Sequence record: NC_048016.1
Direction: 5' to 3' (one strand)
DNA: 64,000 nucleotides
Shown here: in pieces, positions 1 to 64,000 of the stretch
How the letters are laid out: the number at the start of each line of letters is the position of its first letter
Position numbering within the stretch: the first letter of the stretch is position 1
The notes under the pieces: model-generated
Told to the model about the DNA's origin: nothing
The model's input: the letters and a program-made list of their open reading frames with translations, nothing else
The model's database searches: none
Made by a program: the position numbers and the translations under genes

Positions 1-885
1 CTGTTTAACATCACGTCTTCAATCCGTGGGTCCGACAACAAAATCGCCACCTACGAGATTGAGTACGCGATGCTCTACGAGGTCACGCCGGATATTGCGA
101 ACATCCTGAAAGCGTGTACGGTGCGTGAGTATTACTACGTCCGGGAACGTGCGTGGTGGGGCGAAGACACCCTCTTACAGCCGGACGAGTGGAATGAGTT
201 TCTGCGGGTAGAACGTTTACTGCTGGATATCGAGCAGACGTATGTCAAACGCTTCTACGATCACGAAACCCAAACGCTGAAGTTCCCCGAGGATGAGTAC
301 CGGGTGTACGATGTGTTCTTGGCACGGTTTGTTCGGGCAATTGGCTTGACCATGCCGGGGCACGATATCCGTATCTACCCGCACCCACCCAAACAGGTGA
401 ACGATGTCGAAACCTTCTGGGACGCTATCATTAACCAAAGCGGAACCTTCCTTGAGGACTTCAACCGCCGTTGTGCGTGTTTCTCTGTGAAGACGTTCCG
501 GGTATTGCAGATGATGAACACCATTGGCTGGTCAAAGTTCCATGCCACGTTGTTCTTCACTGCGGATAACAAGTACGCGACCTACCCGTACAACTTCCCG
601 GGCTTTGCTGGTTTTGTACCAGAGAGCATTAACTACCGCGGCAACGTAGGGGAAACCTTACCGGCCTTCGGTGTTCCAACTCTCACGCCGTATATCCTGA
701 GTGAAGAGTTTTACAAGGGCAGTTACACCAACGTGCTTGAGTGGGCGTTGCACCTCTTTATCAAACAGCAGCCGATTTCTCCCCAGCCGATCATTATCTT
801 GGCTGAGATGTTACGTACGCTGCCGAAGACGGCGCAGTTCTACTACACCCCGCTGGTTTACGTGCTCCTCCGTTACGTGAGGTAG
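1..885 (+). CDS. Probable virion structural protein, 5'-truncated by the window edge
   Basis: Frame of the listed 70..885 ORF is open from base 1 (LFNITSSIRGSDNKIATYEIEYAML...); lies in a run of tightly coupled genes upstream of helicase/MCP; function from context only. Confidence 0.45.
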   Translation: MFNITSSIRGSDNKIATYEIEYAMLYEVTPDIANILKACTVREYYYVRERAWWGEDTLLQPDEWNEFLRVERLLLDIEQTYVKRFYDHETQTLKFPEDEYRVYDVFLARFVRAIGLTMPGHDIRIYPHPPKQVNDVETFWDAIINQSGTFLEDFNRRCACFSVKTFRVLQMMNTIGWSKFHATLFFTADNKYATYPYNFPGFAGFVPESINYRGNVGETLPAFGVPTLTPYILSEEFYKGSYTNVLEWALHLFIKQQPISPQPIIILAEMLRTLPKTAQFYYTPLVYVLLRYVR

Positions 886-887
886 TA

Positions 888-1433
888 ATGAGCAAGAAGT
901 TTACCCCCGCCTTCCATTTGTTTCACAGCTGGGTAAGCTGGCGTGTGCCGGCTTATGCAACGTTGACCGAGTACGCCTTGCAAGAGCACGGTGTCTTTTT
1001 GCCGGAAGACAAGAAGAAGGCCAACGCCATCCTGCACGACCGTAAGATGATAATGGCTCGTCCGTTTGAAATTGCGGAGTATCTGTCGCAGGGTATGCCA
1101 CTGGACATCAATGACCCCAACGATGCTATCAAGGTATACGGTTGGATAATGGAACACATGGCCAACTGGTTGAACTTTTCCAGTAACCCGTCCCTTATCA
1201 AACGGCATATCCCGATAGAAGGAATGCGTGAGTTTAATAACCTTGCGAACAAGCTCTTTCCGGTCGCCCACCGTTACGGGTATTTCCGTAAGGCGGAAAT
1301 CACGATGTCAGACTCGTTGCAGTCGTTCTTCGGTCAGGAGGTGAAAGCCACCAAAGACGAACACCGCTTTAACGACACCCTGATACGGCGACTGGAAGTG
1401 GCAGCGCGTTATCAATCCCGAGGAGCGAGATAA
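888..1433 (+). CDS. Hypothetical protein (181 aa)
   Basis: Tightly coupled between neighbours (2 bp gap; TAATG overlap with next gene). Confidence 0.7.
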   Translation: MSKKFTPAFHLFHSWVSWRVPAYATLTEYALQEHGVFLPEDKKKANAILHDRKMIMARPFEIAEYLSQGMPLDINDPNDAIKVYGWIMEHMANWLNFSSNPSLIKRHIPIEGMREFNNLANKLFPVAHRYGYFRKAEITMSDSLQSFFGQEVKATKDEHRFNDTLIRRLEVAARYQSRGAR

Positions 1434-2737
1434 TGTTCGATAGGTTCCAGACAATTGTCAATAGCCACATCAGCCGGGCAATTGCGGCACCTGCCATCAA
1501 CTACAGCGCTATCGTCACCATCAAGGGCATCACGCTCAAAGTGTTGAAGGTGCGGGACGTTATCCACAGCAGTAACTTCGTGGGGGCGGTCTCAACGATA
1601 ACGCACATCACGATGGCAGTCCCGACCTCCCAGATGCGACTACTGACCACCCGTGCCAACGGAAACATGAATGTCAAACTCCTTACCTTGGCCGGTGAGA
1701 AGATTTTGAACACCGTGAACTACAATGGCGTGGTGGTCGGTACCCGTGACCCGGACATGGAATCCCCGACGATGTTCTTGGGGGAGTCTGATGATAAGTC
1801 GGTGGCCATGGTAACGCTTGAGCTGATGCCAGCCTCACTGTGGTACCAGCGTCTGAAGAACGTGGGCGGGACGTATCACGGGACGGATGGTCTCACGCTA
1901 CTGCGTAAACTGTTGGTTGATACCCTGCCCAATCAGCAGGCCGAAGCCGGCATTGTGCACTCGATTCAGTACGAGACGGAAGAGCAGCAACTTTATCGGG
2001 ATCTGGTGATTCCCGATTCCATTACCTTCTTGGAGGTGTTTGATTACATTCAGGAAAAGTATGGGGTGTATTCGAAAGGGCTAGGCGTGTTCCAGTATTT
2101 CAATAACTGGTTCTTGTTTAGACCTTACGATGAAACCAAGTTTAACAAGGCCGGATTGAAACTGGTGGTGATGAACCTGCCGCGTGAACGCTCGGCGAAC
2201 ATTGACCGGACGTTACACAGCGAAGCCAGTGTGCGGTATATCATCACCGGCGGTGATACGCTCTCAGAGGACGTGCAAGACCAGAACGCTCTGAATCAGG
2301 GCACCGGTTATCGGGTGGGGTCGCTAAGGGCCTTAGACGGCCGTACAAGCTCGTTTACGCCGGGTGAGGTATCGAAGACTACACCGGACAAGTTCGTGTC
2401 GCAGGCTGCCCCTAATAAGCACGCCTCCGGCATGGTTAACGCTCCGGTACTCAAGAAGCATTACGCTGACCACGACAAAGACATTCGCTCCAAGCTTGCT
2501 ATGCAGGATGGGCGGATTGTGAAGGTGACGTGGAACCAGTCAATGCCGAACATTGTGTACCCGGGCATGCCGGTGAAGTTTATGTATGCCAACGACGTGG
2601 GAATGTACACCCGCTTTGGCACCGTATTGGGTGAGGTCTATCACGCCTCGGTGGATGGGCAGACGTTAGCGTCCGGTCGCTTTAACAGTCAGACCGAACT
2701 GACGCTGTGGCTCTCCAACTCAAAAATAACAAACTGA
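1433..2737 (+). CDS. Virion structural protein, possibly baseplate-hub-like (434 aa)
   Basis: Beta-rich; segment TFLEVFDYIQEKYGVY...WFLFRP resembles hub proteins of contractile tails; recalled similarity to a conserved phiKZ-like virion protein. Confidence 0.45.
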   Translation: MFDRFQTIVNSHISRAIAAPAINYSAIVTIKGITLKVLKVRDVIHSSNFVGAVSTITHITMAVPTSQMRLLTTRANGNMNVKLLTLAGEKILNTVNYNGVVVGTRDPDMESPTMFLGESDDKSVAMVTLELMPASLWYQRLKNVGGTYHGTDGLTLLRKLLVDTLPNQQAEAGIVHSIQYETEEQQLYRDLVIPDSITFLEVFDYIQEKYGVYSKGLGVFQYFNNWFLFRPYDETKFNKAGLKLVVMNLPRERSANIDRTLHSEASVRYIITGGDTLSEDVQDQNALNQGTGYRVGSLRALDGRTSSFTPGEVSKTTPDKFVSQAAPNKHASGMVNAPVLKKHYADHDKDIRSKLAMQDGRIVKVTWNQSMPNIVYPGMPVKFMYANDVGMYTRFGTVLGEVYHASVDGQTLASGRFNSQTELTLWLSNSKITN

Positions 2738-2779
2738 TGTTCTACTATGACACTAACACCCCTTAAGGATTGATAAACC

Positions 2780-3580
2780 ATGAGTAACAACAACGTTTAT
2801 TCCATGCGCATGTCTGGCCAAGTGATTCAGGCTATCGATAACTACGAAGCGAATCATTTCTCTAAACCGTCTAAGCTGTTCCCACGCATCAGTAAAGTCC
2901 TGCCGCAAACTGGCGAAGTGGCGTTGATGTATGTGATGGCCACCTCCATCGATAAACGTGTGGTGATTGTCTATACCCACGACGGTGTTGAAAGCGGCAA
3001 AGAGCTGACCATTGATGAACCGGGTTCACTGGGTAACCTGCTGTTCTTACATGCCATGACGACGGCCACCTGTGCACAGGCGCTGTCGCTGCAATACGGT
3101 TTCGGCTACGCGTATGCGTTTGCGCAGAAACTGGCAGAGGGATTAGTGGCGGGCGATACCACCACCTACCCACGTTACGTTGACCGCATCACCCCGAACA
3201 TGCTGACGGACGATCTGCAGTTTGATATGTTCCGCTTTACCATGGTCGGTGCCGCCCGCGATGAAGAGTACACCGGTGCCCTGCGTGCGGTGGTGCGTTA
3301 CACCGCGCTGCCGTGTGCGTCAGATGTCTCTACCAACTTCCGTGAAGTGTGGCCGGTTATCCGTCTGGGGCACTACGTGACCTTCAACTCGTACATTCCG
3401 TTCGATGCACAGATTCTGGGCCCGTTCGATAATGCCTCGATTCTGCCGGCAGCGAAGCGTTACGGTCTGACCTGCGACGAAGCCGTGGAAGTGATTGATG
3501 AAAACGACCGCATCAACATCTCCATCAAAAACGGCCTCGACCAGAACCCTGAGTTCGAAACGCTGACGTTTGGCGGCTAA
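2780..3580 (+). CDS. Hypothetical protein (266 aa)
   Basis: TAAGGA RBS, long ORF, followed by terminator. Confidence 0.75.
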   Translation: MSNNNVYSMRMSGQVIQAIDNYEANHFSKPSKLFPRISKVLPQTGEVALMYVMATSIDKRVVIVYTHDGVESGKELTIDEPGSLGNLLFLHAMTTATCAQALSLQYGFGYAYAFAQKLAEGLVAGDTTTYPRYVDRITPNMLTDDLQFDMFRFTMVGAARDEEYTGALRAVVRYTALPCASDVSTNFREVWPVIRLGHYVTFNSYIPFDAQILGPFDNASILPAAKRYGLTCDEAVEVIDENDRINISIKNGLDQNPEFETLTFGG

Positions 3581-3586
3581 GGTTTA

Positions 3587-3624
3587 CCTCCTTTCCTTCG
3601 GGAAGGGAGGATTCCTTCTTTTTT
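3587..3624 (+). terminator. Intrinsic terminator
   Basis: CCTCCTTTCC-TTCG-GGAAGGGAGG then T-rich tract. Confidence 0.8.
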
Positions 3625-3743
3625 ACGCCTAGGCGTTATTCTACGAGTATAACCTGTGCGAATCGAATCATCATAGCCGTTAACCACAAAACGCCTTAGA
3701 ACGCGTTACAGAGCGTCTATGGGCCTTACTTCGAACGCATGAA

Positions 3744-3768
3744 ATTTCAGATAGATATTACTAAGGTG
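3744..3768 (+). promoter_or_regulatory. Candidate early (virion RNAP) promoter, copy 1
   Basis: ATTTCAGATAGATATTAC-taag-GTG; motif repeated 6 times, each ahead of a gene cluster. Confidence 0.7.
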
Positions 3769-3819
3769 AACGAATACATTAATCGTTCTACATCGACTAT
3801 CTAACTGTAAGGAATAATC

Positions 3820-4200
3820 ATGTCTAAAGTAATCTCTACTGAAATGAAAGCTCTGGTTAAGTCTTCCCCGTTCTATCTGATGATGCTGCTTTGCGCTAAA
3901 GATTCTGGTGTGGAAGAAACCATCGATGCCATCAAAGCTTGGGAAGAGCAGAACATGCCTAAGCTGCTTGACGTGATGAACCTGCCAGATGCTGAGGTAC
4001 CACACGAAGCCAAGCTGATTGCGTTAGTTTATAATTCAAAGTTCAGTCGCCCGTTTGAAGCAGACGACCTGCACGGCATGATTGACGAGTTCTTGGCACG
4101 CGTTGATGCCACGCCGGAACTGGCTGAAGAAGAGCTGAAGCCGTATGGTTCAGCCCGTGCTTATTACACCGCGAAGAAAGCAGAGTTCGCTAACGTCTAA
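3820..4200 (+). CDS. Hypothetical early protein (126 aa)
   Basis: RBS GTAAGGAATAATC; first gene after promoter motif. Confidence 0.75.
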   Translation: MSKVISTEMKALVKSSPFYLMMLLCAKDSGVEETIDAIKAWEEQNMPKLLDVMNLPDAEVPHEAKLIALVYNSKFSRPFEADDLHGMIDEFLARVDATPELAEEELKPYGSARAYYTAKKAEFANV

Positions 4201-4209
4201 GGAAACGCT

Positions 4210-4392
4210 ATGACAATCTCAGGAGTAGGCTCAAGCTATGGTTACGAATCGAAGCGTGTCACTCCTGAGGAGCGTCATGCACGTATCCAAGCCCGTATCA
4301 ACATGCTGACCATTGAACTGGCAGCGGCTAAGACCCGTGGTGATATGGCAGAAGTGTCCCGTATCGCTGCACTCATTGCTGAACTAAAATAA
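4210..4392 (+). CDS. Small protein with UVR-like C-terminal helical hairpin (60 aa)
   Basis: RBS TAAGGA; C-terminus LTIELAAAKTRGDMAEVSRIAALIAELK. Confidence 0.6.
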   Translation: MTISGVGSSYGYESKRVTPEERHARIQARINMLTIELAAAKTRGDMAEVSRIAALIAELK

Positions 4393-4415
4393 TCGACTAT
4401 TCAAAGAGGCCCATT

Positions 4416-4559
4416 ATGTTAACTCGTAACCACCTGAAAGCTATCGCCGGCATCGTTCTGTTTGTCGCTGTTGCGTGCTCTATCATCACTGTCAATAACG
4501 ATTACAACCATTGTGTTGACTTAGGCAACTCTGCAGCCCAGTGCACAGGACGTGGCTAA
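4416..4559 (+). CDS. Small membrane protein (47 aa), not in ORF track
   Basis: Hand translation MLTRNHLKAIAGIVLFVAVACSIITVNNDYNHCVDLGNSAAQCTGRG*; AAGAGG RBS; fills the gap between 4392 and 4561. Confidence 0.65.
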   Translation: MLTRNHLKAIAGIVLFVAVACSIITVNNDYNHCVDLGNSAAQCTGRG

Positions 4560-4560
4560 G

Positions 4561-4746
4561 ATGACTTTCTCTGACGCACAGTTCAACGAGTTCTTAACTA
4601 ACCCACGCATCAAACGTGAGTGGGATAACCTGTCCAACGGTGCAACGCATCGTCAGCAGGATGAGCAGGCAGTCCGTGTGACTGCCCAAGTATTCGCCGT
4701 AGACATGATGGGCAACGTAAGCCCACTGGAGCAATATAATGACTGA
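4561..4746 (+). CDS. Hypothetical protein (61 aa)
   Basis: ATG immediately after the previous stop; overlaps next gene by 8 bp. Confidence 0.6.
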   Translation: MTFSDAQFNEFLTNPRIKREWDNLSNGATHRQQDEQAVRVTAQVFAVDMMGNVSPLEQYND

Positions 4747-5080
4747 AGAAAACAAAGGCACTATTGAGACCCGTGGCCTTGAAAGCGAGTCCGACCCACA
4801 ATGGTGGAAAGGTGGCGATGTTGAGGGAACACACAAACCCAGCCCGGAGCTGGAGAAGCTGTTAAAGGATGAAGGTCCGATTACCCTCGGGCCAACTGCG
4901 CGGTTCCTTTCGCAGATTCAGAACAGTGAAGGCACGGAAGCGGCAGCAGCCCTTCTGAAAGCCTTCGACCACCATGACGGTACCCGCATGCTCCTGAACC
5001 CGAAAAAGCGCAAGGAGAGTCCGGCTACCCGGAAGTATCGTAATGTCATGAGCGGCCTTATCGCTCGTGCTGCTAAGTAA
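4739..5080 (+). CDS. Hypothetical protein (113 aa)
   Basis: GGAG RBS; followed by terminator. Confidence 0.7.
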   Translation: MTEENKGTIETRGLESESDPQWWKGGDVEGTHKPSPELEKLLKDEGPITLGPTARFLSQIQNSEGTEAAAALLKAFDHHDGTRMLLNPKKRKESPATRKYRNVMSGLIARAAK

Positions 5081-5089
5081 CAACCAACG

Positions 5090-5115
5090 GCCACCTTCGG
5101 GTGGCTTTCTTTTTT
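5090..5115 (+). terminator. Intrinsic terminator
   Basis: GCCACC-TTCG-GGTGGC then T tract. Confidence 0.8.
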
Positions 5116-5132
5116 CTCGTAAGGAGTATTAC

Positions 5133-6155
5133 ATGTCAACTATCGAAAACGCATTCCCGGGCTTTATTCTCGTCTCTCCTGAACACACCCTGTTGGCAGG
5201 GGCTAACTACGAAACTCTCGCCAAAGTCGAACCCGACCTGTGGGAAGTCAAACGCGCGTTCCACAACGGTAAAGAAGCCGTCTCTGTCTACCATCGCGGT
5301 GACCTGTTCCATCACCAGTATAACTACGAGCAGTCTGGTGTGAAGACCATGCCCATCAGTGCGATTATCCACGCACAGGCGTATGTCATCACTGCCGGTG
5401 GTGACGTGCAAACCATCCGCAACGATGTAGAAGCCCTGAACGTGCTGGCCCGTAAGGTTATCCCAGATCTCGACCTCCAAGACCAGGGTCGTGCGCAGGA
5501 ATGGGCAAAGAAAGAATTCAATGACCCCATTACCGCGGCTGATGAATTCTATCACACTTGCATGGGCTTCATGATGGACAACCTGCGTAAGTGGAAACAC
5601 AAAGACGGCCTGGTTATCACACAGCGCATGTTGTGGGGCATCCAGTCCACCGGCTTCACTATCTCAATGAAGCACGAAGATGACAAGATTGAATTCAATC
5701 GTAAATACGAGTTCTTGTCTGACTTCACCGGGTCGATGCAAGAAGAGGTGAAAGCCTTCACCGAGCTGCTACTGACCATGGGCTGGATTAGCGCCAGCCC
5801 AGACCCGATTGACATTGAGCGTCTGCGCAAAGAACGTATTGCCCGTAACTTCGTCAACCACCACCACAACGTTGAGCAGAGCCTCAAGCACAAGACACTG
5901 ACTTCTGAGTGTCGTACTGCAGAGTCATTCGCTAACCTGCCACCGGCCATGCGCGAAGAGGCGATGGAAGCCGCCCGTAACGTGAACGTTGAAGACGCTT
6001 ACCCCTCCATACCCGAGCAAGAACGGTTACAGCTGCGCCGTAATATTCTCGGGCGTATCGCTGAGTTAGAAGCCGCACCTGCGGATACGGAAAATGAAAA
6101 GACCTTGCGCGATGCAGCAATCCGCGAGCTGAACGACGCGCTTACTCGCGTGTAA
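5133..6155 (+). CDS. Hypothetical protein (340 aa)
   Basis: Start moved to ATG 5133 behind GTAAGGAGTATT RBS. Confidence 0.75.
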   Translation: MSTIENAFPGFILVSPEHTLLAGANYETLAKVEPDLWEVKRAFHNGKEAVSVYHRGDLFHHQYNYEQSGVKTMPISAIIHAQAYVITAGGDVQTIRNDVEALNVLARKVIPDLDLQDQGRAQEWAKKEFNDPITAADEFYHTCMGFMMDNLRKWKHKDGLVITQRMLWGIQSTGFTISMKHEDDKIEFNRKYEFLSDFTGSMQEEVKAFTELLLTMGWISASPDPIDIERLRKERIARNFVNHHHNVEQSLKHKTLTSECRTAESFANLPPAMREEAMEAARNVNVEDAYPSIPEQERLQLRRNILGRIAELEAAPADTENEKTLRDAAIRELNDALTRV

Positions 6156-6170
6156 GCAAATAAAATAACC

Positions 6171-6205
6171 ACCCCTACCCGAAAGAGTAGGGGTTCTTTC
6201 TTTTT
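6171..6205 (+). terminator. Intrinsic terminator
   Basis: ACCCCTAC..GAAA..GTAGGGGT then T tract. Confidence 0.75.
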
Positions 6206-6220
6206 GTAAGGAGCAATAGA

Positions 6221-6913
6221 ATGAGCGAGTTTAACCTCGGTAAGTTTTGGAACACGGTTCAAGCTAAATACTACGTTGACGAAACTGACAACCTGTTCGT
6301 CTCAGAGAGTCAGCTCTATGAGCTGGCGGGTCGCTACGTGGAGGAGCATGACTTAACGGCACTGGTCGTGACCTTTGAAGGCACAACGGTTTACGAGCGC
6401 GTAATCCACGGCGGTCCCCTCAGCACTCCAGAGATGATGGAGGCCTGCTATTCAACCGTGGCAGCTGCGATGCACAGTGCATTGTTGAGCACGTGGGACG
6501 CCAAAGCCCGCGATAACTACCTGCGTGACCTGTTCACTATCGTGCGCCAGATTAACGTCAATGCGCCAGACGAAGAAGTACAGGAACTGTTGCGCCGCAT
6601 TAAGCCTGAGAGCGATAGCGTTGATTGCGCACCCGACGGCATTTACTGGAACAGCGCGCACTATATCCGTAAGTTCTTCCCGGACAACGATTCGCTCCCA
6701 CCGGTACAATTCTCCAACGGGGAGATGTTATTCCTGATTCGTCCGATGTACGACGAGCATCAGGTCGAAGTCCTGACCATGGCCTTCCGCAACGATTTAA
6801 GCCTGCAAGGGCGCAAGCTTATGGCTTGGTACATGCATTACGAAGAAGACCTTCAGCAGCTCATTGATGAGTTCAAAGAGAGCGTTGATAAGCTCGGCTG
6901 GAAGTTGGTCTAA
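6221..6913 (+). CDS. Hypothetical protein (230 aa)
   Basis: GTAAGGAGCAAT RBS; own terminator. Confidence 0.75.
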   Translation: MSEFNLGKFWNTVQAKYYVDETDNLFVSESQLYELAGRYVEEHDLTALVVTFEGTTVYERVIHGGPLSTPEMMEACYSTVAAAMHSALLSTWDAKARDNYLRDLFTIVRQINVNAPDEEVQELLRRIKPESDSVDCAPDGIYWNSAHYIRKFFPDNDSLPPVQFSNGEMLFLIRPMYDEHQVEVLTMAFRNDLSLQGRKLMAWYMHYEEDLQQLIDEFKESVDKLGWKLV

Positions 6914-6921
6914 TTAATAAG

Positions 6922-6950
6922 CAGTGTCCTTCGGGGCACTGTTTTTTTTT
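6922..6950 (+). terminator. Intrinsic terminator
   Basis: CAGTGTCC-TTCG-GGGCACTG then T9. Confidence 0.85.
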
Positions 6951-6970
6951 GTTTATTTTTTTTTTGCATG

Positions 6971-7006
6971 AAAAAGAAAAAGCACCCCCACCGATTGGCA
7001 GGGGTG
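6971..7006 (-). terminator. Minus-strand terminator candidate
   Basis: CACCCC...GGGGTG hairpin preceded on + by AAAAAGAAAAA. Confidence 0.5.
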
Positions 7007-7103
7007 AATATCCGAGCAAGACAAGATCGATTTTCATGTTGTGGATTACCGGATAGTAACCCATATAATCGCCCAGACAAATTAGTATGCATTCCCTACA
7101 GCC

Positions 7104-7568
7104 ATGGAGTTTCAAATGATCCCGTCTATTTTATTACACGCTTCCGCCTATCACTCATCGGATCTTGCACCAGGTTTTAAGCGCACCCATGAGCTTGTCA
7201 AATGGGATGATACGGAAAGCAACGAATGGCTATATGCAGGCGTTGATAGACTTGACGTGTTGCTACAGGGGTATGGTGGCTATATGGAGCGGGCGTATAA
7301 CTCCACACGTTTACAAGTGAACGGTAGGCGGGTCACCGTGTGGTTTGACGAGCTACCCGAGGATGTCGCACCACCGACCATTTATCTTTATACCGTCAGT
7401 CCCGATGAATCAGACGGGTGGGTGCCGGTGGGGAATAAAATAAATACCCATTTCAAAGAATACAAAACGAAGAATACGGTGCACTATAAAAAGGTGGAGG
7501 AGGTACGTATGGACGCGAGGTGGTTTACAAATCAGGGCTTCCGACTTACACACAAACAAAACAAATAA
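7104..7568 (+). CDS. Hypothetical protein, possible ADP-ribosyltransferase-like fold (154 aa)
   Basis: LLHAS...LAPG, LYA, IYLYTV and EY motifs in ART-like order; perfect TATAAT at 7064-7069 upstream. Confidence 0.4.
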   Translation: MEFQMIPSILLHASAYHSSDLAPGFKRTHELVKWDDTESNEWLYAGVDRLDVLLQGYGGYMERAYNSTRLQVNGRRVTVWFDELPEDVAPPTIYLYTVSPDESDGWVPVGNKINTHFKEYKTKNTVHYKKVEEVRMDARWFTNQGFRLTHKQNK

Positions 7569-7594
7569 GTTATCAGGGCGGCACATCTAAACCA

Positions 7595-7616
7595 CCCGAG
7601 AGCCTTGGCTCTCGGG
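7595..7616. terminator. Hairpin between convergent genes
   Basis: CCCGAGAGC-CTTG-GCTCTCGGG; no clear T tract. Confidence 0.5.
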
Positions 7617-7622
7617 CAGCTG

Positions 7623-9194
7623 TTAGAACAAATCGTCGCCCATGCCACCGGTAAAGTGGTTGATTGAGGAGGCGGAGACTTTGTTTTCTTTATCTACATC
7701 CCAAGGAAGGATGCCTACGTCATGGAATGGCAACACACAGTAGTGATGCTTTTCATGGGTATCGATAATGGTGCGGTGTTTCCCTCGTTGCACCTCGAGG
7801 TAGCTGCGTCCGTTGACGACACGCTTGTTGAAGAACATTTCGCCGTCAGCCTCGTTATCAAGGCTGGTACAGTTGTCGTAGAGACCACGACCTGGAAGAC
7901 TCTTACAGAATCCTACTGGGTCAAGCGCTTTCGCTTGTTTACCCGCTGGTGAAATTTGGTGCGGTGCTAATGCAAAGCCTTTCTGACGGATAACCATGAT
8001 GTTACGCACGATACGGTAAATCTCTTTGATGTCCGTACCGGCAATGCCGTTACCGTGGCCAGCTTTGTTAATCGTGCCGAAGTAATCGCCACGCAACCCA
8101 ACGACGTGGAACCCGCGTGTTTTCAGGTCCGAGATAATGTCATTGAGGTAATGAACTTTGAAGTCAGTGTTGGTGTGTTTCTGGAACACGTAGTCCCAAC
8201 CGTTCTGACGAATCTTGCCACACAGGTAATCAGACATGCCCTGCGTGTGTGCTTCTTTCTCGAGGTCTGTTGCAGTCTCCGGCATAATCAGCGACGGGGC
8301 AACACCTTCGTAGTGACCATACACTGCCTGATAACCGTAGGCAATGTTAACGTCGAGTTCGTTTTCAAACGACAAGTCTAAGATAACCGGCGTTAATGTT
8401 CCCGGTACGTCAAGCATCACTGAACCCGGGTCATTGAAGATAGGGATAGACAGTGAGGTCAACAGACTGAACAGTGACTTACAGTTAAAGGGCAGGGCCG
8501 GCTGTAACCACAGCTCTTCGGTAATCCCTTTGTTACAACCCAGCATGTTGTTGATATCTTGCCAACCGGTACGCAGACCGTTACCTGCTGCTTTACGGTT
8601 GATGCTACCAAAAACTTTTACGAACGGTGCGGTGTTATTTGTGACGAGCTCATTGACTAGGCTTGGAATCTTATTATGAGCGCGTTCACCGAACGCTGAT
8701 AGCGAGTTCTTAAGTTCGCTCAGTGCTGTGGTGACATCAATACGGGTTTCTGTTCCATTAACAGCGCCCCAAGCACGACCCAGTTGTTGCTTAAGTGCAA
8801 CACCTTGGATAACTTGACGCATCTGGAAGTAATAGGAGGCGACAAGCTTACGACGGTACTCTTGTAGCGCTTCTTCTTCGGCAGGCACGTCCTCACCTTC
8901 TTCTTTCAGGAAGTCGGTTATCGTATCGTATAGAGGACGCATTTGTGTTGTGGCCAGTCGAAGACGCTTCATGACAACGTGGTGGTCGTACTCGACACCG
9001 CTGTCAATGATAGATGTGATGATATCCTTGATTTCGATTAGGGCAGACCTTTCGTCCCCCTCTTCGACATAGTCAGGTAACCTAGCTTCTAGCAGTATTC
9101 TTCTTATGACGTCGTGGTCAATGACCGGGTCGTTAAGAAGGCTCTCCGCATGTAGCGTCGCTAAGGCTGTTATCAACATCATTTTACTATTCAT
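7623..9194 (-). CDS. DnaB-like replicative helicase (phiKZ-type, 523 aa)
   Basis: Degenerate Walker A ALPFNCKS, ILDLSFENE, DYFG (Walker B-like), APHQIS, QRGKHR arginine-finger motif; divergent from the MCP operon as in phiKZ-like phages. Confidence 0.85.
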   Translation of the reverse strand: MNSKMMLITALATLHAESLLNDPVIDHDVIRRILLEARLPDYVEEGDERSALIEIKDIITSIIDSGVEYDHHVVMKRLRLATTQMRPLYDTITDFLKEEGEDVPAEEEALQEYRRKLVASYYFQMRQVIQGVALKQQLGRAWGAVNGTETRIDVTTALSELKNSLSAFGERAHNKIPSLVNELVTNNTAPFVKVFGSINRKAAGNGLRTGWQDINNMLGCNKGITEELWLQPALPFNCKSLFSLLTSLSIPIFNDPGSVMLDVPGTLTPVILDLSFENELDVNIAYGYQAVYGHYEGVAPSLIMPETATDLEKEAHTQGMSDYLCGKIRQNGWDYVFQKHTNTDFKVHYLNDIISDLKTRGFHVVGLRGDYFGTINKAGHGNGIAGTDIKEIYRIVRNIMVIRQKGFALAPHQISPAGKQAKALDPVGFCKSLPGRGLYDNCTSLDNEADGEMFFNKRVVNGRSYLEVQRGKHRTIIDTHEKHHYCVLPFHDVGILPWDVDKENKVSASSINHFTGGMGDDLF

Positions 9195-9207
9195 GGAGCA
9201 TCCTTCA

Positions 9208-9741
9208 ATGCGAATTCGTTTTTACCCATCGTGGGTGGATCAACCTAACATAGATAATGCGGCCGCCAGTAAAAAGTTAGAAGAGCTACAAGCGGAGTTC
9301 TTTAACTGGTTATATGACTGCCCGCAGGGGTTTAGTTCCAAGCTGTTACCGGAACAGTCTCCTGTCGCATTGTTTAAATCGTTTATGGCAGCAGACCCTG
9401 CTCCCATTAAATATTATGACCAAGTGCTTAACTTGGTTGAGAAAGGTACGGAAAGCTCGCTCGCCGATTTATATGGGCTAACGAGTTCCGCTGAGTTACG
9501 CTGGGTCTTCTCCCAACGTAATGATATGATTGTCGCCACGTTGTCAGAAGCGAAACCCCACCACTCACATGTGAGTTTTTCGATTGACGACGACAAGGCA
9601 GCAAAGAAGACGTTCTGCGCAGAACTTTTTAAATATGTGCGTACCAAGACTCGCGTCGTGGATGATTCGTTCAGCACTTCAACGCAGTTTGCTACACATC
9701 AGGTGCTGACGCAAATTTACGCATGTCATTTATTCAACTAG
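9208..9741 (+). CDS. Conserved hypothetical protein upstream of MCP (177 aa)
   Basis: ATG 9208 behind GGAG; listed 9106 start lies inside the helicase; syntenic position. Confidence 0.7.
   Translation: MRIRFYPSWVDQPNIDNAAASKKLEELQAEFFNWLYDCPQGFSSKLLPEQSPVALFKSFMAADPAPIKYYDQVLNLVEKGTESSLADLYGLTSSAELRWVFSQRNDMIVATLSEAKPHHSHVSFSIDDDKAAKKTFCAELFKYVRTKTRVVDDSFSTSTQFATHQVLTQIYACHLFN
9248..9274 (-). promoter_or_regulatory. Candidate helicase promoter TTTTAC-N16-TATGT embedded in the opposite gene
   Basis: + strand ACATA(9248-52)...GTAAAA(9269-74), 54 nt upstream of the helicase ATG. Confidence 0.5.
9613..9638 (+). promoter_or_regulatory. Candidate MCP promoter variant TTCTGC-N15-TATGT
   Basis: Same spacing as the bipartite motif, about 110 nt upstream of MCP; inside a CDS so could be chance. 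Confidence 0.35.
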
Positions 9742-9747
9742 AGAATT

Positions 9748-12063
9748 GTGAAGATGATTAAAGATACTCGAATCACCCAGCTGGAGCAGCTTATCGACGC
9801 AGGCAATGCTCTGGTAATGTCGCACAAAGGCACTACTGCCGCCACTGACATGTGGAACCAGGTCGTTGCAGGCGAGTCAATCCGCCGTGCTAATAACGAT
9901 GCTTTCACCGTTACCCGCGATTCTGCACAGGTTAAATATAACTCTGTTAGCGGCAAGAAAATGGGCTTCGCAGCTCAGGTTGCATCAAACATGATTCTGG
10001 CAGCGTCGTCTGACCCAGAAGAGTTCGCAACCAAAGTTGCTACCGAATCAAGCAATGCCAAATACAACAGCTATATGGACGTTGCTTACCCGGGTAGCGC
10101 TGCTGGCGACGACTACGGCAAAAATCCATTCGTTGGTACCGAGTATTACACCAACAAAGATCTGGATAAAAACCTCGGTCTGACCTGGACTCTGAACGTT
10201 CGTGCACTGGAAACCCAGTCCAAGTTCGCAGAAACCCTGTTCCCAACCATCACCGTTGAAAGCAACGATGTTGGTATCACCGTGCGTACTAAAGTAACCA
10301 CGGTAACTCGCGGTGTTCTGAACGCCCTGCTGGCGAAAGACAGCGTGATCGATGACCGTCAGCCGCTGCATAACGCTCTGTCTAACCACAAAGTGCTGCA
10401 GGATGACGCAATCCGTATCGTTCCTTACGTAATGGAAGATGGCTCTAACGCCGAATTCTTCGTACCGGAAGATGTGATTGCCAACGAAACCGTTCGTCTG
10501 GGCCGCGTACCTGCGTACCCAACTAACTACCTGAGCTTCGACAAGCAACAGCTGAACCTGTTCCGCCTTGCCGCGCATCCGGGTATCGTTGCTGAAGGCT
10601 ACGACGAAACTGACGAAATCGCGCCGGGTGCTGCACTGGGCCAGATTCTGCTGTCAGTTCGTAAAGCTGGTGAAGATGTTAAAGACGGCTCACTGTTCAA
10701 ACTGACCACGCGCGACATGCAGTTCGCCAGCTTCCAGCGTCCTGCTGAAGGTGAAGGTCGTGAACTGATCCTGAACTTCCGTCACACCCTGTTCGCAATG
10801 AACGGCGAAACTCTGGATTGGCAGGGCAAAGCAATGCCTGCGCTGGAATCGCTGAAGCAGAACGACTACACCCTGCGTTACGTTGTTAACGTCACCATGA
10901 GCCTGTTCACTAACGGACAGCGTTCTGGCTGGGTAGAAATCACTGGTAAAACGCTGCGCGTTGATTCTGTGGTTGATGGTACCGGCATGTCTCTGCCTAT
11001 CGACAGCGGCTCTGTTAAAACCATCCTCGACAACATCAAAATCGATCTGGTCGGCTGGCGCTTCGATGGTACTCGTACCAACGAAAACCGGAGAACCCAG
11101 GGCTTGCTGCTGGACCCAGTTTGGGAACAGGAGAACTACAAGCTGCAGTACGGTTCACCAATCCTGACCAAATCACCGGTCGGTGTTGAGTACGACGACG
11201 CTGAGCGTCTGGATGACCTCGTTTCTGCGGTAAACATCCGTAACGAAATGCTGGCCATCACCCAGACCCTGAACTACACCGAAGCTGTTCGCGATGTGTT
11301 CAAAACCATGGTAACACAGTGGGATAAACCTGCTATCCGTGGTCTGGGTCGTCACTGGGTTGGCGCATGGTACAACGAAAGCGATTACGACGTCTCTAAA
11401 GTTATCCAGTCTCTGGATACTAAAGATGCGCTGATCAACGCCCGTCAGGGTCTGATGCAGCGTCTGGGTGACCAGGTGACCCGTGCGATTCAGGACAGCC
11501 GCTACATGCCGGCTCTGCGCCTGCTGACCGCTGATCCGAACGCCCTGCCAAAAGTTATCATCGCAACCGATGAACCAACTGCGGCAATGATGCTGCTGAG
11601 CACCGGTGAAACCCGTCTGCTGGGCGACCGCTACGACTTCGAAGTTATCACCACCAACGATGACCGCTGGCGTGTGAAGAACCAAGAAGACGGTAGCTGG
11701 ACTCGTCGTCTGCAGTGGATGCTGAAGGTTGCTAACGTTGAGGACGGTTCTTACTGCGTCCTGAACTGGGGTAACCACTTCTGGTCACCAATCATGGTTA
11801 CCAACATCAACATCCAGCGTAACGGTTCAACGTCTAAAGAACTGGCTGTGCAGCCGCGCAACGCGCACATCTGCCACTGCCCGATCACTGGCGTTATCTG
11901 GGTTAAAGGTATCACCAAATTCGTTGAAGAGCGTCTGGCGTACTTCGTCAACGTTATCGACGATGGCACCACCAACACCGGCGGCACTAACGCTGGTGAT
12001 GTTGGCGCAGGTACCACTGCTCCGGCTACCGGTAGCACCACTGCTCCAGCCACTGGTTCTTAA
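9748..12063 (+). CDS. Major capsid protein (phiKZ-type, about 770 aa)
   Basis: Size, strongly biased high-expression codon usage, motifs FAETLFPTITV and HICHCPITGVIWVKG, position next to helicase; candidate maturation sites ATE100 and ALE155; start may be ATG 9754. Confidence 0.88.
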   Translation: MKMIKDTRITQLEQLIDAGNALVMSHKGTTAATDMWNQVVAGESIRRANNDAFTVTRDSAQVKYNSVSGKKMGFAAQVASNMILAASSDPEEFATKVATESSNAKYNSYMDVAYPGSAAGDDYGKNPFVGTEYYTNKDLDKNLGLTWTLNVRALETQSKFAETLFPTITVESNDVGITVRTKVTTVTRGVLNALLAKDSVIDDRQPLHNALSNHKVLQDDAIRIVPYVMEDGSNAEFFVPEDVIANETVRLGRVPAYPTNYLSFDKQQLNLFRLAAHPGIVAEGYDETDEIAPGAALGQILLSVRKAGEDVKDGSLFKLTTRDMQFASFQRPAEGEGRELILNFRHTLFAMNGETLDWQGKAMPALESLKQNDYTLRYVVNVTMSLFTNGQRSGWVEITGKTLRVDSVVDGTGMSLPIDSGSVKTILDNIKIDLVGWRFDGTRTNENRRTQGLLLDPVWEQENYKLQYGSPILTKSPVGVEYDDAERLDDLVSAVNIRNEMLAITQTLNYTEAVRDVFKTMVTQWDKPAIRGLGRHWVGAWYNESDYDVSKVIQSLDTKDALINARQGLMQRLGDQVTRAIQDSRYMPALRLLTADPNALPKVIIATDEPTAAMMLLSTGETRLLGDRYDFEVITTNDDRWRVKNQEDGSWTRRLQWMLKVANVEDGSYCVLNWGNHFWSPIMVTNINIQRNGSTSKELAVQPRNAHICHCPITGVIWVKGITKFVEERLAYFVNVIDDGTTNTGGTNAGDVGAGTTAPATGSTTAPATGS
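12013..12060 (+). repeat. Imperfect 24-bp tandem repeat encoding TTAPATGS x2
   Basis: accactgctccggctaccggtagc / accactgctccagccactggttct. Confidence 0.85.
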
Positions 12064-12087
12064 TCAGTAGCTAAGCTGTGAAAAGAG

Positions 12088-12125
12088 ACCTACCTCCTTC
12101 GGGAGGTAGGTTTATCTTTTTTATT
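12088..12125 (+). terminator. MCP terminator
   Basis: ACCTACCTCC-TTCG-GGAGGTAGGT then T-rich tract. Confidence 0.88.
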
Positions 12126-12132
12126 TTATTTT

Positions 12133-12157
12133 TTTAGAGATAGATATTATCAATGTG
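12133..12157 (+). promoter_or_regulatory. Candidate early promoter, copy 2
   Basis: TTTAGAGATAGATATTAT-caat-GTG. Confidence 0.7.
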
Positions 12158-12187
12158 CATACCTCACATTTTCTAAGGATCTATTTC

Positions 12188-12880
12188 ATGAAACACGAAC
12201 GCCCTTATCTTCGTTTCCAACTTAACGATAAGATCGTCATCCGGCCACTGTGTGGCGGACGCGTATTCGAACTTGCTGGGAGTGTCGACCCCATCGACTA
12301 TCTCGACCAAAGAGAACGCAAGCACTGGCAGCCTGAAGTACGGTTGCGCCCGGTTGAAGTAGAGGCGCTAAAAGCATGGCTCTCGCTATATACCCCGTAC
12401 GAGAGTAAAACGCGCGGGCCAGATTCATTGACACTGTCAGGCGTTATCTTCGAAATAGATGGGGACAGTTATGAGCGCAAGTCGCTTAGTACCAATGCCA
12501 TTGAAGCGATGGAGGCGCTTGGGTTCAATAACGATAACCCATTCGAGTACGTCCCCAACCGGGGCTATTTCTACCATCGCGATCTCGGAATAAAGATAAT
12601 CAAATCCTCGGAAGGGGATGGGTGTTATCTGGTAGACGTTTTGCTGGACATAGAGCAGCGCTGGATTGGTAAAACAACGCTTAGTCAGTCTCAGGCATAC
12701 CTTCCGCTATCACATGCCGCTGTGACGCTTGCAGACCGCCTGATGGGCATCATTAGCATGCAGACTGCACCCGACAAAGGTTACGACGTGGTTTTACGCA
12801 ACGGTATCGGTGAACTGAGCCTGCTCCAAAGCACTGACCGTTTGGCCCTGTCCCAAATCGTAGAAGACTTAATTCGATAA
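12188..12880 (+). CDS. Early hypothetical protein, paralog 1 of triplet (230 aa)
   Basis: TAAGGA RBS; shares motifs with next two ORFs. Confidence 0.7.
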   Translation: MKHERPYLRFQLNDKIVIRPLCGGRVFELAGSVDPIDYLDQRERKHWQPEVRLRPVEVEALKAWLSLYTPYESKTRGPDSLTLSGVIFEIDGDSYERKSLSTNAIEAMEALGFNNDNPFEYVPNRGYFYHRDLGIKIIKSSEGDGCYLVDVLLDIEQRWIGKTTLSQSQAYLPLSHAAVTLADRLMGIISMQTAPDKGYDVVLRNGIGELSLLQSTDRLALSQIVEDLIR

Positions 12881-12891
12881 GGAGTATTTAA

Positions 12892-13554
12892 ATGAAAGAG
12901 TTGTTTGATACCAATGCACACGCCATTCGTGAAATCGGCTACGACACAAAGACAAATGAACACTTTATTGAAATTGATGTTATCCGCATCGCCACCCCAG
13001 CACAGCATCGTATCGTCATTAGCGAGCCTGAGTACATCGCCCTCTGCGGCTGGATACAGCTCGCTTTAACGGCCGACCCGTACGTTTTGATTCAGGATTT
13101 TCCTATCACGCAACTCATCCTGCGTACGGTGTCCATTCGTATCCTTGATATCCGCCAAGACGCGAAGCGGATGCGTGAGGTCATTAGCGACACCTACGTA
13201 CAGCAAGAACGCTGGGAACGGTATTGCGTGGAAGAGCTGAACAAAGAAAAGCAGTTCTTCTGGGAACCGCCATACAAGCGTTTCGGCTTCCAGTACAACA
13301 ACGCCGGCAGCTTCATCTACTACACGCTGGAACGCGTTGCGGCTTGTCCACAGGTTGATACGGGCCATTTGCCTGACGTGGCAGAGAAGCTCGTTGACAT
13401 CGCACAATCGTCATTGTTCCCACGGGTGGACTACGAGTTGCAGTTACGCTGGCGTAACGGACAGACCGGTATTGATGCTGGCTATGCCACGGTTGCCCGT
13501 ATTGATAAGAATGCCATTCTGGCGATGGGCCGTTTATTAGGAGGTAAGAAATGA
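12892..13554 (+). CDS. Early hypothetical protein, paralog 2 of triplet (220 aa)
   Basis: TAAGGAGTATT RBS. Confidence 0.75.
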   Translation: MKELFDTNAHAIREIGYDTKTNEHFIEIDVIRIATPAQHRIVISEPEYIALCGWIQLALTADPYVLIQDFPITQLILRTVSIRILDIRQDAKRMREVISDTYVQQERWERYCVEELNKEKQFFWEPPYKRFGFQYNNAGSFIYYTLERVAACPQVDTGHLPDVAEKLVDIAQSSLFPRVDYELQLRWRNGQTGIDAGYATVARIDKNAILAMGRLLGGKK

Positions 13555-14195
13555 GAAAGATAGCACTCTCAGAGATTGACAGTTTCGGTAAAAGTGAACA
13601 ACGGATGTCCTACTGCATCTTTCTTAATTCGAAAGGGCCGGACAGTGCGAACGGTAACAATGAGTTCATCAAAGTCACACCGGCTCAAGCCGATGCTCTG
13701 CACACCTTCCTAAAGGCCATGAACAATCCAGACGTCATTGTCAAGTTCCCAGAGTGGCGTACCCTTACCCTCGGCGATGTCCAGATCAGTGCAGTGGGTG
13801 ACCGCCATCCGATGGTGCAACCAATGAAGGAGCAGGACATCACCGTGGAGCACTATCGTCAATGGGCAAAGGAGATTATCCGCCGCTCGATGAATATCAG
13901 CTTCATGGAAGTCATCCGTTTGCCGAATGCTGGCTTTTTATCGGTAACCGGCGACTGGGCACTGTATCCCCGCGCCAACGACTTCGTACTCGCCTACCTG
14001 CGACCTGAGATGTCAGATGCTGCACCGCCCACTAACGTTGTGGCGTTGGGTGAAAGACTGCGGAAGATCGCTAAATCTGAGCTGGTAAAAGATGGGGAGC
14101 TCGTCCTCAAGAGTGATGGTTTCCATTGCGATCTGGGCCCCATTACCAACGCCGAACTTATCTACATCGCAGAAAGTATTCTCCCGCGTCAGTAG
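13551..14195 (+). CDS. Early hypothetical protein, paralog 3 of triplet (214 aa)
   Basis: AGGAGG RBS, ATGA overlap. Confidence 0.75.
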   Translation: MRKIALSEIDSFGKSEQRMSYCIFLNSKGPDSANGNNEFIKVTPAQADALHTFLKAMNNPDVIVKFPEWRTLTLGDVQISAVGDRHPMVQPMKEQDITVEHYRQWAKEIIRRSMNISFMEVIRLPNAGFLSVTGDWALYPRANDFVLAYLRPEMSDAAPPTNVVALGERLRKIAKSELVKDGELVLKSDGFHCDLGPITNAELIYIAESILPRQ

Positions 14196-14201
14196 ATTTA
14201 C

Positions 14202-14238
14202 CCCCTAACCCTTGCGGTTAGGGGTTCTTCTCTTTTTT
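14202..14238 (+). terminator. Intrinsic terminator
   Basis: CCCCTAACC-CTTGC-GGTTAGGGG then T tract. Confidence 0.8.
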
Positions 14239-14260
14239 ACATCAGCCGCACACTGTATGT
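14235..14260 (+). promoter_or_regulatory. Bipartite promoter candidate TTTTAC-N15-TATGT
   Basis: Exact motif, also at 42567 and 46875. Confidence 0.55.
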
Positions 14261-14280
14261 GCGCTCACGTTGTAAAGAAA

Positions 14281-14303
14281 ATGAGATAGATGTTATCTAG
14301 GTG
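14281..14303 (+). promoter_or_regulatory. Candidate early promoter, copy 3
   Basis: ATGAGATAGATGTTAT-ctag-GTG; upstream of the operon carrying the nvRNAP subunit. Confidence 0.6.
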
Positions 14304-14333
14304 ATACTGTTGCACTATTTAACTGGATAGCCG

Positions 14334-15338
14334 ATGAATCGAATCGATTTAGACGTAGAGCCGAGCGTCGTGCCGACCCCTGTCAACGTCGGGGGCTTAG
14401 TGAAGTCCATGACCGTCATTAACAACACAGGCTTACCCATCTTCATGACTGACCCCACAGGCAGTCACGTGGTGATACATCCGAATCATGATGTCATCTC
14501 AATGGATTCCGTTGTGGTGTATGTCACGCATCGGGTGAGGAATGGGGGCGGTAACTTATCGGGCTTGCTCGATGATGTGCCACCAAAGCTTGCGGCGCAA
14601 ATGGTTGAGGATTTCAAACGTCGGGGCGAGTGTACTGTAATGTACACCATTGGTGAGATTGATGCACTGCTGCGGGGTGAGTTGTTGCTGATAAAGAAAC
14701 TCGGTGTGGGTTTCTCTATCAAACCTGTGGATGTCGATAAGACACCAGTGCGAACATCAATGCGAAACAAAGCAAGTTTGGTGTTGGGGGTAGTGGTGGT
14801 ACAAAAGCATGGCGATCCGAGAATCATTCGGCACGTGCGGTACTACACCACTGTCATCGCCGTTGAACCTATGCGCTCACGCTTCTTTGAAGAGGGCGTG
14901 TATCTGACCATCTCAGGTGGGGAATGTGTCGAAGAAGGCAGCATGCTACGCTTTGGGTTTGATGAGGCCATCTCACCGTTTCGGTGTTTTGAGACTCGTG
15001 AAGAAGCCAAGGCCTTCCGTTGGGAAGATGCACTGCCGGATATCCGTGATGCGAAGCGACAGCTGGAAACTCAGTTGTTGGAAAGTCAATCGCAGATGGA
15101 TGAACGTAAACAAGCCATGGAGCTTGAACACAAAACCCGCATGAATGATCTCGCTATCGAAAAAGAGAGGGTGGCTGCGTACTATCGCGACCGAGAACTA
15201 GAAACCAAACAGAAACAAGAAGAGCGCAAAGACCATTACGAGAGCAGGTCCCTAGTTCGCAAGGACGGCTCCGAAACTTTGAAAATGATACCAGCATTCC
15301 TTGCCGCCGGGCTTACGGTAGTGGGGTTGCTATTATAG
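14334..15338 (+). CDS. Conserved hypothetical protein with C-terminal coiled coil and hydrophobic tail (334 aa)
   Basis: Charged coiled coil followed by MIPAFLAAGLTVVGLLL; syntenic position before the RNAP subunit. Confidence 0.7.
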   Translation: MNRIDLDVEPSVVPTPVNVGGLVKSMTVINNTGLPIFMTDPTGSHVVIHPNHDVISMDSVVVYVTHRVRNGGGNLSGLLDDVPPKLAAQMVEDFKRRGECTVMYTIGEIDALLRGELLLIKKLGVGFSIKPVDVDKTPVRTSMRNKASLVLGVVVVQKHGDPRIIRHVRYYTTVIAVEPMRSRFFEEGVYLTISGGECVEEGSMLRFGFDEAISPFRCFETREEAKAFRWEDALPDIRDAKRQLETQLLESQSQMDERKQAMELEHKTRMNDLAIEKERVAAYYRDRELETKQKQEERKDHYESRSLVRKDGSETLKMIPAFLAAGLTVVGLLL

Positions 15339-15349
15339 CGAGGTGACGC

Positions 15350-17119
15350 GTGTTTAAAGATGCCATACGACGACTTCAGGAGGATAAACGCATTGCTACG
15401 TTTAACCGTGCAGTTGCAGAAGGTGTAGGTTACACCCAAGCAAAGGACGGGATACACGAGCGTGTCAACACAATCCTTCGACGGGAACTAACCTACGACC
15501 GGGATAATAACCCACGTCTGCCAGAAGGGTTAGGTTATGTTGGCTATCGCTTTATGTCGCCTTTTGAATCATTCATCTTTAAAATCAGTCGACAAGACAG
15601 CCGCAGTGGCCGTGGTAAAGCACCGATTACAATTGCTGAAACCGATACGTACATGATTGGCGCTCGCTTCCGTATTCCGGGAGAAAGTAAAGTCTTGACT
15701 CGTCCGATGTATCTGCCGTTTATCCGTCGCGGTGGGTTGATGAATTACTGGGGCACAAGCTACCATGTTGCACCGGTTATCCACCAACCCGGGATCTGCC
15801 AAGAGCATAACGGCCTGTTTGTAAACTTCGACTTCACCCGCAAGGTGTCCCTGAAGTTTGGCAAGCACCCTGTGAAGATACTGGTGAATGGTCGCAAGGA
15901 AGAGTTGTACATTCCGGGCACATCGAACCTGTATACACCGAAGAACCCAACCGGGCACGACGCGGATGAAAAGCCGTTGGTGTACTGGCTGTTCGGTAAG
16001 TACGGTTTCACCGATGCTATCAAACGGTATACCGGCGTGGATGTGAAAATCATTCCAGCTTACACCATCCCGGAAGTGGACTTAGAAGAGAACGTCATTA
16101 TCTCTTCGGGTGCTGACCCGCGTGTGTCTCGTACGATTCAATACGCGCTTCAGTTGCCAGTGTCTGCTTTCCCGAACATGGATAAGCCACGTTGGGAGCA
16201 AGACGAGCACACCTTGCTGGTGATGTGTGGTGCCTTCTTTAAAGCAGCGCACTATTACGCCAGTAAGCAGAACAGTCGCAGTGGCTTGAGCCAACTGACC
16301 CCACTGTTCACCAAGCTCGATGAATTCTCGCAAGAAGAGGATGTGGCGAACCTGAACTCACCCGGCGTCTGGAAAGAAGTCTTGGGTCGCAGTATCATGG
16401 GAACCAAAACCTCGGATGTGGAATTGCATCGCAGTATGGCGACACACTTCGGCGAGTGTCCGCGTTACTTAAGCGACACGTTCCGCGGTGAGTTGATGGT
16501 GTCAGACCCGGATATCGATCCGGACATGGATACCTTCGACTTTTTAATGTACGCCACCAAGCTCATGATTCGTACCCGCCTGACTCGCCAAGACGACATC
16601 CCGTCGATGTTTGGCAAGCGTCTGACGGTGGTGGATTATCTGTTGCTTGGCACGCAGGGCTTTACCAGTACGGTATCCCGTATTCGTTGGAAGCTGGAAG
16701 GCTTGGATGATAAGTCATCTGAGAGTTGCGGCACCACGGTGAAAGGACACCTGAACAAAGACATCAACCACAATCTCGTTACGCGCAGTATCACCAGTAA
16801 CGGGGCCATCAGTTTCTTCAACGCGTCTACCGAATCCATGGTACTGGCTGTGTCAACGCATGCCATCAGCCAGACGGAAACGGATAACAAGAAGAAGAAA
16901 GGTGGTAAGACAGTTAACCTGAACGACCGTACGAAACACGCCAGTGCTTCCCATGCGGTGTGTGGTAACATCTACTACGTTCCGAAGTCAAGCCCGTACA
17001 AATACGGTATCCTCAACCAGTACATGCAGACATCACGTAATCTCGTGATGGGCTACAACCCGAAACTCGAAACCGTTGTCCGTGAAACACAGGACGATAT
17101 CTCGAAGATCGGTCGATAA
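15350..17119 (+). CDS. Non-virion RNA polymerase beta-like subunit, N-terminal part (phiKZ gp123-type, 589 aa)
   Basis: GTG start with GAGGTG RBS; MYLPFIRRGG..YWGTSYHVAPV and MFGKRLTV motifs; size and position downstream of MCP. Confidence 0.72.
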   Translation: MFKDAIRRLQEDKRIATFNRAVAEGVGYTQAKDGIHERVNTILRRELTYDRDNNPRLPEGLGYVGYRFMSPFESFIFKISRQDSRSGRGKAPITIAETDTYMIGARFRIPGESKVLTRPMYLPFIRRGGLMNYWGTSYHVAPVIHQPGICQEHNGLFVNFDFTRKVSLKFGKHPVKILVNGRKEELYIPGTSNLYTPKNPTGHDADEKPLVYWLFGKYGFTDAIKRYTGVDVKIIPAYTIPEVDLEENVIISSGADPRVSRTIQYALQLPVSAFPNMDKPRWEQDEHTLLVMCGAFFKAAHYYASKQNSRSGLSQLTPLFTKLDEFSQEEDVANLNSPGVWKEVLGRSIMGTKTSDVELHRSMATHFGECPRYLSDTFRGELMVSDPDIDPDMDTFDFLMYATKLMIRTRLTRQDDIPSMFGKRLTVVDYLLLGTQGFTSTVSRIRWKLEGLDDKSSESCGTTVKGHLNKDINHNLVTRSITSNGAISFFNASTESMVLAVSTHAISQTETDNKKKKGGKTVNLNDRTKHASASHAVCGNIYYVPKSSPYKYGILNQYMQTSRNLVMGYNPKLETVVRETQDDISKIGR

Positions 17120-17153
17120 ATAAAAACCTAATTTAAACCGCAAGGAGTAACAG

Positions 17154-18764
17154 ATGTCGAACGTAACTATGGAACAAATTCAGAATATCCTGCGTCAAGC
17201 AAAAGGCAATGATGCGGTGCTGGCAAAACTGCTGGAAGCGGCTACTGCCAAAAACATGCAACTGGGTGATGCTGCAAAGATCGCACATGCTATCGCACAG
17301 ATTGCACTGGCGAAAGGTGTGGATCAGAGCACGGCTATCAACTCGCTGGTTGATGCATTTAAGGCAGCGGTGTATCAGGGTCTGGTACAACGTGGCGAGC
17401 GTTTCCCGGATGCCAACCTGCACAACAGCTTAACCACCACGTTCAACAATGCCGTTGCGCTGATTAAGTCGCATCAGCAGAACAACGGTGGCGGTCTGTT
17501 AGGCGGTGGTAACACCGGTACCAGCATTCTGGGCGCACCGAACGGTGGTGGTGTGAGCGTGGCATTGGGCGGTGGCGGTGGTATCCCACTGACTGTTGAA
17601 CCTTCTGCTCCGTCCAACCCGAACTCGGAAGCAGGCTTGTCTGTGTTGACGTCTGGCAGTGTTCCTGCACCGACCCCAGCGCCAGTACAGCAGCCTACGG
17701 GTCACGACCTGCTGGCCACAGCACAGGTTGCCCCTTCTACGCAAAACGGCGCACAGTTGACGGTCCTGACCGGACAGTCTGACAACCGTGAGTTAAACGA
17801 CAGTGTCTTCAACGTGATGGACGATAACATGGAAAACTACGCAGCGCATGAATTAGAAGTGAAAGTTGAGCAGGTATCTAAACCCGCTAAACAAGCGAAC
17901 GCTGATGTGAAGTTGTTCACTGACGGCGGTAGCTGGCGTAAAGAGCTTGCTGACATCACTGAGAAAGATGCAAGCGCTGTGTACTTCGAAGATGCTGACA
18001 TTCTGGTGCGTCTGGATGAAGATGTGCGTACCTATTACGTGGGTCATGAAGATTCCGATCGCGATATGATTCGCAGCTTCTACGAAACACATCGTAATCT
18101 GATGTCGAATCTGTGCAAAGCACAGACCACTGACGATATCGATAAGCTCATTGCGCTGGTGCAGGGTGTGATTGCTACCCTGCGCAAGAATGCCGTCGAG
18201 CTGCATCAGAAAGTGAACGAAGGCAAGTTCAGCACCGTCACCACCGCCGGTGAAGTGCGTCGCTTTGTTAACAGCTATCTGTATCTGGTCGATATCCACG
18301 TTCACAATGCGCTGTCGATCATGACGCAGGGCGGCACTAAACTGCCAAACGGTCGTATCGTATCGCTGGAACGTAAAGCAGAAGATCTCGAATACTTCAC
18401 CACGAACGTATACGAATCCACTGTGGCGGAAAACGGTACCAGCACGGAAGAAGATTGGTTCCGTGAACTGCTGGAAATGGTTGCGGTGTCGCTGGGCAAA
18501 CACAGCGTGCGTTGTGAAGGCGAAGGCACAGTGCTGCTGTTGTCCCACACCATTGCAACCGTGGTTATTCCGGGCATGTATGCAGCGGTGGATAAGGATC
18601 ACACCATCGGCTCACACACACTGGCCTCAACGGCGGATGCTATCTCTGATATCTACGAAGAGCTCTACAAGCATAAGCCGGGTATGAACGTGGTGCTGGA
18701 AACGCCAACCTCGCGTCACCTGCTGCTGAGCAGTGGTGGTGTGGGCGCTGCCATCCGTTACTAA
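17154..18764 (+). CDS. Hypothetical protein with Gly/Pro-rich linker (536 aa)
   Basis: GCAAGGAGTAAC RBS; helical N-terminal domain, low-complexity linker, globular C-terminal domain. Confidence 0.8.
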   Translation: MSNVTMEQIQNILRQAKGNDAVLAKLLEAATAKNMQLGDAAKIAHAIAQIALAKGVDQSTAINSLVDAFKAAVYQGLVQRGERFPDANLHNSLTTTFNNAVALIKSHQQNNGGGLLGGGNTGTSILGAPNGGGVSVALGGGGGIPLTVEPSAPSNPNSEAGLSVLTSGSVPAPTPAPVQQPTGHDLLATAQVAPSTQNGAQLTVLTGQSDNRELNDSVFNVMDDNMENYAAHELEVKVEQVSKPAKQANADVKLFTDGGSWRKELADITEKDASAVYFEDADILVRLDEDVRTYYVGHEDSDRDMIRSFYETHRNLMSNLCKAQTTDDIDKLIALVQGVIATLRKNAVELHQKVNEGKFSTVTTAGEVRRFVNSYLYLVDIHVHNALSIMTQGGTKLPNGRIVSLERKAEDLEYFTTNVYESTVAENGTSTEEDWFRELLEMVAVSLGKHSVRCEGEGTVLLLSHTIATVVIPGMYAAVDKDHTIGSHTLASTADAISDIYEELYKHKPGMNVVLETPTSRHLLLSSGGVGAAIRY

Positions 18765-18771
18765 GTTAAAC

Positions 18772-18803
18772 AGGGAGACTTCGGTCTCCCTTTTCTTTTA
18801 TTT
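18772..18803 (+). terminator. Intrinsic terminator
   Basis: AGGGAGAC-TTCG-GTCTCCCT then T tract. Confidence 0.85.
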
Positions 18804-18822
18804 AATAGCAAGGAGTAATAAA

Positions 18823-19263
18823 ATGAACGAACTGCAGAAAGAGTTAATGAATGTGAATCCACTGTCAGCAACCTTTGGTGAGGCTGCGGGTGGTGTACGT
18901 ACCGCTATGATTCCTGATGAGAAACTTGCCGAGATGCTTGTCGATACAGACGGCAGCACCGACCGCGCAGAGAAGTTTGTGGAAGAACTGGTTCAGGACG
19001 GTCAGATGTTAACCCGCGAAGCCGCTGACAAAATGGCTGAAGGTTATCGCGAAGCTGCTCGCAATACTATACCGGGTCAGACACTGATGGTGGACAGCAT
19101 GGGTAGCCTGATTAGCCATGAGCAGGCAGCACAGATTGTCCAGGATGGTCGCTTCATTCCACCTGCCAAGACACTCAAGCAGAAACGCGCTGAGAAGGCC
19201 GCTAAGAAGCGCCAAGCGAAATACATGCGTAGCCAATACCGTCGCGAGATGGGCATGCTGTGA
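18823..19263 (+). CDS. Hypothetical protein with basic C-terminus (146 aa)
   Basis: Start moved to ATG 18823 behind GCAAGGAGTAAT. Confidence 0.75.
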   Translation: MNELQKELMNVNPLSATFGEAAGGVRTAMIPDEKLAEMLVDTDGSTDRAEKFVEELVQDGQMLTREAADKMAEGYREAARNTIPGQTLMVDSMGSLISHEQAAQIVQDGRFIPPAKTLKQKRAEKAAKKRQAKYMRSQYRREMGML

Positions 19264-19311
19264 ACGCCCCAGCCCTGTTTAAATGAACAGATACGACGTA
19301 AGGAGTAATGT

Positions 19312-19446
19312 GTGGACCCGGTAACGAAGTTCTTTTTGATTGTTTTCTGCGTGCTTTGTGCATTGGCAGGCTGTGTGTGGATCTGGCAGGAACATGGCTG
19401 GATGAAACGTATGGACAAACTCGTCCACGGGGATAAGAAGAGATGA
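19312..19446 (+). CDS. Small membrane protein or lipoprotein (44 aa), not in ORF track
   Basis: GTAAGGAGTAAT RBS, GTG start; MDPVTKFFLIVFCVLCALAGCVWIWQEHGWMKRMDKLVHGDKKR*; LAGC lipobox-like. Confidence 0.65.
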   Translation: MDPVTKFFLIVFCVLCALAGCVWIWQEHGWMKRMDKLVHGDKKR

Positions 19447-19607
19447 TAACACTCTTCTGTTGGTTCTACGGTCTTCTCACTGCCGCCACGCTTGTGGCCT
19501 GCTGTGTTGCGTTCATCAATGAACTCGAAGCAGAAATCCATAAGATGACCGACTTCGAGATCCGAATGGCGCGTCTGGGTTTTGTGCGTATTAAGGATAA
19601 GAAATGA
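19443..19607 (+). CDS. Small membrane protein (54 aa), not in ORF track
   Basis: ATGA overlaps on both sides; MITLFCWFYGLLTAATLVACCVAFINELEAEIHKMTDFEIRMARLGFVRIKDKK*. Confidence 0.65.
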   Translation: MITLFCWFYGLLTAATLVACCVAFINELEAEIHKMTDFEIRMARLGFVRIKDKK

Positions 19608-19861
19608 AACGTCCACAATGGCGCGGCAAACGCCACGCGTATCTGAAGTTCCAACGTAAACAAGGTCTGCGTACCACTAAGAAGTATCTAACGTCGCCTT
19701 ACATTGTTCGGGGTAAGCATCGCGGCTCGATATCCGTTGACCCATCGGTGGTTCACGTGGTCGAGACAAGTAATACGCTCCACTTCGAAAGCGAAGTGGA
19801 TTTGCCGATCACAGTTAAGAGAATAGGACACCTGAATGAAAAAGGCTCAGTGGCGTGGTAA
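19604..19861 (+). CDS. Small basic protein (85 aa)
   Basis: TAAGGA RBS; N-terminus shared with next ORF. Confidence 0.65.
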   Translation: MKRPQWRGKRHAYLKFQRKQGLRTTKKYLTSPYIVRGKHRGSISVDPSVVHVVETSNTLHFESEVDLPITVKRIGHLNEKGSVAW

Positions 19862-20039
19862 GCGACATGCTTACGAACAGTTCCAGTTAAAGCAAATCCA
19901 ACGGGTCTGGGTAGATTTCGTCGGGGGTGATTTTCACGAGGATACACCCGCCGAACAAATCTTGAGCAACGTGGGTATTCGGCTGGTTAAATCTGCTGAC
20001 GTGAAACTGTGTTCTGATCAGCACATCGGCAACAAATAA
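19836..20039 (+). CDS. Small protein (67 aa)
   Basis: AGGA RBS; N-terminus shared with previous ORF. Confidence 0.65.
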   Translation: MKKAQWRGKRHAYEQFQLKQIQRVWVDFVGGDFHEDTPAEQILSNVGIRLVKSADVKLCSDQHIGNK

Positions 20040-20048
20040 AATAAAGTA

Positions 20049-20068
20049 ACCCACCCCGAGGGGTGGGT
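20049..20068. terminator. Likely bidirectional terminator between convergent operons
   Basis: ACCCACCC-CGAG-GGGTGGGT with A tract upstream and T tract downstream. Confidence 0.75.
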
Positions 20069-20095
20069 ACTTGCCACTGCTTTCTTTTTTTTTGT

Positions 20096-22849
20096 TTACG
20101 CAGGCGGTTGAGTTGGGTCGTCTGCGTTCACTGTCGGTGCAGCGCCCGGTTCGCCCTCGGCATTGTCGTCTTCATCATTCTCATCATTGGCATTTTCATC
20201 CGTTGACTCGTCTGATTCATCACCCATGTCGAAGTCGTCTTCATCGCCGCCTTCAGAGAACATGTCATCATCCCCTCCAGCGTCACCACCGCCGGTGTCG
20301 TCATCACCAAATGACGAGGTACCGAAACCACCACCCGCCGCATCCGGGTCACCAGACTGTTTTGCAACGGTGTCCAGTTTACCTTTCACACGGGATGCCA
20401 ACTGCATCAGCATCTTGGTAGCAGACTGCTCTTCATCCGAGATAGTCTTGATAACGTCTTGACGTTTATCGTCGTCGTACACCAAGTCAAACATCTCGTT
20501 CTCAATGCCCTGTTGACGCAACCACTGGCGGGCGTAGAACGTCTTAACCATGTTCTTCACATCGTTAGCGTCCATCGCAATACCGGCGTTGTTCAGCGCA
20601 TTCACACGGTCTTCGGTCACCACCAAGTCAGCCAGTTTATCCCAGAACTCCATACGCTTATCAAACAGATCCATCTGCGATGCTGCAGCAGAGGTATCCG
20701 GTGGCGGCAGACGGGTCTGCATGCCGTTGATAAAGGCGCGCATGTATTCACTGATACGGGTCACCAGCTCAGTTCCGGTCTTACGTTCTGAATCGCTCAG
20801 GTAGTTCGCAATGATTTCAATCATCTTCGCTTGCAGGCGAGGTGAAGACTGAATGCCGTTGGTCACGTATCGGTTCAGTGGCTTTTCCAGAATCTCTTGC
20901 TTCTTCACAATCTGCTGGGTCACAATCAGTGACTTCGAGTAAATCTGTGAAGCGAACTCAAGGTTCTCTGGTGTCAACACGAGGTCTGGGTCAACACCGG
21001 CCAAGTGACAGGTACGACGCAGCAACTCTTGGTCAAACTCCATGTCCGGTTCTTTATAGTCCGGCGTGGTGTCGGAAACCGAGATTTTGTGTGACGAGTA
21101 GTGGTCGTTACCCTCAACGTTAAAGGCAATACCGGAGTTGGTTGCCATTGACCAGACATCCGACATATTCCCCCACATCGGCATACGGCGGTTGGTACCG
21201 TTCAGGATGTCTGACTTGATACGGTCAACGGCTTCTTTACCGTTCATCGCATCCGGTGACAGCGTGATGTCGTATTGCAGGTGACGGGCTGAGTTCAGAA
21301 CCGCCGCGTTCATCCCCGCGAACAACAACGCCATACGGATGGTCGAGATAACGAACGAGCGCTCAGTAATAGAAATACCGATACCGTTGTCATCAAAGTC
21401 GGTAGCGAAGTAACACAAGTTCTCAGCCGGGATATACACCACTTGGGTATAACGTTTCGCCAAGTGACGGGTTAACACCACACGACCAAACATTTCCGTG
21501 ATACCGATATCGAGCTCTACGCCACCTAGAGCCGGTGACAGCGCTTCAGCCAACTGACCCTCAGCTAACTCGCCAAAACGTGCTGTGAGGCGATTAGAGA
21601 TGTCTGGCGTCACTAACTGACCGTTACCCATGCCGAGGTTGGCACGGTTAATGATAGAATCGGTGGCACCGTCATTGTTGAGGTAGTTCATGAAGCTTGC
21701 ATCGCCATACATCGACGACTTCTCGTTCACAAAGTTACCGAGCTCATCGATGATGGTCAGGTAGCCGATTGGGTTCGCCGTGTCCCCTGCAATGATGACC
21801 GGCAACGTCGAGGCCGCTGGCAACTCACGCTCGATAAACTCAAGGTGGTTGTTGTCAGCCATGCTGATACGCGGAACCTCTGCGTACATCTGCTGCTCAG
21901 GGGTTTTATTGTACGTCTCATTTAAGTCACCGAGATTGAGCCAATTCTTCTTTTGCTCATTCGCATCCTTAAACTGATCCGCATCAAAGCGACCATTAAG
22001 ACCCCCGTTGACCTGTTCATATGCGGTCTGTTCTAACTGACCGTACAAGCTGCTACGGCTGTCTTCACGGGCTGCACGCTGGATAGTTTCGTGTGCCACC
22101 AAGATACGATCGTTGTCGGTAATCCCGATTTCGATGCTGGTACGCCCGCCCTTGATATCGGCTTCTTTCATGCCGAGCTCAGTGAACAACGGCTTCAGGT
22201 CAATGGTGATTTTCTGTGGGCCGTCTGGCACTTTGTTACGACGACTGAGGATACTCTCCAAACCGACTTTCTGCTCGCCTTCCGGTTTCAGACTGCCTAA
22301 GTGACCCTGTTGCTTTTCAAAGACTTCTTTGTACGTCTTGGTCGCTTTGGTGGACTCGGTACCTACACGGGCATCGGTGCCCTTGAGGTTGAACAACTCA
22401 TCAAAGCCGGCATCTGAAATAAACAGTACCGGGGTAGCCCCTTGGTCACGGTTGGCGTTGTAAAGCCACTTGTAGAGCTTCTTCGGTAACTGACGCTCAC
22501 GGTCGTTAAAGTCACGCACCACTTCAATCAAGTCCGCACGCAAGTCCAACGGGATGTCTGCGTCGTTGTCGTAAATGATGGTGGTGTTAATCAAGTCTTT
22601 TGTGGACAGGACAGACGAGGTTGCGATTGTAACAATCGTTTCCAACTCCGGTAACGCCTGAAAGATTTGTTTTGAGTTACGAACACTACGGAGACGTGAA
22701 GACGCGAATCCCATGAGTTCTGCACGGGTAGGTGTTGTACCACCCTCTTCACGCTTGCCACGCTGCTGGCCTTGGCTAGGGCTCGTTGTTTTACGCAGTA
22801 GCGCTTCAACGGCCGGGTCGCGTTCTACCAACTTCTTATTCTCGCTCAT
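20096..22849 (-). CDS. Portal protein (phiKZ-type, about 917 aa)
   Basis: Start moved to ATG 22849 behind GGAGA; size, QIFQALPELETIVTIATSSVLS and VYIPAENLCYFA motifs, divergent arrangement; acidic C-terminal tail. Confidence 0.78.
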   Translation of the reverse strand: MSENKKLVERDPAVEALLRKTTSPSQGQQRGKREEGGTTPTRAELMGFASSRLRSVRNSKQIFQALPELETIVTIATSSVLSTKDLINTTIIYDNDADIPLDLRADLIEVVRDFNDRERQLPKKLYKWLYNANRDQGATPVLFISDAGFDELFNLKGTDARVGTESTKATKTYKEVFEKQQGHLGSLKPEGEQKVGLESILSRRNKVPDGPQKITIDLKPLFTELGMKEADIKGGRTSIEIGITDNDRILVAHETIQRAAREDSRSSLYGQLEQTAYEQVNGGLNGRFDADQFKDANEQKKNWLNLGDLNETYNKTPEQQMYAEVPRISMADNNHLEFIERELPAASTLPVIIAGDTANPIGYLTIIDELGNFVNEKSSMYGDASFMNYLNNDGATDSIINRANLGMGNGQLVTPDISNRLTARFGELAEGQLAEALSPALGGVELDIGITEMFGRVVLTRHLAKRYTQVVYIPAENLCYFATDFDDNGIGISITERSFVISTIRMALLFAGMNAAVLNSARHLQYDITLSPDAMNGKEAVDRIKSDILNGTNRRMPMWGNMSDVWSMATNSGIAFNVEGNDHYSSHKISVSDTTPDYKEPDMEFDQELLRRTCHLAGVDPDLVLTPENLEFASQIYSKSLIVTQQIVKKQEILEKPLNRYVTNGIQSSPRLQAKMIEIIANYLSDSERKTGTELVTRISEYMRAFINGMQTRLPPPDTSAAASQMDLFDKRMEFWDKLADLVVTEDRVNALNNAGIAMDANDVKNMVKTFYARQWLRQQGIENEMFDLVYDDDKRQDVIKTISDEEQSATKMLMQLASRVKGKLDTVAKQSGDPDAAGGGFGTSSFGDDDTGGGDAGGDDDMFSEGGDEDDFDMGDESDESTDENANDENDEDDNAEGEPGAAPTVNADDPTQPPA

Positions 22850-22861
22850 CGGGGTCTCCGG

Positions 22862-25042
22862 ATGCAAAGGTTCAATATATTTCGTGACCAGAATATCGCA
22901 CTGGCGAAGTCGTTGATTTTCAAATCCGACATCATCGCCCAGCAGATGAATCTGGCTATTACAGAGAATGGCGGCACGGTCTTAAGCGACCGTTTCACAT
23001 GGCGTTATTACCAACACCTTGCAGGTATTCGTCATGAAACAGACAAGCCGTTGTTAATAAGGTCACTGGATACGAAAAAGGACATCGAGTTAACGCCGGC
23101 TAACATGGCGTTACATAAGAAAACCTCGAATGCTTATCGGGGTGACCCTGACACGTATATCGATGGTTTGATTGGCACCTACCCGGATTACGCTGTGTAT
23201 ATTCGTGGGGTGTTTAATCCCGTTCCTCTTTCTGTGTCGGTGCCCGCACGCGAATGCACTATCCTTTATTACAACAAGTCATTGGTGGAGCCGCAAGAAA
23301 CCTCGCTTATCACCCGAATGGAAGAATGGATTTATGCCGTTCACGTTCGCTGGATGGCCGAAGGGTGGCGGGTACACAATGATGCTTTTGTGCTGGCCTT
23401 TTACCTGAAACTGTTCCCACGCTTAGGGGCGGAGTTAATGGACCGCCGGTTGGAGAAAATCCACACCGTTGAAACCCATTCATTCCACGTCACCGAGTTC
23501 TTGGCCTCGCATCAGGAGCTGCACGAGTTTGTGCCCTACCTGACGAACAAGATGAAGTTTACGTTGTATCGCAACATCCGCTTCTGGGAACGCAACTCCG
23601 GGAAAAGCACCATCTTTGATTGGATGGTCGACACCCTGTTCACTGGCTGGTCAATGCCTGCGGTGTCCTACACCGTGAGTCAGAAGATTCACGACCCTAC
23701 CACAGGTAGTGACGATGATGTAAACCCACTTCCGATCGCCTATTCGAAGTCACTGAACTACGAAGAGCGTGACTCCGGTCGTGACTTGAATCTGTTGTCC
23801 ACGAACGATGTGATTCAGAAAGAGTACGGGCTGGCGTATGACAACGCCGAGTACCAGCAGGAGTACCAAGACGACCTCGACAGTCGTTTAGGCCTCACGC
23901 TGTATGCTGCGCAACCGACCAAGCTCGTGGAAGTGACCTCGATTGACCCGGAAGCTATCGAGCGCTGGGAGTTCACGCACCTGCTGTTCAACGAGTGGCT
24001 GCACTACACCGCGCGGGGCACGTACAACATCATGCACGAGGTGTTGAACCCGACTACCGGGGACACCATCAAAATCTCCACTAAAGAACTGCTGGCCTTG
24101 TATCTGTACGCCGGCTTCAAAGGCTTTAGTGGGGTGGCGCTGGAGAAGATTCCTGACTTCAATGCCATGGGGGTGCTGATTAAGCGCTGGGTGTCGGTCG
24201 AGGAAATGCACAACTACCTTATCCCAAGCTGGCCCGGTCGTTACGATCGCATGGTTTCTTACTTCGCAGACACACACTACGAGCAACTCACGCCAATTGA
24301 GAATGCCGAAGAGATGTATTCTGTGGCACAGACCATCATGCAGAACAAACGCCGTCGTTGGGTCTTTGCCGGTAACCGCAAAGTCTTAACGGAGAACGCT
24401 GCCGGTAAGCTGTTGTTCCAATACTTCTACCGCGACTACAAGTGTCCCCTGAATCTGAGTTACAAGTCTTACGACGAGTTCTTCAAGATTTACAATATCG
24501 ACTATACGTTGATATCGCAGGAGACATGGCAGGATATCGCGAAGGACGCCTTCAACCTCGGTACCGCGTTTGAATCCAGTGCGAGTATTTCGCAGGCTGA
24601 AATCCAACGGGCCATGGTGAAACTGATATCGAAGCTTGCCTCCTATACCGTGCACTTTGCGGCGAGGATGTCAAGTGATACCTTCGACGTCACCGACCCT
24701 ATCACCCCACTGATTGATGACATGTTACTGGCCGGTTCCGGCACGATTGATGTTGACCACACCCCGGCAACCGTTGTCAGTGTGAAGTCGAAGTCCCGTG
24801 CACACTGCGACACCGTGCTGGATGTGACCCCGTCAATCAAGACGTCTGTGCCAACGCGTATTCGTGCCACGATGAACGTGTTCATGGGCATTCAGGTCTC
24901 TACGAAGTCCAGCATCCGTGTCAACATCGAACAGCCACCGCTGGAGGTGACCGATGCTGAGTGGGAAAGCGGCGAGAAGACACTGACCCGTCGTGTCCGC
25001 CATCGTGACCTGCCCGGATTCACCACCGACAACTTAGAGTGA
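22862..25042 (+). CDS. Conserved virion structural protein (726 aa)
   Basis: Divergent from portal; WRYYQHLAG, HSFHVTEFLASH, LYRNIRFWERNSGK motifs recalled from phiKZ-like virion proteins. Confidence 0.65.
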   Translation: MQRFNIFRDQNIALAKSLIFKSDIIAQQMNLAITENGGTVLSDRFTWRYYQHLAGIRHETDKPLLIRSLDTKKDIELTPANMALHKKTSNAYRGDPDTYIDGLIGTYPDYAVYIRGVFNPVPLSVSVPARECTILYYNKSLVEPQETSLITRMEEWIYAVHVRWMAEGWRVHNDAFVLAFYLKLFPRLGAELMDRRLEKIHTVETHSFHVTEFLASHQELHEFVPYLTNKMKFTLYRNIRFWERNSGKSTIFDWMVDTLFTGWSMPAVSYTVSQKIHDPTTGSDDDVNPLPIAYSKSLNYEERDSGRDLNLLSTNDVIQKEYGLAYDNAEYQQEYQDDLDSRLGLTLYAAQPTKLVEVTSIDPEAIERWEFTHLLFNEWLHYTARGTYNIMHEVLNPTTGDTIKISTKELLALYLYAGFKGFSGVALEKIPDFNAMGVLIKRWVSVEEMHNYLIPSWPGRYDRMVSYFADTHYEQLTPIENAEEMYSVAQTIMQNKRRRWVFAGNRKVLTENAAGKLLFQYFYRDYKCPLNLSYKSYDEFFKIYNIDYTLISQETWQDIAKDAFNLGTAFESSASISQAEIQRAMVKLISKLASYTVHFAARMSSDTFDVTDPITPLIDDMLLAGSGTIDVDHTPATVVSVKSKSRAHCDTVLDVTPSIKTSVPTRIRATMNVFMGIQVSTKSSIRVNIEQPPLEVTDAEWESGEKTLTRRVRHRDLPGFTTDNLE

Positions 25043-25049
25043 GAGGCTT

Positions 25050-25577
25050 ATGACGTACCGTGTGGATTTATCTAAAACCGCACCTGAGATTCTAATTAAC
25101 CGCATCAATTACGTGTTCGGCACATCTTATACTCCCGACCAACTCACCTTTGATTCGCGTGGTGCAGTGCCGCTGAGTATAGAAGAAGCCCGCCGTGAAG
25201 GTGTGGAATCGAAAGCAGCGGCGTACTATCGCAACGGGTACTCAGGTTCGCAGAACTTTGTCTTTACCCGCGGTGATTTGAACAAACTGTTGCGGGGTGT
25301 TGTGGTGCCGGTGCCTTTGGGTGCGGTAAAGTCCAGCGAAGAGTTGGCCCCCTACATCTTTGATGAGTTAGGTGTGAACCTCAACCCGCATCAAATCTTG
25401 ATTGAACCTATCCCTGAGGATGCAACCGACTTTACGGTGCGTCTGATACCACGTCATCTGTCGTTGAAGGGTACCATTGCTATTGAGTTCGTCGACCCTA
25501 CGCCGCGCAAGCTCAAAGTGCTTGTGTCCAAAACCGAACTTGATGGTTTTAGCTTTCCAGGAGAATTAAATGGCTAA
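25050..25577 (+). CDS. Tail/baseplate paralog-family protein, N-terminal module only (175 aa)
   Basis: Shares the module of the 59.7-64 kb array; ends at TELDGFSFP. Confidence 0.6.
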   Translation: MTYRVDLSKTAPEILINRINYVFGTSYTPDQLTFDSRGAVPLSIEEARREGVESKAAAYYRNGYSGSQNFVFTRGDLNKLLRGVVVPVPLGAVKSSEELAPYIFDELGVNLNPHQILIEPIPEDATDFTVRLIPRHLSLKGTIAIEFVDPTPRKLKVLVSKTELDGFSFPGELNG

Positions 25578-26457
25578 CAGTAAAGTCTATGACGGCAAGA
25601 TTAACACGGTGACGCTGAGCGCCATGCGCTTGACGTCTGCACTGCTTTGTGGTGCACCGGTTAAGTACCCGCAGAAGTCCACGTTGAATGAACACCTCAA
25701 CCTGATGACGGCGAAAATACCTGACCCAACAGCCCGTCCGACCATCAAGTACATGTGTATCGGTATCAAAGGCCACACGGCTGAACTGGCAGATGACGAC
25801 ATCTACGACTTCGTCCCGCTTGGGAAGAAAGCCTCGTACTCGGGCATGTACAAAGCCATGCCGTTTGTGCTGCGCCGCATGGACAACGACCTTTCGGATG
25901 CCCAGCGTGCCAACTACGCTTTCCGTACCAAGCTCACCCTCGGTGGCGTAGACTACTGGGCGTACTACCTGAAACGTATCGACATGCGTTCGGTGGAAAC
26001 CACCGACTACGATATCCGTCGTGAGAACGGTGAAGAGCGCGTTGACCTGTTTAACTACACCGACAACGAGCTGTACCCAACGCCGGGGACCCTGCCGGAG
26101 TTCAACTACGACGATGACACCACCGTTGAGTTGCCGGATGGCCGTTACGCGAAATCCAACGTGGAACTGCGTATCGGCTGGAACGACTTCGATGTGCAGG
26201 AATACATGAACGTCTGTGCTATCATGCGCGGCAGTTCACAGTCTTCTATCGTGTCCGAAATCGCGGTGTGCTCAGGCCTTGACGCTGTTGAGTCAGGTGA
26301 GTCTGCTACCGGGTCGAAGTTCAGTTATGACGAAGCGATTGGTGTGCAGGTGATGTACTACATCGACCTCTATGCCAACCTTGCCGTAACCAACGACAAC
26401 CTTGAGCTGACCATCAACATCGGCCAGACCGTGCCATTCTGGTTAGGCCCGAACTGA
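25570..26457 (+). CDS. Conserved virion structural protein (295 aa)
   Basis: KSTLNEHL, LYKAMPFVLR-like and YWAYYLKRID motifs; position before the resolvase. Confidence 0.6.
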   Translation: MANSKVYDGKINTVTLSAMRLTSALLCGAPVKYPQKSTLNEHLNLMTAKIPDPTARPTIKYMCIGIKGHTAELADDDIYDFVPLGKKASYSGMYKAMPFVLRRMDNDLSDAQRANYAFRTKLTLGGVDYWAYYLKRIDMRSVETTDYDIRRENGEERVDLFNYTDNELYPTPGTLPEFNYDDDTTVELPDGRYAKSNVELRIGWNDFDVQEYMNVCAIMRGSSQSSIVSEIAVCSGLDAVESGESATGSKFSYDEAIGVQVMYYIDLYANLAVTNDNLELTINIGQTVPFWLGPN

Positions 26458-27110
26458 TGCTGATACCCGAACCGCGGTTTCCCGATAACTCGGTTCGAAT
26501 CTGTGCTGTTGACCCCGGTACCTCGTATCTGGGTCTGGCGGTGTTGGACTGGGTGTACGGTGAGCCACAGGCAGAAGTGGTCTGGGCAGGTACCTTGCAC
26601 GCAGTTGACCCGACGCATCAAAACAGCCATTCTGAGGTGTGCGGTAAACGTGACGCCCGAATGGCAAAGTTGCAACAGGGTTACGCAGAGTTCCTGCGTA
26701 TCTCACGGCCAACCTTCTGTTGTACTGAAACACCGTTCATGCAGCGACTGAAACTCTCGGCTTACGAGTCGGGGGTTGAGCTTCAACAGATGCTGCGGAC
26801 AACGTTGTTTGAGATCTTCCCGGAAAAGTGGCTCCATGGGTTCAATCCCATTATTGTGAAGTCCTACGTAGGTGTTGAAGCGAAGGGTACGGATAAAACG
26901 CACATGTTTAATGCCGTGACCAAGCTTTACGCTAACCACACGTTAATCGACCTGACGGCTCTTGATGAGCACTCAATCGATGCCGTCGCGGTTGGCAACA
27001 TCTTTGTCCGCACTTCACTCTTATCACTAAACAGTCTGCTCCCGCCTCGTGAGAAGAAGCCTAAAGCGCCGAAGGGCTCACGGCGGAGAAGTAGACGCCG
27101 GAGGAAGTGA
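26457..27110 (+). CDS. ruvC: RuvC-like Holliday junction resolvase (217 aa)
   Basis: ICAVDPGT, CCTETPF, VKSYVGV..KGTDK, HSIDAVAVG: full RuvC acidic motif set. Confidence 0.85.
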   Translation: MLIPEPRFPDNSVRICAVDPGTSYLGLAVLDWVYGEPQAEVVWAGTLHAVDPTHQNSHSEVCGKRDARMAKLQQGYAEFLRISRPTFCCTETPFMQRLKLSAYESGVELQQMLRTTLFEIFPEKWLHGFNPIIVKSYVGVEAKGTDKTHMFNAVTKLYANHTLIDLTALDEHSIDAVAVGNIFVRTSLLSLNSLLPPREKKPKAPKGSRRRSRRRRK

Positions 27111-27655
27111 CCATGACCCAATCCTTGCAAACCGCAGCGCCTGCATTACTGGATACCCTGATTCAAGCCGGTGACCGTGTGTTATCACCGGATGAAGCCT
27201 CGCGTGTTCAGGATGCTGCACTGGCCATTGGTGCCGCTGCTGTTAACACCGCGCTTCCTGCGAACTCTATCCTTGCTTCACTGCGTCCGCTGTTAGTGGA
27301 CAAAGTCGGGGTGATGGCAGAAGCGTTTGAAAAGCTGGCGGTGGACTCCTTAGAGGGGATGGATACAAAGTACAGCAAGGAAACCGTGATGACCTTATAC
27401 CCAACGCTCCTGTCGGGTCAGAAACTGTTGATTTGGTTTCTGGCGTTGGCACTGGTGGCCTTCACAGGCGTTGCGCTTTGGGATGTACTACAGCAGCCAC
27501 AGGTTGACCGAACGGATGTGCTTCTGACGGTGCTCGTACCACTCGGCGGGTTGATTGCTTTTGCAGCGGTGCCAATTAAAACATTGGCGTACAGCTCACT
27601 GGCGATTACGGCTAAAGTGGTGGAACACAAGATGAACAAAGCGTCCACCAAGTAA
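27107..27655 (+). CDS. Membrane protein with two C-terminal TM helices (182 aa)
   Basis: Hydrophobic LLIWFLALALVAFTGVALW and VLLTVLVPLGGLIAFAAV segments. Confidence 0.7.
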   Translation: MTMTQSLQTAAPALLDTLIQAGDRVLSPDEASRVQDAALAIGAAAVNTALPANSILASLRPLLVDKVGVMAEAFEKLAVDSLEGMDTKYSKETVMTLYPTLLSGQKLLIWFLALALVAFTGVALWDVLQQPQVDRTDVLLTVLVPLGGLIAFAAVPIKTLAYSSLAITAKVVEHKMNKASTK

Positions 27656-27659
27656 GACC

Positions 27660-27698
27660 GTCGAGTCCTTCGGGACTCGACTTCTTTTATTTCTTTTT
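27660..27698 (+). terminator. Intrinsic terminator
   Basis: GTCGAGTCC-TTCG-GGACTCGAC then T tract. Confidence 0.88.
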
Positions 27699-27718
27699 AC
27701 ATTTTGACGTCTTTATGT
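27695..27718 (+). promoter_or_regulatory. Bipartite promoter variant TTTTAC-N13-TATGT
   Basis: Same elements with a 2 nt shorter spacer. Confidence 0.4.
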
Positions 27719-27744
27719 GTATTTTCACCTCAAGGGCAGCTCCC

Positions 27745-28437
27745 ATGGATTTAAAATTTGACAGACGTGCGATACTGATACCGGTGGCCGGACTCGCCGC
27801 AGGCATCGCAAACGGCGACACGTACCGCTACCGTGAAGACCAACGCAAGGCCATGGTCGAGTGCCTGCTGCGTGACGTATTAGAAGAGAGCGGGGGTCGG
27901 GAAGATGCGCACACTCTTTCGACGCCCCGTGGTAAACTGGGTCGGCATTACTTTGAACTCAGCCGCTACTACGAAGAAGACAACCCGTCTTCCGAGGTCT
28001 GCAACGCCTACAACCGCTCGGTGATTAAAGCCCGCATCAAAGCACTGCTCGCCAAACACAGTCTCTATGAGGCGTGTGTTGCCGAAGACCAGTCTGTTGT
28101 GAATAGCATCAGTGCTGGCTACACCGTGACATGGTTCGGGAAAAAGGGGAAACACCTGCCGTTGCAACACAAACACATTGTGGTGACGTGGGTGAGACCA
28201 AGGCTGGATTACCAGTCTATGGATGTGACGACTTTTATTGAACGTGTTATTACAGCGCTCGGAAAGAAATATCCACGCGAGCAGGTAAAGCAGACAGTAC
28301 ATGCGATACCGCTTGGCGTCTTACTCAGTTCTTATCCACACGGTGCGATGGCGGAAGACCTTCGCGAACATCCGTACCAAACGTGGGATGGACTATTACA
28401 GTTCGTGACTTCACGACTGAAAGGGGGTTTAAAATGA
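27745..28437 (+). CDS. Hypothetical protein (230 aa)
   Basis: ATG 27745 behind AAGGG. Confidence 0.7.
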   Translation: MDLKFDRRAILIPVAGLAAGIANGDTYRYREDQRKAMVECLLRDVLEESGGREDAHTLSTPRGKLGRHYFELSRYYEEDNPSSEVCNAYNRSVIKARIKALLAKHSLYEACVAEDQSVVNSISAGYTVTWFGKKGKHLPLQHKHIVVTWVRPRLDYQSMDVTTFIERVITALGKKYPREQVKQTVHAIPLGVLLSSYPHGAMAEDLREHPYQTWDGLLQFVTSRLKGGLK

Positions 28438-28913
28438 TTGTGATGTCTATCGAGATTGACAAAATCTCACCCGACGTGTATCCGGAGCTGGCTGAGTTCC
28501 TTGCCGATGCCAACAGCATTCGCAAAGAACCCTTGCAGGTCTTGATGGCCGTCGAAGATGACATCGTGCACGGGATGGTGATTTACGAACCGGGTAACAT
28601 CGTTTACCTGTACGTGGTCCCGGAATCCCGTCGCAGTGGTGTGGCGCGTTTCCTTGTGAAGCACGTTGCCTCACAGTCGCCGGGTAAGCAGATGACGGCG
28701 ATAGTCAATCCCGACGCGGTCGATGCCCAGTGTTTCTTTTTGCAGAACGGTTGGCGAATAGAGAATTGGTTCAAAGGCCTCGATGATAAGTGGTATTTCC
28801 GTATGACGACTAAGGCGACACAACCGGCTCAGTCCCCGCCGGTTGAAGTAGGATTGGCCCGGTTTGCGAAGACGGTTCCAATCTTTATTTCGGTGGGTAA
28901 CAAAATAATATAA
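28434..28913 (+). CDS. GNAT-family acetyltransferase (159 aa)
   Basis: LYVVPESRRSGVARFLV acetyl-CoA motif A; AQCFFLQNGW motif B. Confidence 0.82.
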   Translation: MIVMSIEIDKISPDVYPELAEFLADANSIRKEPLQVLMAVEDDIVHGMVIYEPGNIVYLYVVPESRRSGVARFLVKHVASQSPGKQMTAIVNPDAVDAQCFFLQNGWRIENWFKGLDDKWYFRMTTKATQPAQSPPVEVGLARFAKTVPIFISVGNKII

Positions 28914-28927
28914 AACTCACGGGAAGT

Positions 28928-29422
28928 ATGAAAATGCAGCGTGTCGTCTATGAAACACGTCAACAGTGTGATAGCGGTGTGGAAGTTATCTGCGTTACTG
29001 AAAAGATAGCCGATTGTGACCTTGACCTTATTCGGTCGACCGTCCGCGGTCAGCCTGTCAAGATAATCCAAAGCACCGCCCTTAAAATTGCTTTACCTAA
29101 ATCTACACCAGCAATACGACCTAGTCGAAAGGCAGACTACCAAGCCCTGAGACAGCACTTCCTTAAACACTATCGCCGCTCGCTCTGGAAGGACGTGGTG
29201 ATGATGTTGGTGGATGAGTTTATCAAGGACTTGGAATGGGAAGTGATTTTAGCCGGTTCCGGCTTTAAGAGCAAACCGCCTGCCTATCACTGGGAACGTT
29301 TCAAAAAACAGTACCTCAAAACGATGCCAAACTGCCGCTACACGTGGAGCACCCGTAACATGCTCCCCCGACTAGAGGAGCAGCCTTGGCTTCAAGCTTA
29401 CCTGAAAGAGGATAAAAATTGA
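28928..29422 (+). CDS. Hypothetical basic protein (164 aa)
   Basis: Long ORF in operon. Confidence 0.65.
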   Translation: MKMQRVVYETRQQCDSGVEVICVTEKIADCDLDLIRSTVRGQPVKIIQSTALKIALPKSTPAIRPSRKADYQALRQHFLKHYRRSLWKDVVMMLVDEFIKDLEWEVILAGSGFKSKPPAYHWERFKKQYLKTMPNCRYTWSTRNMLPRLEEQPWLQAYLKEDKN

Positions 29423-29814
29423 TGCGTTCTGTATTGGCTGTTTTGCTGTTATTGGTATTTTCTCAGACTGCACATGCGGACTTCAATCCAAGTGAGATGC
29501 TGGGATACCAGCCTAACAGTCCCGACGAACCGAAAGTCAAATTCGAAGCGACCGACCGTGCGCGTACGGTAGCGGAAGGCGGGGATTTTGCCGTTGTCAA
29601 CTTCGGAAAAACAGACACCTGCCCGGGCGGTGGCTTTTACTTGGTAAACACCAAACGTAAAATCTACCAGTTCATCGACGCGGGGAGTTGTTATGAGAAC
29701 GTACGTGCAGACCTCTCGACGCCGCCGACTTCAATGAAGACGATTGCGACGCAAGTTCTCACGTTCTATATTGGCAAAACCATTATAGCCCGCTACCCGC
29801 TCTACGGGTACTGA
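29422..29814 (+). CDS. Secreted/periplasmic protein with signal peptide (130 aa)
   Basis: MRSVLAVLLLLVFSQTAHA-D, classic SPase I A-x-A site; two Cys. Confidence 0.75.
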   Translation: MRSVLAVLLLLVFSQTAHADFNPSEMLGYQPNSPDEPKVKFEATDRARTVAEGGDFAVVNFGKTDTCPGGGFYLVNTKRKIYQFIDAGSCYENVRADLSTPPTSMKTIATQVLTFYIGKTIIARYPLYGY

Positions 29815-29820
29815 CCGTCT

Positions 29821-29856
29821 CCCTGCTTACTTCGGTAGGCAGGGGGCTTTTCTTTT
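29821..29856 (+). terminator. Intrinsic terminator
   Basis: CCCTGCTTAC-TTCG-GTAGGCAGGG then T tract. Confidence 0.8.
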
Positions 29857-29868
29857 CGGAGCCGGACT

Positions 29869-30954
29869 ATGACTTTTATCATTACCCGCACCCGAACACA
29901 CCAACAGTCGCTATTGGATTTGGTGAACTATGCCAATGACGATACGATCGATACGCCTTTGACGGTAGCGAACACCGGTATCACAAAGCGTGGGGAACTC
30001 TACCCGGGTGTTTACGGGCTGCGACTCACTAACCTGTCGAAGGAAGACGACACGGTCGATGTGCAACACACCAAGATTCAACTCGGTGATATCCTCCTCT
30101 TTAGCAAGGCAGACTTAAGTTGGTTCAACCCGCTTAACGTTCCGTCAAGCAACCGGGTGTGGGACAATGCTGCACAGGCGATGGTTGAGAATGCCATTGC
30201 CAAAATGGGCTTTAACATCAGTAAAATCTTTACCCCACCGAATGCGTGTTTCGTCACGTACAACACGGATGAAAGCGGGTGGTTCATTACGTTTCGTTGT
30301 GACTCGTTCGTGTTTGAAGAAGTATTTCTCTATCGCCTGCCGCACTACTTCGGCGAGTTTGTAACGAACAAAGATTTGGTGGGTTTTCAGTTCAATCCAG
30401 TGGGGAGCACGGAGCCACCCATTCCAGATGCGTATCCTGTGGTGTTTACGAAAGCGCCGTGGGATTTATTGATTGGGCTGGTTAACTTTGAGAACGGTTT
30501 CACGTTTGATAAGAACCAGTTTGCATGGAAGGACTTAACAGTCCTGAGCACGCCATCAGTGAAAGGCGGGGATACCGGCATCGATTTAGATTTGCTGGCT
30601 GAGCCTTCGGAGGTAATAGAAGACTGGGTGACCTTTACGTACAAACGTATGGCCCTGTCTGCGGTGTGGCCAAAGACACCGGTGTTAACCACGGCAGAGG
30701 TGGGGTTCAATCGCAATGACCGCACCATCGATGTCCCGACGTTAATCGCCACACTGGCAGGCCGCTTCTACCTCGACCAAAGCAACTATGGATTCACGTT
30801 TGATTACCTCAAACGTCGGGTAACGATTACCGCACTCAGCACCAACGTCGCCTTTACGGGGAGCGTACAGCTTACTGTTGCTATCACGATAGGGTTGGCC
30901 GAACTGGTGACGGTGCGGATGTTAAACGGCTTTGAGCCGGGCAAGTTTTACTGA
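29869..30954 (+). CDS. Tail/baseplate paralog-family protein with duplicated module (361 aa)
   Basis: SLLDLVNYAND and DLLIGLVNFENG begin two copies; ends MLNGFEP. Confidence 0.6.
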   Translation: MTFIITRTRTHQQSLLDLVNYANDDTIDTPLTVANTGITKRGELYPGVYGLRLTNLSKEDDTVDVQHTKIQLGDILLFSKADLSWFNPLNVPSSNRVWDNAAQAMVENAIAKMGFNISKIFTPPNACFVTYNTDESGWFITFRCDSFVFEEVFLYRLPHYFGEFVTNKDLVGFQFNPVGSTEPPIPDAYPVVFTKAPWDLLIGLVNFENGFTFDKNQFAWKDLTVLSTPSVKGGDTGIDLDLLAEPSEVIEDWVTFTYKRMALSAVWPKTPVLTTAEVGFNRNDRTIDVPTLIATLAGRFYLDQSNYGFTFDYLKRRVTITALSTNVAFTGSVQLTVAITIGLAELVTVRMLNGFEPGKFY

Positions 30955-30962
30955 CGTGCCCC

Positions 30963-31000
30963 TACCCTCTCTTCGGAGGGGGTAAAACCTCTTATTTTTT
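30963..31000 (+). terminator. Intrinsic terminator
   Basis: TACCCTCTC-TTCG-GAGGGGGTA, T tract somewhat displaced. Confidence 0.65.
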
Positions 31001-31035
31001 GCGTCACCCGCGTTGGTTATAGGAGGTACGCAACC

Positions 31036-31602
31036 ATGAAAAAATATAAACTGGCTATTATTGGCTCACGTGAGACCGATCAAGAAACCATGCAAGAAAT
31101 GTATGCCCAATTACTGGCCGGTATTAATATCCTGTTGGAGAAAGGGTACGACCTTGAAATCACAAGCGGCGGCTGCTGGAAAGGTCCCGACCAGTTGCAG
31201 TTTATGCTGGCCCGGTACTTTAAAGGCGACCCCCGCCTGACCTTTATTTGTTATCTCCCCGATGACAAGAAGCTGTGGCTGAAAGAAAAGAACCCGTTTG
31301 TGGACTTCCGGGTAATTGAGCAAACTCCGCTGTATCAGGAGATTGTACGTTCGCTGCACCCGGCACCCGATTACCTGAATGACTGGGCGCACAAACTGCA
31401 CGGACGTAACTTGAATATCATTATGGGTGATGATTTGCACACGCCATCGGATGCTGTGTACTACTCAGCACCGATCAATAAGCAAGGCAACCCAACTGGC
31501 GGTACGTTTATGGGCGTACAATACGCGAAGTCCGTCAACGTCCCAACCTTCCATCACGCAAACCAAGGCCAAGACTGGCTGGCGTCCTTGCGTTTATTAT
31601 GA
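31036..31602 (+). CDS. SLOG-superfamily (DprA/Smf/YspA-like) nucleotide-binding protein (188 aa)
   Basis: LAIIGSR, ITSGGCWKGPDQ, GGTFMGVQYAKSVNVPTF motifs; AGGAGG RBS. Confidence 0.75.
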   Translation: MKKYKLAIIGSRETDQETMQEMYAQLLAGINILLEKGYDLEITSGGCWKGPDQLQFMLARYFKGDPRLTFICYLPDDKKLWLKEKNPFVDFRVIEQTPLYQEIVRSLHPAPDYLNDWAHKLHGRNLNIIMGDDLHTPSDAVYYSAPINKQGNPTGGTFMGVQYAKSVNVPTFHHANQGQDWLASLRLL

Positions 31603-31618
31603 TTCCTCTGAGGCACAC

Positions 31619-31882
31619 ATGCAATCAACATCTCTGCTGCAAAGATTGAAGGAGGCGTTCTGTCCGCCCCCGCCTAAACCTGCGCCGATTCAACAGCCGG
31701 TCGAATGGCAAGGGACGGAGAAGGAGTTCTTCGAGTATCTGGATAAACGTGACTTCCTGTCCGTGCCGGATAATGCAGAACGTCCACGCGTGATTAACTA
31801 CGTAGACGGGAAGACCAACGAGCTGTTCGCCGTTGCCGTCCGCTGGCCAAATCGTTATTACTACTATTTAATCGAAACCTGA
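31619..31882 (+). CDS. Hypothetical protein (87 aa)
   Basis: ATG 31619 behind GAGG. Confidence 0.6.
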   Translation: MQSTSLLQRLKEAFCPPPPKPAPIQQPVEWQGTEKEFFEYLDKRDFLSVPDNAERPRVINYVDGKTNELFAVAVRWPNRYYYYLIET

Positions 31883-31903
31883 TAACGGTTCGAGGGTAGA
31901 CTC

Positions 31904-32902
31904 ATGTCATTAGAACAAGATTTTGAAACGTTGTGGGAGAACTACGATACCGTGGTCGCACTCGAGTCTATCGGTGTGGGTATTGACAACCCTGCAATCC
32001 AGTCTATCGCCAAGCGCTGGGGGTTAGATGATGTGGTGTTAGTGGCGGGCGAATCTGCTCGTGATAAAACACCTAAGAAAACCTCTTCTCTGTTGGCGCA
32101 AGTCTTCAATGACTTTGCTGGCTTCTTCGGTACCCGTTATGTGGAACTCCTGAAGAAGATGAACAACCAAGCAGACCTGTTGGAGAAGCACGCCACTGAC
32201 ATGGAATCGCGCCTGAATAAAATCAGTGCGTTGCATGCCCATGAAGTGCCAAGCGGTAGTTGGACATCCAAAGTCTGTTTTGAAGACCTGCCCAATTTCA
32301 AAGAGTGCATTAAGCTTGCGAACTCTGCTGATGGGTTAGAAGCCGTGGTGAAGCAGTACACGGTTCTGACCCGCCAGATTGTGTTCTCGCCGGTGATTGA
32401 CCGCCGTAAGATGGAGAACGGGGAGCTGACCAAAATTGGTTACAGTTCCAACGCCGCTATCCATCGTGCGTCAGGGTATTTAGGTCGCCTTGGTGAGGCA
32501 GATGTTCAAGCCCGTCCACTGGCTGGCAATGTGATTGTTGTCACCCGGGGTGAAGGCGAGAAGGGCAAGGTGCAGTTTGCCGTGGCGCACGGTGGCGATT
32601 ACAAAGGTGAGATTCCCTCGCTGGAGCTGTCCGAGTGTAAGAAGGCACTGGGCGCAGTTCGTACCATCGCTAAAACGCTGCGTAATCGCGGTGCGAAGAA
32701 TGGCGTGTTTGGTTACAGCGGCATCTACGAAGAAATCGAGAAGATGAAAGCGGGGCTCAAACAGCACGAAGGTGCCGAGCTGCGTCTGGCCACCCTGCGT
32801 TACAAAAACGCACTGGAACTCGAGAATGCATTCACTACCGCACTTGACCGTGTCGGTGATGGTTTAATTAACTGGGTAGCCGCAAGTATTAAAGCCGGTT
32901 AG
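31904..32902 (+). CDS. Probable internal head protein, paralog A (332 aa)
   Basis: Acidic N-terminal propeptide with VALE-S and VAGE-S maturation-type sites; paralog of next gene. Confidence 0.6.
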   Translation: MSLEQDFETLWENYDTVVALESIGVGIDNPAIQSIAKRWGLDDVVLVAGESARDKTPKKTSSLLAQVFNDFAGFFGTRYVELLKKMNNQADLLEKHATDMESRLNKISALHAHEVPSGSWTSKVCFEDLPNFKECIKLANSADGLEAVVKQYTVLTRQIVFSPVIDRRKMENGELTKIGYSSNAAIHRASGYLGRLGEADVQARPLAGNVIVVTRGEGEKGKVQFAVAHGGDYKGEIPSLELSECKKALGAVRTIAKTLRNRGAKNGVFGYSGIYEEIEKMKAGLKQHEGAELRLATLRYKNALELENAFTTALDRVGDGLINWVAASIKAG

Positions 32903-32914
32903 TAGGAGACGACG

Positions 32915-34057
32915 ATGTCAGCGCTCGAGAAAGATTTGGAAATCCTGAACGACGATTGGGATCGTTTAGTGGCATTAGAAGCACTGGGCGCTGGCCCCGA
33001 CTATCCTGCGATTGCGGCGATTCGTCAACGGTGGTGTTTGTCAGACGACACAGGCCACTTTGTTGCCGGTGAATCTAACGCCATGGAACGGGCCCAAGTC
33101 TTACACGACGAGGCCCGGTTCGGCAGTATCCGTAACGTCTATACCCGTAAAGCCGCAGGGGCGGTTGGTAAAGGCGTGGCAAACGTCGCCGGTGCTGCCG
33201 GACGGGTTGCTGGGAAAGGTGTGAAAGCGGCCGGTGTTGCAGCGGGTCGCACATCCCATCAGCTGGCCATGCGTTTTGTGGACTTCGCCGATGAGCTGGC
33301 CAAAGATACCACGAAGAAAATCAAACACGTGGTGAACAAGGCAACCCTTTTAGAAAACCAATTGCACAAGCTCCGCAAGGCCCTCAGTGAGGCAGGCGAG
33401 TTAGGCAAGGGGACGGTGGAAGCCGGTAAGTGGACTTCGAAGGTGTGCGTTGAGGATAAAGTCGACCTCGACAAGACCATTGAGTTTACCAACCACACCA
33501 AGGCGATTGAAGCCCGTGTCGATGAGTTCACGGTGCATGTCCGTAGCGTGATGAAAGGCAAGAAGGAAATGGAGGACGGGACGGTTGCTAAACTGGGTCG
33601 GTCAACCAACTGGGCGGTCAAGCGCGCATCGGGTATCATTGGTATCGTGAGCCCTGCGAAAGAAATCACCGCAACCTGTTTCGGTGGGAACGTGATTATC
33701 GTTGAGCGCATTAACGGTAACATTACCTACGCGGTCGCCAAAGACGGTGACTACGGGCACACCATGCCTGCCCTGTCTAAGGCAGATTGCGAACGGGCGT
33801 TGGACGGTGCTGAGAAAGCCATTGAAACATTACGGGCACTCGGCGTGAAACGCAAAATCACCGGCTTTACGGCCGTGGATGAAGAAGCAGAAGCGCTGAA
33901 GGCTGACCTCAAGAACGTGGCCCTGAAAGACCTGCGGCGTGCCACGGGCTACTACAAGTCCGCCATGGCACTGAACGACGGGTTTGTCACCGCGATGGTT
34001 CGCTCAACCGAGGGTCTTCTGGAGTACGTCCGCCAGTCTATCAAGGAGGGGCAATGA
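32915..34057 (+). CDS. Probable internal head protein, paralog B (380 aa)
   Basis: VALE-A and VAGE-S sites; alignable along its length with 31904..32902. Confidence 0.6.
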   Translation: MSALEKDLEILNDDWDRLVALEALGAGPDYPAIAAIRQRWCLSDDTGHFVAGESNAMERAQVLHDEARFGSIRNVYTRKAAGAVGKGVANVAGAAGRVAGKGVKAAGVAAGRTSHQLAMRFVDFADELAKDTTKKIKHVVNKATLLENQLHKLRKALSEAGELGKGTVEAGKWTSKVCVEDKVDLDKTIEFTNHTKAIEARVDEFTVHVRSVMKGKKEMEDGTVAKLGRSTNWAVKRASGIIGIVSPAKEITATCFGGNVIIVERINGNITYAVAKDGDYGHTMPALSKADCERALDGAEKAIETLRALGVKRKITGFTAVDEEAEALKADLKNVALKDLRRATGYYKSAMALNDGFVTAMVRSTEGLLEYVRQSIKEGQ

Positions 34058-34521
34058 TTATTAAAGTTGCCCTTTCGGTTACGTCACCACTTGGGAAGAA
34101 GTACCAAGACCAGATACTCACGCAGTATCGAAGTCTGTTTGCGACGATGCAACCGTTGGTCAAAGAAATCAACGGGCGTCACGCATACCGCCAGTTCGGG
34201 AGTCTCGCTGCAAAGTGGGGTCCCGGGGAATGCATGGCATTGGCGATTGATGAGTCAACGGAAACGTTGCTCGGTTTTCTACATTTCTCATACAGCACCT
34301 CAGGGGATCGGTTCCTCTGGATTCACAACTTCTTCGTGTCTGAATCAGAACGGGGACGGGGGACAGGCAAGGCATTAATGGAGTGGACGCAAAACTACGG
34401 CCGGACAAAAGGCTGTCAGTGGGCACAACTCTATGTGTTGGACAATAACACCTCCGCACAACGCCTGTATGAATCCATGGGCTTTCAAACCGAGAACCGG
34501 GGTATGACTCTGGAGCTCTAA
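34054..34521 (+). CDS. GNAT-family acetyltransferase (155 aa)
   Basis: FFVSESERGRGTGKALM, LYVLDNNTSAQRLYESMGF: textbook GNAT motifs. Confidence 0.92.
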   Translation: MIIKVALSVTSPLGKKYQDQILTQYRSLFATMQPLVKEINGRHAYRQFGSLAAKWGPGECMALAIDESTETLLGFLHFSYSTSGDRFLWIHNFFVSESERGRGTGKALMEWTQNYGRTKGCQWAQLYVLDNNTSAQRLYESMGFQTENRGMTLEL

Positions 34522-34522
34522 C

Positions 34523-35113
34523 ATGACACAGTTTCGCACGGTACCGCACCACAGTGGTCAACGGTTTACGTTTGGTATCAAACGCTTTGCTATTCCCCAT
34601 CGTCCGGGTTGGAAAACCGTTCGGGCCATGGGACAGTTCTGGCGTTTGCCACCGGGTCTTTCGCAGTACCTAACGGATGACGATGTACAACGGTTGGCCA
34701 CCACCTGTGATGCACGACAGCGTGCGAGCTTTGAGGTCGTGTGCCAAGCAACAGAGATGCGCAAGACGTGTAATGCGTGTGAGCAGGGGATTTACTGGAC
34801 GGGGCAGAAAGCGTTCCAAGTCGGGGCAGTCGATGACACCGCCAAGGTGACACCGTGGCACGGTGAAATCAACGGGGTTATCTTTACAGGCATTCGCATC
34901 ACCACCGGTGAGCATGATTACCTGTTGGCCACCGACAAAGACGTTCCCATGGCCACGTTCTACAAATACCTGATGTTCTACTCCCACTACATTTCAAAGC
35001 GGTCTTTGACCACCACTGATGCGGGCTACTCAATTAGCAGACTGCCCTATCGATCGGACAAGAGGCTGGAGAAATGTTCTATCGAGACCTTGAGCGCTTT
35101 GCCGAAGCATTAA
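34523..35113 (+). CDS. Hypothetical protein (196 aa)
   Basis: Coupled to the GNAT gene (1 bp gap). Confidence 0.65.
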   Translation: MTQFRTVPHHSGQRFTFGIKRFAIPHRPGWKTVRAMGQFWRLPPGLSQYLTDDDVQRLATTCDARQRASFEVVCQATEMRKTCNACEQGIYWTGQKAFQVGAVDDTAKVTPWHGEINGVIFTGIRITTGEHDYLLATDKDVPMATFYKYLMFYSHYISKRSLTTTDAGYSISRLPYRSDKRLEKCSIETLSALPKH

Positions 35114-35451
35114 ACCGGCAAGATTTAGCTAAGGACGGCAAATTGCACGATGTGATTTACGTCCTTGAACACGTTGACGATGCACCCCGGGTTGCGGTGT
35201 CCTGCGAACCGTGTGGGGCCGGTGTAAACCGGGTGTGTCTGAGTGTCCGTTCTGCCCACGGTGAGATTGTATTGAACTTTCGCGCTGACCACGAATATCT
35301 GTTGGTGCTGCGTTCTTATATCCGTCAGCCTGACCACGATAACAGTCTTATCGTGCGATGGTGTGATGACTACCAAGGGTTTGGCTTCCCACTCGAGGCC
35401 CACAAACGCACGGTATATGAGTTCGTCCGTGCTGTTGTTAACGGCTTTTAG
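35074..35451 (+). CDS. Hypothetical protein (125 aa)
   Basis: GGAG RBS, 40 bp overlap with previous gene. Confidence 0.65.
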   Translation: MFYRDLERFAEALNRQDLAKDGKLHDVIYVLEHVDDAPRVAVSCEPCGAGVNRVCLSVRSAHGEIVLNFRADHEYLLVLRSYIRQPDHDNSLIVRWCDDYQGFGFPLEAHKRTVYEFVRAVVNGF

Positions 35452-35459
35452 GAGGGAAG

Positions 35460-36050
35460 ATGATACTCGACTCGATTATTTTAATCGCCAACAAATCTGT
35501 AACGACCAAAAAAGAAATCCCTCCGACCGTTGCCGTTCATCGTGGACGCTATAAGCGACTCTACCACATCGCAACCGTTGTGGAGATTGCCTGCAAAGTT
35601 GCCAAAATGAAACGCCCACCGTCGTCAAGGGATTTCAACCGTGTTAAAGGTATCCTGCACAAAGCGATTTGTGTGATTCATCAAAAGCGTCACAAATCAC
35701 CTTACCGTGGTTTGCTGCGCACCCCACAGGAGGTTCCCATGACCCGTGAGGGAATTGTGGACTTGCGTGAGAAGACGTGTAACGTTGTTGGGTTAGCCCG
35801 TCAGCGTCTGACGTCGATTATCAACGAAACCAAAAGTCCAGCCAGTCTGCAAGAAGCCACCGCCGCCATCGAACTGATGAAAACCGCGGAGCTTGTGATT
35901 GTAGAGACCGACATCCAGTCGTATCGTCTGCAGCACTACCTTGCTGAACGCGGACTGCTCCCGTTAGTCATCACCAGTGAAAAGGCCGTCGGTCTTGACA
36001 TGCCCGCCACCGATGATGATTGGTCTGAGCCCACCGTTGATCTTCAGTAA
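35460..36050 (+). CDS. Hypothetical protein (196 aa)
   Basis: AGGAGG RBS; terminator follows. Confidence 0.65.
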   Translation: MILDSIILIANKSVTTKKEIPPTVAVHRGRYKRLYHIATVVEIACKVAKMKRPPSSRDFNRVKGILHKAICVIHQKRHKSPYRGLLRTPQEVPMTREGIVDLREKTCNVVGLARQRLTSIINETKSPASLQEATAAIELMKTAELVIVETDIQSYRLQHYLAERGLLPLVITSEKAVGLDMPATDDDWSEPTVDLQ

Positions 36051-36055
36051 CAGTC

Positions 36056-36090
36056 TCCACCTCTTCGGAGGTGGAATTGTTATTTTCTTT
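36056..36090 (+). terminator. Intrinsic terminator
   Basis: TCCACCTC-TTCG-GAGGTGGA then T-rich tract. Confidence 0.75.
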
Positions 36091-36141
36091 AGTCCCAACA
36101 TCAATTACAGATGTTGCCTATAATTTGACCAATCCGCAGCA

Positions 36142-36792
36142 GTGAATACGGAAATAAACAACGTGAGAAAAATAGTTTCTTGGGACGGGCCCGACTATGC
36201 AGGCAAAACGTTCCTGCGTAAGAAAGTGCAAGCCATGTTAGAAGTCTTGGGCTACACGGTGAAGGCTTACGGTAACCCCCGCACAGATTCTCCCACTGGG
36301 CAAGAGGCACGTCGTCTCCTGCTCCAGTCTGCCTCGAGTGAACGTGTCGCAGAAGCCATGGTTGCGGATTTTCAAGCAACCCTAAACGCGCCTGAAAATC
36401 AGGACGTGGACTTCTTGTTCATGGACCACTTCCTCGCGAGTACCACAGTCCATCAGGGTGAAGCCGGTAAGGTGGCTGCTTTCCGTTCAGGCATTATCGA
36501 ACAGATGGCACCGCCCCACGTATTCGTCTCGTTAGATGTAGACTACAACACAGCAATGAAGCGCGCTCGTCAGAGACGCGCACAAGAAGGTAAGCCGTGG
36601 GAGGACGATGTCCTGACCTACAAATACACTCAGAACGAGGAGTCATGGAATGGGTTGCGCGATAAGTTTCGCTTCGCCCTGCACATCCTGACCGAAGGGG
36701 GTAACCGGTGTAACCACATCGCGATGCCGTCCGGGGAAATCGGCCCGAGTGATATTGCAAAGTTAGTCCATGAGCTGACCCGAGATAAATAG
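36142..36792 (+). CDS. tmk: Thymidylate-kinase-like dNMP kinase with atypical motifs (216 aa)
   Basis: P-loop DGPDYAGKT, DHFLAST.VHQG (canonical DR..S..AYQG), VSLDVD..TAMKR lid; GTG start; TATAAT at 36119-36124. Confidence 0.78.
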   Translation: MNTEINNVRKIVSWDGPDYAGKTFLRKKVQAMLEVLGYTVKAYGNPRTDSPTGQEARRLLLQSASSERVAEAMVADFQATLNAPENQDVDFLFMDHFLASTTVHQGEAGKVAAFRSGIIEQMAPPHVFVSLDVDYNTAMKRARQRRAQEGKPWEDDVLTYKYTQNEESWNGLRDKFRFALHILTEGGNRCNHIAMPSGEIGPSDIAKLVHELTRDK

Positions 36793-36798
36793 CAGCAC

Positions 36799-36831
36799 CC
36801 CCTACTCTTTGGAGTAGGGGTCTTTTCTTTT
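36799..36831 (+). terminator. Intrinsic terminator
   Basis: CCCCTACTC-TTTG-GAGTAGGGG then T tract. Confidence 0.85.
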
Positions 36832-36842
36832 CATCCTAAAAA

Positions 36843-36867
36843 TTTACAGGTAGATATTATCATTGTG
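36843..36867 (+). promoter_or_regulatory. Candidate early promoter, copy 4
   Basis: TTTACAGGTAGATATTAT-catt-GTG. Confidence 0.7.
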
Positions 36868-36943
36868 AGTATTAAGCAATCACTTGATTAATGCCGACAA
36901 AAAGGAAATAAAAAAGATGAGAACATAACAGAGGAGAAATATC

Positions 36944-37330
36944 ATGTTCTATTTAATGAAAGAAAGTGTTGTAGAGTTTATTGTAAAATTGCGCGTTGCG
37001 CATTGGGTAAGGAAACACGGTTGCAGTTTTCGTAATGTGGTAAGTTACCACAAAAACGGATATGTTCGTCCACTGGTTCCGCAGTTTCATCAGGGCCGTG
37101 TGAAGTTCGATGAAGAAGCGTATCAGAAGCTGTGTAAGATATTGCACCGCAAAGTTACTGTGGACACATGGGAAATTGATATACCGGACAGTGAAACTAA
37201 AACCAAAATCCATCCGGTTACAACCCCGTGTGTGGCTATCCCCGCTTGGCTGGTGACAGGTGAAGTGCGTGACTTCGGTCGCAAGCACCACGGCCAGATT
37301 TACATCCCGCTTTACAAAGACGTTATTTAA
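36944..37330 (+). CDS. Early hypothetical protein, paralog of next (128 aa)
   Basis: GAGGAG RBS; TTPCVAI...IYIPLY C-terminus. Confidence 0.7.
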   Translation: MFYLMKESVVEFIVKLRVAHWVRKHGCSFRNVVSYHKNGYVRPLVPQFHQGRVKFDEEAYQKLCKILHRKVTVDTWEIDIPDSETKTKIHPVTTPCVAIPAWLVTGEVRDFGRKHHGQIYIPLYKDVI

Positions 37331-37336
37331 GCTGTG

Positions 37337-37366
37337 GGGAACATCCGTTTGGGTGTTCCCTTTTTT
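37337..37366 (+). terminator. Intrinsic terminator
   Basis: GGGAACATCC-GTTT-GGGTGTTCCC then T6. Confidence 0.8.
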
Positions 37367-37388
37367 CAATTAAAAGTAAGGAGTAATC

Positions 37389-37799
37389 ATGATAGCCACA
37401 TTTGTAAAAGAGACCTTCTCAGAAGGCCTGAGCGAAGCGATGCAAAACTACGCCATCAATCGTTTAGTCGTAAAGTATGCCCAACCCTTTCGTAACGACT
37501 GCGCACAAGGTGCGTGGTCAGAACTGACACGTGACGAATGGCCACACCTGACACACCGTGGTGGGGAATTCCATGCCCGCTTTAACATCGCCGCTTACGA
37601 GAAGTTTGAATCTGTATTAGGTCGCGGCATTCCGATTGTGTCGTGGGAGTGCGTTGGTAACGAGTGCGACGTGTTGAAAGAACCTAATGGTCGCACCACG
37701 CCGTGCATCGCGATAAACGCAGGGTACCTGACCGAAGCGAATCTGCGTCTGGGCCGCCAAGTGAAACACTATATCTACATCCCGCTGTATACCCGCTAA
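37389..37799 (+). CDS. Early hypothetical protein (136 aa)
   Basis: GTAAGGAGTAAT RBS; TTPCIAI...IYIPLY C-terminus. Confidence 0.75.
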   Translation: MIATFVKETFSEGLSEAMQNYAINRLVVKYAQPFRNDCAQGAWSELTRDEWPHLTHRGGEFHARFNIAAYEKFESVLGRGIPIVSWECVGNECDVLKEPNGRTTPCIAINAGYLTEANLRLGRQVKHYIYIPLYTR

Positions 37800-37823
37800 C
37801 TGAAACTTGTAAGGAGTAATCTC

Positions 37824-38174
37824 ATGGCTAAACGTATCAAATGTGTTGACCTGAATCGCGCAAAGAACCAGTTCTTAAACCAGCTGTCTTTGGTGATTGC
37901 CCGCTTGAACTACAAACACACCCAGCGTGAAATCGCAGCGGTCTGTGGTGTTTCCACCTCCATCATCAGTAACATCAAGAACGACAAGAAAGACATGGTG
38001 TCGCTCGACGCGTTGATGACGGTTGCGAAGAAGCTTGGTTTAGACTTCGAAGTTGCCCTGCGCAACAAAGATAACCAAACCCAAGTGCGTGTGCATGTGG
38101 AGTCAGCTTTAGAATACCAGACCCGTATCAAAGGGGCAGGGTTCAAAGTCCACCACGAACTGCGTTTACACTAA
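37824..38174 (+). CDS. XRE-family helix-turn-helix protein (116 aa)
   Basis: TQREIAAVCGVSTSIISNIKNDK..VSLDALMTVAKKLGL. Confidence 0.85.
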   Translation: MAKRIKCVDLNRAKNQFLNQLSLVIARLNYKHTQREIAAVCGVSTSIISNIKNDKKDMVSLDALMTVAKKLGLDFEVALRNKDNQTQVRVHVESALEYQTRIKGAGFKVHHELRLH

Positions 38175-38183
38175 GGGCCAATC

Positions 38184-38474
38184 ATGGGATTGTCAGCAGA
38201 GACCAAACGGATAAAAATGGAAGGTATTCGCGTTGCCTTACAGAGAAGCCGGACAAAGTTGGATGAAGAGATGGCCAAGCTTCCTGCTACGGGCATTATT
38301 CCGTTTGATACGGTTCCGCACTTTAACGAAATCAACCGACTACTGGTGCGTATTCGTAATCTGAACATCGCCCTAGCGTATCTTGCGGGGATTCCAAATG
38401 GCGTTCAAGCGTTAGCGTATAAAGTCACTGCACCGCGTATCTCGCAAGTGGTGAAAGCTGTGTTAAAGATGTAG
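38184..38474 (+). CDS. Hypothetical protein (96 aa)
   Basis: TAAGGG RBS; terminator follows. Confidence 0.6.
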   Translation: MGLSAETKRIKMEGIRVALQRSRTKLDEEMAKLPATGIIPFDTVPHFNEINRLLVRIRNLNIALAYLAGIPNGVQALAYKVTAPRISQVVKAVLKM

Positions 38475-38482
38475 TAGAAAAT

Positions 38483-38513
38483 GGGGGCCTAAACCGCCCC
38501 CGCTTCTTTTTTT
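38483..38513 (+). terminator. Intrinsic terminator
   Basis: GGGGGC...GCCCCC then T tract. Confidence 0.6.
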
Positions 38514-38535
38514 ATTCTTTTTAATGGAGTCCGTA

Positions 38536-38994
38536 ATGGAAGACAATCTTGAATACAGATACCACGGTTTCGGTCATTCGCCGGAGTATAAAGTCTGGTG
38601 GTCCATGCGCGAACGGTGCACTAACCCAGAAGACCCGGCGTGGGATAAATATGGCGGGGCAGGTATCGGGTGCTCTGAAGGGTGGAAAAAGTCCGTTGCG
38701 TTATTCATGCACGACATGGGCCTTCGCCCCTCCGATAAACACACCCTAGAGAGAATCGACAACAGCAAAGGATACAGCAAGGAGAATTGTCGCTGGGCCA
38801 CGCGTAAAGAACAGGCGAGAAATAGACGCAGTAATGTCTTTGTTGAGTATAAAGGTGAGAAGTGGTATTTGACAGACGCCGCTAAAGACATGGGGATGTC
38901 TTATCAGAATCTACAGAAGCATTTAAGAAAGGGCAGGACAGCAGACGAAATAGCCGCCACATGGAAGAAAAAGTACAAGTGCGAACGAAAATGA
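38536..38994 (+). mobile_element. Free-standing HNH homing endonuclease (152 aa)
   Basis: EYKVWWSMRERC.NP...YGGAGI, TLERIDNSKGYSKENCRWAT.KEQARN, C-terminal HTH; ATG 38536 behind GGAG. Confidence 0.88.
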
Positions 38995-39018
38995 TTTCAG
39001 ATAGATATAATCATCATG
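38994..39018 (+). promoter_or_regulatory. Candidate early promoter, copy 5
   Basis: ATTTCAGATAGATATAAT-catc-ATG; abuts the HNH stop codon. Confidence 0.7.
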
Positions 39019-39069
39019 AGAGAATACTAATACTCTCTTATAATCCACTTAAACAAAAGGAAATTTATC

Positions 39070-39375
39070 ATGGGCTTATTATCTAAACTGTTCGGCGAAG
39101 AAACCACCACCACTTCTGTTAAGAATCCACTGGACAACACTATCGTTGTTGACAAAGACCTTGGCTTCTTTGCTGAAGAAGTTGCACGTATCGGTGTTGC
39201 ATTATCTCATGCACACTCTCGTAGCGACAGCCGCAAAATGGCACGCTGCTTAGCGGCACTGCGCTTACTGCGCGAAATGAACGAAGACTCTGGTTTCCAG
39301 TTGGCAATGCCTAAGAACCTGAGCAAATATCGTATGCGTAAAGCACGCGGCGATTTCCCTTTCCTGAATGTATAA
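39070..39375 (+). CDS. Early hypothetical protein (101 aa)
   Basis: AAGGA RBS; biased codon usage. Confidence 0.75.
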   Translation: MGLLSKLFGEETTTTSVKNPLDNTIVVDKDLGFFAEEVARIGVALSHAHSRSDSRKMARCLAALRLLREMNEDSGFQLAMPKNLSKYRMRKARGDFPFLNV

Positions 39376-39403
39376 ACTAATCATCCCCCTCAAGGAGTTC
39401 ACC

Positions 39404-39610
39404 ATGTTTAATGCAGTTCTGTCCATCGTCAGCCGTTTCACCACTAAAGAAGTAGTAGAAGTTGCTGCTCCCGTTGTGGAGCCGCGCCCGGAGAATTTCG
39501 GCGTGCGTCTGGCTGTGCTGTGCACAGACCTGCATCAAGCAATGGCTGATAACCGCTGGAAGGATGTCGAAGTTCTGCGCAAGCAGATTGACGCCCTTCT
39601 GGGTAAATAA
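39404..39610 (+). CDS. Small protein with UVR-like C-terminal hairpin (68 aa)
   Basis: ATG 39404 behind AAGGAG; LCTDLHQAMADNRWKDVEVLRKQIDALL. Confidence 0.65.
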   Translation: MFNAVLSIVSRFTTKEVVEVAAPVVEPRPENFGVRLAVLCTDLHQAMADNRWKDVEVLRKQIDALLGK

Positions 39611-39614
39611 AAGA

Positions 39615-39640
39615 GGCACCTTCGGGTGCCCTTATTTTTT
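39615..39640 (+). terminator. Intrinsic terminator
   Basis: GGCACC-TTCG-GGTGCC then T tract. Confidence 0.78.
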
Positions 39641-39665
39641 CTGTAAATTGTAAGGAGTAATCACA

Positions 39666-40298
39666 ATGGATAATAACCAAACCAAGCGTATAGGTAATCG
39701 TCGTAGCAACCTGCCGATTGTGGGAGAGGTGGTGTATATAAGGGGTCTTCTTACAGAAGATTCTTTTGACCCTGCGAAAATTGAAAAGCGTGGCGGTGTC
39801 GTTAAGATGCTGGACTACAAAACAGGCGTTCATCTCCGTTTGTACCGGAAAGCCGTGGACTACATGCTCTCTCTGGCAGAGTTCGCGGACGGCTATAAAG
39901 CTGTCGGCATGGAATCCACTGTGGCGGTATCGGATTACTCAGCTCACATCGAGCAGCTTTTCGAGGCACTCGAGGCTGTCGAAACTGTGTCCGAAGGCAT
40001 TCCAACCACCCTTGCGGAGTCTGCGCAAGAAAACGTCCCCGGGTCAGAAAAGCAGCCAGCATTAACGTTGGAACTGGCGGAGGTGATGGCGTGGCTGAAT
40101 AACCCTAATGCGGTTAACGGCTTAACCCTAGAACAGGTCTTGGAACTGACCCAAGCGCTCCAAATGCAACTTGGCTACATCGTCGGGAAAGTTGGACTGT
40201 TGCATAACGAAGCGACGCGTCCCGAGCGTACCAGTTCACTGCTCGGCGGTAGTTCCCTACTCAGCCCTTGCGGTAGTAGCCAATCTTTTAGACTCTAA
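39666..40298 (+). CDS. Hypothetical protein (210 aa), possibly head-associated
   Basis: GTAAGGAGTAAT RBS; VGME-S, ALE-A and LAE-S resemble maturation sites. Confidence 0.65.
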   Translation: MDNNQTKRIGNRRSNLPIVGEVVYIRGLLTEDSFDPAKIEKRGGVVKMLDYKTGVHLRLYRKAVDYMLSLAEFADGYKAVGMESTVAVSDYSAHIEQLFEALEAVETVSEGIPTTLAESAQENVPGSEKQPALTLELAEVMAWLNNPNAVNGLTLEQVLELTQALQMQLGYIVGKVGLLHNEATRPERTSSLLGGSSLLSPCGSSQSFRL

Positions 40299-40334
40299 TA
40301 GACCCATCGACCTTTTATCCGTAAGGAGTAATCT

Positions 40335-40982
40335 ATGTTAACACCAGTCCAGTCTCTGTTAGATGTAACGTACGCCCCTGCCATCGCTGGCATGAAAGAT
40401 GGCGTAGAGCAATTTTTGACAACCGTCGAGAGCGTGCCTTTCGACCAGTTTGCGTATCTGAACGAAGACTTTGAAGTTGAGCAGCTCGCCATCTGCTTCT
40501 TGGATGCAGACGTTGTCAGTGTGGTTATCCAAGGGGGCTTAGATAAAGCGGCCATTAAGTCACTGACCAACTACTACACCAACGCCGTTGCGGTGCGTGT
40601 GTACTACAGCGATCAAGAAGATTTCCCGAAAGGCGATGACTGGTCTGTAGAGGGCCTGTCGTTCCTGATGGACAATCCACCGTTTGACGAATCCCTCCCA
40701 GCGTTCGAAGCGACGCAGGACGATGTGTTCGTTACCATCAAAGTCGGCGACAAGGCCATGCTCGGTACCCTGCTCAGCGACCTCAATACGTTCTCGGTCA
40801 TGGCAACCGGTGAATACCAGCCTGAGATGGAAAACGAACTGAAAGTGGCGATGGCTTATTGTAATGGGCAAGAGTGTCGCTTACTGGTACAAGCGTATCA
40901 CAACTCATGGATAAAGCCGATGCTGGACATGGGCTTTGAAGCAAACCGCTGGATTCTCAAGGCTGACTTCAACCACCTCTGA
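40335..40982 (+). CDS. Possible degenerate tandem GNAT-fold protein (215 aa)
   Basis: GTAAGGAGTAAT RBS; C-terminus CRLLVQAYHNSWIKPMLDMGF resembles GNAT motif B; no motif A. Confidence 0.4.
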   Translation: MLTPVQSLLDVTYAPAIAGMKDGVEQFLTTVESVPFDQFAYLNEDFEVEQLAICFLDADVVSVVIQGGLDKAAIKSLTNYYTNAVAVRVYYSDQEDFPKGDDWSVEGLSFLMDNPPFDESLPAFEATQDDVFVTIKVGDKAMLGTLLSDLNTFSVMATGEYQPEMENELKVAMAYCNGQECRLLVQAYHNSWIKPMLDMGFEANRWILKADFNHL

Positions 40983-41062
40983 TAATTTACAGCACCTACC
41001 GATGTTATAGCCGCCGCTGTCCGGTTAAAGACAGCCCCAACCTTAATTGAGAGAAAATAGAA

Positions 41063-41824
41063 ATGGCTAAAGTATTTGCGACCTACCAAGAGATGCAGCA
41101 GACAGTTGATGTCATGGCAACGATGATTTCCATCAACCACAAACGTCGGCTGGTTTTTTATCGTGAGAAAGCAACCAACCATTCTGTGCGCACCATCCGT
41201 ACCGCAATTATTGATCTGACAACAGACGTGGTCACGCCATTGCAGGCCTCGTTTAAGATGGACGGTCCGACCAATGCTCCATTGACCCCAATGGCGAAAT
41301 GGAAAGGGTTTCGTCATGCCTTCTCTAGGTTCTTCTTTACGCGTATTGCTCGTAAACCGGAGTTGTTGTTACTGGCGAACAACCGTGACCTCAACTTACT
41401 GGTAACGGAGCTGCCTGAGTTAGCGTATCTGTTGGAATTCAACAAATACCTGAAACGGGCCTGCTTCACGCACATCGCAGCAGAAGACATGGAGAGCAAG
41501 GACGGTTGGCCGACCTACTTTACGTGGTCATCAACGCACCGCCATCAACACAGTGTCCGCCAGATACTCGTAGGGCGTACACTGAAATGGCGTGGCAATG
41601 GTGTCAGCAGCAGTCTGCCGCATGTCAACGTTGAGGTTAATATCTCAAAGTACGGCATCACGGCGAAAGACATCGGTAAGATTCAATACCTGAGTTTTGC
41701 CTTGACCTATCCGGTTGCAGATTGGCCAAAGATTGACGATTTACTGCAAGACCCGCAGATTGAGCCACTGGTTGACCTGTGGTTATGTCCGCGTATTACT
41801 ATCGAGCCGAAGCACGCCGGTTAA
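41063..41824 (+). CDS. Hypothetical protein (253 aa)
   Basis: Long ORF in operon. Confidence 0.7.
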   Translation: MAKVFATYQEMQQTVDVMATMISINHKRRLVFYREKATNHSVRTIRTAIIDLTTDVVTPLQASFKMDGPTNAPLTPMAKWKGFRHAFSRFFFTRIARKPELLLLANNRDLNLLVTELPELAYLLEFNKYLKRACFTHIAAEDMESKDGWPTYFTWSSTHRHQHSVRQILVGRTLKWRGNGVSSSLPHVNVEVNISKYGITAKDIGKIQYLSFALTYPVADWPKIDDLLQDPQIEPLVDLWLCPRITIEPKHAG

Positions 41825-41855
41825 AGCGTGACCCTTACTCATTGGAGATAAAAGA

Positions 41856-42530
41856 ATGGCAACACTGGATTTCGTTAAGAAAGGTATGGCGATTGAAGAA
41901 CTGACAAAGAAGCCGAGCGTGGTAGAGCACCCTGAACTCCCAACGATTATGATGGCGGGACAGAAGCTGCTTCTGCTGAGCGACTCCGTTGCTAACATCC
42001 ACTTCATTGTGGCGGAAGCCGGCGGCTTTGTTACGCGTGTCTTCAACCGGGTAAAGCCTGTGGCTGATGGAAAGGCCACGCTCCTTATCTATCGTCAAAT
42101 CATTCGCGACGAACGCGGCATGTACTTCTTTAAAGTCTTGGCCAGTAAGCCTAAGGCGTTGGAAGCTTTCATGAAGCAAGACCAGCAGGGACTGATTGCA
42201 GCTTCACCGCTGTTCTACGGTCTGTGCCGGGCGTACGTGGAATCAGGACAACACCGCATCAGCGGTTTAGACACACGCGAACAGTGGTCTGCCCCGCAAT
42301 GGGTGGGTTCGCTGCGGGGTGAAGTGGCCGGGAAAGCCATTAACTTCAAACGCACCGTGGGTTATCGTCCTGCAACCAAAGATACACGTGTTGTCTATCG
42401 CTTCGAAGGCGCATTCGGAATGACCCTGACCTTAGCGCAGGACTTACCGGGTGTGTCGTGGAGCAAAGCTGCGGACTATTTAGCGTTGCCGAAAGTCACG
42501 GCAATTCTCAAAGAGTTCTACGAGCTGTAA
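41856..42530 (+). CDS. Hypothetical protein (224 aa)
   Basis: GGAGA RBS; terminator follows. Confidence 0.7.
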   Translation: MATLDFVKKGMAIEELTKKPSVVEHPELPTIMMAGQKLLLLSDSVANIHFIVAEAGGFVTRVFNRVKPVADGKATLLIYRQIIRDERGMYFFKVLASKPKALEAFMKQDQQGLIAASPLFYGLCRAYVESGQHRISGLDTREQWSAPQWVGSLRGEVAGKAINFKRTVGYRPATKDTRVVYRFEGAFGMTLTLAQDLPGVSWSKAADYLALPKVTAILKEFYEL

Positions 42531-42535
42531 TAAGC

Positions 42536-42570
42536 AGGCCACCTTCGGGTGGTCTTTTTCTTTTATTTTT
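42536..42570 (+). terminator. Intrinsic terminator
   Basis: AGGCCACC-TTCG-GGTGGTCT then T tract. Confidence 0.85.
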
Positions 42571-42592
42571 ACACTAACTCCCGAATGTATGT
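42567..42592 (+). promoter_or_regulatory. Bipartite promoter candidate TTTTAC-N15-TATGT
   Basis: Exact motif 31 nt upstream of the ATG at 42624. Confidence 0.55.
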
Positions 42593-42623
42593 ATCACGCT
42601 CATTATAATCTCAGGAGTCATTC

Positions 42624-43577
42624 ATGCCCATTATTCGACTGTCAGTCGGTGTGCTAAAAACCCAAGAGTTTGCACATCTGGCCGATAACCCCAAACTGTG
42701 GATGCGACTTAAGTCGCACGTTAAAGATGACGACATGCGCGTCTATGCCTTGGTTACCGCCGGTGGCATTCCCCAAGCTTACGCGGTGTGCAGTTACACC
42801 AGTGGGTCTACGTCGCTGCTGTGCAGTTACTTCGAAGACCTTATCCCGGCCAGCATTAACCGTCCGTTCTGGTTGGCGCTACTCGACTACACCGGCTTTG
42901 ACGTTCTGCGTATCGTTGCCCCGAACGACACCATCGGTGAAATCGTTAAGGGTTACGAGTTCAAACTGGTTGAAGAGATGTGGGTCGGTAACGTTACACC
43001 GTACCGTGGCTTCCCGGTCTCGGAGAACATCCACAGTGTCTCTGGTGATGCGTTCTATAAGCTCAGCACCGAAGATGTGGAAGACCTGCACAAACTCATC
43101 TGGGCGGCAACTGTCGCTGAAATTAATACCGATGTCTTGGAACGCCGTCTCACGCAGATGGTGCCCAACGGTATGGATGAAGTGCTGGGACGCACCGGGG
43201 ATTACCACTACGAAGTGTTTGTGCTGCGTGAACCCGAGCTGAAGAATAAAATCATTGGCTTTGCCTACTGCCACAAACTCGAACCGGGTTATATTGCGGT
43301 TGGGGGTCTAGGTGTTGCACAGGAGCACCAGAACAAACGTCACGGGCGTAAGCTTGCGGCGGCGGTATTGGCCCACGCCTCGGGGATGACCGATCAGGTG
43401 TACGCAACGGTGTTGTCGCAGAACCATGCGTCACGTCATCTGTTTGCGGATATCCTAAAGTTCAAACCGGTGATGTCCGTTTACGGCATCAGTCGCAACG
43501 AAGTGGATAAGCCTGTACCGCACGTAACCAAGGTCGCTGCTGAGAAGCGCGCCAAACAGATGCTGGGACTGTTATAG
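42624..43577 (+). CDS. Tandem GNAT acetyltransferase (317 aa)
   Basis: C-terminal half IIGFAYC..YIAVGGLGVAQEHQNKRHGRKLA..TVLSQNHASRHLF; N-terminal half a degenerate GNAT. Confidence 0.78.
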   Translation: MPIIRLSVGVLKTQEFAHLADNPKLWMRLKSHVKDDDMRVYALVTAGGIPQAYAVCSYTSGSTSLLCSYFEDLIPASINRPFWLALLDYTGFDVLRIVAPNDTIGEIVKGYEFKLVEEMWVGNVTPYRGFPVSENIHSVSGDAFYKLSTEDVEDLHKLIWAATVAEINTDVLERRLTQMVPNGMDEVLGRTGDYHYEVFVLREPELKNKIIGFAYCHKLEPGYIAVGGLGVAQEHQNKRHGRKLAAAVLAHASGMTDQVYATVLSQNHASRHLFADILKFKPVMSVYGISRNEVDKPVPHVTKVAAEKRAKQMLGLL

Positions 43578-43613
43578 TCCGAAGGCACGGCTAACTATTA
43601 TAAAAGGGTGAGC

Positions 43614-43640
43614 GACGCTCTGGATAGCTTACAGGGCGTC
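43614..43640 (+). promoter_or_regulatory. Hairpin in the dam leader
   Basis: GACGCTCTG-9 nt-CAGGGCGTC just before the GAGGT RBS; TATTATAA upstream. Confidence 0.4.
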
Positions 43641-43656
43641 TGACGAGGTATTTCGG

Positions 43657-44478
43657 ATGAAGCGATCGTTTATAAAATGGATGGGGGGTAAATCCCGTGT
43701 AATGGATGCGCTGAAGCACCATCTTCCCAAGGGGGACGTGTTCATTGAACCGTTCGTTGGCGGTGGGTCCGTGTTTCTGAACACCGACTATCCTGAATAC
43801 ATTTTGGCCGATTCAAATCCTGACCTTATTCAGTTAATGGAAGTTGCCGCATACCAGCCGGCGTTGTTAATTGAGCAAGCGAAGGTGTTGTTCGGCGGTG
43901 GTGAACGTGATGATTACATGGCGCACCGCAAGGCCTTTAATACCCGGGACGGGGAGCCGCACGTCAGGGCTGCCATGTTCCTGTATTTGAATCGCCATGG
44001 TTACAACGGTCTGTGCCGTTACAATAAATCTGGGGGGTATAACGTTCCGTACGGTCGCCACCCCAGTAAGCCGTATCTGCCCGAGAAGGAGATTCTCGAA
44101 TTTGCAGAGAAAGTGAAGAAAGGAAAGGTGACTTTCTTGTGTGCTGACTTTCAGCAGACGGTTGCACTCGCACAACAGCAGAATAAGCGTAAGGTCGTCA
44201 TCTATTGTGATCCGCCTTACGTACCCAGTAGCAAAACATCTTCCTTTGCGCAGTACCACAAAAACGAATTTGGTCAAGCCGAGCACCGTGCATTAGCCAA
44301 CGTGCTGATGGACGCCAGACGCTCGGGGGCCAAAGTGGTATTGTCAAACTCCGATACCGTTCTGACCCGCGATATCTATCACGGCTTTACCTTTCACACG
44401 GTAGAAGTCGGTAGACACATGGCGGCGAAGAAAGAGAAACGGGGTAAAGTAATTGAAGTGATTGCAACGCTATTCTGA
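43657..44478 (+). CDS. dam: DNA adenine methyltransferase, Dam family (273 aa)
   Basis: FIKWMGGKS, FIEPFVGGGSV, FLYLNRHGYNGLCRYN..GGYNVPYG, IYCDPPY, LSNSD. Confidence 0.95.
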   Translation: MKRSFIKWMGGKSRVMDALKHHLPKGDVFIEPFVGGGSVFLNTDYPEYILADSNPDLIQLMEVAAYQPALLIEQAKVLFGGGERDDYMAHRKAFNTRDGEPHVRAAMFLYLNRHGYNGLCRYNKSGGYNVPYGRHPSKPYLPEKEILEFAEKVKKGKVTFLCADFQQTVALAQQQNKRKVVIYCDPPYVPSSKTSSFAQYHKNEFGQAEHRALANVLMDARRSGAKVVLSNSDTVLTRDIYHGFTFHTVEVGRHMAAKKEKRGKVIEVIATLF

Positions 44479-44487
44479 GAGGTGCCT

Positions 44488-45318
44488 ATGCGAGTTTATG
44501 ATTTACGCGACCAAACCACACACCGTGAGAAGGTGAACTTCAACGGAGCAACGACCATGATAGGCAGTGTCTATCGGGCCGTCCAACACTTACTGGCGGG
44601 CAAGCTGGTGAGTTCGGAAGTGTTCCTTGTGGTCACCCGGGGTAACAACGCACAGATGATGTTCACCTGTGACCGTGATAACCGCTGTCTGTATATCCAC
44701 GGTGTGACACCTTTGGCGGACACGCCTTTTACAAATTGGAAGACACTGCTGAAGCACCTTGAGTGTGAGGTCGTGGATGTGACGTGTAACCCGCACGATT
44801 ATGAACGGCACGACGATTGCAGGAAGATGGGGTTGGTCAATGTCAGTCAGCGCGTCAAGATAGCGGTGGCGCGTCAAGCACCCCTGCCGGAGATGGTGTA
44901 CTGGCGATTGGATGAAATCAACCTCACGCAATCTGTCGAGCTTGGGCGCATTGCGCTGAACCGTTCGGGTAAGTTTGGTCAGTCCCTGCTTGAGGGCTTA
45001 GCCCTTGGCAATACCACCGGCGTTGTGGTACCCAATGATGCAGGCGACATCGTTGGGGCGCTGTTGTATGTTGATGGCGAAAAGGAAATTCAATCGGAGG
45101 GCGTCATCATTAATGCGGCCGCAGGTACCCCTGTGTACGTGCAGTGGTTTATGTTATTGATGAATGCTTTTATACGTGAAGCTAAGCGGTTACGTAAACC
45201 GGCTATCGCCTCCTTTGCTCCGGCAATCGATGTGAAAGTACCGATACCGCATGTTGAGACTACAGTTGTCACCGTCCACTTCGGTTTGGCTGGACGGGAG
45301 GCAGGCGCAGTCTTTTAG
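44488..45318 (+). CDS. Possible degenerate tandem GNAT-fold protein (276 aa)
   Basis: Two repeats of strand-strand-helix-strand pattern, CRKMGL and FIREAKRLRKPAI; no clear motif A. Confidence 0.45.
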   Translation: MRVYDLRDQTTHREKVNFNGATTMIGSVYRAVQHLLAGKLVSSEVFLVVTRGNNAQMMFTCDRDNRCLYIHGVTPLADTPFTNWKTLLKHLECEVVDVTCNPHDYERHDDCRKMGLVNVSQRVKIAVARQAPLPEMVYWRLDEINLTQSVELGRIALNRSGKFGQSLLEGLALGNTTGVVVPNDAGDIVGALLYVDGEKEIQSEGVIINAAAGTPVYVQWFMLLMNAFIREAKRLRKPAIASFAPAIDVKVPIPHVETTVVTVHFGLAGREAGAVF

Positions 45319-45327
45319 GAGAGACTG

Positions 45328-46065
45328 ATGATTAATGATATCACCGAGCAGGTTCTGCGTGGTGAGGGCATCGACCCTCAGTACGTGGATATGGTCAACG
45401 CGTGGCTCGCGCTGCCCGTTGAGCAGAAGACTGAAAAGCGTGTCTTCATTATCGCCAAAAACCGTTTGATGTTTATGGTTATCGACCGGGAGTTCTTAGT
45501 GGGTACTGTACAACAGTACATTGCCCTTAATGACGGCCCGGCGGATATGACGATGCTACCGGCGTATTTAGGTTTGCGTGAGATTCACCTTTATACCCAA
45601 CAGCCGTCACTCTATGAACCAGACGGATGGCGATTAAGCCGGGTTATCATGACGAAAGAAACCGGGTTCTCTACCTCGTTTCCTGTTTCTGTTGAGACGA
45701 ACGCAGTGCTCAGTGAAAACGAGTTATGGGATTTCTTAGTGCTGATGCGAGAACAAGGTCAGACGGAAGTGCTAAGAATGCTCGGCGAAGGTACGGCGTG
45801 TATCCATGTTTACCGTGATGGGTTAGAACGTGGGTTCATTGTAACAAACGTTGAGGGGCCACTGGGTCTCTTGGCAATGGTAGGCGAAGGTATACCGGCG
45901 TTCGACGCACTTATTCGGGCGTTTGACTATATTGCGGGTCAGCGGGGCTTTGGCACCGTCGCAGGCACTTACGGCAACCCCTTACTGGGTGTCGCTGCAG
46001 AAATTGGGTATGTACCCACACTCACCACTGTCATCCTGACAGACCATTTAACAGAGAAGGAGTAA
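45328..46065 (+). CDS. Possible degenerate tandem GNAT-fold protein (245 aa)
   Basis: RGFIVT..LLAMVG..FDALIRAFDYIAGQRGFGTV..AAEIGY pattern. Confidence 0.45.
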   Translation: MINDITEQVLRGEGIDPQYVDMVNAWLALPVEQKTEKRVFIIAKNRLMFMVIDREFLVGTVQQYIALNDGPADMTMLPAYLGLREIHLYTQQPSLYEPDGWRLSRVIMTKETGFSTSFPVSVETNAVLSENELWDFLVLMREQGQTEVLRMLGEGTACIHVYRDGLERGFIVTNVEGPLGLLAMVGEGIPAFDALIRAFDYIAGQRGFGTVAGTYGNPLLGVAAEIGYVPTLTTVILTDHLTEKE

Positions 46066-46067
46066 TA

Positions 46068-46346
46068 ATGCAGATCAATCGTCGTTTAGCAAAAAACAAA
46101 GACATCGTTTATGAAGTTAAAGACGGTAACGATGTCGCGTTCCACGGTTTAGTTGACGTCAACACGCGTCGCTTACACATCGTGGTACCCGAAACTGTGA
46201 CACGCGGTATTGAGCGCGCTGTGGTTAAGCTTGTTGCGAAAGCCAAGCATCGGGATGGGATTCTCAGTGAGTACACCACTCACGAGTTTTCTGAGTTTGT
46301 TGAAGAAGGCGGTGAAACGCTGATTAAGCAGGCAGTCGCTGTTTAA
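46068..46346 (+). CDS. Hypothetical protein (92 aa)
   Basis: AAGGAGTAAT RBS. Confidence 0.7.
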   Translation: MQINRRLAKNKDIVYEVKDGNDVAFHGLVDVNTRRLHIVVPETVTRGIERAVVKLVAKAKHRDGILSEYTTHEFSEFVEEGGETLIKQAVAV

Positions 46347-46379
46347 TTGTATGACCCTACAACTGTTCGAGGTTAGACC

Positions 46380-46838
46380 ATGAAAGTAATCGAACTTGAG
46401 CAGCTGCCACAGCATGACTTCGACCAAGGCCTCCGTGACCAAACGGGCGTCACTGGCGAACAATTCTGTTCGACCTATAACGAAGTCATCACCGGTGAAC
46501 CTCTGGACGACGAGCACATGTCGCGTTTTGAGAAATCACTGGTGGGGGCGCTGAACGAGCGTGCGGGTGCGGTTGCACTTCTGCACGAACTGGCCTTTTC
46601 GGATATCGATCCGTATAACGCAAGGCTGATTCTGGAAAAGGGTGTTGTCCCCGCGGATGAGATTCTTGACAAGGCAGCGGTATTGCGGGCCAACATCGAC
46701 GAGCTTATCGAGGACTATCTGCCTCAGTTAGCCGAGCTCGAGGTTACTGGCGAAGGCGACAATGTCCGTCAACGCTTAGCCCGTTATGTCATCGCATCGA
46801 TTCTGTTTGACGATCGCGAAGAAGAAAACGGCGACTGA
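46380..46838 (+). CDS. Hypothetical acidic protein (152 aa)
   Basis: GAGG RBS; terminator follows. Confidence 0.7.
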   Translation: MKVIELEQLPQHDFDQGLRDQTGVTGEQFCSTYNEVITGEPLDDEHMSRFEKSLVGALNERAGAVALLHELAFSDIDPYNARLILEKGVVPADEILDKAAVLRANIDELIEDYLPQLAELEVTGEGDNVRQRLARYVIASILFDDREEENGD

Positions 46839-46843
46839 GAATG

Positions 46844-46878
46844 ACCCCTTACCGCAAGGTAGGGGGTTTTCTTTTTTT
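46844..46878 (+). terminator. Intrinsic terminator
   Basis: ACCCCTTACC-GCAA-GGTAGGGGGT then T tract. Confidence 0.8.
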
Positions 46879-46900
46879 ACACTGCACGTCCTCTTTATGT
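46875..46900 (+). promoter_or_regulatory. Bipartite promoter candidate TTTTAC-N15-TATGT
   Basis: Exact motif 28 nt upstream of the ATG at 46929. Confidence 0.55.
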
Positions 46901-46928
46901 ACAACAACTGAAACGGAGTAATAACCCC

Positions 46929-47255
46929 ATGTGGTTAAGCGCTATCAATCGTGACCTCACGAAATATAAGAACACCACCCTGTCTTCAACTGGCGACCAG
47001 GGTCAAGAAATCGAAGTTGGTCTGGGCTACGTCACTGGGATGGAAGAAGGCCAGTATGTGGTAGAAGACGACCAGCAGAACGAGTTTTTGCTGTTCCACC
47101 CTGAGGTGGACGTCTCTGAGATTAAGCCTCCGTGTGCGGTTGCGTCGTGGCAAGACCCGTCGAACAACGAATGGATGTGGGCGGTTGCAGAAGTCACCAG
47201 TCCGTCAACCTTCAAAATCGTGGGCAAGCACCATGTCGAACCTGAACCGCATTGA
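46929..47255 (+). CDS. Hypothetical protein (108 aa)
   Basis: GGAGTAAT RBS. Confidence 0.7.
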   Translation: MWLSAINRDLTKYKNTTLSSTGDQGQEIEVGLGYVTGMEEGQYVVEDDQQNEFLLFHPEVDVSEIKPPCAVASWQDPSNNEWMWAVAEVTSPSTFKIVGKHHVEPEPH

Positions 47256-47559
47256 GTTAGGGGCCGACTGCGATGCAACGCTTCGTGCACGTGTCGCAGC
47301 GTTTGGTCCGCCGTTAGGGCAATCGCTTGAGTGTCGTGGCTTCTACGCGGAGTGCATTGATTTTGACCGGGAGAACGTAACGTTCCGCCCGCGTGACAGC
47401 GGGGATGAGTTTACCCTGCCAACGTCGGTGTTCGCGTATATCCCCTGTGTTGGGGCCGTGACGTATATCGACCGGGTGCATCATCGGGTGCTGATTCATA
47501 TCCCGGACAGTCCGTCCATCGTCGATGGCATCTCCGGCTTTTCTCGCGAACGCACATAA
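47233..47559 (+). CDS. Hypothetical protein (108 aa)
   Basis: ATG 47233, 23 bp overlap; terminator follows. Confidence 0.6.
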   Translation: MSNLNRIELGADCDATLRARVAAFGPPLGQSLECRGFYAECIDFDRENVTFRPRDSGDEFTLPTSVFAYIPCVGAVTYIDRVHHRVLIHIPDSPSIVDGISGFSRERT

Positions 47560-47562
47560 CCT

Positions 47563-47602
47563 GACTCCCTACCCGCAAAGGTAGGGAGTCTGTATTTCAT
47601 TT
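47563..47602 (+). terminator. Intrinsic terminator
   Basis: GACTCCCTACC-6 nt-GGTAGGGAGTC then T-rich tract. Confidence 0.75.
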
Positions 47603-47623
47603 CAGATAGATATTATTTTCACG
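47599..47623 (+). promoter_or_regulatory. Candidate early promoter, copy 6
   Basis: ATTTCAGATAGATATTAT-tttc-ACG. Confidence 0.7.
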
Positions 47624-47652
47624 AACCCATCCTTTCACTCTCAGGAGTCAGC

Positions 47653-47916
47653 ATGTTTACTCGTTACAATGTCGTGGGCAAGAAAGGCTCACACCTTAAA
47701 CTCGAAGAACGCTTAGGCGTTACTGAGAAACCGCGCGAATTAAAGACGCGGGAAATTGATATCCCCAACCACGCCTACAGCAAAGTGGCACTGGGTGATG
47801 TACTGGCACTTCCAACCGAACTCGACACCGGTTCTGAGGTGTGGGCAACCGCTGATATTCAGCACAGTCCCCACGCCATGACCCGTCAGTTCCCATTAAT
47901 GCGTCGGGGTATGTAA
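47653..47916 (+). CDS. Early hypothetical protein (87 aa)
   Basis: AGGAG RBS; TAATG overlap with next gene. Confidence 0.7.
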   Translation: MFTRYNVVGKKGSHLKLEERLGVTEKPRELKTREIDIPNHAYSKVALGDVLALPTELDTGSEVWATADIQHSPHAMTRQFPLMRRGM

Positions 47917-48386
47917 TGGACTTTGCAGTTGTTAGTACCGACACTATCGTTCGGATGAAGAAAGCTGCAGCCATTACGTTGGCGACTGAACGACTCATCG
48001 ACAAGAACATCGCTGCGCACTGTGAACTGTTAAACAAAGTTTCAGGTGTGGCGACCGTCTACTCCTGCGAGGGCCATCTAACCCAAGAAGACGGCTTGCC
48101 ACGCCGGCCGTATATCATGATGGCCTGCACCCGTCAGGGTTTGCCTTTCGTGGAAGCTTTAATGAAAGCCGCGCTGGACGACCCTACCTACGCGGTCTGT
48201 CGTTGTGAAGTGACTTTGGCGGAACTGCCGTGGGTTGAAAACAGTCAGGGGTACGAGTATGAACCCCAAGACTTTTACTACGCGTGGATACTGCGGGGTG
48301 ACACGTCAGACCACCACATGTTAATGAGTCAGATTCGCGAGCACTGGCTTGTTGCCATTAACAACACCATCAAACAATTTTCATAA
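47916..48386 (+). CDS. Tyw3-like-motif protein, paralog 1 (156 aa)
   Basis: LLNKVSGVATVYSCEGH resembles the LN..T.SSCSG motif of Tyw3. Confidence 0.45.
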   Translation: MDFAVVSTDTIVRMKKAAAITLATERLIDKNIAAHCELLNKVSGVATVYSCEGHLTQEDGLPRRPYIMMACTRQGLPFVEALMKAALDDPTYAVCRCEVTLAELPWVENSQGYEYEPQDFYYAWILRGDTSDHHMLMSQIREHWLVAINNTIKQFS

Positions 48387-48395
48387 GGACCGACG

Positions 48396-48848
48396 ATGTT
48401 TGCCAATACCACAGTCAGTGATGAGATGCTGGCCTTCTTCTCTTCCCGCACACAAGCGCAGTTAACGACCGGTGGTGTCATTGATATCCCGATGGTGCCT
48501 GTGATTGAAAGTCTTAACCAGTTACCACATGTCGCCACTGTGCTCTGCTGTGGCGGGCACATCCGTGTGGAGAATGGCAAACGGCGTACACGAACGCCCC
48601 ACCACGTTATGCTCGTGGTGGATGCAGTGGGTTATGCAACCTTAGAGCGCATTTACCGTCTCTGGCAGGAGACCGAATACGCAGACAATATCCATCTCTG
48701 TGTCTCCCGGTTATTGCACATGCGGGAAAGTGGCTTTAAAGGGTATTACCCAGTGTGGAAGTTTCAACTTAACCTGCGCCCTGAACCTGAAGTTATTGAG
48801 GGAATGTGCAAGGCGTGGGTGCGTATCGCTAATGCCTGTAAGGAATAA
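48396..48848 (+). CDS. Tyw3-like-motif protein, paralog 2 (150 aa)
   Basis: SLNQLPHVATVLCCGGH. Confidence 0.45.
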   Translation: MFANTTVSDEMLAFFSSRTQAQLTTGGVIDIPMVPVIESLNQLPHVATVLCCGGHIRVENGKRRTRTPHHVMLVVDAVGYATLERIYRLWQETEYADNIHLCVSRLLHMRESGFKGYYPVWKFQLNLRPEPEVIEGMCKAWVRIANACKE

Positions 48849-48859
48849 TCCTCTGTATT

Positions 48860-48890
48860 GCTAGCCTCTGGGGCTAGCTTTCTTCTTTTT
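48860..48890 (+). terminator. Intrinsic terminator
   Basis: GCTAGCC-TCTG-GGGCTAGC hairpin then T tract. Confidence 0.75.
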
Positions 48891-48914
48891 ATTCGCAAAA
48901 ATAATAGTCCCGTT

Positions 48915-48940
48915 TTTCACGTATTAGACGTTTCTAATGT
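48915..48940 (+). promoter_or_regulatory. Bipartite promoter variant TTTCAC-N15-AATGT
   Basis: Same spacing, directly before the AAGGAG RBS of 48957. Confidence 0.4.
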
Positions 48941-48956
48941 AAGGAGAATATACGCA

Positions 48957-49580
48957 ATGGCAACCCCAAAGAAACGTAATAAAAAGTACAACCGTGTGAA
49001 GTCCATGGACAACATCGCACTCAGCGCTGCACAGAACGCCCTGAACCGTATCGCCTTCGTGGGCAGCTCTATCCGACCGCTTGCCCCTTATGGCGGGCGG
49101 TCTTTTCAATTAACATCAACCGGCAACATGCGCATCGCCGTGGCTGAGATTCTGACTTCGTCGCTGTTCGAAGAAGCACGGGATTGGCGGGCATGGATTC
49201 TGCATCTGTATCAGGACGGTGAAGCGATTACTGCTGAGAGCATGCGCTTGCTGCTGCCGGAATACACGTTGGCGGACTTCACTGAGCACGCTGACTTCCT
49301 TATCGAACAAACCCGCGATAAAGAACAGGTGCACTACGGCTATGCCGTCTTTGCCTCCCCGACCGACAAGTTCGATTTGGACGCCATGGATGAAGGCCTC
49401 ACGGAGAACTTCATGCACTCCGGTATCCTCGACAAGTCTCAGCACTTAACGCCTGAAGAGCACAAGGTGGATAAGGCTTTGATGCTGGCAAAGATTGTGG
49501 GTTATCAGACCAAGTTTGATCTCACCCGCAAGCACAAAGTGGAAGTGTCCGAAAGCTACGTTAAAACCCACGAAGAATAA
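48957..49580 (+). CDS. Hypothetical protein with basic N-terminus (207 aa)
   Basis: ATG 48957 behind GTAAGGAG; PKKRNKKYNR. Confidence 0.75.
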   Translation: MATPKKRNKKYNRVKSMDNIALSAAQNALNRIAFVGSSIRPLAPYGGRSFQLTSTGNMRIAVAEILTSSLFEEARDWRAWILHLYQDGEAITAESMRLLLPEYTLADFTEHADFLIEQTRDKEQVHYGYAVFASPTDKFDLDAMDEGLTENFMHSGILDKSQHLTPEEHKVDKALMLAKIVGYQTKFDLTRKHKVEVSESYVKTHEE

Positions 49581-49621
49581 CGGTTCGTATTACAACTCAA
49601 TTACCCACAAGGATTAATCTC

Positions 49622-50059
49622 ATGGTCGCGAAAATTAAAGTAATCAAAACTGAAGAAGTAAAACATATCGCCAACGGTATTCTGTTGGAGCGTCCGCTGT
49701 CGGACTTCGCTAATCCCGACGATCTTCAATCCGCGTTCCGTCGTCTGGTGCGGGGGCTGCTCTACTGCGAAAAAGGTGTGCCGGATACCTCTGGCATGAA
49801 CGCCTTTGATGCACTGTTTCGAGTGAAAACCATCGAGCCCGATCGCGTCTGTGGTTCCATCGTTGATGCCACGGTCGACGTGGTGGATAACAAGGTTGTG
49901 GTGCGGGGTACCTTTGTCCCGGCCGGGCCATTGAAAGAGATGGCAAAGGTCGCGATGGATATCCTCGATGAGCTGCCACTGGTTCCGCGCTACGTGTTGA
50001 ACTACGACGGCAAAATTGCATCGGTTGAGACGTGGGACCTGCTGGACCTGCAGGGATGA
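49622..50059 (+). CDS. Probable catalytically inactive prohead-protease (S80-like) paralog (145 aa)
   Basis: LYCEKGVP ~ LYGE.GHP; R...I...VCGSI; VRGTFVPAGPL ~ G...P.GP.G; LVPR ~ FSIR; ETWDL ~ ITWD; catalytic His and Ser positions substituted. Confidence 0.6.
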   Translation: MVAKIKVIKTEEVKHIANGILLERPLSDFANPDDLQSAFRRLVRGLLYCEKGVPDTSGMNAFDALFRVKTIEPDRVCGSIVDATVDVVDNKVVVRGTFVPAGPLKEMAKVAMDILDELPLVPRYVLNYDGKIASVETWDLLDLQG

Positions 50060-50259
50060 ATCCGCTTCAAATCTGGGGCGTAGTTGTCTACGCCATCTTC
50101 TCCTTTGTGATGGCGCTCGCACTGATGTCGCTTGCGCCACGCTATAAGCCGGGAAGACTACTCCCGATTGTTCTCTTCTACCTCGCCGTGATTGCTGTAT
50201 TAACTGCCGGCGGGTATCTTTTTGGTTGGTACGTCTTAAGTGGATTAAAGGTGGATTAA
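50056..50259 (+). CDS. Small two-TM membrane protein (67 aa)
   Basis: ATG 50056 (ATGA overlap); two hydrophobic helices. Confidence 0.7.
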   Translation: MNPLQIWGVVVYAIFSFVMALALMSLAPRYKPGRLLPIVLFYLAVIAVLTAGGYLFGWYVLSGLKVD

Positions 50260-51245
50260 TGCCGACGTATATTGCATTAACTGGCGGGTTGGATTCAACG
50301 TGGTGTTTGGTCAACGGTAAGAAGGCTGGAAACAGTCTGGAGCCTGTGGTGTTTAACATGGGCAACGGCATCAACGCGGTTATCATTGAGTATCTGTTGG
50401 GTCGTGAAATGGTACGTCGTCTCTGGAAGGATAAAAAAGGTGACGTGATGCCCCACCATGCGTGGGGTAAGCAAAAGCTCGGCGGGTACATTTTCACTAA
50501 CAACAATACGCCGACCATGCGCATGATTCAACAGGGGCGGGTGGTCAATGGTCTGGCACGGGTTGCCTGCGATGATAGCCGTATACGTGACCCGATTCAT
50601 TGTATCGTTGGCTGGCATCGGGATGACGCGTTCGAGAACAACGGTGAGTACGGTGATTGGTCACTGGACGACTACAGTAAGCTCAAGCAGTTGTTTGAAT
50701 TGCAATGCTACTTTGCAGACACGGGTCGCCGTATTCAGCCGCTGGCCACCCCGGCGTGGGATAAGCCGAAGATTGACATGTGGAGCGAGTTACCGGACGA
50801 CCTTCGCCCACTGGTCACGGTTCACTGGCATAACGCGTTAAGCATTGTCTATTCGGACAAACGCAAGGAGTTGCTGATTTGTGCCCAGCCGACGTATTTC
50901 TCACACAAGGTTAATGAGTACATCGCGTTGGGTATTGACCCAACCGCCGCGTGGATAATCAAAGCGGATAACAACCTTCTGCGTGAACTTGCTGCCCCGC
51001 TGTTTAAAGAGGATGTGTTACCGCTGGCTGTCAAGCACATGCTGAATGAAGTACCGGCGGGTGCTATCGCGAATATGGAAAAAGTCCATATCAGCGACAA
51101 CATCACTATCAACCAAACTTACCCACACACCCGCTGGAGCGTCGAAGGTGAATCAATCTTACGTGAGTTTAAAGAAGACATGGAAGCGGCTTATGACGCT
51201 GCTCTTCAAAAAGAAAAAGCCACAACAGCCCAAGCGGACGCTTGA
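50259..51245 (+). CDS. PP-loop (adenine nucleotide alpha-hydrolase, QueC-like N-terminus) protein (328 aa)
   Basis: YIALTGGLDSTWCL = SGGxDS PP-loop; ATPAWDKPKIDM ~ TPL...K..I; no QueC zinc CxxCxxC. Confidence 0.65.
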   Translation: MPTYIALTGGLDSTWCLVNGKKAGNSLEPVVFNMGNGINAVIIEYLLGREMVRRLWKDKKGDVMPHHAWGKQKLGGYIFTNNNTPTMRMIQQGRVVNGLARVACDDSRIRDPIHCIVGWHRDDAFENNGEYGDWSLDDYSKLKQLFELQCYFADTGRRIQPLATPAWDKPKIDMWSELPDDLRPLVTVHWHNALSIVYSDKRKELLICAQPTYFSHKVNEYIALGIDPTAAWIIKADNNLLRELAAPLFKEDVLPLAVKHMLNEVPAGAIANMEKVHISDNITINQTYPHTRWSVEGESILREFKEDMEAAYDAALQKEKATTAQADA

Positions 51246-51681
51246 TGATATCGTTCGTGAGTTGTTCGATTCCGAAGACCGGGACATCCCGGCTTTTGCT
51301 TCCGCCATGGGCATGTCCGTGCCTGATTTGTACTTTGCCGTGAAAGACCCACATCTACGTGGGAACATCAAAGGCTTTGCAGGGCAGGAAGCAAAAATCA
51401 TTATCAACGAACGGAACGATCGCCTCATCTTTGGTCGCAACGCCGTCCTCGTCAGCATGCCCGATCGGGGCAACTTGCGTTTCGAGAACCTCGAAGAGGG
51501 GATTGACCACCTTCGCCGCATGGCAAAACCGGACACACCGATTAAGATGTTCCCACACGATGTCAAAGAGCACACTGTGATGTTCTCGCTGACTGACGTG
51601 AAGGGCGACGCGGCTTTGGGCGTAATCTCGCAGCTCTCTAAAGCGCAGTTCGAGAAAATACTGGAAAGGTTCAAGGGGTAG
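51193..51681 (+). CDS. Hypothetical protein, possible N-terminal HTH (162 aa)
   Basis: ATG 51193; IPAFASAMGMSVPDLYFAV. Confidence 0.6.
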   Translation: MTLLFKKKKPQQPKRTLDDIVRELFDSEDRDIPAFASAMGMSVPDLYFAVKDPHLRGNIKGFAGQEAKIIINERNDRLIFGRNAVLVSMPDRGNLRFENLEEGIDHLRRMAKPDTPIKMFPHDVKEHTVMFSLTDVKGDAALGVISQLSKAQFEKILERFKG

Positions 51682-51683
51682 CA

Positions 51684-53426
51684 ATGAAAATACTGGTGAG
51701 CTTGCCGGAGATGACGCCATCAGATTTTGTGGCGTTGTTTGATAAGCACGTTTACGGGCAGGAACAGGCCAAGAAGATGCTGGCCATTGCCCTGCGTAAC
51801 CGCTACCGCACGTCGCTCTTACTCGGGCAAGACCGCTTTAGCGTGAACAAGCAGAACGTGTTATTGCACGGCCCGACGGGTACCGGTAAGACGGCCCTGA
51901 TTCGTGTGTTACGCAAAGACCTCGAATTGCCGGTGCTGGAGTTCGACATGACATCCTTTACGGAGTCGGGCTACGTCGGGCGTAGCATCGAAGAAATTGG
52001 CAAGGAGCTGAGGGAGCTGACCAAAGGCCTGAAGATTCCGAACTGGTATCTCGAAGCGCACGGTCAGCCCATTAACAAAGAGCCGGAAAGGAAGTACACC
52101 CGGGCGGAGTTAGAGGAACTGCAAAGGCAGGAGCTGCGCAACGACATGCAGGAGCGGGACGAACACCGTAAGCGTTTCAATGAAGCGTACAACGCCGCCT
52201 TGGACGAACTCAAGGCATCGGGTGTGCTGGATATCGAAAAGCACGGTACGTACCTCAGCGTCTACTATTACCGCTGCCTGTTGTTAGGACTTTACCGCTC
52301 TAACCACATTGAGGATGTATCGGGGCTGCAAGAACTCACCACGCTTAACATCGATGGTCTGGATTTCGGTGCTGTGTTTAAGGATACGGCCCGTTTGAAA
52401 GAGTTGTCCGATCTGGAGAACAGTGATGAAGAGCTCAGCGAAATGGGTGAGGCGGAACTCGAAGCGGAAGTGGCAGCCATCATGGCGCGGTTACTCAGGA
52501 CAATGGGTCCAATTGAGTCTGAGTTTATTGAGCTGGGTCGTCGTTACATGAACAGCTATCCGTCCATGGCAACGGCCCCTCACGAAACGTGGGCACAGTT
52601 CGCTGACCAGTTTGAGGAAAGTGATGATGCGTTGCGGCCCATCGGTTTCAGAGCGGTACGTGTGGAAGACCCTGAACTGCACGCCCTGACCTTGTTGCAT
52701 AGCGACATTGAGCTTGCAGAGAAACAGCTCACCACCTGTGACGATTTTTCACACTACGTTGACGACGACCTCTGGGTGCTGCCGAAGTTTGAGCAGTTAA
52801 GTAAGGAAGCCATTGAAGCGCAAGAAAAGAGCGACAGCCCGAAACGACGTATCGACCCCAAGTCGTTTGTGGAGAACTTCGCGGTGGTATTCTTAGATGA
52901 GATTGACAAACTCATTGAAGAAGACACGACCCGAACCCACGTCTCGCGTTCTGGGGTACAGCGCAGTTTATTGAAGATGGTCGAAGGCGGAACCTACCAC
53001 GGTATCGACACCACAAATATCTTGTTCGTGGCCGCGGGCGCGTTTGCCATTTCTCCTATCAGTAAACTGATGCCGGAGCTGCAAGGTCGTTTCCCACTGC
53101 GGGGCCGGCTGAACGCACTGGACGCCGATGCGTTTGTGCACATCTGTAAGATGACGGGCAGTGAGTTCCAAGGTCACATCGCGCTGATGCGTACTGAGAA
53201 TGTTCAGGTCAAGTACGACATGGACACGTATCAAGTGATTGCTGAACGCACCCTTGCCCAAAACATGGTGGACAATCTCGGTGCCCGACGTCTGGGTGCG
53301 GTGATTAATGCCATCTTCCAACCTGCTATGTACGAGCCGGAGAAATACCGTCAAAACGGTTTTGATATCCGCGGTGAAACCTTACGAGCCTTGAGTAAAA
53401 CAGATGACGGAAAACAAAAGCATTAG
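51684..53426 (+). CDS. hslU: HslU (ClpY)-like AAA+ ATPase with enlarged I-domain (580 aa)
   Basis: VYGQEQAKK.LAIALRNR, GPTGTGKT, FTESGYVG, VFLDEIDK, GVQRSLL..VEG, ILFVAAGAF, PELQGRFP, NLGARRL. Confidence 0.92.
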   Translation: MKILVSLPEMTPSDFVALFDKHVYGQEQAKKMLAIALRNRYRTSLLLGQDRFSVNKQNVLLHGPTGTGKTALIRVLRKDLELPVLEFDMTSFTESGYVGRSIEEIGKELRELTKGLKIPNWYLEAHGQPINKEPERKYTRAELEELQRQELRNDMQERDEHRKRFNEAYNAALDELKASGVLDIEKHGTYLSVYYYRCLLLGLYRSNHIEDVSGLQELTTLNIDGLDFGAVFKDTARLKELSDLENSDEELSEMGEAELEAEVAAIMARLLRTMGPIESEFIELGRRYMNSYPSMATAPHETWAQFADQFEESDDALRPIGFRAVRVEDPELHALTLLHSDIELAEKQLTTCDDFSHYVDDDLWVLPKFEQLSKEAIEAQEKSDSPKRRIDPKSFVENFAVVFLDEIDKLIEEDTTRTHVSRSGVQRSLLKMVEGGTYHGIDTTNILFVAAGAFAISPISKLMPELQGRFPLRGRLNALDADAFVHICKMTGSEFQGHIALMRTENVQVKYDMDTYQVIAERTLAQNMVDNLGARRLGAVINAIFQPAMYEPEKYRQNGFDIRGETLRALSKTDDGKQKH

Positions 53427-53730
53427 TCAGGAAGAAGCTGTAATCGAGTTGCAAAGCAACTTCGACAGACTGAAGGAGCAGGCTAAGGATGGACACTCTC
53501 CGCTGTATCTCGTATACACCGGTGACGTGGGGGCCGTCGTCCATCCCAAGACGTGGGTAATGCGTGACGTGCTTGGCCAGCGGACGATTCTCGGCAAATC
53601 GATCGCCATGGTGCCAGCGCCCGAAGAACGGACGTTGTACATCTTGGAATACGAGACAGGAGCGAAGTTAGGTGAGATTACCAACCCACCTTTAGACCTG
53701 CTCAATGAACTCACTGGGCTTTCAACGTGA
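53404..53730 (+). CDS. Hypothetical protein (108 aa)
   Basis: 23 bp overlap with hslU. Confidence 0.65.
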   Translation: MTENKSISQEEAVIELQSNFDRLKEQAKDGHSPLYLVYTGDVGAVVHPKTWVMRDVLGQRTILGKSIAMVPAPEERTLYILEYETGAKLGEITNPPLDLLNELTGLST

Positions 53731-53756
53731 GGAAACCTTAACCTTTAGGAGTGTGT

Positions 53757-54137
53757 ATGTCAGCCTTACGAGTATGGACAATTCAGATGGGCCAGTGGCG
53801 TAAAGCCGTGGAGAAAGACATACCCCTCCTGAATATTACAATCAAGTCCGGTGAAGCTATCTTTGCACCGGACTGGGATTTCTTGATGACGTATAAAGAT
53901 TCCGCCAAAACCCCCGAGGATGAACGCATTTACACTCGGGCGTATGCCGCGAAGATTAACCGTAAACTCAAAGAATTCCCGAATAAGTTTTCAGATATAT
54001 TTAATAACAGTGAGATAGCCTTAGCCTGTTATTGTCCGGCCGGTGAATTCTGTCATCGGCATTTGTTTGTCAAAGTCCTACAACAGCTCGGTAAGCAACT
54101 CGGTAGAGAAGTTATTTACATGGGCGAAATCACTTAA
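53757..54137 (+). CDS. DUF488/YeaO-like protein (126 aa)
   Basis: AIFAPDWDFL..YK, IALACYCPAGEFCHRHL; ATG 53757 behind AGGAG. Confidence 0.7.
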   Translation: MSALRVWTIQMGQWRKAVEKDIPLLNITIKSGEAIFAPDWDFLMTYKDSAKTPEDERIYTRAYAAKINRKLKEFPNKFSDIFNNSEIALACYCPAGEFCHRHLFVKVLQQLGKQLGREVIYMGEIT

Positions 54138-54163
54138 TTGCAACACCGTAAGGAGTAATAGAA

Positions 54164-54760
54164 ATGCGCGTTAAGAAAGTTATCCACGTGCCGATTGTTA
54201 ACATCGTCAATACCCCGGACACGCTGCACAAAGATGGTGAACGTAATGTCATGCTCACTAAACAACATTTTGAAAGGGTTGAACGCCTGAAAGCGGAAGG
54301 GCATCCCGTCGAGGGATACACCGTGCATTATGTTCCCGTGGCCGGAAGTGACATGGGCTTTGCGCTGACGGCGACATTAACGTTGCTGTGTCTTAAGCCC
54401 AACGATGCCGAAGCATTAATTCTTTATAAGGCGCTTGAAGAATCGTTTAAATACGCCGCGATTCGCGGTAACACGACTTCCATCTGGACCGGGCAAGCAG
54501 CGGCAATCCTTAACAAATACGCCACCCAAGTCAGCGGTACAATCATGAAGTCGCTGACCGACGAAAGGATGGTTGATAAGATTGCCAAACCGTGGATGGT
54601 GCGCGAACCGTCCGGCTTCGATCGTAAGCAACGTCGCCCGCAGTCGAACCTCCCCGTTCTGACCATTGAATTACCCATCGGTGAAGAGTCTACCGGTGCT
54701 CGTCACCATATCGCCCTGCACCTCGAGCAGATTGGCTACGCTGTTAAATTCAAAAACTAA
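54164..54760 (+). CDS. Hypothetical protein (198 aa)
   Basis: GTAAGGAGTAAT RBS. Confidence 0.75.
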   Translation: MRVKKVIHVPIVNIVNTPDTLHKDGERNVMLTKQHFERVERLKAEGHPVEGYTVHYVPVAGSDMGFALTATLTLLCLKPNDAEALILYKALEESFKYAAIRGNTTSIWTGQAAAILNKYATQVSGTIMKSLTDERMVDKIAKPWMVREPSGFDRKQRRPQSNLPVLTIELPIGEESTGARHHIALHLEQIGYAVKFKN

Positions 54761-54773
54761 GTAAGGATTAATC

Positions 54774-55088
54774 ATGAAAACTGAACAAGTAAGCAAAATT
54801 GAAGAAGTTATCGACACCGCGCTGGCAGATGCTAATAAGCCTATCACCGCTGTCGGTATTGTTGCCCGCCATTTTGGTGCGAGCATTGAAAAGCGTAAAG
54901 CACCGAAAATCTTTGTGCGCTCTGAGCTGCCGTTGACCCACGACGAAGCGGCCCGCGTAGCTGAAGCACTGGAGGCCGAAGGTTTCGAATGGGAAATCGC
55001 TGGCGCTACCCTTAACCCTATCGAAGTATCGGACAACGTCGTACGTCGTTCGAAGTCGGTTCCCCGCATTAAACGAGGTGCGAAATGA
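54774..55088 (+). CDS. Hypothetical protein (104 aa)
   Basis: TAAGGA RBS. Confidence 0.7.
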   Translation: MKTEQVSKIEEVIDTALADANKPITAVGIVARHFGASIEKRKAPKIFVRSELPLTHDEAARVAEALEAEGFEWEIAGATLNPIEVSDNVVRRSKSVPRIKRGAK

Positions 55089-55612
55089 ACACCGCGCAAT
55101 TAAACTGTTTTACCAAACGTGAACGTACTGAACTGATTCGCATCACCCGCGGTCAGCAGGTTAACGACAGCTTCAATATCGACCCGAAGAAGCTTGCCAT
55201 CGCCAAGCACTTCCCGGAAGTGGAATGGGACATTGAGTTCTTCCGTCTGCAGGCCTTTACGAACGCCTTAACTCAGATGGCGAACTACAACAGCGCGAAA
55301 GTACCGGCGTGGACGTGGCATATTCGTCACACCCCGTCGTCCATCTGCGATCGTCAGTCCGGTGAGATGGTTAACGTCAAACCGATTGCCCATCCGCGCT
55401 ATATGGATCAGTTCATCGAGCTCATTGCCAAGACCCCTCTCTCCTCAATCGATGCCTATTGCGACATCATTAAAGAGATTGGCCACCCAAGCATCAAGTG
55501 CATCGGGTCGGACACCGCTGACAAGAACGGGCACTTTACGCGCCTGTCGTGGATTGCGGGTCCGTACAACAATGAGAACCTCCTTTATCTGGATCGGAAC
55601 CGTCACGCATGA
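55085..55612 (+). CDS. Hypothetical protein (175 aa)
   Basis: GAGGTG RBS, ATGA overlap. Confidence 0.7.
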   Translation: MNTAQLNCFTKRERTELIRITRGQQVNDSFNIDPKKLAIAKHFPEVEWDIEFFRLQAFTNALTQMANYNSAKVPAWTWHIRHTPSSICDRQSGEMVNVKPIAHPRYMDQFIELIAKTPLSSIDAYCDIIKEIGHPSIKCIGSDTADKNGHFTRLSWIAGPYNNENLLYLDRNRHA

Positions 55613-55908
55613 AACCGTTAGAGATGACGCAGAAGGAGCTTTTAGACCATCTGCTCTACGGCGGGAAAGTAGAAGACACGCGGGAGTGGGCTGATGCACT
55701 CCTGATGTCTCTTATTCCTGCGCGCAGTAATCACTACGAAATCGCGGTACTGGGAGAAGAGTATTGTTTTCGTACCAAAGACCGCGAATACGAAATCCAG
55801 CGCGTTCCCGCCACCGTCGGCGGGGTGTTGTTGTTGGCCGCTAACCAACTCACGTTCATCGAGGTGGCGTTGAACTATTACGCCACCGGTGGACAAAGGG
55901 GGTTCTAA
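55609..55908 (+). CDS. Hypothetical protein (99 aa)
   Basis: ATGA overlap. Confidence 0.65.
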   Translation: MKPLEMTQKELLDHLLYGGKVEDTREWADALLMSLIPARSNHYEIAVLGEEYCFRTKDREYEIQRVPATVGGVLLLAANQLTFIEVALNYYATGGQRGF

Positions 55909-55928
55909 GGTAAACCCGGAGAGAAATT

Positions 55929-56267
55929 ATGTTCGGTTGGTTCCGACATTACAAACAGTTAAAGGAAGAGCACGCCGTGTTAACCGAGACCACGGAGTTT
56001 CAGGCTCAACTGATCGACGTGCTTCGTGAACAGGTAAAAGCAGCCACCGGTCTCGCGAACACACAGCGCAACACCATAGACCTGCTGAGCAAGAACCGCG
56101 ACATAAATGAGCGGACACTTGATCTGGTGTTGACCATACTCGCCACCGCAGTCTACGAGCGACGTGACCCACTTGACGCCATTGGTCGGGTGTTTAGAGC
56201 GATGTCACCAAAAACCTGTGCTCGGGTTGCAAAATTAATATTAGCTGAAAGGAGTAATAAATGTTAA
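55929..56267 (+). CDS. Coiled-coil hypothetical protein (112 aa)
   Basis: GGAGA RBS; heptad pattern. Confidence 0.7.
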   Translation: MFGWFRHYKQLKEEHAVLTETTEFQAQLIDVLREQVKAATGLANTQRNTIDLLSKNRDINERTLDLVLTILATAVYERRDPLDAIGRVFRAMSPKTCARVAKLILAERSNKC

Positions 56268-57436
56268 AACCACGCAAGACCCGTAAGAACCGTGCTCAAA
56301 TAACGTTCCGTGAAGACGGGGGAACTACTTACTACTCCCCGAACTGCAAACCCCTGAAGCACACTAAGGAACAAATTGATACCCTGGCGAAAATAGTCTT
56401 GCAACGTCCCGCCAGCATTTGGTACGGCTTGCGTGCGATACAAGGGCACAACAACCGACCGGACTATCCGTATCATGCTTTACGGGCAATGTCGGAGAAA
56501 GAATGGAACTTCCATTGGCAATGGAAAGCCTTATCGCGCGCCGCACATGTTGACCAAGTGGAACAGTGTGCTCTTCGTGACGAAGTTAACCCACTGGACT
56601 GGTCTTGGCAGCCTGAGTTCCTGCAAAACTTGGATTACCTCACCCGCAAGGCGTCGCTGACCGATTACCTAATTGGCTTCGACCCGGGCCGTCCTGAAGG
56701 TTCAGCGATGGCGATGGTGGTCAAAGGTCGTCAGCCGGGGCTGTTCTCCGCAGACGCTATTCGTACTGGTAAATCGGACTGGCAGTTACACGCTGCAATA
56801 GCGCAAGGGCCAGATGCGGTGAAGGAACTTATCGCACAGCGCCTTGCTAAGCTGCCTGACACGGAGATGCCTCTCAACCGTGAACGTTGGGCGGGACTGA
56901 TAGATGAGAACCAGCCCGTGGCAAAGGCATCGCGGATGCCACTACCAGCAGGCAGACTCAAGATGTCGCGTGAGTTTGTCGTCTCAGAGAACAGCCTCGA
57001 GCGCGGGGGTTTTGAACACACGGTGGGCGGCAACAAACCTATCGGTGTTCACCTCAAGCAGTCCGTGCCGGTCCTGAATAATCCTGAACTCGTAGGGGTT
57101 GACCCTTATTCCCCAGACTTAACGACTGAGCAGAAAGCGGCCATCGTTGCAGAAGCCAAAATTAACTCAGCTTACTTCTTCAGTATTCTAAGAAACCCAG
57201 CACCAGACGGGAGCAGAACCACGCCGTTCACGGACGTTGAGAAGCAAGAGATTCAACTGCATTACGAGTATCACCACCCCTACCACAACCTCGATGTCTC
57301 CACGAAGTATTACTTCCCGGTCATTCCATCGGATGAAGTGTTTGCATTTCCGGGTCGCGGCATGACGCCGTTCACGCCACAGCATGACCCTGACCATCTG
57401 AATCTGCCACTGGGTTCTAAACTCGAAGACGAATAA
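56261..57436 (+). CDS. Mosaic hypothetical protein containing a terminase-N-terminus-like segment (391 aa)
   Basis: AAGGAGTAAT RBS; LNNPELVGVDPYSPDLTTEQKAAIVAEAKINSAYFFSILRNP; no Walker motifs. Confidence 0.55.
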   Translation: MLKPRKTRKNRAQITFREDGGTTYYSPNCKPLKHTKEQIDTLAKIVLQRPASIWYGLRAIQGHNNRPDYPYHALRAMSEKEWNFHWQWKALSRAAHVDQVEQCALRDEVNPLDWSWQPEFLQNLDYLTRKASLTDYLIGFDPGRPEGSAMAMVVKGRQPGLFSADAIRTGKSDWQLHAAIAQGPDAVKELIAQRLAKLPDTEMPLNRERWAGLIDENQPVAKASRMPLPAGRLKMSREFVVSENSLERGGFEHTVGGNKPIGVHLKQSVPVLNNPELVGVDPYSPDLTTEQKAAIVAEAKINSAYFFSILRNPAPDGSRTTPFTDVEKQEIQLHYEYHHPYHNLDVSTKYYFPVIPSDEVFAFPGRGMTPFTPQHDPDHLNLPLGSKLEDE

Positions 57437-57445
57437 AAAAGAAGC

Positions 57446-57477
57446 GGTAGCCTTAGGGCTACCCTCTTTTATTTTTT
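57446..57477 (+). terminator. Intrinsic terminator, possibly bidirectional
   Basis: GGTAGCC-TTAG-GGCTACC, T tract after and A tract before. Confidence 0.75.
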
Positions 57478-57636
57478 GGCCCTAAATCAAATACGTTCAG
57501 CCGCCCTACTTTCTTTTTTTATTTCTGGTGAGGCCCCGTGTCAACCCGGTAATGGTTTACGCACACCCCTGTATATTTTTTTGCCTATGGCGAGAGTGCC
57601 ACCTACACCACACCAATGTAAAATGAGGACATCCCC

Positions 57637-59535
57637 ATGGCTGGACAATCTGTCCCTGCTCCAAAAGCGCTTGATTTAACCGCGTCCATTGTGGGCGGAA
57701 CCGTTCTCTTAAACAAAGATGGCTTTATCTACGAAATGCCACTGTCTGCCCTGTTGCAGAAATTCGATTTAGCAGCGGAAGATGGCCTGGGCCAAATTGG
57801 CCGTTGTGCAACCGTTGCCAACCTGCGCAAAATGGAACCCAAGACACCGGGTCAGCGCATTGACATTGCTGAATACGCACCGGGCAGCAAAAACGGTGGC
57901 GGTTACTTCTTCTACGATGCAGATGACAAAACGTCAAAAGACGATGGTGGCTTCTGTATCGTTACCCCAAAAGGCGCTCGTTGGAAGCGCGACATCGGAC
58001 ACATCGGTGCACTGAACGTCACCCACTTCGGGGCTATCCCGGATGGTAAGACTGACTGTATCGATGCCGTTAACAAGATGTGGGCGTTCTCCAAAGCAAA
58101 CTTGATTCAGTTGGGTATTCAGTTCCCGTCTGGCAAGTTCTTCCTGTCTAAGTTCGCACAGGCCAGTGAAGTGGGTTACTTCCGTGTTGTTGGCTTTAAC
58201 AGCACCAACGCGTTTGGTTACTTCAACACCACGACCATCTATTCCGATGACCAAGATGAGTTCGTGTTTGATGTGAATGCGCGCCGGACTGAAATCAGCG
58301 GAATCGAATTCAACGGTCAAATCGATTTGGGTAACAAGCAGTACCGTTGCTCGAAGAAAGGTTTCTTCCGTAACGTCGATCCGGGCGGCCAGTATATCCG
58401 TGTCTCGAACTTCATGAGCTCATGGGTTGGCGGCACAAGCTTTGACATGCTGGACAACCTCGACACCAAGTTCGATCAGTTCTACGCCTCTCGGTGTACG
58501 GGTACCGTCCTGAAAGGGCGTCCGTCGTTCCGTGATGCAGGCGGTTGGAACCACCTGACTGCTATCGAGCTGACCAACTTCAACATGCAGTATTGTACTG
58601 GCAACCTCGTGTTCGACCTGCCACGCGCAACCCAGTCCCTGATTCGTAACGGCTGGATTGAACACTGTGAGTTCCCGGGTAACCTGTCTGATGGCCAGTG
58701 GCAGATTGACTCGTTCTCCATGGAAGACTGTGACAACCCAATGCAGGTGCAGAATGCCCGCTTGGTGCGTTTCGCAACCAACCTGCAAGGCAAGTCTAAC
58801 TGGGATGCCAACAGCGGTGAAAGCGGCTGGAAGGAAATCTCTGCCTACGAGTACGGCATGACGGACATCCACAACCACGGTATCAAAACCGACGGTTCGG
58901 TGCAGGCCGGTTACTACGGCTCACTGGTGAAGATGGACAACAACACCGGTGCTGCGCAGTGGTTCCATGCCTGCTGGGTGAAACCGGTTTCCATTGGTGA
59001 CACTATCCAACTGCGGATGTTTGGTACACAGGCGTACAGCGGGAACAAAATTGATAACGATGTTATCAGTGGCGGCCGCCAGTCCGGTGGCTATGCAGAC
59101 GTGTTCATCAAAGTCCTGCAAGACTCGTCTCTGGCGATTCAGTGGGACGGGGTTGGTAGTTGTCCGATTCTGGATGTGCGTTCTGACAACAGCAAAGGTT
59201 CAACCAACATCTACGTGAAAGTGGCGGCATGGTCACGTAACGTCGGTGTGGAGTGCTACACCACCAGTAAGACCCGTTTCGAAGCGGGTATCCGTTTCCA
59301 GATTCAGCGCAAAGGCGTGAAGGTCGACGAAGCGGCAATTACCGGTGACGCATTCCCGACTGTCCCAACGGGCATGACCCTCGGTACCAAAAACGGCATC
59401 GGTTGGAACGGTCAGGGCGACCTGCTGATGAAGTTCGAACTGCAGAACGGGTATCTGCCTGTGAAGATTCAGTCTCCGTCTTCCGGTAAGATTACCCAAG
59501 GTTACATCAAGGTAGAGACCTCTTTACCTAAGTAA
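57637..59535 (+). CDS. Tailspike / exopolysaccharide depolymerase, beta-helix type (632 aa)
   Basis: GGGYF.YD...DDGG..IVT..GARWKR, NVTHFGAIPDGKTD, IQFPSGKF pectate-lyase-like start; recalled similarity to Erwinia phage EPS depolymerases and AmsF. Confidence 0.78.
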   Translation: MAGQSVPAPKALDLTASIVGGTVLLNKDGFIYEMPLSALLQKFDLAAEDGLGQIGRCATVANLRKMEPKTPGQRIDIAEYAPGSKNGGGYFFYDADDKTSKDDGGFCIVTPKGARWKRDIGHIGALNVTHFGAIPDGKTDCIDAVNKMWAFSKANLIQLGIQFPSGKFFLSKFAQASEVGYFRVVGFNSTNAFGYFNTTTIYSDDQDEFVFDVNARRTEISGIEFNGQIDLGNKQYRCSKKGFFRNVDPGGQYIRVSNFMSSWVGGTSFDMLDNLDTKFDQFYASRCTGTVLKGRPSFRDAGGWNHLTAIELTNFNMQYCTGNLVFDLPRATQSLIRNGWIEHCEFPGNLSDGQWQIDSFSMEDCDNPMQVQNARLVRFATNLQGKSNWDANSGESGWKEISAYEYGMTDIHNHGIKTDGSVQAGYYGSLVKMDNNTGAAQWFHACWVKPVSIGDTIQLRMFGTQAYSGNKIDNDVISGGRQSGGYADVFIKVLQDSSLAIQWDGVGSCPILDVRSDNSKGSTNIYVKVAAWSRNVGVECYTTSKTRFEAGIRFQIQRKGVKVDEAAITGDAFPTVPTGMTLGTKNGIGWNGQGDLLMKFELQNGYLPVKIQSPSSGKITQGYIKVETSLPK

Positions 59536-59539
59536 TCTG

Positions 59540-59574
59540 GTGAGACCCCTTCGGGGGTCTCACTTTTCTTTTTT
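59540..59574 (+). terminator. Intrinsic terminator
   Basis: GTGAGACCC-CTTCG-GGGTCTCAC then T tract. Confidence 0.85.
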
Positions 59575-59576
59575 GT

Positions 59577-59602
59577 CTCTACGTTATCTTTCTGTTATAT
59601 GT
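59577..59602 (+). promoter_or_regulatory. Bipartite promoter variant CTCTAC-N15-TATGT
   Basis: Intergenic, ahead of the tail paralog array. Confidence 0.45.
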
Positions 59603-59695
59603 CAAAGTATCAGTAGGGGCTTACCGATTTATTATGCTGGCAGGAGGGTTACGGCAGACGCTGTAGCCTTTGGAAACCTTAACCGAGTTAACGCG

Positions 59696-60496
59696 ATGTC
59701 TATTACCTCCAAAGAGAATCTGCTAAAACTCATCAACGAAGAATGTCAGATTAGCCCTGCGCTAACTTTCAACGACGTTGATATTTCTCTGCCGGAAGTG
59801 GTGTCCGTCGACGGTCGCGATTCGAGTGTGGTGTTAACGTCCAAGATAAAAGATGATGAGGGGTCTCAGGTTGAGGTCTTTTACCATCGCCGTCCCTTAC
59901 CGGACTATATCAAAAACAACAACACTTTTGGTGACGAAGATATTGCGTCTGCGCATGACATTCTCACTGCGATTAATGATCGTTTCGGCCTCAACATTCT
60001 TCCTGACGATGTGGAAGATACGCCGCGCTCCGGCAATGCAATAACGTTGACAGCAGAACCTCTCTCCCACGAGTGGCGAGGTGATGTTGTCATTCAACTT
60101 AAACCGGCGGTTCAACTGAACTCCGTGTTGACCAACACGCAACTGGATGGCTTGCAATACCCAGACCATCAGGATGCGTTAACCGTGGGCCAAGCCTACA
60201 TCTATTCTCGTGACACCGATTTTAGTCACATCAAGAAATTCCTTAACACCCTTGCGGTTGGGCTGGATTTAGATGACACCGCGATGGCAGAGCAGGTTAA
60301 CAAATGTGTGCCAGAACTGTGGGTGTCAGAAGATGCTCCAGCGGCGTACAACTTCCGTGATGCCACTGTGGTGTTTGTCGGTGAACCAAAAGACCGTGTT
60401 GGGGCGAACACCGCCTTTACCAACGTGGTATCGATTGCGCTCTCTGACAAGTGTACGAACTTCCAAGGCGTCCTTAACTTACACTTTAACAACTAG
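59696..60496 (+). CDS. Tail/baseplate paralog-family protein (266 aa)
   Basis: Start moved to ATG 59696 (MSITSKENLLKLINEE); module plus QLDGLQYP plus C-terminal domain ending LHFNN. Confidence 0.72.
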   Translation: MSITSKENLLKLINEECQISPALTFNDVDISLPEVVSVDGRDSSVVLTSKIKDDEGSQVEVFYHRRPLPDYIKNNNTFGDEDIASAHDILTAINDRFGLNILPDDVEDTPRSGNAITLTAEPLSHEWRGDVVIQLKPAVQLNSVLTNTQLDGLQYPDHQDALTVGQAYIYSRDTDFSHIKKFLNTLAVGLDLDDTAMAEQVNKCVPELWVSEDAPAAYNFRDATVVFVGEPKDRVGANTAFTNVVSIALSDKCTNFQGVLNLHFNN

Positions 60497-60506
60497 GAGG
60501 GTCTAG

Positions 60507-61340
60507 GTGTCTATTTACGATAAACCCTCGAAAGGGATGTTGTTAGAGGCCATCAACGTTCAGAACGGGACATCGTTAACGTGGAATCAGATTGCTGCGG
60601 GCTTCCCGGAGAAAATCAGTACCCCGTTAGCGCCCCGCGATACCCGTGTCTTAATCTACGGGTTGAACGGTGGTGGGTACAAGGGCAACGTCACCATTGA
60701 ATACAACCGCATTGACTTTGCGGTGCTGTTCCGTAATGTGATTCCGGTTGTCGTCACGAACCCCGTTGCGAAGCTCTCTGACCTGCTGCCTTTCTTAAAT
60801 AAGAAATACGGCCTGTCGTTAACCGCCGATGATATCGTTGACCGGTCTGTGGCGGATTTAGGAGAGAGCTGGATTCTGCCGGTGCAGATAAAGTCGGGTA
60901 ACCTTGCATGGCAAACCGATTTCAATCTGCGCTTTGCAAAGTTCTTCCCGAACCTGAAAGACGTTGTGACCGACGTGGACTTGACTGCCATCGTTGCCCC
61001 GTTTGAAGCCGGGCTTAAGCCCCATGCGGAATACGTGGCCTACGGCTATGACTACACCGAGATTGCCAGCACCTTTAATAATGATTGGACAACCAATCGG
61101 GTGCTGACACAGGCGGATGTGGATGTGCTGAATGGCGTGGTACCGTTGAAGTTTGCGTTGGTAACGGGTGCGAATGCACAGGCGGGTCAAATCGCCTTAG
61201 CCGGTGCCCGGTTAGCAGGCTCAGTGGGGATTACGCCCAACGACCGTTACGACCAAGGTTACTCGCGGGCGTTCTTGATTACCTTGGCCGCCGACAGTAA
61301 CTACACCGGTCAGTTAATCCTCCACTACACACCGAAGTAG
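60507..61340 (+). CDS. Tail/baseplate paralog-family protein (277 aa)
   Basis: GGAGG RBS; RDTRV..GYKGNVTIEYNRIDF..LF..LNKKYGL.L..DDI; ends LHYTPK. Confidence 0.75.
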   Translation: MSIYDKPSKGMLLEAINVQNGTSLTWNQIAAGFPEKISTPLAPRDTRVLIYGLNGGGYKGNVTIEYNRIDFAVLFRNVIPVVVTNPVAKLSDLLPFLNKKYGLSLTADDIVDRSVADLGESWILPVQIKSGNLAWQTDFNLRFAKFFPNLKDVVTDVDLTAIVAPFEAGLKPHAEYVAYGYDYTEIASTFNNDWTTNRVLTQADVDVLNGVVPLKFALVTGANAQAGQIALAGARLAGSVGITPNDRYDQGYSRAFLITLAADSNYTGQLILHYTPK

Positions 61341-61348
61341 GAACTATT

Positions 61349-62194
61349 ATGCCACTGTTAGCGACCGCTGAAGAGATTATCTTAGCCGAGCTGAACACCG
61401 AGAACCACCTCGACTTAAAAGTCGCTGACGTGCTTTACGGTGAGCCTCAGATTCCGACTTCGGCTGAGGACTTGGCACTCGCCAACGGGCACAACTCGAT
61501 GGTGCGTATCCAAGCGCTCGCCACTGCCAATGCGGTGGGTGCCACCACGGTGTTTTACGACCGTGTAGACTTTGGGGTCATGTTCACCGACCTTGATGGA
61601 CTACAGCCGTTGCGTGTCCCTGCTCGTCTGGACAGTGTCTTTACTTCTCACGATATCGTGAGTTTGATTAACCAGTATTACGGACTGCGTCTACGGCCCA
61701 CCGATGTGGAGATGACCTACATCGACCGCACGAACTGGACGGTACAGCTCACGGCCACCAATACCTCCTTAGGGTGGATTGGTACGCAAGAGGTACAGCT
61801 CCTGCCGGGTGATGCGTTACTGCCGGGTAACTTCGATGCTAAAGAAGTGGAACCGTTTTCGTATCCGTATTTCAACACCAGAGTCGGTCAGGGGGCGGTC
61901 TACTCCTATCCTTGGCGTTTTGATGATTACGCAGCCGAGTTTAAAGCCGGGGGACTCAACCTCACCCAAGCGCGACTCGCTGCTATTCTGAAAACGGTGA
62001 CTGGCGACAGTTGGTTAGTCTACCGCAGCCCGATAAACTACAACCTCAAAGAGGCCACGGTGGTTTATAACGGAAAGAACAGCGCAGACTTACCGACCAA
62101 TCCGTCAGTTGATAACGTCTTGGTTATCGAACTGTCTTTGTATTGCCTCAACCTTGGCGGACGTTTGTATCTCCACTACAACGACCCTGACTAA
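61349..62194 (+). CDS. Tail/baseplate paralog-family protein (281 aa)
   Basis: Same module; VGQGAVYS; ends LHYNDPD. Confidence 0.75.
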   Translation: MPLLATAEEIILAELNTENHLDLKVADVLYGEPQIPTSAEDLALANGHNSMVRIQALATANAVGATTVFYDRVDFGVMFTDLDGLQPLRVPARLDSVFTSHDIVSLINQYYGLRLRPTDVEMTYIDRTNWTVQLTATNTSLGWIGTQEVQLLPGDALLPGNFDAKEVEPFSYPYFNTRVGQGAVYSYPWRFDDYAAEFKAGGLNLTQARLAAILKTVTGDSWLVYRSPINYNLKEATVVYNGKNSADLPTNPSVDNVLVIELSLYCLNLGGRLYLHYNDPD

Positions 62195-62214
62195 TCCCGA
62201 TAAAGGAAGTTAGA

Positions 62215-63141
62215 ATGAAACCTTTAAACAAAACCTCCGACCTCTTGGTTCTGGACTTCATTAACGAAAAGAACGTCGATGCGGATTTGGAACTCTCCAA
62301 AGTCCTGCTGGGGACCCCAGTGGTCAACGACGGCGATGACTCAGCTGACCGTAACACCAAAATGGTGGTAACGGCACGTAAGAACTCTGGTCTGGTCGGT
62401 ACGCAGGGCGTGACCTATTCCCGTCTGGCCGGCGAAGCGCTGTTCCGTAACGTGACCGCGTACATCGATGTGAAAACACCGAAGACCACCGCTGACCTGC
62501 TGGATAAGCTGAATGCCCAATACGGCCTGAAGCTGACCGTGGACGACATCGTGCCAGCGAACATCCCGGACAACACCAACCCACCGGTGACTGACCCGGA
62601 TGCACCAGACCCAGCGCCGGTTGATCACACCCTGACCTTCAAAGATGACTGCTACGCGTTCCTTGGCACCATCCCACTGAAAATCGGTGCGAAGCCACAG
62701 GTCGGTGAGCGTCTGTCTCTGGTTATCACCCAAACCCAGCTCGACGGTCTGCAGTATCCGGATGAGAAGTCTGATACCAAAGGTCAGGCGTACATCTACT
62801 CGTACGGTATCGACGCTACCCCAATTGCGGCCTTCCTGAAAGCGCAAGCAGTGGCGACACTGGCTGATGACTCTGCGTTCGCGACCGAGCTGAACAAAGT
62901 GGTGCCTGAGCTGTGGGTTGATAAAGAGACCGCAGAAGACTACAACCTGCACAGTGCGGCAGTGACCTACAACGGCCCAACCGTTAACCAAGTGCCTGAT
63001 CCAAACAGCACCACGGGTGGCACGATTGACCAACCGGTCGAAGGTGCGAACACGGACTTCAACAGCATCCTGAAACTGGAACTGTCTGATACCCTGTGCT
63101 CTAACTTCCAAGGTGAGCTGTTCCTGCACTATAACGCCTAA
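62215..63141 (+). CDS. Tail/baseplate paralog-family protein (308 aa)
   Basis: Same module; QLDGLQYP..GQAYIYS; ends LHYNA. Confidence 0.75.
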   Translation: MKPLNKTSDLLVLDFINEKNVDADLELSKVLLGTPVVNDGDDSADRNTKMVVTARKNSGLVGTQGVTYSRLAGEALFRNVTAYIDVKTPKTTADLLDKLNAQYGLKLTVDDIVPANIPDNTNPPVTDPDAPDPAPVDHTLTFKDDCYAFLGTIPLKIGAKPQVGERLSLVITQTQLDGLQYPDEKSDTKGQAYIYSYGIDATPIAAFLKAQAVATLADDSAFATELNKVVPELWVDKETAEDYNLHSAAVTYNGPTVNQVPDPNSTTGGTIDQPVEGANTDFNSILKLELSDTLCSNFQGELFLHYNA

Positions 63142-63151
63142 TAGGTGTCTG

Positions 63152-63194
63152 ACTAGGGGGAGGGATTCCTCCTCCTAGTTTACCCTTCTTTTTT
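63152..63194 (+). terminator. Intrinsic terminator
   Basis: ACTAGGGGGAGG-GATT-CCTCCTCCTAGT then T-rich tract. Confidence 0.7.
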
Positions 63195-63215
63195 AGACCT
63201 GCCGAGGAGGCTATT

Positions 63216-64000
63216 ATGGCGTTATATAGTCTGTCTCAGCGACAGTATTTGTACAACGCGATTAACGCGGAGAGTCCCGGCGCGATTGCACCGATGGGGC
63301 TGGACAATGCCTTGATTGGCACACCGAAGGCGATTCCAGCAACGGCCAGTGGTGCCAATACCGAGATTACCGTACGCGGTCGTCAAGGTCGTGGCTACGT
63401 TGGGGCACAAACCTTCCGCTATAAACGTCTGTCGCTGAACGACTTGTTCAAAAACATGACCCCGACGATCAACGCACCCGATGCGTACGGTCCCCTGTAC
63501 ACCGATGCGAAGAAACTCGCGTTCGCACAGAACCTCAATGGTCGTTACGGGCTGAATCTGGTGAAGGAAGACATTCCTGACCAGTACGTGTATTTGAACG
63601 TCAGCAACACCTTACAGGTAAAAGCAACCTGTATCCAGTACACCGGTTCGATTACGTTCATGTCCATCAAAGGCAAGAACAATCTCGAGGACTTGGTGGT
63701 TAACGACATTCTGGATGAACTGCACCACCCGTCCGATGTCAGTCTTGGGAAACTGTCAGCGTCGCTGCTCAGCTACGGCCACGACTTTACCAATGAACCG
63801 CAGGTGATGATGAACATGACCAACGGTCGACTCGACGTTGGGGTGAACGACACCTCGGGGGCCACGGCGAATCTGATGGCGGTGCTGGTAAATCACGGAT
63901 TGCCGGCGTTTGACACCACCGGGGCCTCCATCAAGCGTATGTTACCGACCGCGGATAAGCGGGGTAACACGATGTACGATAACCTGCTGGTGATAACCGG
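63216..64000 (+). CDS. Tail/baseplate paralog-family protein, 3'-truncated by the window edge; not in ORF track
   Basis: GAGGAGG RBS; MALYSLSQRQYLYNAINAESPG...ANTEITV...GYVGAQTFRYKRLSLNDLFKN; frame appears open to the end. Confidence 0.75.
   Translation, partial: MALYSLSQRQYLYNAINAESPGAIAPMGLDNALIGTPKAIPATASGANTEITVRGRQGRGYVGAQTFRYKRLSLNDLFKNMTPTINAPDAYGPLYTDAKKLAFAQNLNGRYGLNLVKEDIPDQYVYLNVSNTLQVKATCIQYTGSITFMSIKGKNNLEDLVVNDILDELHHPSDVSLGKLSASLLSYGHDFTNEPQVMMNMTNGRLDVGVNDTSGATANLMAVLVNHGLPAFDTTGASIKRMLPTADKRGNTMYDNLLVIT

Follow-up and report, generated by a model that had tools for sequence, protein, structure and literature searches.

A TTTAC-N15-TRTG bipartite motif as a probable middle promoter of SPN3US-like nucleus-forming jumbo phages

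Genes and sites at the locus

The window, a stretch of 64,000 nucleotides, corresponds to positions 62001-126000 of Erwinia phage Wellington (genome 244,950 bp), and all coordinates below count from its first letter. Genes were identified with a hexamer-scored caller, which reproduced the GenBank annotation in the window. An initial annotation had listed nine copies or variants of a promoter-like motif, TTTTAC-N15-TATGT, and every one of these strings is indeed present where it had been placed. The sites and their surroundings are given below, with scores from a two-block matrix; its threshold, 18.3 bits, corresponds to ~1 false match per genome.

9248-9274, minus strand: site E, N16 spacing, 14.8 bits, predicted +1 G at 9249, 58 nt upstream of the DnaB-like helicase gene gp87
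14202-14224, plus strand: terminator-like hairpin before site A, 9-bp stem, with a T tail that runs into site A
14235-14260, plus strand: site A, exact match (TTTTAC 14235-14240, TATGT 14256-14260), 25.1 bits, predicted +1 G at 14259, 78 nt upstream of gp93, which is followed by gp94
14285-14295, plus strand: early-type motif GATAGATGTTA, 25 nt downstream of site A in a tandem promoter arrangement
15350-17119, plus strand: gp94, homologue of phiKZ GP123 (PHIKZ123; blastp, 23% identity over 515 aa, E 4e-24)
27660-27681: hairpin before site B
27695-27720, plus strand: site B, TTTTAC-N15-TGTG, 24.5-26.8 bits, predicted +1 G at 27719 (or 27717 in the alternative reading N13-TATG), 29 nt upstream of gp107
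42536-42555: terminator before site C
42567-42592, plus strand: site C, exact match, 25.0 bits, predicted +1 G at 42591, 36 nt upstream of gp132 (GNAT), which is followed by gp133 (DNA methyltransferase)
46843-46868: terminator before site D
46875-46900, plus strand: site D, exact match, predicted +1 G at 46899, 33 nt upstream of gp138
3621-3646, plus strand: variant TTTTAC..TACGA, 12-13 bits, doubtful
9613-9638, plus strand: variant TTCTGC..TATGT, 3.8 bits, not a family member
48915-48940, plus strand: variant TTTCAC..AATGT before gp143, 12.2 bits, below threshold and doubtful
59577-59602, plus strand: variant CTCTAC..TATGT, 12.8 bits, below threshold and doubtful

Five of the nine listed sites (A to E) hold up as members, three are weak and one does not belong. 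Site D, at 28.2 bits, is the best in the genome and has orthologous sites in pEa_SNUABM_11 and SPN3US, which were compared site by site with Wellington and Caitlin. Site A has orthologues 78-80 nt ahead of the start codon in SNUABM_11, Caitlin and SPN3US, and the order of site A followed by the early-type motif is the same in all four genomes; the 63 nt upstream of site A fold as RNA at -17.3 kcal/mol. Site B, conserved in SNUABM_11, had been described as an N13 copy and is a strong site, but the N15 reading with TGTG is the better one. Caitlin and SPN3US retain both boxes and the spacing of site C ahead of a gene whose product is only 26-28% identical. The minus-strand site E before the helicase gene scores below the threshold, yet all four genomes conserve it 58-59 nt from the start codon, the Wellington group having N16, and Caitlin and SPN3US N15. 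This site lies within the coding sequence of gp88 on the opposite strand and has no hairpin upstream.

The membership of the three weak variants, at 12-13 bits, is doubtful. Those at 59577 and 48915 recur only in SNUABM_11 and are absent from the corresponding regions of Caitlin and SPN3US, and the element upstream of gp158 that is conserved in four of four genomes is instead TATGCTGGCAGG at 59633. The variant at 3621 has a good upstream box (13.9 bits) without a start-site box (-0.8 bits), and the orthologous upstream region that was inspected holds no counterpart. The string at 9613, which had been listed as lying before MCP, lies inside the coding sequence of gp88, so that its conservation is confounded by coding.

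Among public sequencing runs with Wellington-like DNA (seed metatranscriptomes and runs of unspecified type), only assembled contigs of a 95-99% relative were found, which are uninformative as to 5' ends. These contigs depart from Wellington right at the 42559 junction.

Enrichment and spacing

The bipartite motif is real and lies far above chance. The three exact copies in the window (14235, 42567 and 46875) compare with 0.04 expected, and none of 100 shuffles reached three. Across the whole Wellington genome, TTTTAC and TATGT are found 6 times at N15, 4 times at N16 and ~0 times at each other spacing from 8 to 24. The relaxed form TTTAC-N15-T[AG]TG occurs 12 times in Wellington intergenic DNA, against a mean of 0.40 (maximum 2) in 300 dinucleotide shuffles and an average of 0.8 at other spacings. 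These counts strongly confirm the core observation of the initial annotation. The corresponding intergenic counts were 17 in pEa_SNUABM_11, 18 in Caitlin and 18 in SPN3US (shuffles ~0.4), while whole-genome counts of TTTAC-N15-TATG were 8 in Wellington, 12 in SNUABM_11, 13 in Caitlin and 16 in SPN3US over a background of ~1. CR5 also displays the N15 peak, with 9 of 27 matches at N15 in a whole-genome pattern scan. The literal pattern gave no such peak in Goslar, Ea35-70, Eowyn or Vibrio pVp-JHP1101, in which the upstream box may differ. In phiKZ, TTAC..TATG lacked an N15 peak in whole-genome and intergenic counts alike, and a phiKZ-seeded matrix failed to converge.

Anatomy, placement and conservation

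The pooled logo of the bipartite sites holds ~22 bits, far more than the 4-bp late consensus of phiKZ. Taking the G of T-R-T-G as the assumed +1, the T-run and TTAC-R occupy -25 to -18, with TTTAC itself at -23 to -19; the initiator box is formed by T(-3), A/G(-2), T(-1) and G(+1), followed mostly by T or A at +2. The spacer, counted from C to T, is non-conserved and measures 15 bases, rarely 16. The co-occurrence of an element near -24 with TATG at the presumed start, as originally proposed, is thus substantiated, and the pair is conserved across several genera. In orthologous genes whose proteins are 26-60% identical, both boxes and their spacing are kept while the spacer and flanks diverge.

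Each genome carries 16-26 matrix sites, 84-94% of which are intergenic although intergenic DNA makes up 7.7% of the genome. Every site has the orientation of the gene that follows, and for most the distance to the start codon is 24-40 nt. A T-run precedes TTAC in Wellington, SNUABM_11 and Caitlin, whereas in SPN3US this stretch is A-rich at some sites and T-rich at others; AAAATTTACGT, a frequent reading of the SPN3US sites, bridges the Wellington type and the phiKZ middle consensus.

The T-run had been suspected of deriving often from upstream terminator tails. A GC-rich hairpin lies directly upstream of 26 of 74 sites, where its T tail supplies part of the run; the remaining 48 are hairpin-free and nevertheless retain 3.8-5.1 T bases before AC. 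A hairpin cut-off of -12 kcal/mol did not discriminate, being passed by 34-53% of random 56-mers. Many sites adjoin an upstream intrinsic terminator and may act as insulated terminator-promoter junctions. The idea that the motif is a by-product of terminator T-tails and chance TATGT, without a function of its own, draws on the 26 hairpin-associated sites and was rejected, being contradicted by the 48 hairpin-free ones with T-run and AC kept, by the sharp N15 peak and by the conservation of boxes at orthologous sites with diverging spacers.

Downstream genes and temporal class

The genes behind the sites include those for DnaB helicase, DNA polymerase, an SMC protein, a nuclease and an RNase, the DHFR and ThyA operons, a GNAT acetyltransferase with a methyltransferase, and UvsX with the virion RNA polymerase piece gp246 (PHIKZ149 homologue), and many others are hypothetical. 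No annotated virion gene lies directly downstream of a bipartite site. The structural-gene regions inspected feature TATG(A) or TATGCTGG without TTTAC, and ~95 TATG-only sites before genes in three genomes carry neither the TTTAC box nor any other upstream conservation. In general, sense-strand TATG is ~3-fold enriched 18-60 nt before genes (34-37 sense versus 9-13 antisense per genome).

The motif is therefore probably a phage-specific promoter of the middle, or DNA-metabolism, class in SPN3US-like nucleus-forming jumbo phages, the putative label "middle" resting on the annotation of the downstream genes. This middle-type class is distinct from the TATG-only sites before structural genes. The motif with its spacing, placement, conservation and annotated class of downstream genes is observed, and the start position, timing and reader protein discussed here for the bipartite sites are predictions. 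An early motif sharing the same T-run-AC..TRTG frame was also considered; only 2 of 19 Wellington early motifs carry TTTAC, and a shared early and bipartite frame was therefore rejected.

A unitary account, in which the non-virion RNA polymerase uses the motif as a general and more informative promoter, namely the phiKZ late promoter with an upstream enhancer and no separate temporal class, is unlikely. It would explain why the start-site box equals the phiKZ late consensus TATG and why TATG is enriched before genes at large, but it sits poorly with the ~95 TATG sites devoid of upstream conservation and with the apparent confinement of bipartite sites to DNA-metabolism genes while the structural-gene regions inspected lack TTTAC. 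Two promoter classes fit better than one.

It is less probable still that the motif is not a promoter at all and serves as an operator for a phage regulator, or as an RNA-processing site making 5' ends from read-through transcripts. Processing of early transcripts has been raised as a possible source of phiKZ middle RNAs (Antonova et al. 2023, PMC10612078), and the gp93 site is upstream of an early-type motif. However, many sites follow efficient-looking terminators or precede a gene without co-directional upstream transcription, so no precursor RNA is expected there; the helicase gene gp87, for instance, is a lone minus-strand gene with no co-directional transcript upstream. A promoter is needed at these places, after strong terminators and before the lone helicase gene. 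A distance of 24-40 nt to the start codon is usual for promoters, and the middle 5' ends of phiKZ were enriched as primary ends by dRNA-seq (PMC8244752).

A host sigma-70 promoter, with TTTACA as -35 and TATGTA as -10, is highly improbable and was rejected on spacing and on a consensus scan. TTTACA does match TTGACA at 5 of 6 positions and TATGTA starts like TATAAT, but the gap between the hexamers is 14 bp instead of 16-18, and the invariant G and the lack of T at -7 in the logo misfit a -10 box. Scanning 40000-50000 for the consensus called none of the three sites there and gave 9 hits in total against 9.0 expected from shuffles, and phiKZ-type phages transcribe independently of the host polymerase (PMC4666361).

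Possible reading by the non-virion RNA polymerase

The bipartite motif is proposed to be read by the non-virion RNA polymerase of the phage itself, which would recognize both boxes either alone or with a middle-stage factor. Wellington encodes homologues of PHIKZ055, 068, 071-074 and 123, gp42 being its GP68 homologue. In phiKZ, the non-virion RNA polymerase binds TATG through its subunit GP123, in a beta-lobe pocket, and contacts promoter DNA at -22/-23 and -18/-19 through GP68 (PMC12809450). By analogy with GP123, the beta-lobe pocket of gp94 may take up the start-site box in the form of single-stranded non-template DNA. In a pairwise alignment at 23% identity, the GP123 pocket residues Phe151, His331 and Ser402 are identical in gp94, Tyr406 is replaced by Trp, and His185, Asn186, Asn398 and Tyr399 are not conserved. 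The TTTAC box would coincide, on the upstream duplex, with the very positions at which the C-terminal domain of sigma-like GP68 contacts phiKZ promoter DNA, and its reader could be gp42 or a cofactor bound to gp42. With two such reading heads fixed on a single enzyme, a rigid N15 spacer would be expected.

A more specific proposal, offered tentatively, is that the holoenzyme itself reads the two-part promoter, the GP68 homologue recognizing TTTAC as duplex at -23 to -19, while T-R-T-G at the start site is left to the GP123 homologue, with middle and late promoters differing only by the upstream box. If true, it would explain both the specificity of TATG and the recognition of middle promoters, in a clade with a signal that can be dissected in vitro. 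The purified phiKZ non-virion polymerase gave no in vitro transcription from middle promoters, even from the TATG-bearing P62M and P78M (PMC4666361).

Significance of the motif

SPN3US is a genetically tractable model phage, and its clade carries a ~22-bit, rigidly spaced signal detectable from sequence alone. This yields ~20 candidate promoters per genome whose starts can be mapped, a defined template on which the polymerase can be studied in vitro and a means of placing uncharacterised genes in a temporal class. The signal bears on how a 4-bp TATG gives specificity to the polymerase and on what recognises middle promoters (PMC7598289, PMC10612078, PMC12809450). A description of the motif was not found in the literature searched, the coverage of which was incomplete.

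Comparison with known systems

The bipartite motif is most likely the SPN3US-clade version of phiKZ-type middle promoters, coupled to the TATG start-site element of phiKZ late promoters. The initial annotation had credited phiKZ middle promoters with a weak AT-rich element, which needs correcting, since a defined motif has been described, AAanTTACc near -24 (PMC4666361) or TACT ~22 nt upstream of starts mapped by dRNA-seq (PMC8244752). The A-rich stretch with TACT/TTAC ~22-24 nt upstream is attributed to Ceyssens 2014 (as cited), Yakunina 2015 and Wicke 2020. The mapped middle promoter P78M, upstream of PHIKZ078, already reads TTAC-N15-TATG, so the Wellington motif is the clade's version of a known class and not a new promoter type. 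As genome-wide N15 coupling is lacking in phiKZ, Goslar, Ea35-70, Eowyn and the Vibrio relative, the homology rests on the TTAC core, its position and this one mapped promoter.

Similar to phiKZ middle promoters, the Wellington motif has its TTAC core at the same distance from the start, ~20-24 nt upstream and in a geometry identical to P78M when the Wellington start is placed as predicted. In both phages, going by annotation in Wellington, the elements precede non-structural genes and virion RNA polymerase genes, the latter being middle genes in phiKZ (PMC4666361), and the tandem with an early promoter at PHIKZ054 (PMC8244752) resembles that at gp93. The differences are the A-run directly before the phiKZ box, in place of which Wellington, SNUABM_11 and Caitlin have a T-run and SPN3US is intermediate, and the presence of TATG in only a few phiKZ middle promoters without an N15 peak, whereas the Wellington box is nearly always coupled to T-R-T-G at a rigid N15.

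With phiKZ late promoters the motif shares the sequence of the start-site box, TATG with G as +1, and gp94 of the window is homologous to GP123. The late promoters lack a conserved upstream element and serve virion genes, in contrast to the strong, conserved upstream box of Wellington and its DNA-metabolism genes.

The late promoters of phage AR9 (AACA-N6-TA/G, with template-strand uracils read by gp226) also belong to a non-virion multisubunit polymerase of a jumbo phage and have a short box near the start, but their sequence, position (-11) and spacing differ, and AR9 recognition needs uracil in DNA.

Phage T4 middle promoters combine a MotA box near -30 with a -10 element and are used by the host polymerase through sigma appropriation. 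They resemble the Wellington motif in having two boxes, the upstream one read by an added factor, before genes of the replication stage; they differ in that the polymerase is of the host rather than phage-encoded, in that the downstream box of Wellington overlaps the predicted start, and in their unrelated sequences.

The Phage and Its Polymerase Genes

At 100% identity, the window matches positions 62001-126000, plus strand, of the 244,950-bp genome of Erwinia phage Wellington (MH426724 / NC_048016; genus Wellingtonvirus), a phiKZ relative of the SPN3US-like type. Its genome encodes homologues of the non-virion RNA polymerase genes PHIKZ055, 068, 071-074 and 123 and of the virion polymerase subunits PHIKZ080, 149, 178 and 180, with the numbers 068, 080, 123 and 149 verified against the phiKZ annotation and the remaining ones assigned via genome coordinates. 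Among them, gp94 is the homologue of PHIKZ123, and gp246 that of the virion polymerase subunit PHIKZ149. A phage with 95-99% identity to Wellington is represented by contigs in public seed-metagenome RNA libraries and in several runs of unknown type (window 42000-47500), and the sequence of this relative differs right after 42559, the terminator-promoter junction before gp132.

A Bipartite Motif with Fixed Spacing

The initial annotation had proposed the bipartite promoter-like motif TTTTAC-N15-TATGT, and all the strings it listed were recovered at their positions. The motif is treated here as a T-run ending in TTAC, 15 bases and TRTG (R = A or G), with the G taken as +1. The sites followed in the window are:

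14235, plus strand: bipartite site before gp93
27695, plus strand: bipartite site before gp107
42567, plus strand: bipartite site before gp132
46875, plus strand: bipartite site before gp138
9274-9248, minus strand: bipartite site before the helicase gene gp87

In these five sites, the G taken as +1 falls at 14259, 27719, 42591, 46899 and, on the minus strand, 9249.

Three exact copies of TTTTAC-N15-TATGT lie in the window, where 0.04 would be expected; genome-wide, TTTTAC..TATGT was found six times at N15 and four times at N16, with all other spacings from 8 to 24 essentially at zero. In Wellington intergenic DNA, TTTAC-N15-TRTG gave 12 matches against a mean of 0.40 (maximum 2) in 300 dinucleotide-preserving shuffles of the same regions, and other spacings averaged 0.8, upholding the enrichment of N15 over background. 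The 7-mer TTTTTAC is present in 23 gene-oriented intergenic regions, compared with an expectation of 1.5.

A gene model was built, which reproduces the GenBank annotation within the window, and a two-block weight matrix was iterated from the exact sites with a threshold (18.3 bits) allowing ~1 hit per shuffled genome. The search returned 19 sites in Wellington, all oriented toward the next gene and with TRTG mostly 20-40 nt before the start codon; 16 of the 19 are intergenic, against an intergenic share of only 7.7% of the genome. In the logo pooled from 69 intergenic N15 sites of four genomes, the near-invariant positions are T (-25 to -21), A (-20), C (-19), R (-18), T (-3), A/G (-2), T (-1) and G (+1), separated by a featureless spacer, and the total of ~22 bits is somewhat inflated by matrix selection of the sites.

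The variants proposed alongside the exact copies fared unequally. The one at 27695, initially read as an N13 copy, is indeed a strong site on the plus strand, best read as N15 with TGTG instead. The minus-strand site at 9274-9248 reached a moderate score, yet is kept in all four genomes, where it lies within opposite-strand coding sequence. Those at 59577, 48915 and 3621 scored 12-13 bits, below the threshold; outside Wellington, the first two were seen in the close relative pEa_SNUABM_11 alone, and the orthologous upstream window inspected there showed no match to the third. The copy at 9613, listed as lying before the major capsid gene, failed, with 3.8 bits and a location within the gp88 coding sequence.

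Also inside gp88, window 9612-9637 holds a perfect palindrome, GTTCTGCGCAGAAC, followed by TTTTTAAATATG; this element lies ~120 nt before the major capsid gene and is nearly invariant in four genomes. The palindrome and TTTTTAAATATG may serve the capsid gene as an internal pair of terminator and promoter, or merely reflect coding conservation.

Conservation in Related Phages

The comparison used complete genome sequences, namely pEa_SNUABM_11 from the same genus, Caitlin from Machinavirus, SPN3US from Seoulvirus, and phiKZ. TTTAC-N15-TATG has 8, 12, 13 and 16 matches in Wellington, pEa_SNUABM_11, Caitlin and SPN3US, against ~1 at other spacings, and the intergenic counts of TTTAC-N15-TRTG, in the same order, are 12, 17, 18 and 18 against ~0.4 in shuffles. 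Matrices trained genome by genome returned 16-26 sites each, 84-94% of them intergenic and at the same distance from start codons. Cronobacter phage CR5 (Derbicusvirus) has an N15 peak too, with 9 of 27 matches at N15, and a pattern scan of Goslar, Ea35-70, Eowyn and a Vibrio phage showed no N15 peak.

Before orthologous genes, both boxes, their spacing and the start-codon distance are conserved; spacer and flanks diverge. For instance, the gp132 orthologues of three genera, at 26-28% protein identity, are preceded by TTTTTAC..TGTATGT, TTTTTAC..CTTGTGA and TTTTTAC..GTTGTGA. A sub-variant with TATAG for TATG, reading TTTTTTCAC or TTTTTTAC, N15 and TATAG, is conserved in three genera before the orthologues of the DNA polymerase gene gp28 and of gp16 (Wellington genome 11318 and 5428, outside the window). 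We regard the motif as a real, conserved and information-rich promoter-like signal.

Relation to Terminators

A GC-rich hairpin precedes each of the four plus-strand sites in the window, and the initial annotation had cautioned that the T-run is often supplied by an upstream terminator tail. This caution is answered by 48 of the 74 sites in four genomes, which lack a GC-rich hairpin but keep a T-run of 3.8-5.1 bases ahead of AC, so that the T-run belongs to the signal. The terminator-promoter junction is a frequent but not obligatory setting of the motif, and a by-product of terminators is a weaker explanation for it.

Genes Behind the Motif and Neighboring Signals

Downstream genes were taken from the whole-genome GenBank annotation, counting sites that were above threshold and conserved ones.

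Table. Wellington genes and operons with the signal found upstream
gp87; DnaB-like helicase; bipartite site
gp28; DNA polymerase; weak TATAG variant
gp244; UvsX, operon including gp246; bipartite site
gp206; SMC-domain protein; bipartite site
gp231-232; nuclease and ribonuclease; bipartite site
gp71; dihydrofolate reductase operon; bipartite site
gp257; thymidylate synthase operon; bipartite site
gp132, gp133; GNAT acetyltransferase and DNA methyltransferase; bipartite site
gp93-gp94; includes the PHIKZ123 homologue; bipartite site
Several genes; hypothetical proteins; bipartite site

No annotated virion, tail, terminase or lysis gene lies directly behind a bipartite site in this whole-genome annotation. 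Across three genomes, ~95 TATG sites without TTTAC lie 18-90 nt before genes, most of them 30-60 nt from start codons and with no further upstream conservation, and the inspected structural-gene regions carry TATG(A) sites without TTTAC. At 18-60 nt before start codons, sense TATG exceeds antisense ~3-fold in Wellington, SNUABM_11, Caitlin and SPN3US (34-37 vs 9-13 per genome); the same crude strand test gave no asymmetry in phiKZ (63 vs 54). Bipartite and TATG-only sites appear to form two classes.

Another motif, longer than the bipartite one, is TTCA-GATAGATATTA-TCnnnGTGA, which occurs on the plus strand of the window at 3750, 12139, 14285, 36849 and 47605. The Wellington genome has 17 intergenic copies, 40-95 nt before genes that include the non-virion polymerase subunit homologues gp42 and gp46, and SPN3US has equally ~18. 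The longer motif probably serves as the early promoter, that of the virion polymerase, and is probably also what the initial annotation had counted as its first motif. At window 14235-14300, before gp93-gp94, this early-type motif lies 25 nt downstream of the bipartite site, and the two follow each other in this order in all of Wellington, SNUABM_11, Caitlin and SPN3US. Differing from the bipartite motif, TATGCTGGCAGG at 59633-59644 lies ~63 nt before gp158, the gene that opens the virion structural cluster. All four genomes conserve this element amid intergenic DNA that is not conserved, and it is a candidate for a late promoter whose leader is conserved.

Interpretation and Comparison with phiKZ Promoters

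The motif is best explained as a middle-class promoter of the SPN3US-like clade, with starts that are predicted and a class taken from the annotation of the downstream genes. A general promoter of the polymerase, a host sigma-70 promoter and an operator or RNA-processing site are weaker readings. A literature search, with many journals outside its coverage, found no description of the motif for SPN3US-like phages. As a putative middle promoter, it would open middle transcription in nucleus-forming jumbo phages to prediction from sequence.

The late promoters of phiKZ consist of TATG alone, with its G at +1; all four bases are required, and the non-virion polymerase transcribes these promoters in vitro (PMC4666361; PMC7598289). 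In the phiKZ polymerase structure, the C-terminal domain of the sigma-like subunit GP68 contacts the backbone of the upstream duplex at -22/-23 and -18/-19 (PMC12809450). The TTTAC box would fall exactly on this duplex stretch and TRTG would be the box that GP123 binds, and the rigid spacer would fit a single enzyme with two reading heads. In a pairwise alignment at 23% identity, the residues of the GP123 pocket are partly conserved in gp94: Phe151, His331 and Ser402 are identical, Tyr406 is replaced by Trp, and His185, Asn186, Asn398 and Tyr399 are not conserved. The pure phiKZ polymerase fails to transcribe middle promoters in vitro (PMC4666361), and the reader of the motif may be the polymerase alone or together with a middle-stage factor.

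In phiKZ, the middle-promoter element is AAanTTACc, with its centre near -24 (PMC4666361), and it has also been given as TACT behind an A-rich stretch, ~22 nt upstream of dRNA-seq primary starts (PMC8244752). Ahead of PHIKZ078, the mapped phiKZ middle promoter P78M has the sequence AAAATTACC, in which exactly 15 bases separate TTAC from TATG, a geometry identical to that of the Wellington motif. SPN3US sites often read AAAATTTACGT, a bridge between the A-rich form of phiKZ and the T-rich form of Wellington. On the middle-promoter reading, the architecture of the motif and that of the phiKZ middle promoters are homologous. PHIKZ054 has early and middle promoters in tandem (PMC8244752), and the gp93 tandem of the SPN3US-like genomes parallels this dual arrangement. 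Unlike the phiKZ middle promoters, the SPN3US-like motif is almost always coupled to the start-site box of phiKZ late promoters.

Follow-up and report, generated by a model that had tools for sequence, protein, structure and literature searches.

A probable family of diverged tandem-GNAT paralogs around an ordinary dam gene in SPN3US-like jumbo phages

Why does a phage carry six GNAT-fold genes in the neighborhood of a gene for a DNA adenine methylase? The question is raised by a 64,000-nucleotide stretch of DNA (the window) from the SPN3US-like Erwinia jumbo phage Wellington, a giant phage of fire-blight Erwinia. An initial annotation described an 18-kb GNAT expansion (28434-46065) and offered two readings, either a pathway of several subunits that modifies adenine or nucleotides or a battery of acetylases and decoys directed against host defenses. 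The analysis points to a family of diverged tandem-GNAT paralogs in SPN3US-like jumbo phages, with four members in Wellington. Because the array persists in relatives that do not have the methylase beside it, it is probably an accessory gene family, and a new DNA-modification machine is improbable.

Transcription units and single GNATs in the window

The region comprises several units rather than a single system. Its features are as follows:

28434..28913, + strand: gp108, single-domain GNAT in a transcription unit separate from the dam operon (PF13673/PF00583, phrog_7861)
34054..34521, + strand: gp116, single-domain GNAT (PF00583, 6e-15)
39615..39630, + strand: terminator-like hairpin closing the unit upstream of gp128 (hairpin scan of the window)
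40335..40982, + strand: gp129, two-domain protein of GNAT fold lacking the acetyl-CoA loop, acidic (pI 4.1), in the gp128-gp131 unit (AF2, Foldseek)
41063..42530, + strand: gp130 and gp131, basic (pI ~9.5) phrog_6820 paralogs (PHROG match)
42536..42555, + strand: terminator-like hairpin, 8 pairs and a T-run, upstream border of the dam operon (hairpin scan)
42568..42593, + strand: promoter-like motif TTTACAC-N13-TATGTA (motif search)
42624..43577, + strand: gp132, tandem GNAT with a degenerate N-domain and a C-domain bearing the motif A-like loop QNKRHG (PF00583, PDB profiles, alignment)
43657..44478, + strand: gp133, D12-class Dam-family DNA adenine methyltransferase (PF02086, TIGR00571)
44488..45318, + strand: gp134, tandem-GNAT fold without the acetyl-CoA loop (Atlas structure, alignment)
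45328..46065, + strand: gp135, tandem-GNAT fold with no conserved acetyl-CoA loop, acidic (pI 4.6) (AF2, Foldseek, VIA-align)
46068..46838, + strand: gp136 (92 aa) and gp137 (152 aa, pI 4.3), conserved proteins ending the operon (synteny)
46843..46868, + strand: terminator-like hairpin, 11 pairs and a T-run, downstream border of the dam operon (hairpin scan)
46876..46901, + strand: second TTTACAC-N-TATGTA promoter-like motif, start of the next unit (motif search)

The true unit is the hairpin-bounded operon gp132-dam-gp134-gp135-gp136-gp137, which is conserved in four genera. Its genes are separated by gaps of 2-79 nt and its borders are the same in seven relatives; a hairpin of the 42536 type is also found 5' of gp132 orthologs in seven relatives. 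The TTTACAC-N-TATGTA motif has two matches in the window, with none expected, and a related motif (TTTTTAC...TGTG/TATGT) is present in relatives. Since gp132, dam and gp134 to gp137 are predicted to form one operon, they should be co-expressed. gp129 falls outside it, in the operon upstream. There, gp130 and gp131 give no evidence of a GNAT fold, and their phrog_6820 family varies from 0 to 4 copies in relatives.

The methylase gene does lie between 42624 and 44488, as initially annotated. gp133 matches PF02086 (1e-59, 202.5 bits, cut-off 22) and TIGR00571 'dam' (264.4 bits, cut-off 114.85) over its full length, and is 43-49% identical to Dam of P2-like temperate enterobacterial phages. Compared with E. 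coli-type Dam and orphan D12 methyltransferases, the protein is ordinary and is unusual only in its position inside a GNAT-fold array. Its family membership suggests GATC specificity; GATC is depleted 3.2-fold in the window. The nearby dNMP kinase, at first considered atypical, proves to be an ordinary thymidylate kinase (PF02223, 45.8 bits, cut-off 27) in another transcription unit than the dam operon.

The clear single GNATs recognized at 28434 and 34054 are indeed Pfam matches. Both are clade-wide, and as separate conserved genes in other transcription units they break up the supposed 18-kb expansion. gp108 barely exceeds the cut-offs for PF13673 and PF00583, matches phrog_7861 'acetyltransferase' at 4e-68, and is conserved in 62 phage records by tblastn, Derbicus and CR5 among them. 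gp116 carries the motif A loop RGRGTG, lies 3' of the genes for internal head proteins in each of the 10 relatives examined, and is 40% identical over its full length to phiEaH2 YP_007237670 (E = 3e-43). This protein and Caitlin YP_009292176, accessions that we confirmed from the supplement of PMC9992855, are experimentally active spermidine N-acetyltransferases (PMC9992855). Wellington gp116 is their syntenic ortholog and by that token most likely has the same activity, which we only infer because the assay detected no activity for the SPN3US ortholog (PMC9992855). The spermidine enzymes have no relation to the dam operon.

The whole Wellington genome contains five Pfam GNAT matches, three of them within 28434-46065. 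Relatives have 3-4 such matches per genome, so the richness that had seemed unusual for a phage characterizes the clade rather than Wellington itself.

Folds and cofactor loops of the array proteins

All six GNAT-fold assignments were borne out at the coordinates first given: gp108, gp116 and gp132 by Pfam, and gp129, gp134 and gp135 by predicted structure. Two-domain tandem folds are found in gp132, gp134 and gp135. gp129 conforms only in part, its N-domain being reduced and badly modeled. Thus, of the three double GNATs proposed to lack motif A, gp134 and gp135 stand, but gp129 is a reduced N-domain joined to a GNAT core rather than two full domains.

The PF00583 match of gp132 (4e-10) covers residues 194-275 only, in the C-terminal half as annotated, and its family matches PDB profiles of 7ypu and VipF. 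The motif, initially annotated as intact, is only near-canonical in Wellington: alignment gives Q-x-x-R-x-G (QNKRHG) there versus the canonical R/Q-x-x-G-x-G in Seoulvirus orthologs. gp132 is probably the active member of the array, a putative acetyl-/acyl-CoA-dependent N-acyltransferase.

In Foldseek comparisons, suggested earlier as a check on all six proteins, the gp129 and gp135 models both match tandem GNATs in the PDB. The AF2 model of gp135 (pLDDT 87.5, pTM 0.74) finds only tandem GNATs among its best matches (2wpw at 8e-9; VipF with TM 0.53). VIA-align places model residues 1-242 onto VipF 0-283 (223 residues, Z 11.4), and its C-domain (120-241) onto RimI (rmsd 3.0 Å, 117 residues). 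The gp129 model is of only moderate confidence (pLDDT 65.8; residues 1-56 poor, 110-215 good), and matches VipF (2e-6), 3frm and other tandem GNATs, as well as AFDB GNAT clusters (1.6e-7) across residues ~51-212. gp134's own ESM-Atlas model aligns with two-domain GNAT clusters (TM 0.59-0.64, 226-253 residues). In BFVD, the gp135 model is matched by gp132, gp129, phiEaH2 gp107-type proteins and Derbicus gp103 (TM 0.52-0.67), with the Kwan orthologs of gp132 and gp129 giving TM 0.66 over 305 columns and TM 0.52/0.58, respectively. The best BFVD matches are nearly all same-clade phage proteins from array slots, which rank ahead of other viral GNATs.

At the sequence level gp129, gp134 and gp135 give no GNAT signal, and in family alignments the Q/R-x-x-G-x-G/A loop between β4 and α3 is absent or not conserved in all three. 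The idea of active and degenerate copies side by side agrees with this distribution, in which gp132 has the CoA loop. Canonical motif A is dispensable for CoA binding in some GNATs, and loss of the motif is therefore no proof of inactivity. Neither hhalign nor HMM searches found a significant sequence link among the gp129, gp132, gp134 and gp135 families, and it is fold and position only that suggest their paralogy.

Conservation of the array and competing explanations

Synteny was compared in 10 genomes from four genera. dam and gp134 are present in all 10 and gp132 in eight; the slot after gp134 holds a gene of the gp135 type, one of the SPN3US gp107 type, or both, and the gp107 type shares or takes over the gp135 position in other genera. 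From one genus to another, array slots change occupant or disappear. Erskineviruses have retained Dam, gp134 and a gp107-type gene but not gp132, the sole copy with a CoA loop. In Derbicus and CR5, the same locus reads TMK-GNAT-GNAT-orphan-gp136 homolog. Both Derbicus array GNATs match the gp132 profile (7e-23, 4e-16), with loops QRKGIG and RLKGIG, and the gp136 homolog is recognized at 2e-20. PF02086/D12 methylases have no match anywhere in the Derbicus genome, and none lies between the genes of the array region, the part of CR5 that was read. Mean identity between genera is 27% for gp132 and 28.5% for gp134, about half that of their neighbors (56% for Dam, 40-53% for others). Within genera, purifying selection acts on the genes of the tandem-GNAT type (dN/dS 0.10-0.21; gp134, 0.13; gp129, 0.21).

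The best explanation, and taken whole a fairly probable one, is an accessory acetylase with non-catalytic paralogs, forming a host-interaction module that has an ordinary Dam inside it. gp132, with its motif A-like loop, would be the predicted active acyltransferase. gp129, gp134 and gp135, which keep the two-domain fold and have lost the pyrophosphate-binding loop, would most likely be acetyl-CoA-independent binding, decoy or partner proteins. The methylase may be a stand-alone Dam within an older GNAT array, placed there by insertion or lost from Derbicus-like phages, and would not be a subunit of a joint pathway with the GNAT-fold proteins. The array appears to behave as an accessory module, in that it diverges rapidly, its genes turn over from genus to genus and selection within genera is purifying; these features fit the second initial proposal, acetylases and decoys against the host. 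In infection it would likely acetylate or sequester a small amine or a protein, whether of the host or of the phage.

A Dam-linked hypermodification, in which gp132 is active, gp134 and gp135 are scaffolds or alternative-donor transferases, and adenine or the m6A produced by Dam is modified further to a Mom-like or new acyl adduct that shields phage DNA, is very unlikely. It draws on the common operon of Dam and GNAT-fold genes in four genera, on gp134 lying directly 3' of dam even for distant homologs with examined contigs, and on Mom being a GNAT-fold adenine modifier (PMC7824862). Yet the array occupies the same locus in Derbicus, whose genome has no Dam gene, and in CR5, with none in the region read; 466 phage records have the Wellington-type Dam family on its own, and nothing in the array resembles Mom in sequence or profile; a joint pathway with Dam, as first proposed, is therefore unlikely. 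The Erskineviruses that have Dam, gp134 and the gp107 type but not gp132 also argue against it, as do the nearest folds, which are protein and small-molecule tandem GNATs (VipF, CBG, WecD), the between-genus identity of the GNAT-fold genes at half that of Dam, and the ordinary thymidylate kinase in another unit.

The adjacency of dam and gp134 has a narrower interpretation. An exhaustive search of 1.84 billion proteins places the gp134 family in nine clusters; all three distant homologs with contigs examined follow dam, and the family occurs only in Dam-bearing phages. At every locus examined (10 genomes, pEa_SNUABM_43 and three metagenomic contigs), gp134 is directly 3' of dam, with a 9-nt gap in Wellington and a stop/start overlap in L022. 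These loci all belong to one collinear clade, so the linkage could be inherited gene order. A role for gp134 as an accessory to Dam without catalysis of its own, for example in folding, phage-nucleus targeting or regulation, with the other tandem GNATs unrelated to Dam, is improbable. In one Vibrio jumbo phage, amid other neighboring genes, Dam overlaps the start of a 271-aa ORF, but no similarity between that ORF and gp134 could be detected; gp134 itself diverges to 28% between genera against 56% for Dam, and in Derbicus its slot is filled by a motif-bearing GNAT with no Dam. It is similarly doubtful that gp134 retargets or regulates the methylase as its non-catalytic tandem-GNAT partner, or makes a further adenine modification with gp132 and gp135; if true, either role would couple a pseudo-acetyltransferase with DNA methylation in a way not yet described, in jumbo phages that form a nucleus.

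A chance neighborhood of unrelated accessory GNAT-fold genes, sharing neither function nor origin, would account for the missing sequence similarity among gp129, gp132, gp134 and gp135, given that GNAT is among the commonest folds and that jumbo phages have many (PMC7824862; also the Pfam counts in relatives). We regard it as quite unlikely, since all four proteins have the rarer two-domain form, their slots are adjacent and in Derbicus hold recognizable gp132-type paralogs, and the gp135 model finds its best BFVD matches in this clade's array slots. Aminoacyl-tRNA transferases typically consist of two GNAT-like domains without motif A. The motif-less copies could by this likeness be active with another donor, such as the aminoacyl-tRNA of double-GNAT Fem, MprF, ATE1 and L/F-transferase, and Foldseek does list FemX (4.8e-4) and MprF/L-PGS (7e-4) for gp135 and MprF (1.4e-3) for gp129. 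For gp135, these matches fall 4-5 orders of magnitude below CoA-type tandem GNATs (8e-9), with TM of 0.30-0.39, and aminoacyl-tRNA transferases are not its closest structural neighbors; family alignments reveal no evident conserved candidate catalytic residues in the C-domains, and proteins of 215-276 aa are smaller than Fem/MprF catalytic domains. This makes another donor highly improbable.

With the accessory-module reading, several families of SPN3US-like jumbo phages known as 'hypothetical' gain a fold and an ancestry, among them Wellington gp129, gp134 and gp135 as well as the gp107-type family of SPN3US in its phiEaH2 member; the SPN3US gp106 family is tied in through gp134. Rapidly evolving, often swapped paralogs that accompany a single, probably active enzyme make good candidate factors for host takeover or counter-defense, in phages considered for biocontrol of fire blight and Salmonella. 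The tempting but weakly backed idea of a new Dam-coupled DNA hypermodification is set aside.

Comparison with known systems

Mom has historical ties to Dam through regulation. Like the array proteins, Mu Mom is phage-encoded and belongs to the GNAT superfamily, but it is a single-domain protein. Searches with hmmsearch, BLASTP and hhalign gave no similarity to it better than E = 0.16 or a probability above 0.2%; the array also differs in having no com-like gene and in persisting without Dam in Derbicus.

The closest resemblance is to tandem GNATs such as Legionella VipF, the clavulanate protein CBG/ORF14 (2wpw), MAB_4324 and the MshD/Eis type, which likewise carry a pair of GNAT domains on a single chain of 250-330 aa. 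The VipF/CBG type provides the best structural matches of gp135 and tops the gp129 list, and VipF is among the best sequence-profile matches of the gp132 family. The CoA loop of gp132 is confined to its C-domain, as is common in tandem-GNAT enzymes. Unlike the VipF/CBG type, gp129, gp134 and gp135 have no conserved CoA loop in either domain, and the phage families, 7-14% identical to known tandem GNATs, are found only in SPN3US-like phages.

Non-catalytic reuse of the fold has a precedent in nucleus-forming jumbo phages, where the C-terminal domain of chimallin (ChmA) is a GNAT fold without acetyltransferase active-site residues (PMC9365700). Chimallin is a shell protein of ~600 aa with one GNAT-like domain nearest to AtaT toxins, whereas the array proteins are small and two-domain, show no sequence relation to it and give no evidence of lattice formation. 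After chimallin, they represent a second instance in this phage lineage of a GNAT fold kept without its cofactor site.

GNAT folds with and without a cofactor loop

The window is 100% identical to NC_048016, the 244,950 bp genome of Erwinia phage Wellington (genus Wellingtonvirus), and window coordinates equal those of the record minus 62,000. Every gene under discussion lies on the + strand. Pfam and PHROG uphold the three GNATs that are detectable by sequence, and dam is full length:

28434-28913, +, gp108, single GNAT; PF13673 and PF00583 just above cut-offs, phrog_7861 at 4e-68
34054-34521, +, gp116, single GNAT; PF00583 at 6e-15
42624-43577, +, gp132, tandem GNAT; PF00583 at 4e-10, over residues 194-275 only
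43657-44478, +, gp133, full-length D12 methylase; PF02086 at 1e-59, NCBIfam TIGR00571 'dam' at 264 bits (cut-off 115)

The nearby kinase, initially described as an atypical dNMP kinase, is an ordinary thymidylate kinase (PF02223).

The initial annotation had also proposed that gp129, gp134, and gp135 are GNAT-fold proteins lacking the acetyl-CoA motif. Singly or as family profiles, they give no Pfam, NCBIfam, or PDB-sequence signal. A Pfam scan of all members of the gp134, SPN3US gp107-type, and gp130/gp131 (basic paralogues) families detects no GNAT signal, and PDB-sequence profile searches with these families return no match. Assignment of gp134 to PF04447 (dATP/dGTP pyrophosphohydrolase) was rejected: the match (E 0.003) is below cut-off and found in only 2 of 13 members, and the modeled structure is a GNAT.

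Structure models bear out the fold proposal. The AF2 model of gp135, built on a nine-sequence alignment, has two α/β domains (pLDDT 87.5, pTM 0.74), and Foldseek returns tandem GNATs throughout from the PDB (2wpw at 8e-9; VipF, TM 0.53; 3iwg, 3tt2, 3frm). Alignment with VipF yields Z = 11.4 across 223 residues (VIA-align), and the C-terminal domain (residues 120-241) can be superposed on RimI and other single-domain GNATs (3.0 Å, 117 residues). The gp129 model is weaker (pLDDT 65.8), being good for residues 110-215 and poor for 1-56; it matches the same tandem GNATs (VipF at 2e-6) as well as AFDB GNAT clusters (1.6e-7). For gp134, the ESM-Atlas model aligns with two-domain GNAT clusters at TM 0.59-0.64 over 226-253 residues. 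A Q/R-x-x-G-x-G/A loop is not conserved in the gp129, gp134, or gp135 family alignments. The gp132 family carries the canonical R/Q-x-x-G-x-G in Seoulvirus and Q-x-x-R-x-G in Wellington and Machinavirus. Both gp129 (pI 4.1) and gp135 (pI 4.6) are acidic, and gp132 and gp134 are near neutral. The Pfam and PHROG matches, structure models, and family alignments thus confirm the original observation with small corrections.

All-against-all BLASTP of the region finds gp129, gp132, gp134, and gp135 mutually dissimilar, and family HMMs run against every ORF of the Wellington genome find no further paralogues. Comparison of family alignments with hhalign is insensitive, scoring even the two true GNAT families at only 37%, and gives 28% for gp135 against the gp107-type family over the N-terminal 120 residues. 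In a BFVD search with the gp135 model, proteins of the same phage clade outrank every other viral GNAT: the Kwan gp132 orthologue (TM 0.66 across 305 columns), Derbicus gp103 (0.62), a phiEaH2 256-aa protein of the gp107-type slot (0.62), and the Kwan gp129 orthologue (0.52/0.58). Several further clade proteins of 213-215 and 264-267 aa were matched, as was a 314-aa protein that fits a Caitlin-type gp132 orthologue by length only. This ranking suggests that a single structural family, as modeled, occupies the slots around dam.

Conservation and organization of the dam operon

The whole region is collinear across the ten genomes compared, which represent four genera (Wellingtonvirus, Seoulvirus, Machinavirus, Erskinevirus). 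All ten contain dam, gp134, gp136, and gp137; gp132 is present in eight, phiEaH2 and Asesino being without it. Genomes carry gp135-family genes, gp107-type genes, or both in the slot 3' of gp134. The ~215-aa slot 5' of gp132 is filled by three families unlinked by BLAST, the gp129 type and two others, the latter two related at 95% by hhalign. Word-based searches return only five to six close relatives per query, an IMG/VR scan yields two loci, and the gp134 family profile, searched exhaustively against 1.84 billion proteins, finds only nine clusters. Contigs fetched for three of these nine, including the two weakest matches, each place the gene directly after a D12 methylase. In the papers searched on the virion and essential genes of SPN3US, its gp103-gp107 are not mentioned.

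Between genera, mean identity is 27% for gp132 and 28.5% for gp134, against 56% for Dam and 40-53% for eleven neighboring families; for the gp135, gp129, and gp107-type families, divergence or replacement has gone too far for BLAST to detect. Compared with a 93%-similar IMG/VR relative, dN/dS is 0.21 for gp129, 0.13 for gp132 and gp134, 0.10 for gp135, and 0.06 for Dam. Judged by these ratios and identities, the tandem-GNAT genes are functional and under purifying selection, with fast change over longer times, as in accessory host-interaction genes.

Terminator-like hairpins on the + strand at 39615, 42536 (42536-42555), and 46843 bound two units, gp128-gp131 (including gp129) and gp132-dam-gp134-gp135-gp136-gp137, the latter with intergenic gaps of 2-79 nt. 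Single GNATs gp108 and gp116 lie 14 kb and 8 kb upstream of the dam operon, in other units. TTTACAC-N-TATGTA follows the hairpins at 42536 and 46843 (two in the window, none expected). The same hairpin, with TTTTTAC...TGTG/TATGT, precedes the gp132 orthologue in SPN3US, SPAsTU, SNUABM_29, Caitlin, ChrisDB, Machina, and SNUABM_11; this arrangement recurs 3' of the gp137 orthologue in each of the ten genomes.

42536-42593 and 46843-46901, +, hairpin and promoter-like motif; also in stretches L007-L015 of relatives
46380-46838, +, gp137 family, closing the dam operon; strongly acidic (pI 4.1-4.3 in all ten genomes)

At unit boundaries of Wellington and all relatives examined, the hairpin is followed at once by TTTTTAC(A/G) and, 13-20 nt on, by TATGT or TGTG. 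This arrangement is a candidate for a phage promoter linked to the terminator before it. The gp137 family could be a putative DNA mimic.

Several further observations concern the same stretch. Seed and plant metagenome and metatranscriptome contigs are 95-99% identical to window 41800-47300. In RNA libraries, contigs of close relatives end at the 42536-42555 hairpin, with depth ~3-fold lower downstream; DNA carry-over is possible, and these breaks were not taken as evidence of transcription. The gp130/gp131 family (phrog_6820; window 41063-42530) is basic (pI ~9.5), occurs in 0-4 copies per genome (relatives L007-L014), and lies after thymidylate kinase in Wellingtonvirus and before it in other genera. 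Paralogous pairs also include the internal head protein genes gp114/gp115 (31904-34057; 33% identity, E 1e-57) and gp121/gp122 (33%, 3e-10). In window 1-64000, GATC is 3.2-fold depleted (77 observed, 249 expected) despite the phage's own Dam; CCWGG (13 vs 135) and CTAG (24 vs 249) are each ~10-fold depleted, and GTAC, CATG, and TCGA are at expectation.

Array and dam apart, and other GNATs of the lineage

In Erwinia phage Derbicus and Cronobacter phage CR5 (Derbicusvirus), the neighborhood is retained, running from the internal head protein and a gp116-type GNAT through three conserved genes to thymidylate kinase. After the kinase come two GNATs (323/285 and 289/285 aa), an orphan (296/295 aa), and an 88-aa gene:

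L028 31436-34513, Derbicus array
L030 4111-7059, CR5 array

The Derbicus 88-aa gene is a gp136 homologue (2e-20); that of CR5 is known by slot and length only. No methylase lies between the array genes of either phage, and the whole 224-kb Derbicus genome has no PF02086 match. The Derbicus GNATs match the gp132 profile at 7e-23 and 4e-16, the second aligning with Wellington gp132 over both domains, and each carries a canonical loop (QRKGIG, RLKGIG). The N-terminal part of the orphan shows weak similarity to the N-domain of the first GNAT (24% over 94 aa, E 0.01). These methylase-free loci indicate that the array exists without dam; there, a motif-bearing paralogue takes the position of gp134.

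In Erskineviruses the reverse is seen, dam being retained and gp132 absent. The Dam family of gp133 spans 466 phage records; the nearest genes outside the clade belong to P2-like temperate phages (43-49% identity), none of which is among the 53 records with a gp134 homologue.

Among the single GNATs, gp108 has conserved counterparts in 62 phage records, Derbicus and CR5 among them. gp116 shares 40% identity over its full length, and its slot, with phiEaH2 YP_007237670. Assayed in E. coli without speG, the latter and its Caitlin orthologue acetylate spermidine; the SPN3US orthologue of gp116 showed no such activity in the same assay (PMC9992855). Pfam counts five GNATs in Wellington and three to four in each of its relatives; numerous GNATs in jumbo phages were already remarked by Iyer et al. 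(PMC7824862). Two of the Wellington GNAT genes lie outside the window:

genome 172868-173802, two adjacent single-domain GNAT genes; PF00583 at 5e-12 and 5e-7

This pair is related to the gp116 family by HMM (3e-7, 1e-5).

Function of the array and its relation to Dam

The initial annotation had proposed, as one of two options, a multi-subunit adenine or nucleotide modification pathway, with co-occurrence of dam and GNAT genes as one check. The two occur apart in Derbicus, CR5, and the Erskineviruses, and a search for similarity to Mu Mom found none; a modification system coupled to Dam is unlikely. We favor an old array of tandem-GNAT paralogues around dam, in which gp132, from its sequence, is the copy still likely to be a CoA-dependent acyltransferase, and gp129, gp134, and gp135, having lost the cofactor loop, probably act by binding. 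The array would be co-expressed with an ordinary Dam and mechanistically independent of it.

An independent array leaves the unbroken dam-gp134 adjacency unexplained, and this keeps alive the idea that gp134 is a partner of Dam. The Vibrio jumbo phage pVp-JHP1101 (L026 5992-8030) offers a lead: behind Dam lie a 271-aa ORF that overlaps it and a 92-aa ORF, with lengths like those of gp134 and gp136, in a quite different neighborhood (tail fibre and SMC genes). However, neither ORF has detectable sequence similarity to gp134 or gp136, and we consider a Dam partnership improbable, at a small but real chance.

The closest solved relatives (VipF, WecD, Eis, CBG) acetylate proteins or small amines. 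The array is a member of a known fold family, the GNATs, and the observation that drew attention to it is real and well read. The fold is already known in non-catalytic use within this lineage: chimallin, which forms the nuclear shell in related phages, contains a GNAT-fold domain that lacks active-site residues (PMC9365700).

Follow-up and report, generated by a model that had tools for sequence, protein, structure and literature searches.

A zinc-less QueC/Cap9-like PP-loop protein of jumbo phages as a probable stand-alone adenylating ligase

Erwinia phage Wellington, a jumbo phage of the fire-blight bacterium, encodes a 328-residue PP-loop protein, gp146, that belongs to a zinc-less and previously undescribed branch of the QueC/Cap9 superfamily. 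Within this jumbo-phage branch, gp146 is probably an active, stand-alone adenylating ligase with a purine-like substrate, and not a preQ0 synthase. It stands outside any phage 7-deazaguanine pathway, and because neither the zinc site nor the other genes of the queuosine pathway are present, it probably carries out a different ligation. A preliminary description had likewise seen a QueC-like PP-loop enzyme outside the preQ0 pathway that looked active, and this core of the description is borne out by the fold match to Cap9, the profile alignment to QueC, the invariance of polar residues across the family and the slow evolution of the catalytic domain. Its account of the neighbouring genes fares less well.

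The gp146 locus

The window (the whole stretch of DNA analysed, 64,000 nucleotides) is a 100% match to the Wellington genome, NC_048016, of which it spans positions 62001-126000; all coordinates below are those of the window.

50259..51245, + strand: gp146 (YP_009806630), 328 aa, predicted zinc-less QueC/Cap9-like PP-loop ATP pyrophosphatase, phrog_8825
50280..50297, + strand: PP-loop TGGLDS, residues 8-13; family form [ST]-G-G-x-[DE]-S, G10 and S13 in 43/43 members
50388..50390, + strand: E44, in 41/43; aligned to E42 in QueC YxQxHxxE, the Y, Q and H of which are missing
50529..50534, + strand: Q91-Q92, in 43/43 and 42/43; at the Arg-Asn position of QueC VPxRN
50610..50636, + strand: strand-4 motif G118-W-x-[KR]-x-D123-x-x-E126; G118 and D123 invariant, W119 in 41/43
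50649..50663, + strand: Y131-G-D133-W-S135 (aromatic-Asp-aromatic-Ser), at the place of QueC YPDC; Asp in 27/43, Ser/Thr in 35/43
50748..50771, + strand: T164-P-A-W-D-K-P-K171, equivalent to QueC TPLMWIDK165 (by hhalign) and Cap9 PF(x)4K
50907..50933, + strand: K217 (43/43), Y221 and G225, in the segment standing where the zinc-binding Cys motif would be
50937..51242, + strand: acidic C-terminal part, residues 227-328, pI 4.8; lineage-specific, a small sheet and a long helix
50056..50259, + strand: gp145, 67 aa, two-segment membrane peptide; a neighbour only, known from the Wellington/Kwan/pEa_SNUABM_11 group alone
51193..51681, + strand: gp147, 162 aa, phrog_11712; a neighbour only, tied to an HslU-like gene in other genera

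The start of gp146 is placed at the ATG at 50259, not at the TTG at 50226, because M-x-x-x-IALTGG opens all homologues. The overlaps of the gene with both of its neighbours, as first described, are real: the stop of gp145 and the start of gp146 share the TAATG at 50257-50261, and the annotated start of gp147 (51193) lies 53 nt inside gp146. Upstream, an ATGA at 50056-50059 is common to gp144 and gp145. Pieces 90-95% alike to most of 49600-53500, gp146 included, occur in a seed metatranscriptome (Logan contigs), where it should be borne in mind that an RNA library can carry DNA. A scan for sigma-70 promoters returned sites no more frequently than in shuffled sequence, as expected since the phage has its own RNA polymerases, and no strong terminator-like hairpin was found between 49622 and 53426.

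Family placement by profile and fold

Taken alone, gp146 has no match in Pfam (E <= 0.1), NCBIfam or the PDB (phmmer), and it lies below the threshold of every curated family; in a six-frame search of the genome it reached 12.4 bits against Pfam QueC (PF06508), for which the cut-off is 22, and aligned to model positions 5-35 only. Matches in the PDB were returned only by a profile of the 43-member family, there being none for the single sequence or for a 7-sequence profile. With the larger profile Cap9 was the best match (E 4.5e-5), followed by QueC, ArgG, LarE and TilS, all over the PP-loop region; weak profile matches to other PP-loop adenylating enzymes were limited to the first ~40 residues. 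Aligned to E. coli QueC by hhalign, the family gave a probability of 93.8% (E 1.7e-7) over 166 columns that reach the TP.W...K motif. QueC is the best-matching curated family, the Pfam model being matched by 17 of the 43 members (best 2.4e-6), TIGR00364 by nine and the PADLOC QueC model by seven, and the look-alikes of gp146 retrieved with a language model are viral QueC clusters.

The AlphaFold (AF2) model of gp146 has a pLDDT of 91. When it was compared with known structures by VIA-align, Cap9 (9nto_B) gave a Z of 13.7 and an rmsd of 2.9 over 177 of 181 residues, QueC (3bl5) Z 11.9, ThiI Z 11.8 and the 6-thioguanine enzyme YcfA Z 10.3; NcsA, LarE, TtuA, MnmA and TilS match as well. Eighteen PDB representatives reached Z >= 8, and the best 14 listed are all PP-loop enzymes. 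By this predicted structure, gp146 is a protein of the PP-loop superfamily with the five-stranded, Rossmann-like fold of QueC and Cap9. Identities to QatC, Cap9, TtcA and AsnB, at 12-16%, are too low for a reliable tree.

The family is a small clade, with 40 clusters among 1.84 billion proteins, and is restricted to large jumbo phages, mostly phiKZ-like ones (Chimalliviridae), in which its distribution is patchy. It is present in SPN3US (as gp119), EL, AhC3_1, Miami and Aeromonas phages, and absent from phiKZ, 201phi2-1 and Ea35-70. No paper linking jumbo phages with PP-loop proteins was found in the literature, nor any that discusses SPN3US gp119, for which the sole match was PhiPA3 gp119.

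A remodelled active site

The family retains the elements that handle ATP and pyrophosphate, namely the PP-loop, E44, the lysine of P-x5-K and a second invariant lysine, K217. The N-terminal TGGLDS, which the preliminary description had recognised, conforms to the canonical family consensus A-F-[ST]-G-G-L-[DE]-S-T. Position 1 of the loop is Ser in 23 members and Thr in 20, and position 12 is Asp in 29 and Glu in 14; both Thr at the first position and Glu for Asp may be tolerated; one close homologue has TAGLDS. The QueC-like TP.W...K has P165 and K171 in all 43 members and W167 in 40. G10, S13, Q91, G118, D123, P165, K171 and K217 do not vary even among members with as little as 16-28% identity, and a dN/dS of 0.10 for residues 1-226 against Kwan shows the catalytic domain to be under strong purifying selection. 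The C-terminal part is poorly conserved in the family and faster evolving.

Canonical QueC is marked by the motifs YxQxHxxE, VPxRN and YPDC and by a C(x)8CxxCxxC zinc motif with the essential Y189; Y35 and R99 are also essential, and an aromatic residue is needed at Y131 (PMC13329287). With QueC (PF06508 cluster 1; 3bl5, 2pg3) gp146 shares the PP-loop, the glutamate (E42/E44), the strand-4 G-x-x-x-x-D and TPLMWIDK/TPAWDKPK, whereas Y35, Q37, H39, R99-N100, C134, Y189 and the zinc motif are all missing. The segment aligned to YxQxHxxE reads F-N-M-G-N-G-I-N-A-V-I-I-E, in which the glutamate alone is kept. Where YPDC would stand, the majority of the other members read Y-D-[FH]-S, with Ser/Thr in place of Cys, although the hhalign register is uncertain by one residue here and five members carry a deletion; a base pocket may therefore not be a family-wide feature, given that the Asp occurs in only 27 members. 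That gp146 has no zinc-binding Cys cluster, as had been noted at the outset, extends to the family as a whole: its five cysteines (16, 104, 115, 150 and 208) are not kept, no column of the 43-member alignment holds a conserved Cys, and members carry 2 to 10 cysteines in varying places.

Cap9 binds its deazaguanine through the Asp and Tyr of YxDC, with the base stacked on the Arg of RN. Its motifs comprise RN, H(x)4YxDCxxxF and the zinc-binding CE(x)6CxxCxxCxD, and its gene sits beside those for a CD-NTase and the TGT-like Cap10. Cap9 (9nto_B) and gp146 have in common a minimal core of Rossmann-like fold with its PP-loop, a conserved Glu that follows strand 2, and P-x5-K. In contrast, where Cap9 has RN, YxDC and a zinc site, gp146 has QQ, Y-G-D-W-S and no Cys motif; unlike Cap9, it bears an extra acidic C-terminal part of ~100 residues and is encoded by a phage with no Cap10/TGT in its genome, and its annotated neighbours include no CD-NTase. 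QatC, like gp146, has a remodelled QueC-superfamily active site in which the canonical QueC motifs are lost and SGGxDS is kept, but it has a variant zinc motif, a motif set of its own, extensions at both termini (~400 aa) and qatA, qatB and qatD beside it, none of which is seen with gp146. ThiI, YcfA, LarE, TilS and ArgG are alike in fold (Z 8-12) and also have a PP-loop; beyond the PP-loop, gp146 resembles them less than it does QueC and Cap9, and it has neither a conserved catalytic or cluster Cys nor THUMP, rhodanese or tRNA-binding domains.

Neighbouring genes

The annotated neighbours of gp146 are a protease-like gene, the membrane peptide, gp147 and an HslU-like (ATPase) gene. The upstream peptide does have two hydrophobic segments, as originally seen. 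As a conserved partner it was rejected: its homologues are limited to Kwan and pEa_SNUABM_11, and likeness elsewhere is one of position only, as Huxley has a non-homologous 2-TM peptide there and SPN3US a signal-peptide protein. Downstream, the suggestion that gp147 is HTH-like found no backing, there being no HTH match in Pfam or NCBIfam, a PHROG family without function and a blank Atlas entry. It too was rejected as a partner, since in Huxley its homologue lies directly upstream of an HslU-like gene and 3 kb away from that for the PP-loop protein. The idea of a unit made up of gp146, the upstream peptide and gp147 thus finds no support: gp147 goes with the HslU-like gene in Huxley, the upstream ORFs of different genera are non-homologous, and the neighbours of distant members differ. 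These vary by clade: SPN3US-like phages have DUF488-N3a beside the gene and Aeromonas-type phages RNase H, and in EL-like phages, as in two metagenome lineages, the neighbour is a thymidylate kinase, an arrangement that may be the synteny of one clade.

DUF488-N3a was likewise rejected as an obligate partner, as it is present without the PP-loop family in phiKZ, 201phi2-1 and Ea35-70 and missing from EL and AhC3_1. The downstream 127-aa ORFs of two other lineages are not DUF488. Searches of the literature on DUF488 and on rhodanese-phosphatase proteins found nothing useful.

Alternative readings

Among the alternatives, the first is that gp146 works in the manner of Cap9 or QatC: it would take 7-carboxy-7-deazaguanine (CDG), a queuosine intermediate of the host, and either deazaguanylate an amine of a phage or host protein, or drain or block CDG and thereby disarm type IV CBASS and QatABCD. 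Cap9 is the top match in both structure and profile, the place where deazaguanine is bound is taken by an aromatic-Asp motif, a stand-alone enzyme in a phage without pathway genes fits the use of a host intermediate, and the added acidic domain at the C-terminus might offer a docking site for a protein. Yet the arginine on which Cap9 and QueC stack the base is an invariant Gln here, the zinc site of both defence enzymes is missing, and none of the neighbours shows a conserved, Gly-rich N-terminal stretch like that of CdnD or QatB. No QatC- or Cap9-specific PADLOC model was matched, the QatC model finding none of the 43 members and the generic QueC model alone giving matches, and patchiness in one phage family fits an anti-defence gene and any accessory enzyme equally well. 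We regard this reading as unlikely.

Very unlikely is a role in base thiolation, with gp146 as the adenylating half (as in ThiI, MnmA or YcfA) and the Cys-rich DUF488-N3a protein, whose gene lies just downstream in SPN3US-like phages, as sulfur relay. The good structural matches to ThiI, YcfA, NcsA, LarE, TtuA and MnmA speak for it, as do the overlap of 56-59 nt between the DUF488-N3a and PP-loop genes in SPN3US and Huxley, the invariant CYC...FCHRH motif of DUF488-N3a and the weak matches of its model to rhodanese and dual-specificity phosphatases. Nevertheless, the PP-loop family has no conserved cysteine, DUF488-N3a occurs independently of it, and in Wellington three genes separate gp146 from the DUF488-N3a gene (gp150); the DUF488 model, moreover, has no clear fold match in the PDB, its best Z being 5.6 and everything below Z 6 being at noise level.

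The prospects are poorer still for a TilS- or QueC-pathway-like modification of the phage's own tRNAs. Wellington carries eight, including the queuosine tRNAs Tyr-GUA, Asp-GUC and Asn-GUU and two Glu-UUC, and the structures that gp146 matches in fold include TilS and MnmA. A link of the family to tRNA content was nonetheless rejected, since phiKZ lacks a homologue despite its seven tRNAs and EL and AhC3_1, each with a single tRNA, possess one; furthermore, gp146 is acidic (pI 5.95 overall, and lower in its C-terminal part), no known RNA-binding domain was found in it, and the genome has no TGT by which a base could be inserted.

Less probable again is that gp146 is a catalytically dead PP-loop fold with a structural or regulatory role. 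Thr at the first position of the loop, the TAGLDS of one close homologue, and neighbours such as a protease-like fragment and an HslU relative without a tail would suit such a protein, but the polar active-site residues are invariant even in very divergent members, the dN/dS of the catalytic domain is low, and a full-text search of the SPN3US papers found gp119 unnamed.

Least probable, and barely credible, is an ordinary QueC turning CDG into preQ0 for queuosine or for 7-deazaguanine DNA modification: one homologue is named '7-cyano-7-deazaguanine synthase' by JGI, the 'QueC gp19' of AerS_266 belongs to the gp146 family and QueC is the nearest curated family, yet the zinc motif with its essential Y189 and the essential Y35 and R99 are all missing, the Pfam score falls well short of its cut-off, and canonical QueC keeps company with queD, queE and folE, whereas the absence of these genes and of dpdA, first reported for the window, holds for the whole 245-kb Wellington genome, where models for PTPS/QueD, GTP cyclohydrolase I (FolE), TGT/DpdA and QueE found no match although all four did so in control genomes.

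Proposed activity

The activity that we favour, adenylation by a lone PP-loop ligase, is by analogy only in all that lies past ATP binding. Like QueC and Cap9, gp146 would use ATP to adenylate the carboxyl (or carbonyl) of a planar, purine-like ligand seated in a pocket with the aromatic-Asp motif where YPDC would be. The invariant Gln-Gln in place of the stacking Arg-Asn suggests a ligand or acceptor other than those of the conversion of CDG to preQ0, and an amine nucleophile would resolve the activated intermediate to yield an amide. The Wellington genome has a single copy of the PP-loop gene. The protein probably acts within the non-structural, nucleotide and DNA metabolism gene block of the phage, and would do so with no dedicated partner encoded alongside.

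Implications

The making of preQ0 has recently proved not to be the only task of QueC-fold enzymes: Cap9 and QatC couple a 7-deazaguanine base to proteins, which serves as a switch in immunity against phages. The gp146 clade places QueC-fold enzymes on the phage side, conserved from Salmonella phage SPN3US to Pseudomonas phage EL, and lies outside the coverage of the 2026 survey of PF06508. Papers that name its members 'QueC' and on that basis deduce a deazaguanine modification of DNA (e.g. for AerS_266) probably over-interpret. Were the Cap9- or QatC-like reading true, it would mean either a viral conjugation of nucleobases to proteins or the disarming of defences that depend on deazaguanylation. 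The substrate of gp146 would reveal either a new PP-loop reaction or a phage answer to deazaguanylation-based defence.

Genomic setting

Between positions 49600 and 53500 the window matches Erwinia phage Wellington at 100% identity and phage Kwan at 94.5%, and as a whole it corresponds to positions 62001-126000 of the genome of Wellington (NC_048016; 244,950 bp), a jumbo phage infecting Erwinia amylovora. All genes around the PP-loop gene, gp146, lie on the + strand within a dense non-structural block, and the stretch singled out in the preliminary description (50056-51681) comprises three annotated genes:

50056-50259, + strand, gp145, membrane peptide of 67 aa
50259-51245, + strand, gp146, PP-loop protein of 328 aa
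51193-51681, + strand, gp147, downstream ORF of 162 aa

The gene overlaps described there are visible in the sequence: ATGA between gp144 and gp145, TAATG between gp145 and gp146 (preceded by AAGGTGGA), and 53 nt between the end of gp146 and the annotated start of gp147. Everything else reported there as observed was also correct, with the sole exception of the ‘HTH-like’ character of gp147, for which Pfam, NCBIfam, PHROG family and Atlas lookups offered no support.

Plant material commonly carries Wellington-like phages. Relatives occur in several plant, soil and food metagenomes (public runs), and a 164.8-kb plant-metagenome contig is ~99% identical over window positions 49600-53500 (41 differences in 3901 bases). 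Pieces of a seed metatranscriptome that are 90-95% alike cover gp146, but are no proof of transcription because the contigs come from a library in which DNA may be present.

A PP-loop protein of the QueC/Cap9 kind

The N-terminus of gp146, MPTYIALTGGLDST, carries the PP-loop, and TPAWDKPK at residues 164-171 the TP.W...K motif, as originally noted. Taken alone, the protein has no match by sequence in Pfam, NCBIfam or PDB, is assigned only to PHROG 8825 (function unknown in PHROG), and reaches 12.4 bits with the Pfam QueC model against a cut-off of 22, over its first 30 residues only. A word-indexed search returned just seven close relatives, one of them named 7-cyano-7-deazaguanine synthase by JGI. 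When 1.84 billion cluster representatives were searched in full with HMMER (E <= 0.001), 40 clusters matched, and the 43-sequence alignment built from them has an N-terminal consensus of textbook form, A-F-S-G-G-L-D-S-T. Compared with solved structures, this family profile retrieved, in order, Cap9, the QueC-like ligase of type IV CBASS (E 4.5e-5), QueC, argininosuccinate synthase, LarE, TilS and a nitrile synthetase. Individual members matched Pfam QueC (17 of 43; best 2.4e-6), TIGR00364 QueC (nine), ATP_bind_3 (eight) and the PADLOC QueC model (seven), and hhalign aligned the family with E. coli QueC from the first residue through the TP.W...K motif (93.8% probability, E 1.7e-7, 166 columns).

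The AlphaFold model built from the alignment is confident (pLDDT 91, pTM 0.89). Exhaustive structural comparison placed Cap9 first (Z 13.7, rmsd 2.9 Å, 177 of 181 Cap9 residues), followed by QueC (Z 11.9), ThiI (11.8), the Erwinia 6-thioguanine enzyme YcfA (10.3) and other PP-loop enzymes; Foldseek, proposed earlier as a check, was in agreement. Protein-language-model look-alikes are viral QueC clusters. The QueC/Cap9 match is confined to residues 1-226, while residues 227-328 (pI 4.8), which comprise a small sheet and a long, acidic helix, are lineage-specific and poorly conserved across the family.

The family is represented in SPN3US-like phages of Salmonella, Escherichia and Proteus, in several Erwinia genera (Wellington/Kwan, Machina/Huxley, Asesino, phiEaH2 and others), and in Pseudomonas EL-like, Klebsiella Miami-like and Aeromonas phages and a few others, all of them jumbo phages (184-294 kb). 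Members from metagenomes are surrounded by phiKZ-type structural genes. The profile found one copy each in SPN3US (E 3e-71) and EL (E 1e-53) and none in phiKZ, 201phi2-1 or Ea35-70, a patchy presence that marks an accessory rather than a core gene of this phage group. The literature mentions the family only in passing: the Miami member is labelled ‘Rossmann fold-containing protein’, a Burkholderia jumbo-phage paper lists gp155 as ‘QueC-like’ (a candidate relative by label alone), and a 2026 survey of PF06508 describes no phage clade of the zinc-less kind.

Active-site residues kept, added and lost

Residue equivalences were drawn from the QueC motif list validated by mutagenesis by de Crecy-Lagard, Hutinet and colleagues (PMC13329287), together with the hhalign register against E. 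coli QueC. The family shares with QueC the PP-loop and the Glu of YxQxHxxE (E44, in 41 of 43 members); it retains a strand-4 motif, G-W-x-[KR]-x-D-x-x-E, with G118 and D123 invariant, and its P165-x5-K171 is the counterpart of QueC K165 and of PF(x)4K in Cap9. In contrast, QueC Y35, Q37 and H39 are absent, as is the zinc motif with Y189, which is replaced by a segment bearing a second invariant lysine (K217), Y221 and G225. The five cysteines of gp146 are scattered and none is conserved among the 43 members, bearing out the reported lack of a zinc-binding cluster.

The Cap9-CdnD structure shows the Asp of YxDC hydrogen-bonding to the deazaguanine, which also stacks on the Tyr of that motif and on the RN Arg. 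At the place of YPDC the phage family seems to have an aromatic residue and Asp, with Ser/Thr instead of Cys (Y-G-D-W-S in gp146, Y-D-[FH]-S in most others, in a register uncertain by one residue; deleted in five members), and the Arg-Asn of VPxRN has become Gln-Gln (43/43 and 42/43). Judged by these contacts, part of the base pocket may be kept and part is changed. Compared with Kwan, the first 162 residues are identical and dN/dS over residues 1-226 is 0.10: the catalytic domain is under strong purifying selection, the C-terminal part under weaker selection. Taken together, the motifs and this selection make gp146 look neither like a QueC nor dead, but like an active enzyme of altered specificity.

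A canonical QueC is very improbable, as gp146 departs from it in five defining features. The absence of queD, queE, folE and dpdA, first noted for the window, extends to the whole genome: no QueD/PTPS, GTP cyclohydrolase I, TGT/DpdA or QueE was matched in the proposed search for 7-deazaguanine genes, all four models recovered their targets in control genomes, and gp146 is Wellington's single gene of the family. It is very unlikely to be a preQ0 synthase. In the paper on Aeromonas phage AerS_266 (PMC10673249), a member appears as ‘QueC gp19’ and serves as evidence that the DNA may carry deazaguanine modifications; since this protein (OR496884 16963-17514) belongs to the zinc-less family, that proposal is doubtful.

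Neighbouring genes

SPN3US and Huxley share one arrangement, in which a protease-like fragment is followed by a small hydrophobic ORF, the PP-loop gene and DUF488-N3a, the last overlapping the PP-loop gene end by 56-59 nt. Wellington has the same frame, with gp147, the HslU-like gp148 and gp149 intervening before the DUF488-N3a gene gp150. The upstream ORF encodes a 2-TM peptide in Wellington/Kwan and Huxley (58 aa) and a signal-peptide protein in SPN3US (110 aa), with no sequence similarity between them. The shared position is coincidence or at most analogy. With no non-synonymous and six synonymous changes against Kwan, gp145 is a real, constrained gene. The Huxley homologue of gp147, gp129, immediately precedes the HslU-like gene and overlaps it, at a distance of 3 kb from the PP-loop gene, so gp147 belongs with that ATPase. 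This overlapping pair (gp147-gp148, window 51193-53426; gp129-gp130 in Huxley) is conserved across genera, and gp147 (phrog_11712) could be an adaptor of the tail-less HslU or its partner on the substrate side. The proposed coupling of gp146 to both flanking genes thus falls away.

An obligate partnership with DUF488-N3a is rejected likewise: phiKZ, 201phi2-1 and Ea35-70 have this gene but no member of the PP-loop family, whereas EL and AhC3_1 have a family member but lack the gene. The PP-loop gene lies directly upstream of thymidylate kinase in EL-like phages and in two lineages from metagenomes, and directly downstream of RNase H in Aeromonas-type lineages. Most likely, gp146 acts on its own, in the part of the genome devoted to replication and nucleotide metabolism.

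Wellington's own thymidylate kinase (window 36163-36792, genome 98163-98792) is 14 kb upstream, beyond a GNAT array, Dam and other accessory genes. The tandem paralogues gp141/gp142 (47916-48848; phrog_7413) have a weak TYW3-like match (E 0.014), and the gp142 protein is 100% identical to its Kwan copy where neighbouring genes differ by 3-12%. For gp150 (53751-54137), with its invariant CYCPxGxFCHRH motif, DUF488-N3a is the sole match and the record's ‘GIY-YIG’ label has no Pfam support; homologues have 126 aa, which puts its probable start at 53757 instead of 53787.

Possible activities

The preliminary proposal of a novel adenylating ligase stands in part: fold, profile and motifs indicate a PP-loop protein of the QueC/Cap9 kind other than a preQ0 synthase, whereas synteny speaks against coupling to the neighbours. 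We regard gp146 as probably an active adenylating enzyme of that kind, and a novel-looking one. Thiolation is attractive, as gp146 structurally resembles ThiI and YcfA and has a Cys-rich DUF488-N3a neighbour; however, the PP-loop family has no conserved cysteine, DUF488 is distributed independently of it, and the confident gp150 model (AF2; pLDDT 92) has no clear solved relative, its fold matches being at noise level (best Z 5.6, RapZ C-terminal domain, with weak phosphatase and rhodanese rows). Alternatively, gp146 may modify tRNA, Wellington having eight tRNAs, three of queuosine type, yet the family occurs independently of tRNA content across phages, gp146 is acidic, and a search for known RNA-binding domains in it gave none. 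The cluster itself (genome 1976-3327: Gly-UCC, Tyr-GUA, Glu-UUC x2, Trp-CCA, Asp-GUC, Ser-GCU, Asn-GUU) covers three of the four queuosine-type anticodons. A protein-ligase or counter-defence role like that of Cap9 or its QatABCD counterpart QatC, to which fold similarity alone points, seems improbable. Should the substrate of gp146 prove to be host 7-carboxy-7-deazaguanine, the QueC substrate on the way to preQ0, this would be of high interest.
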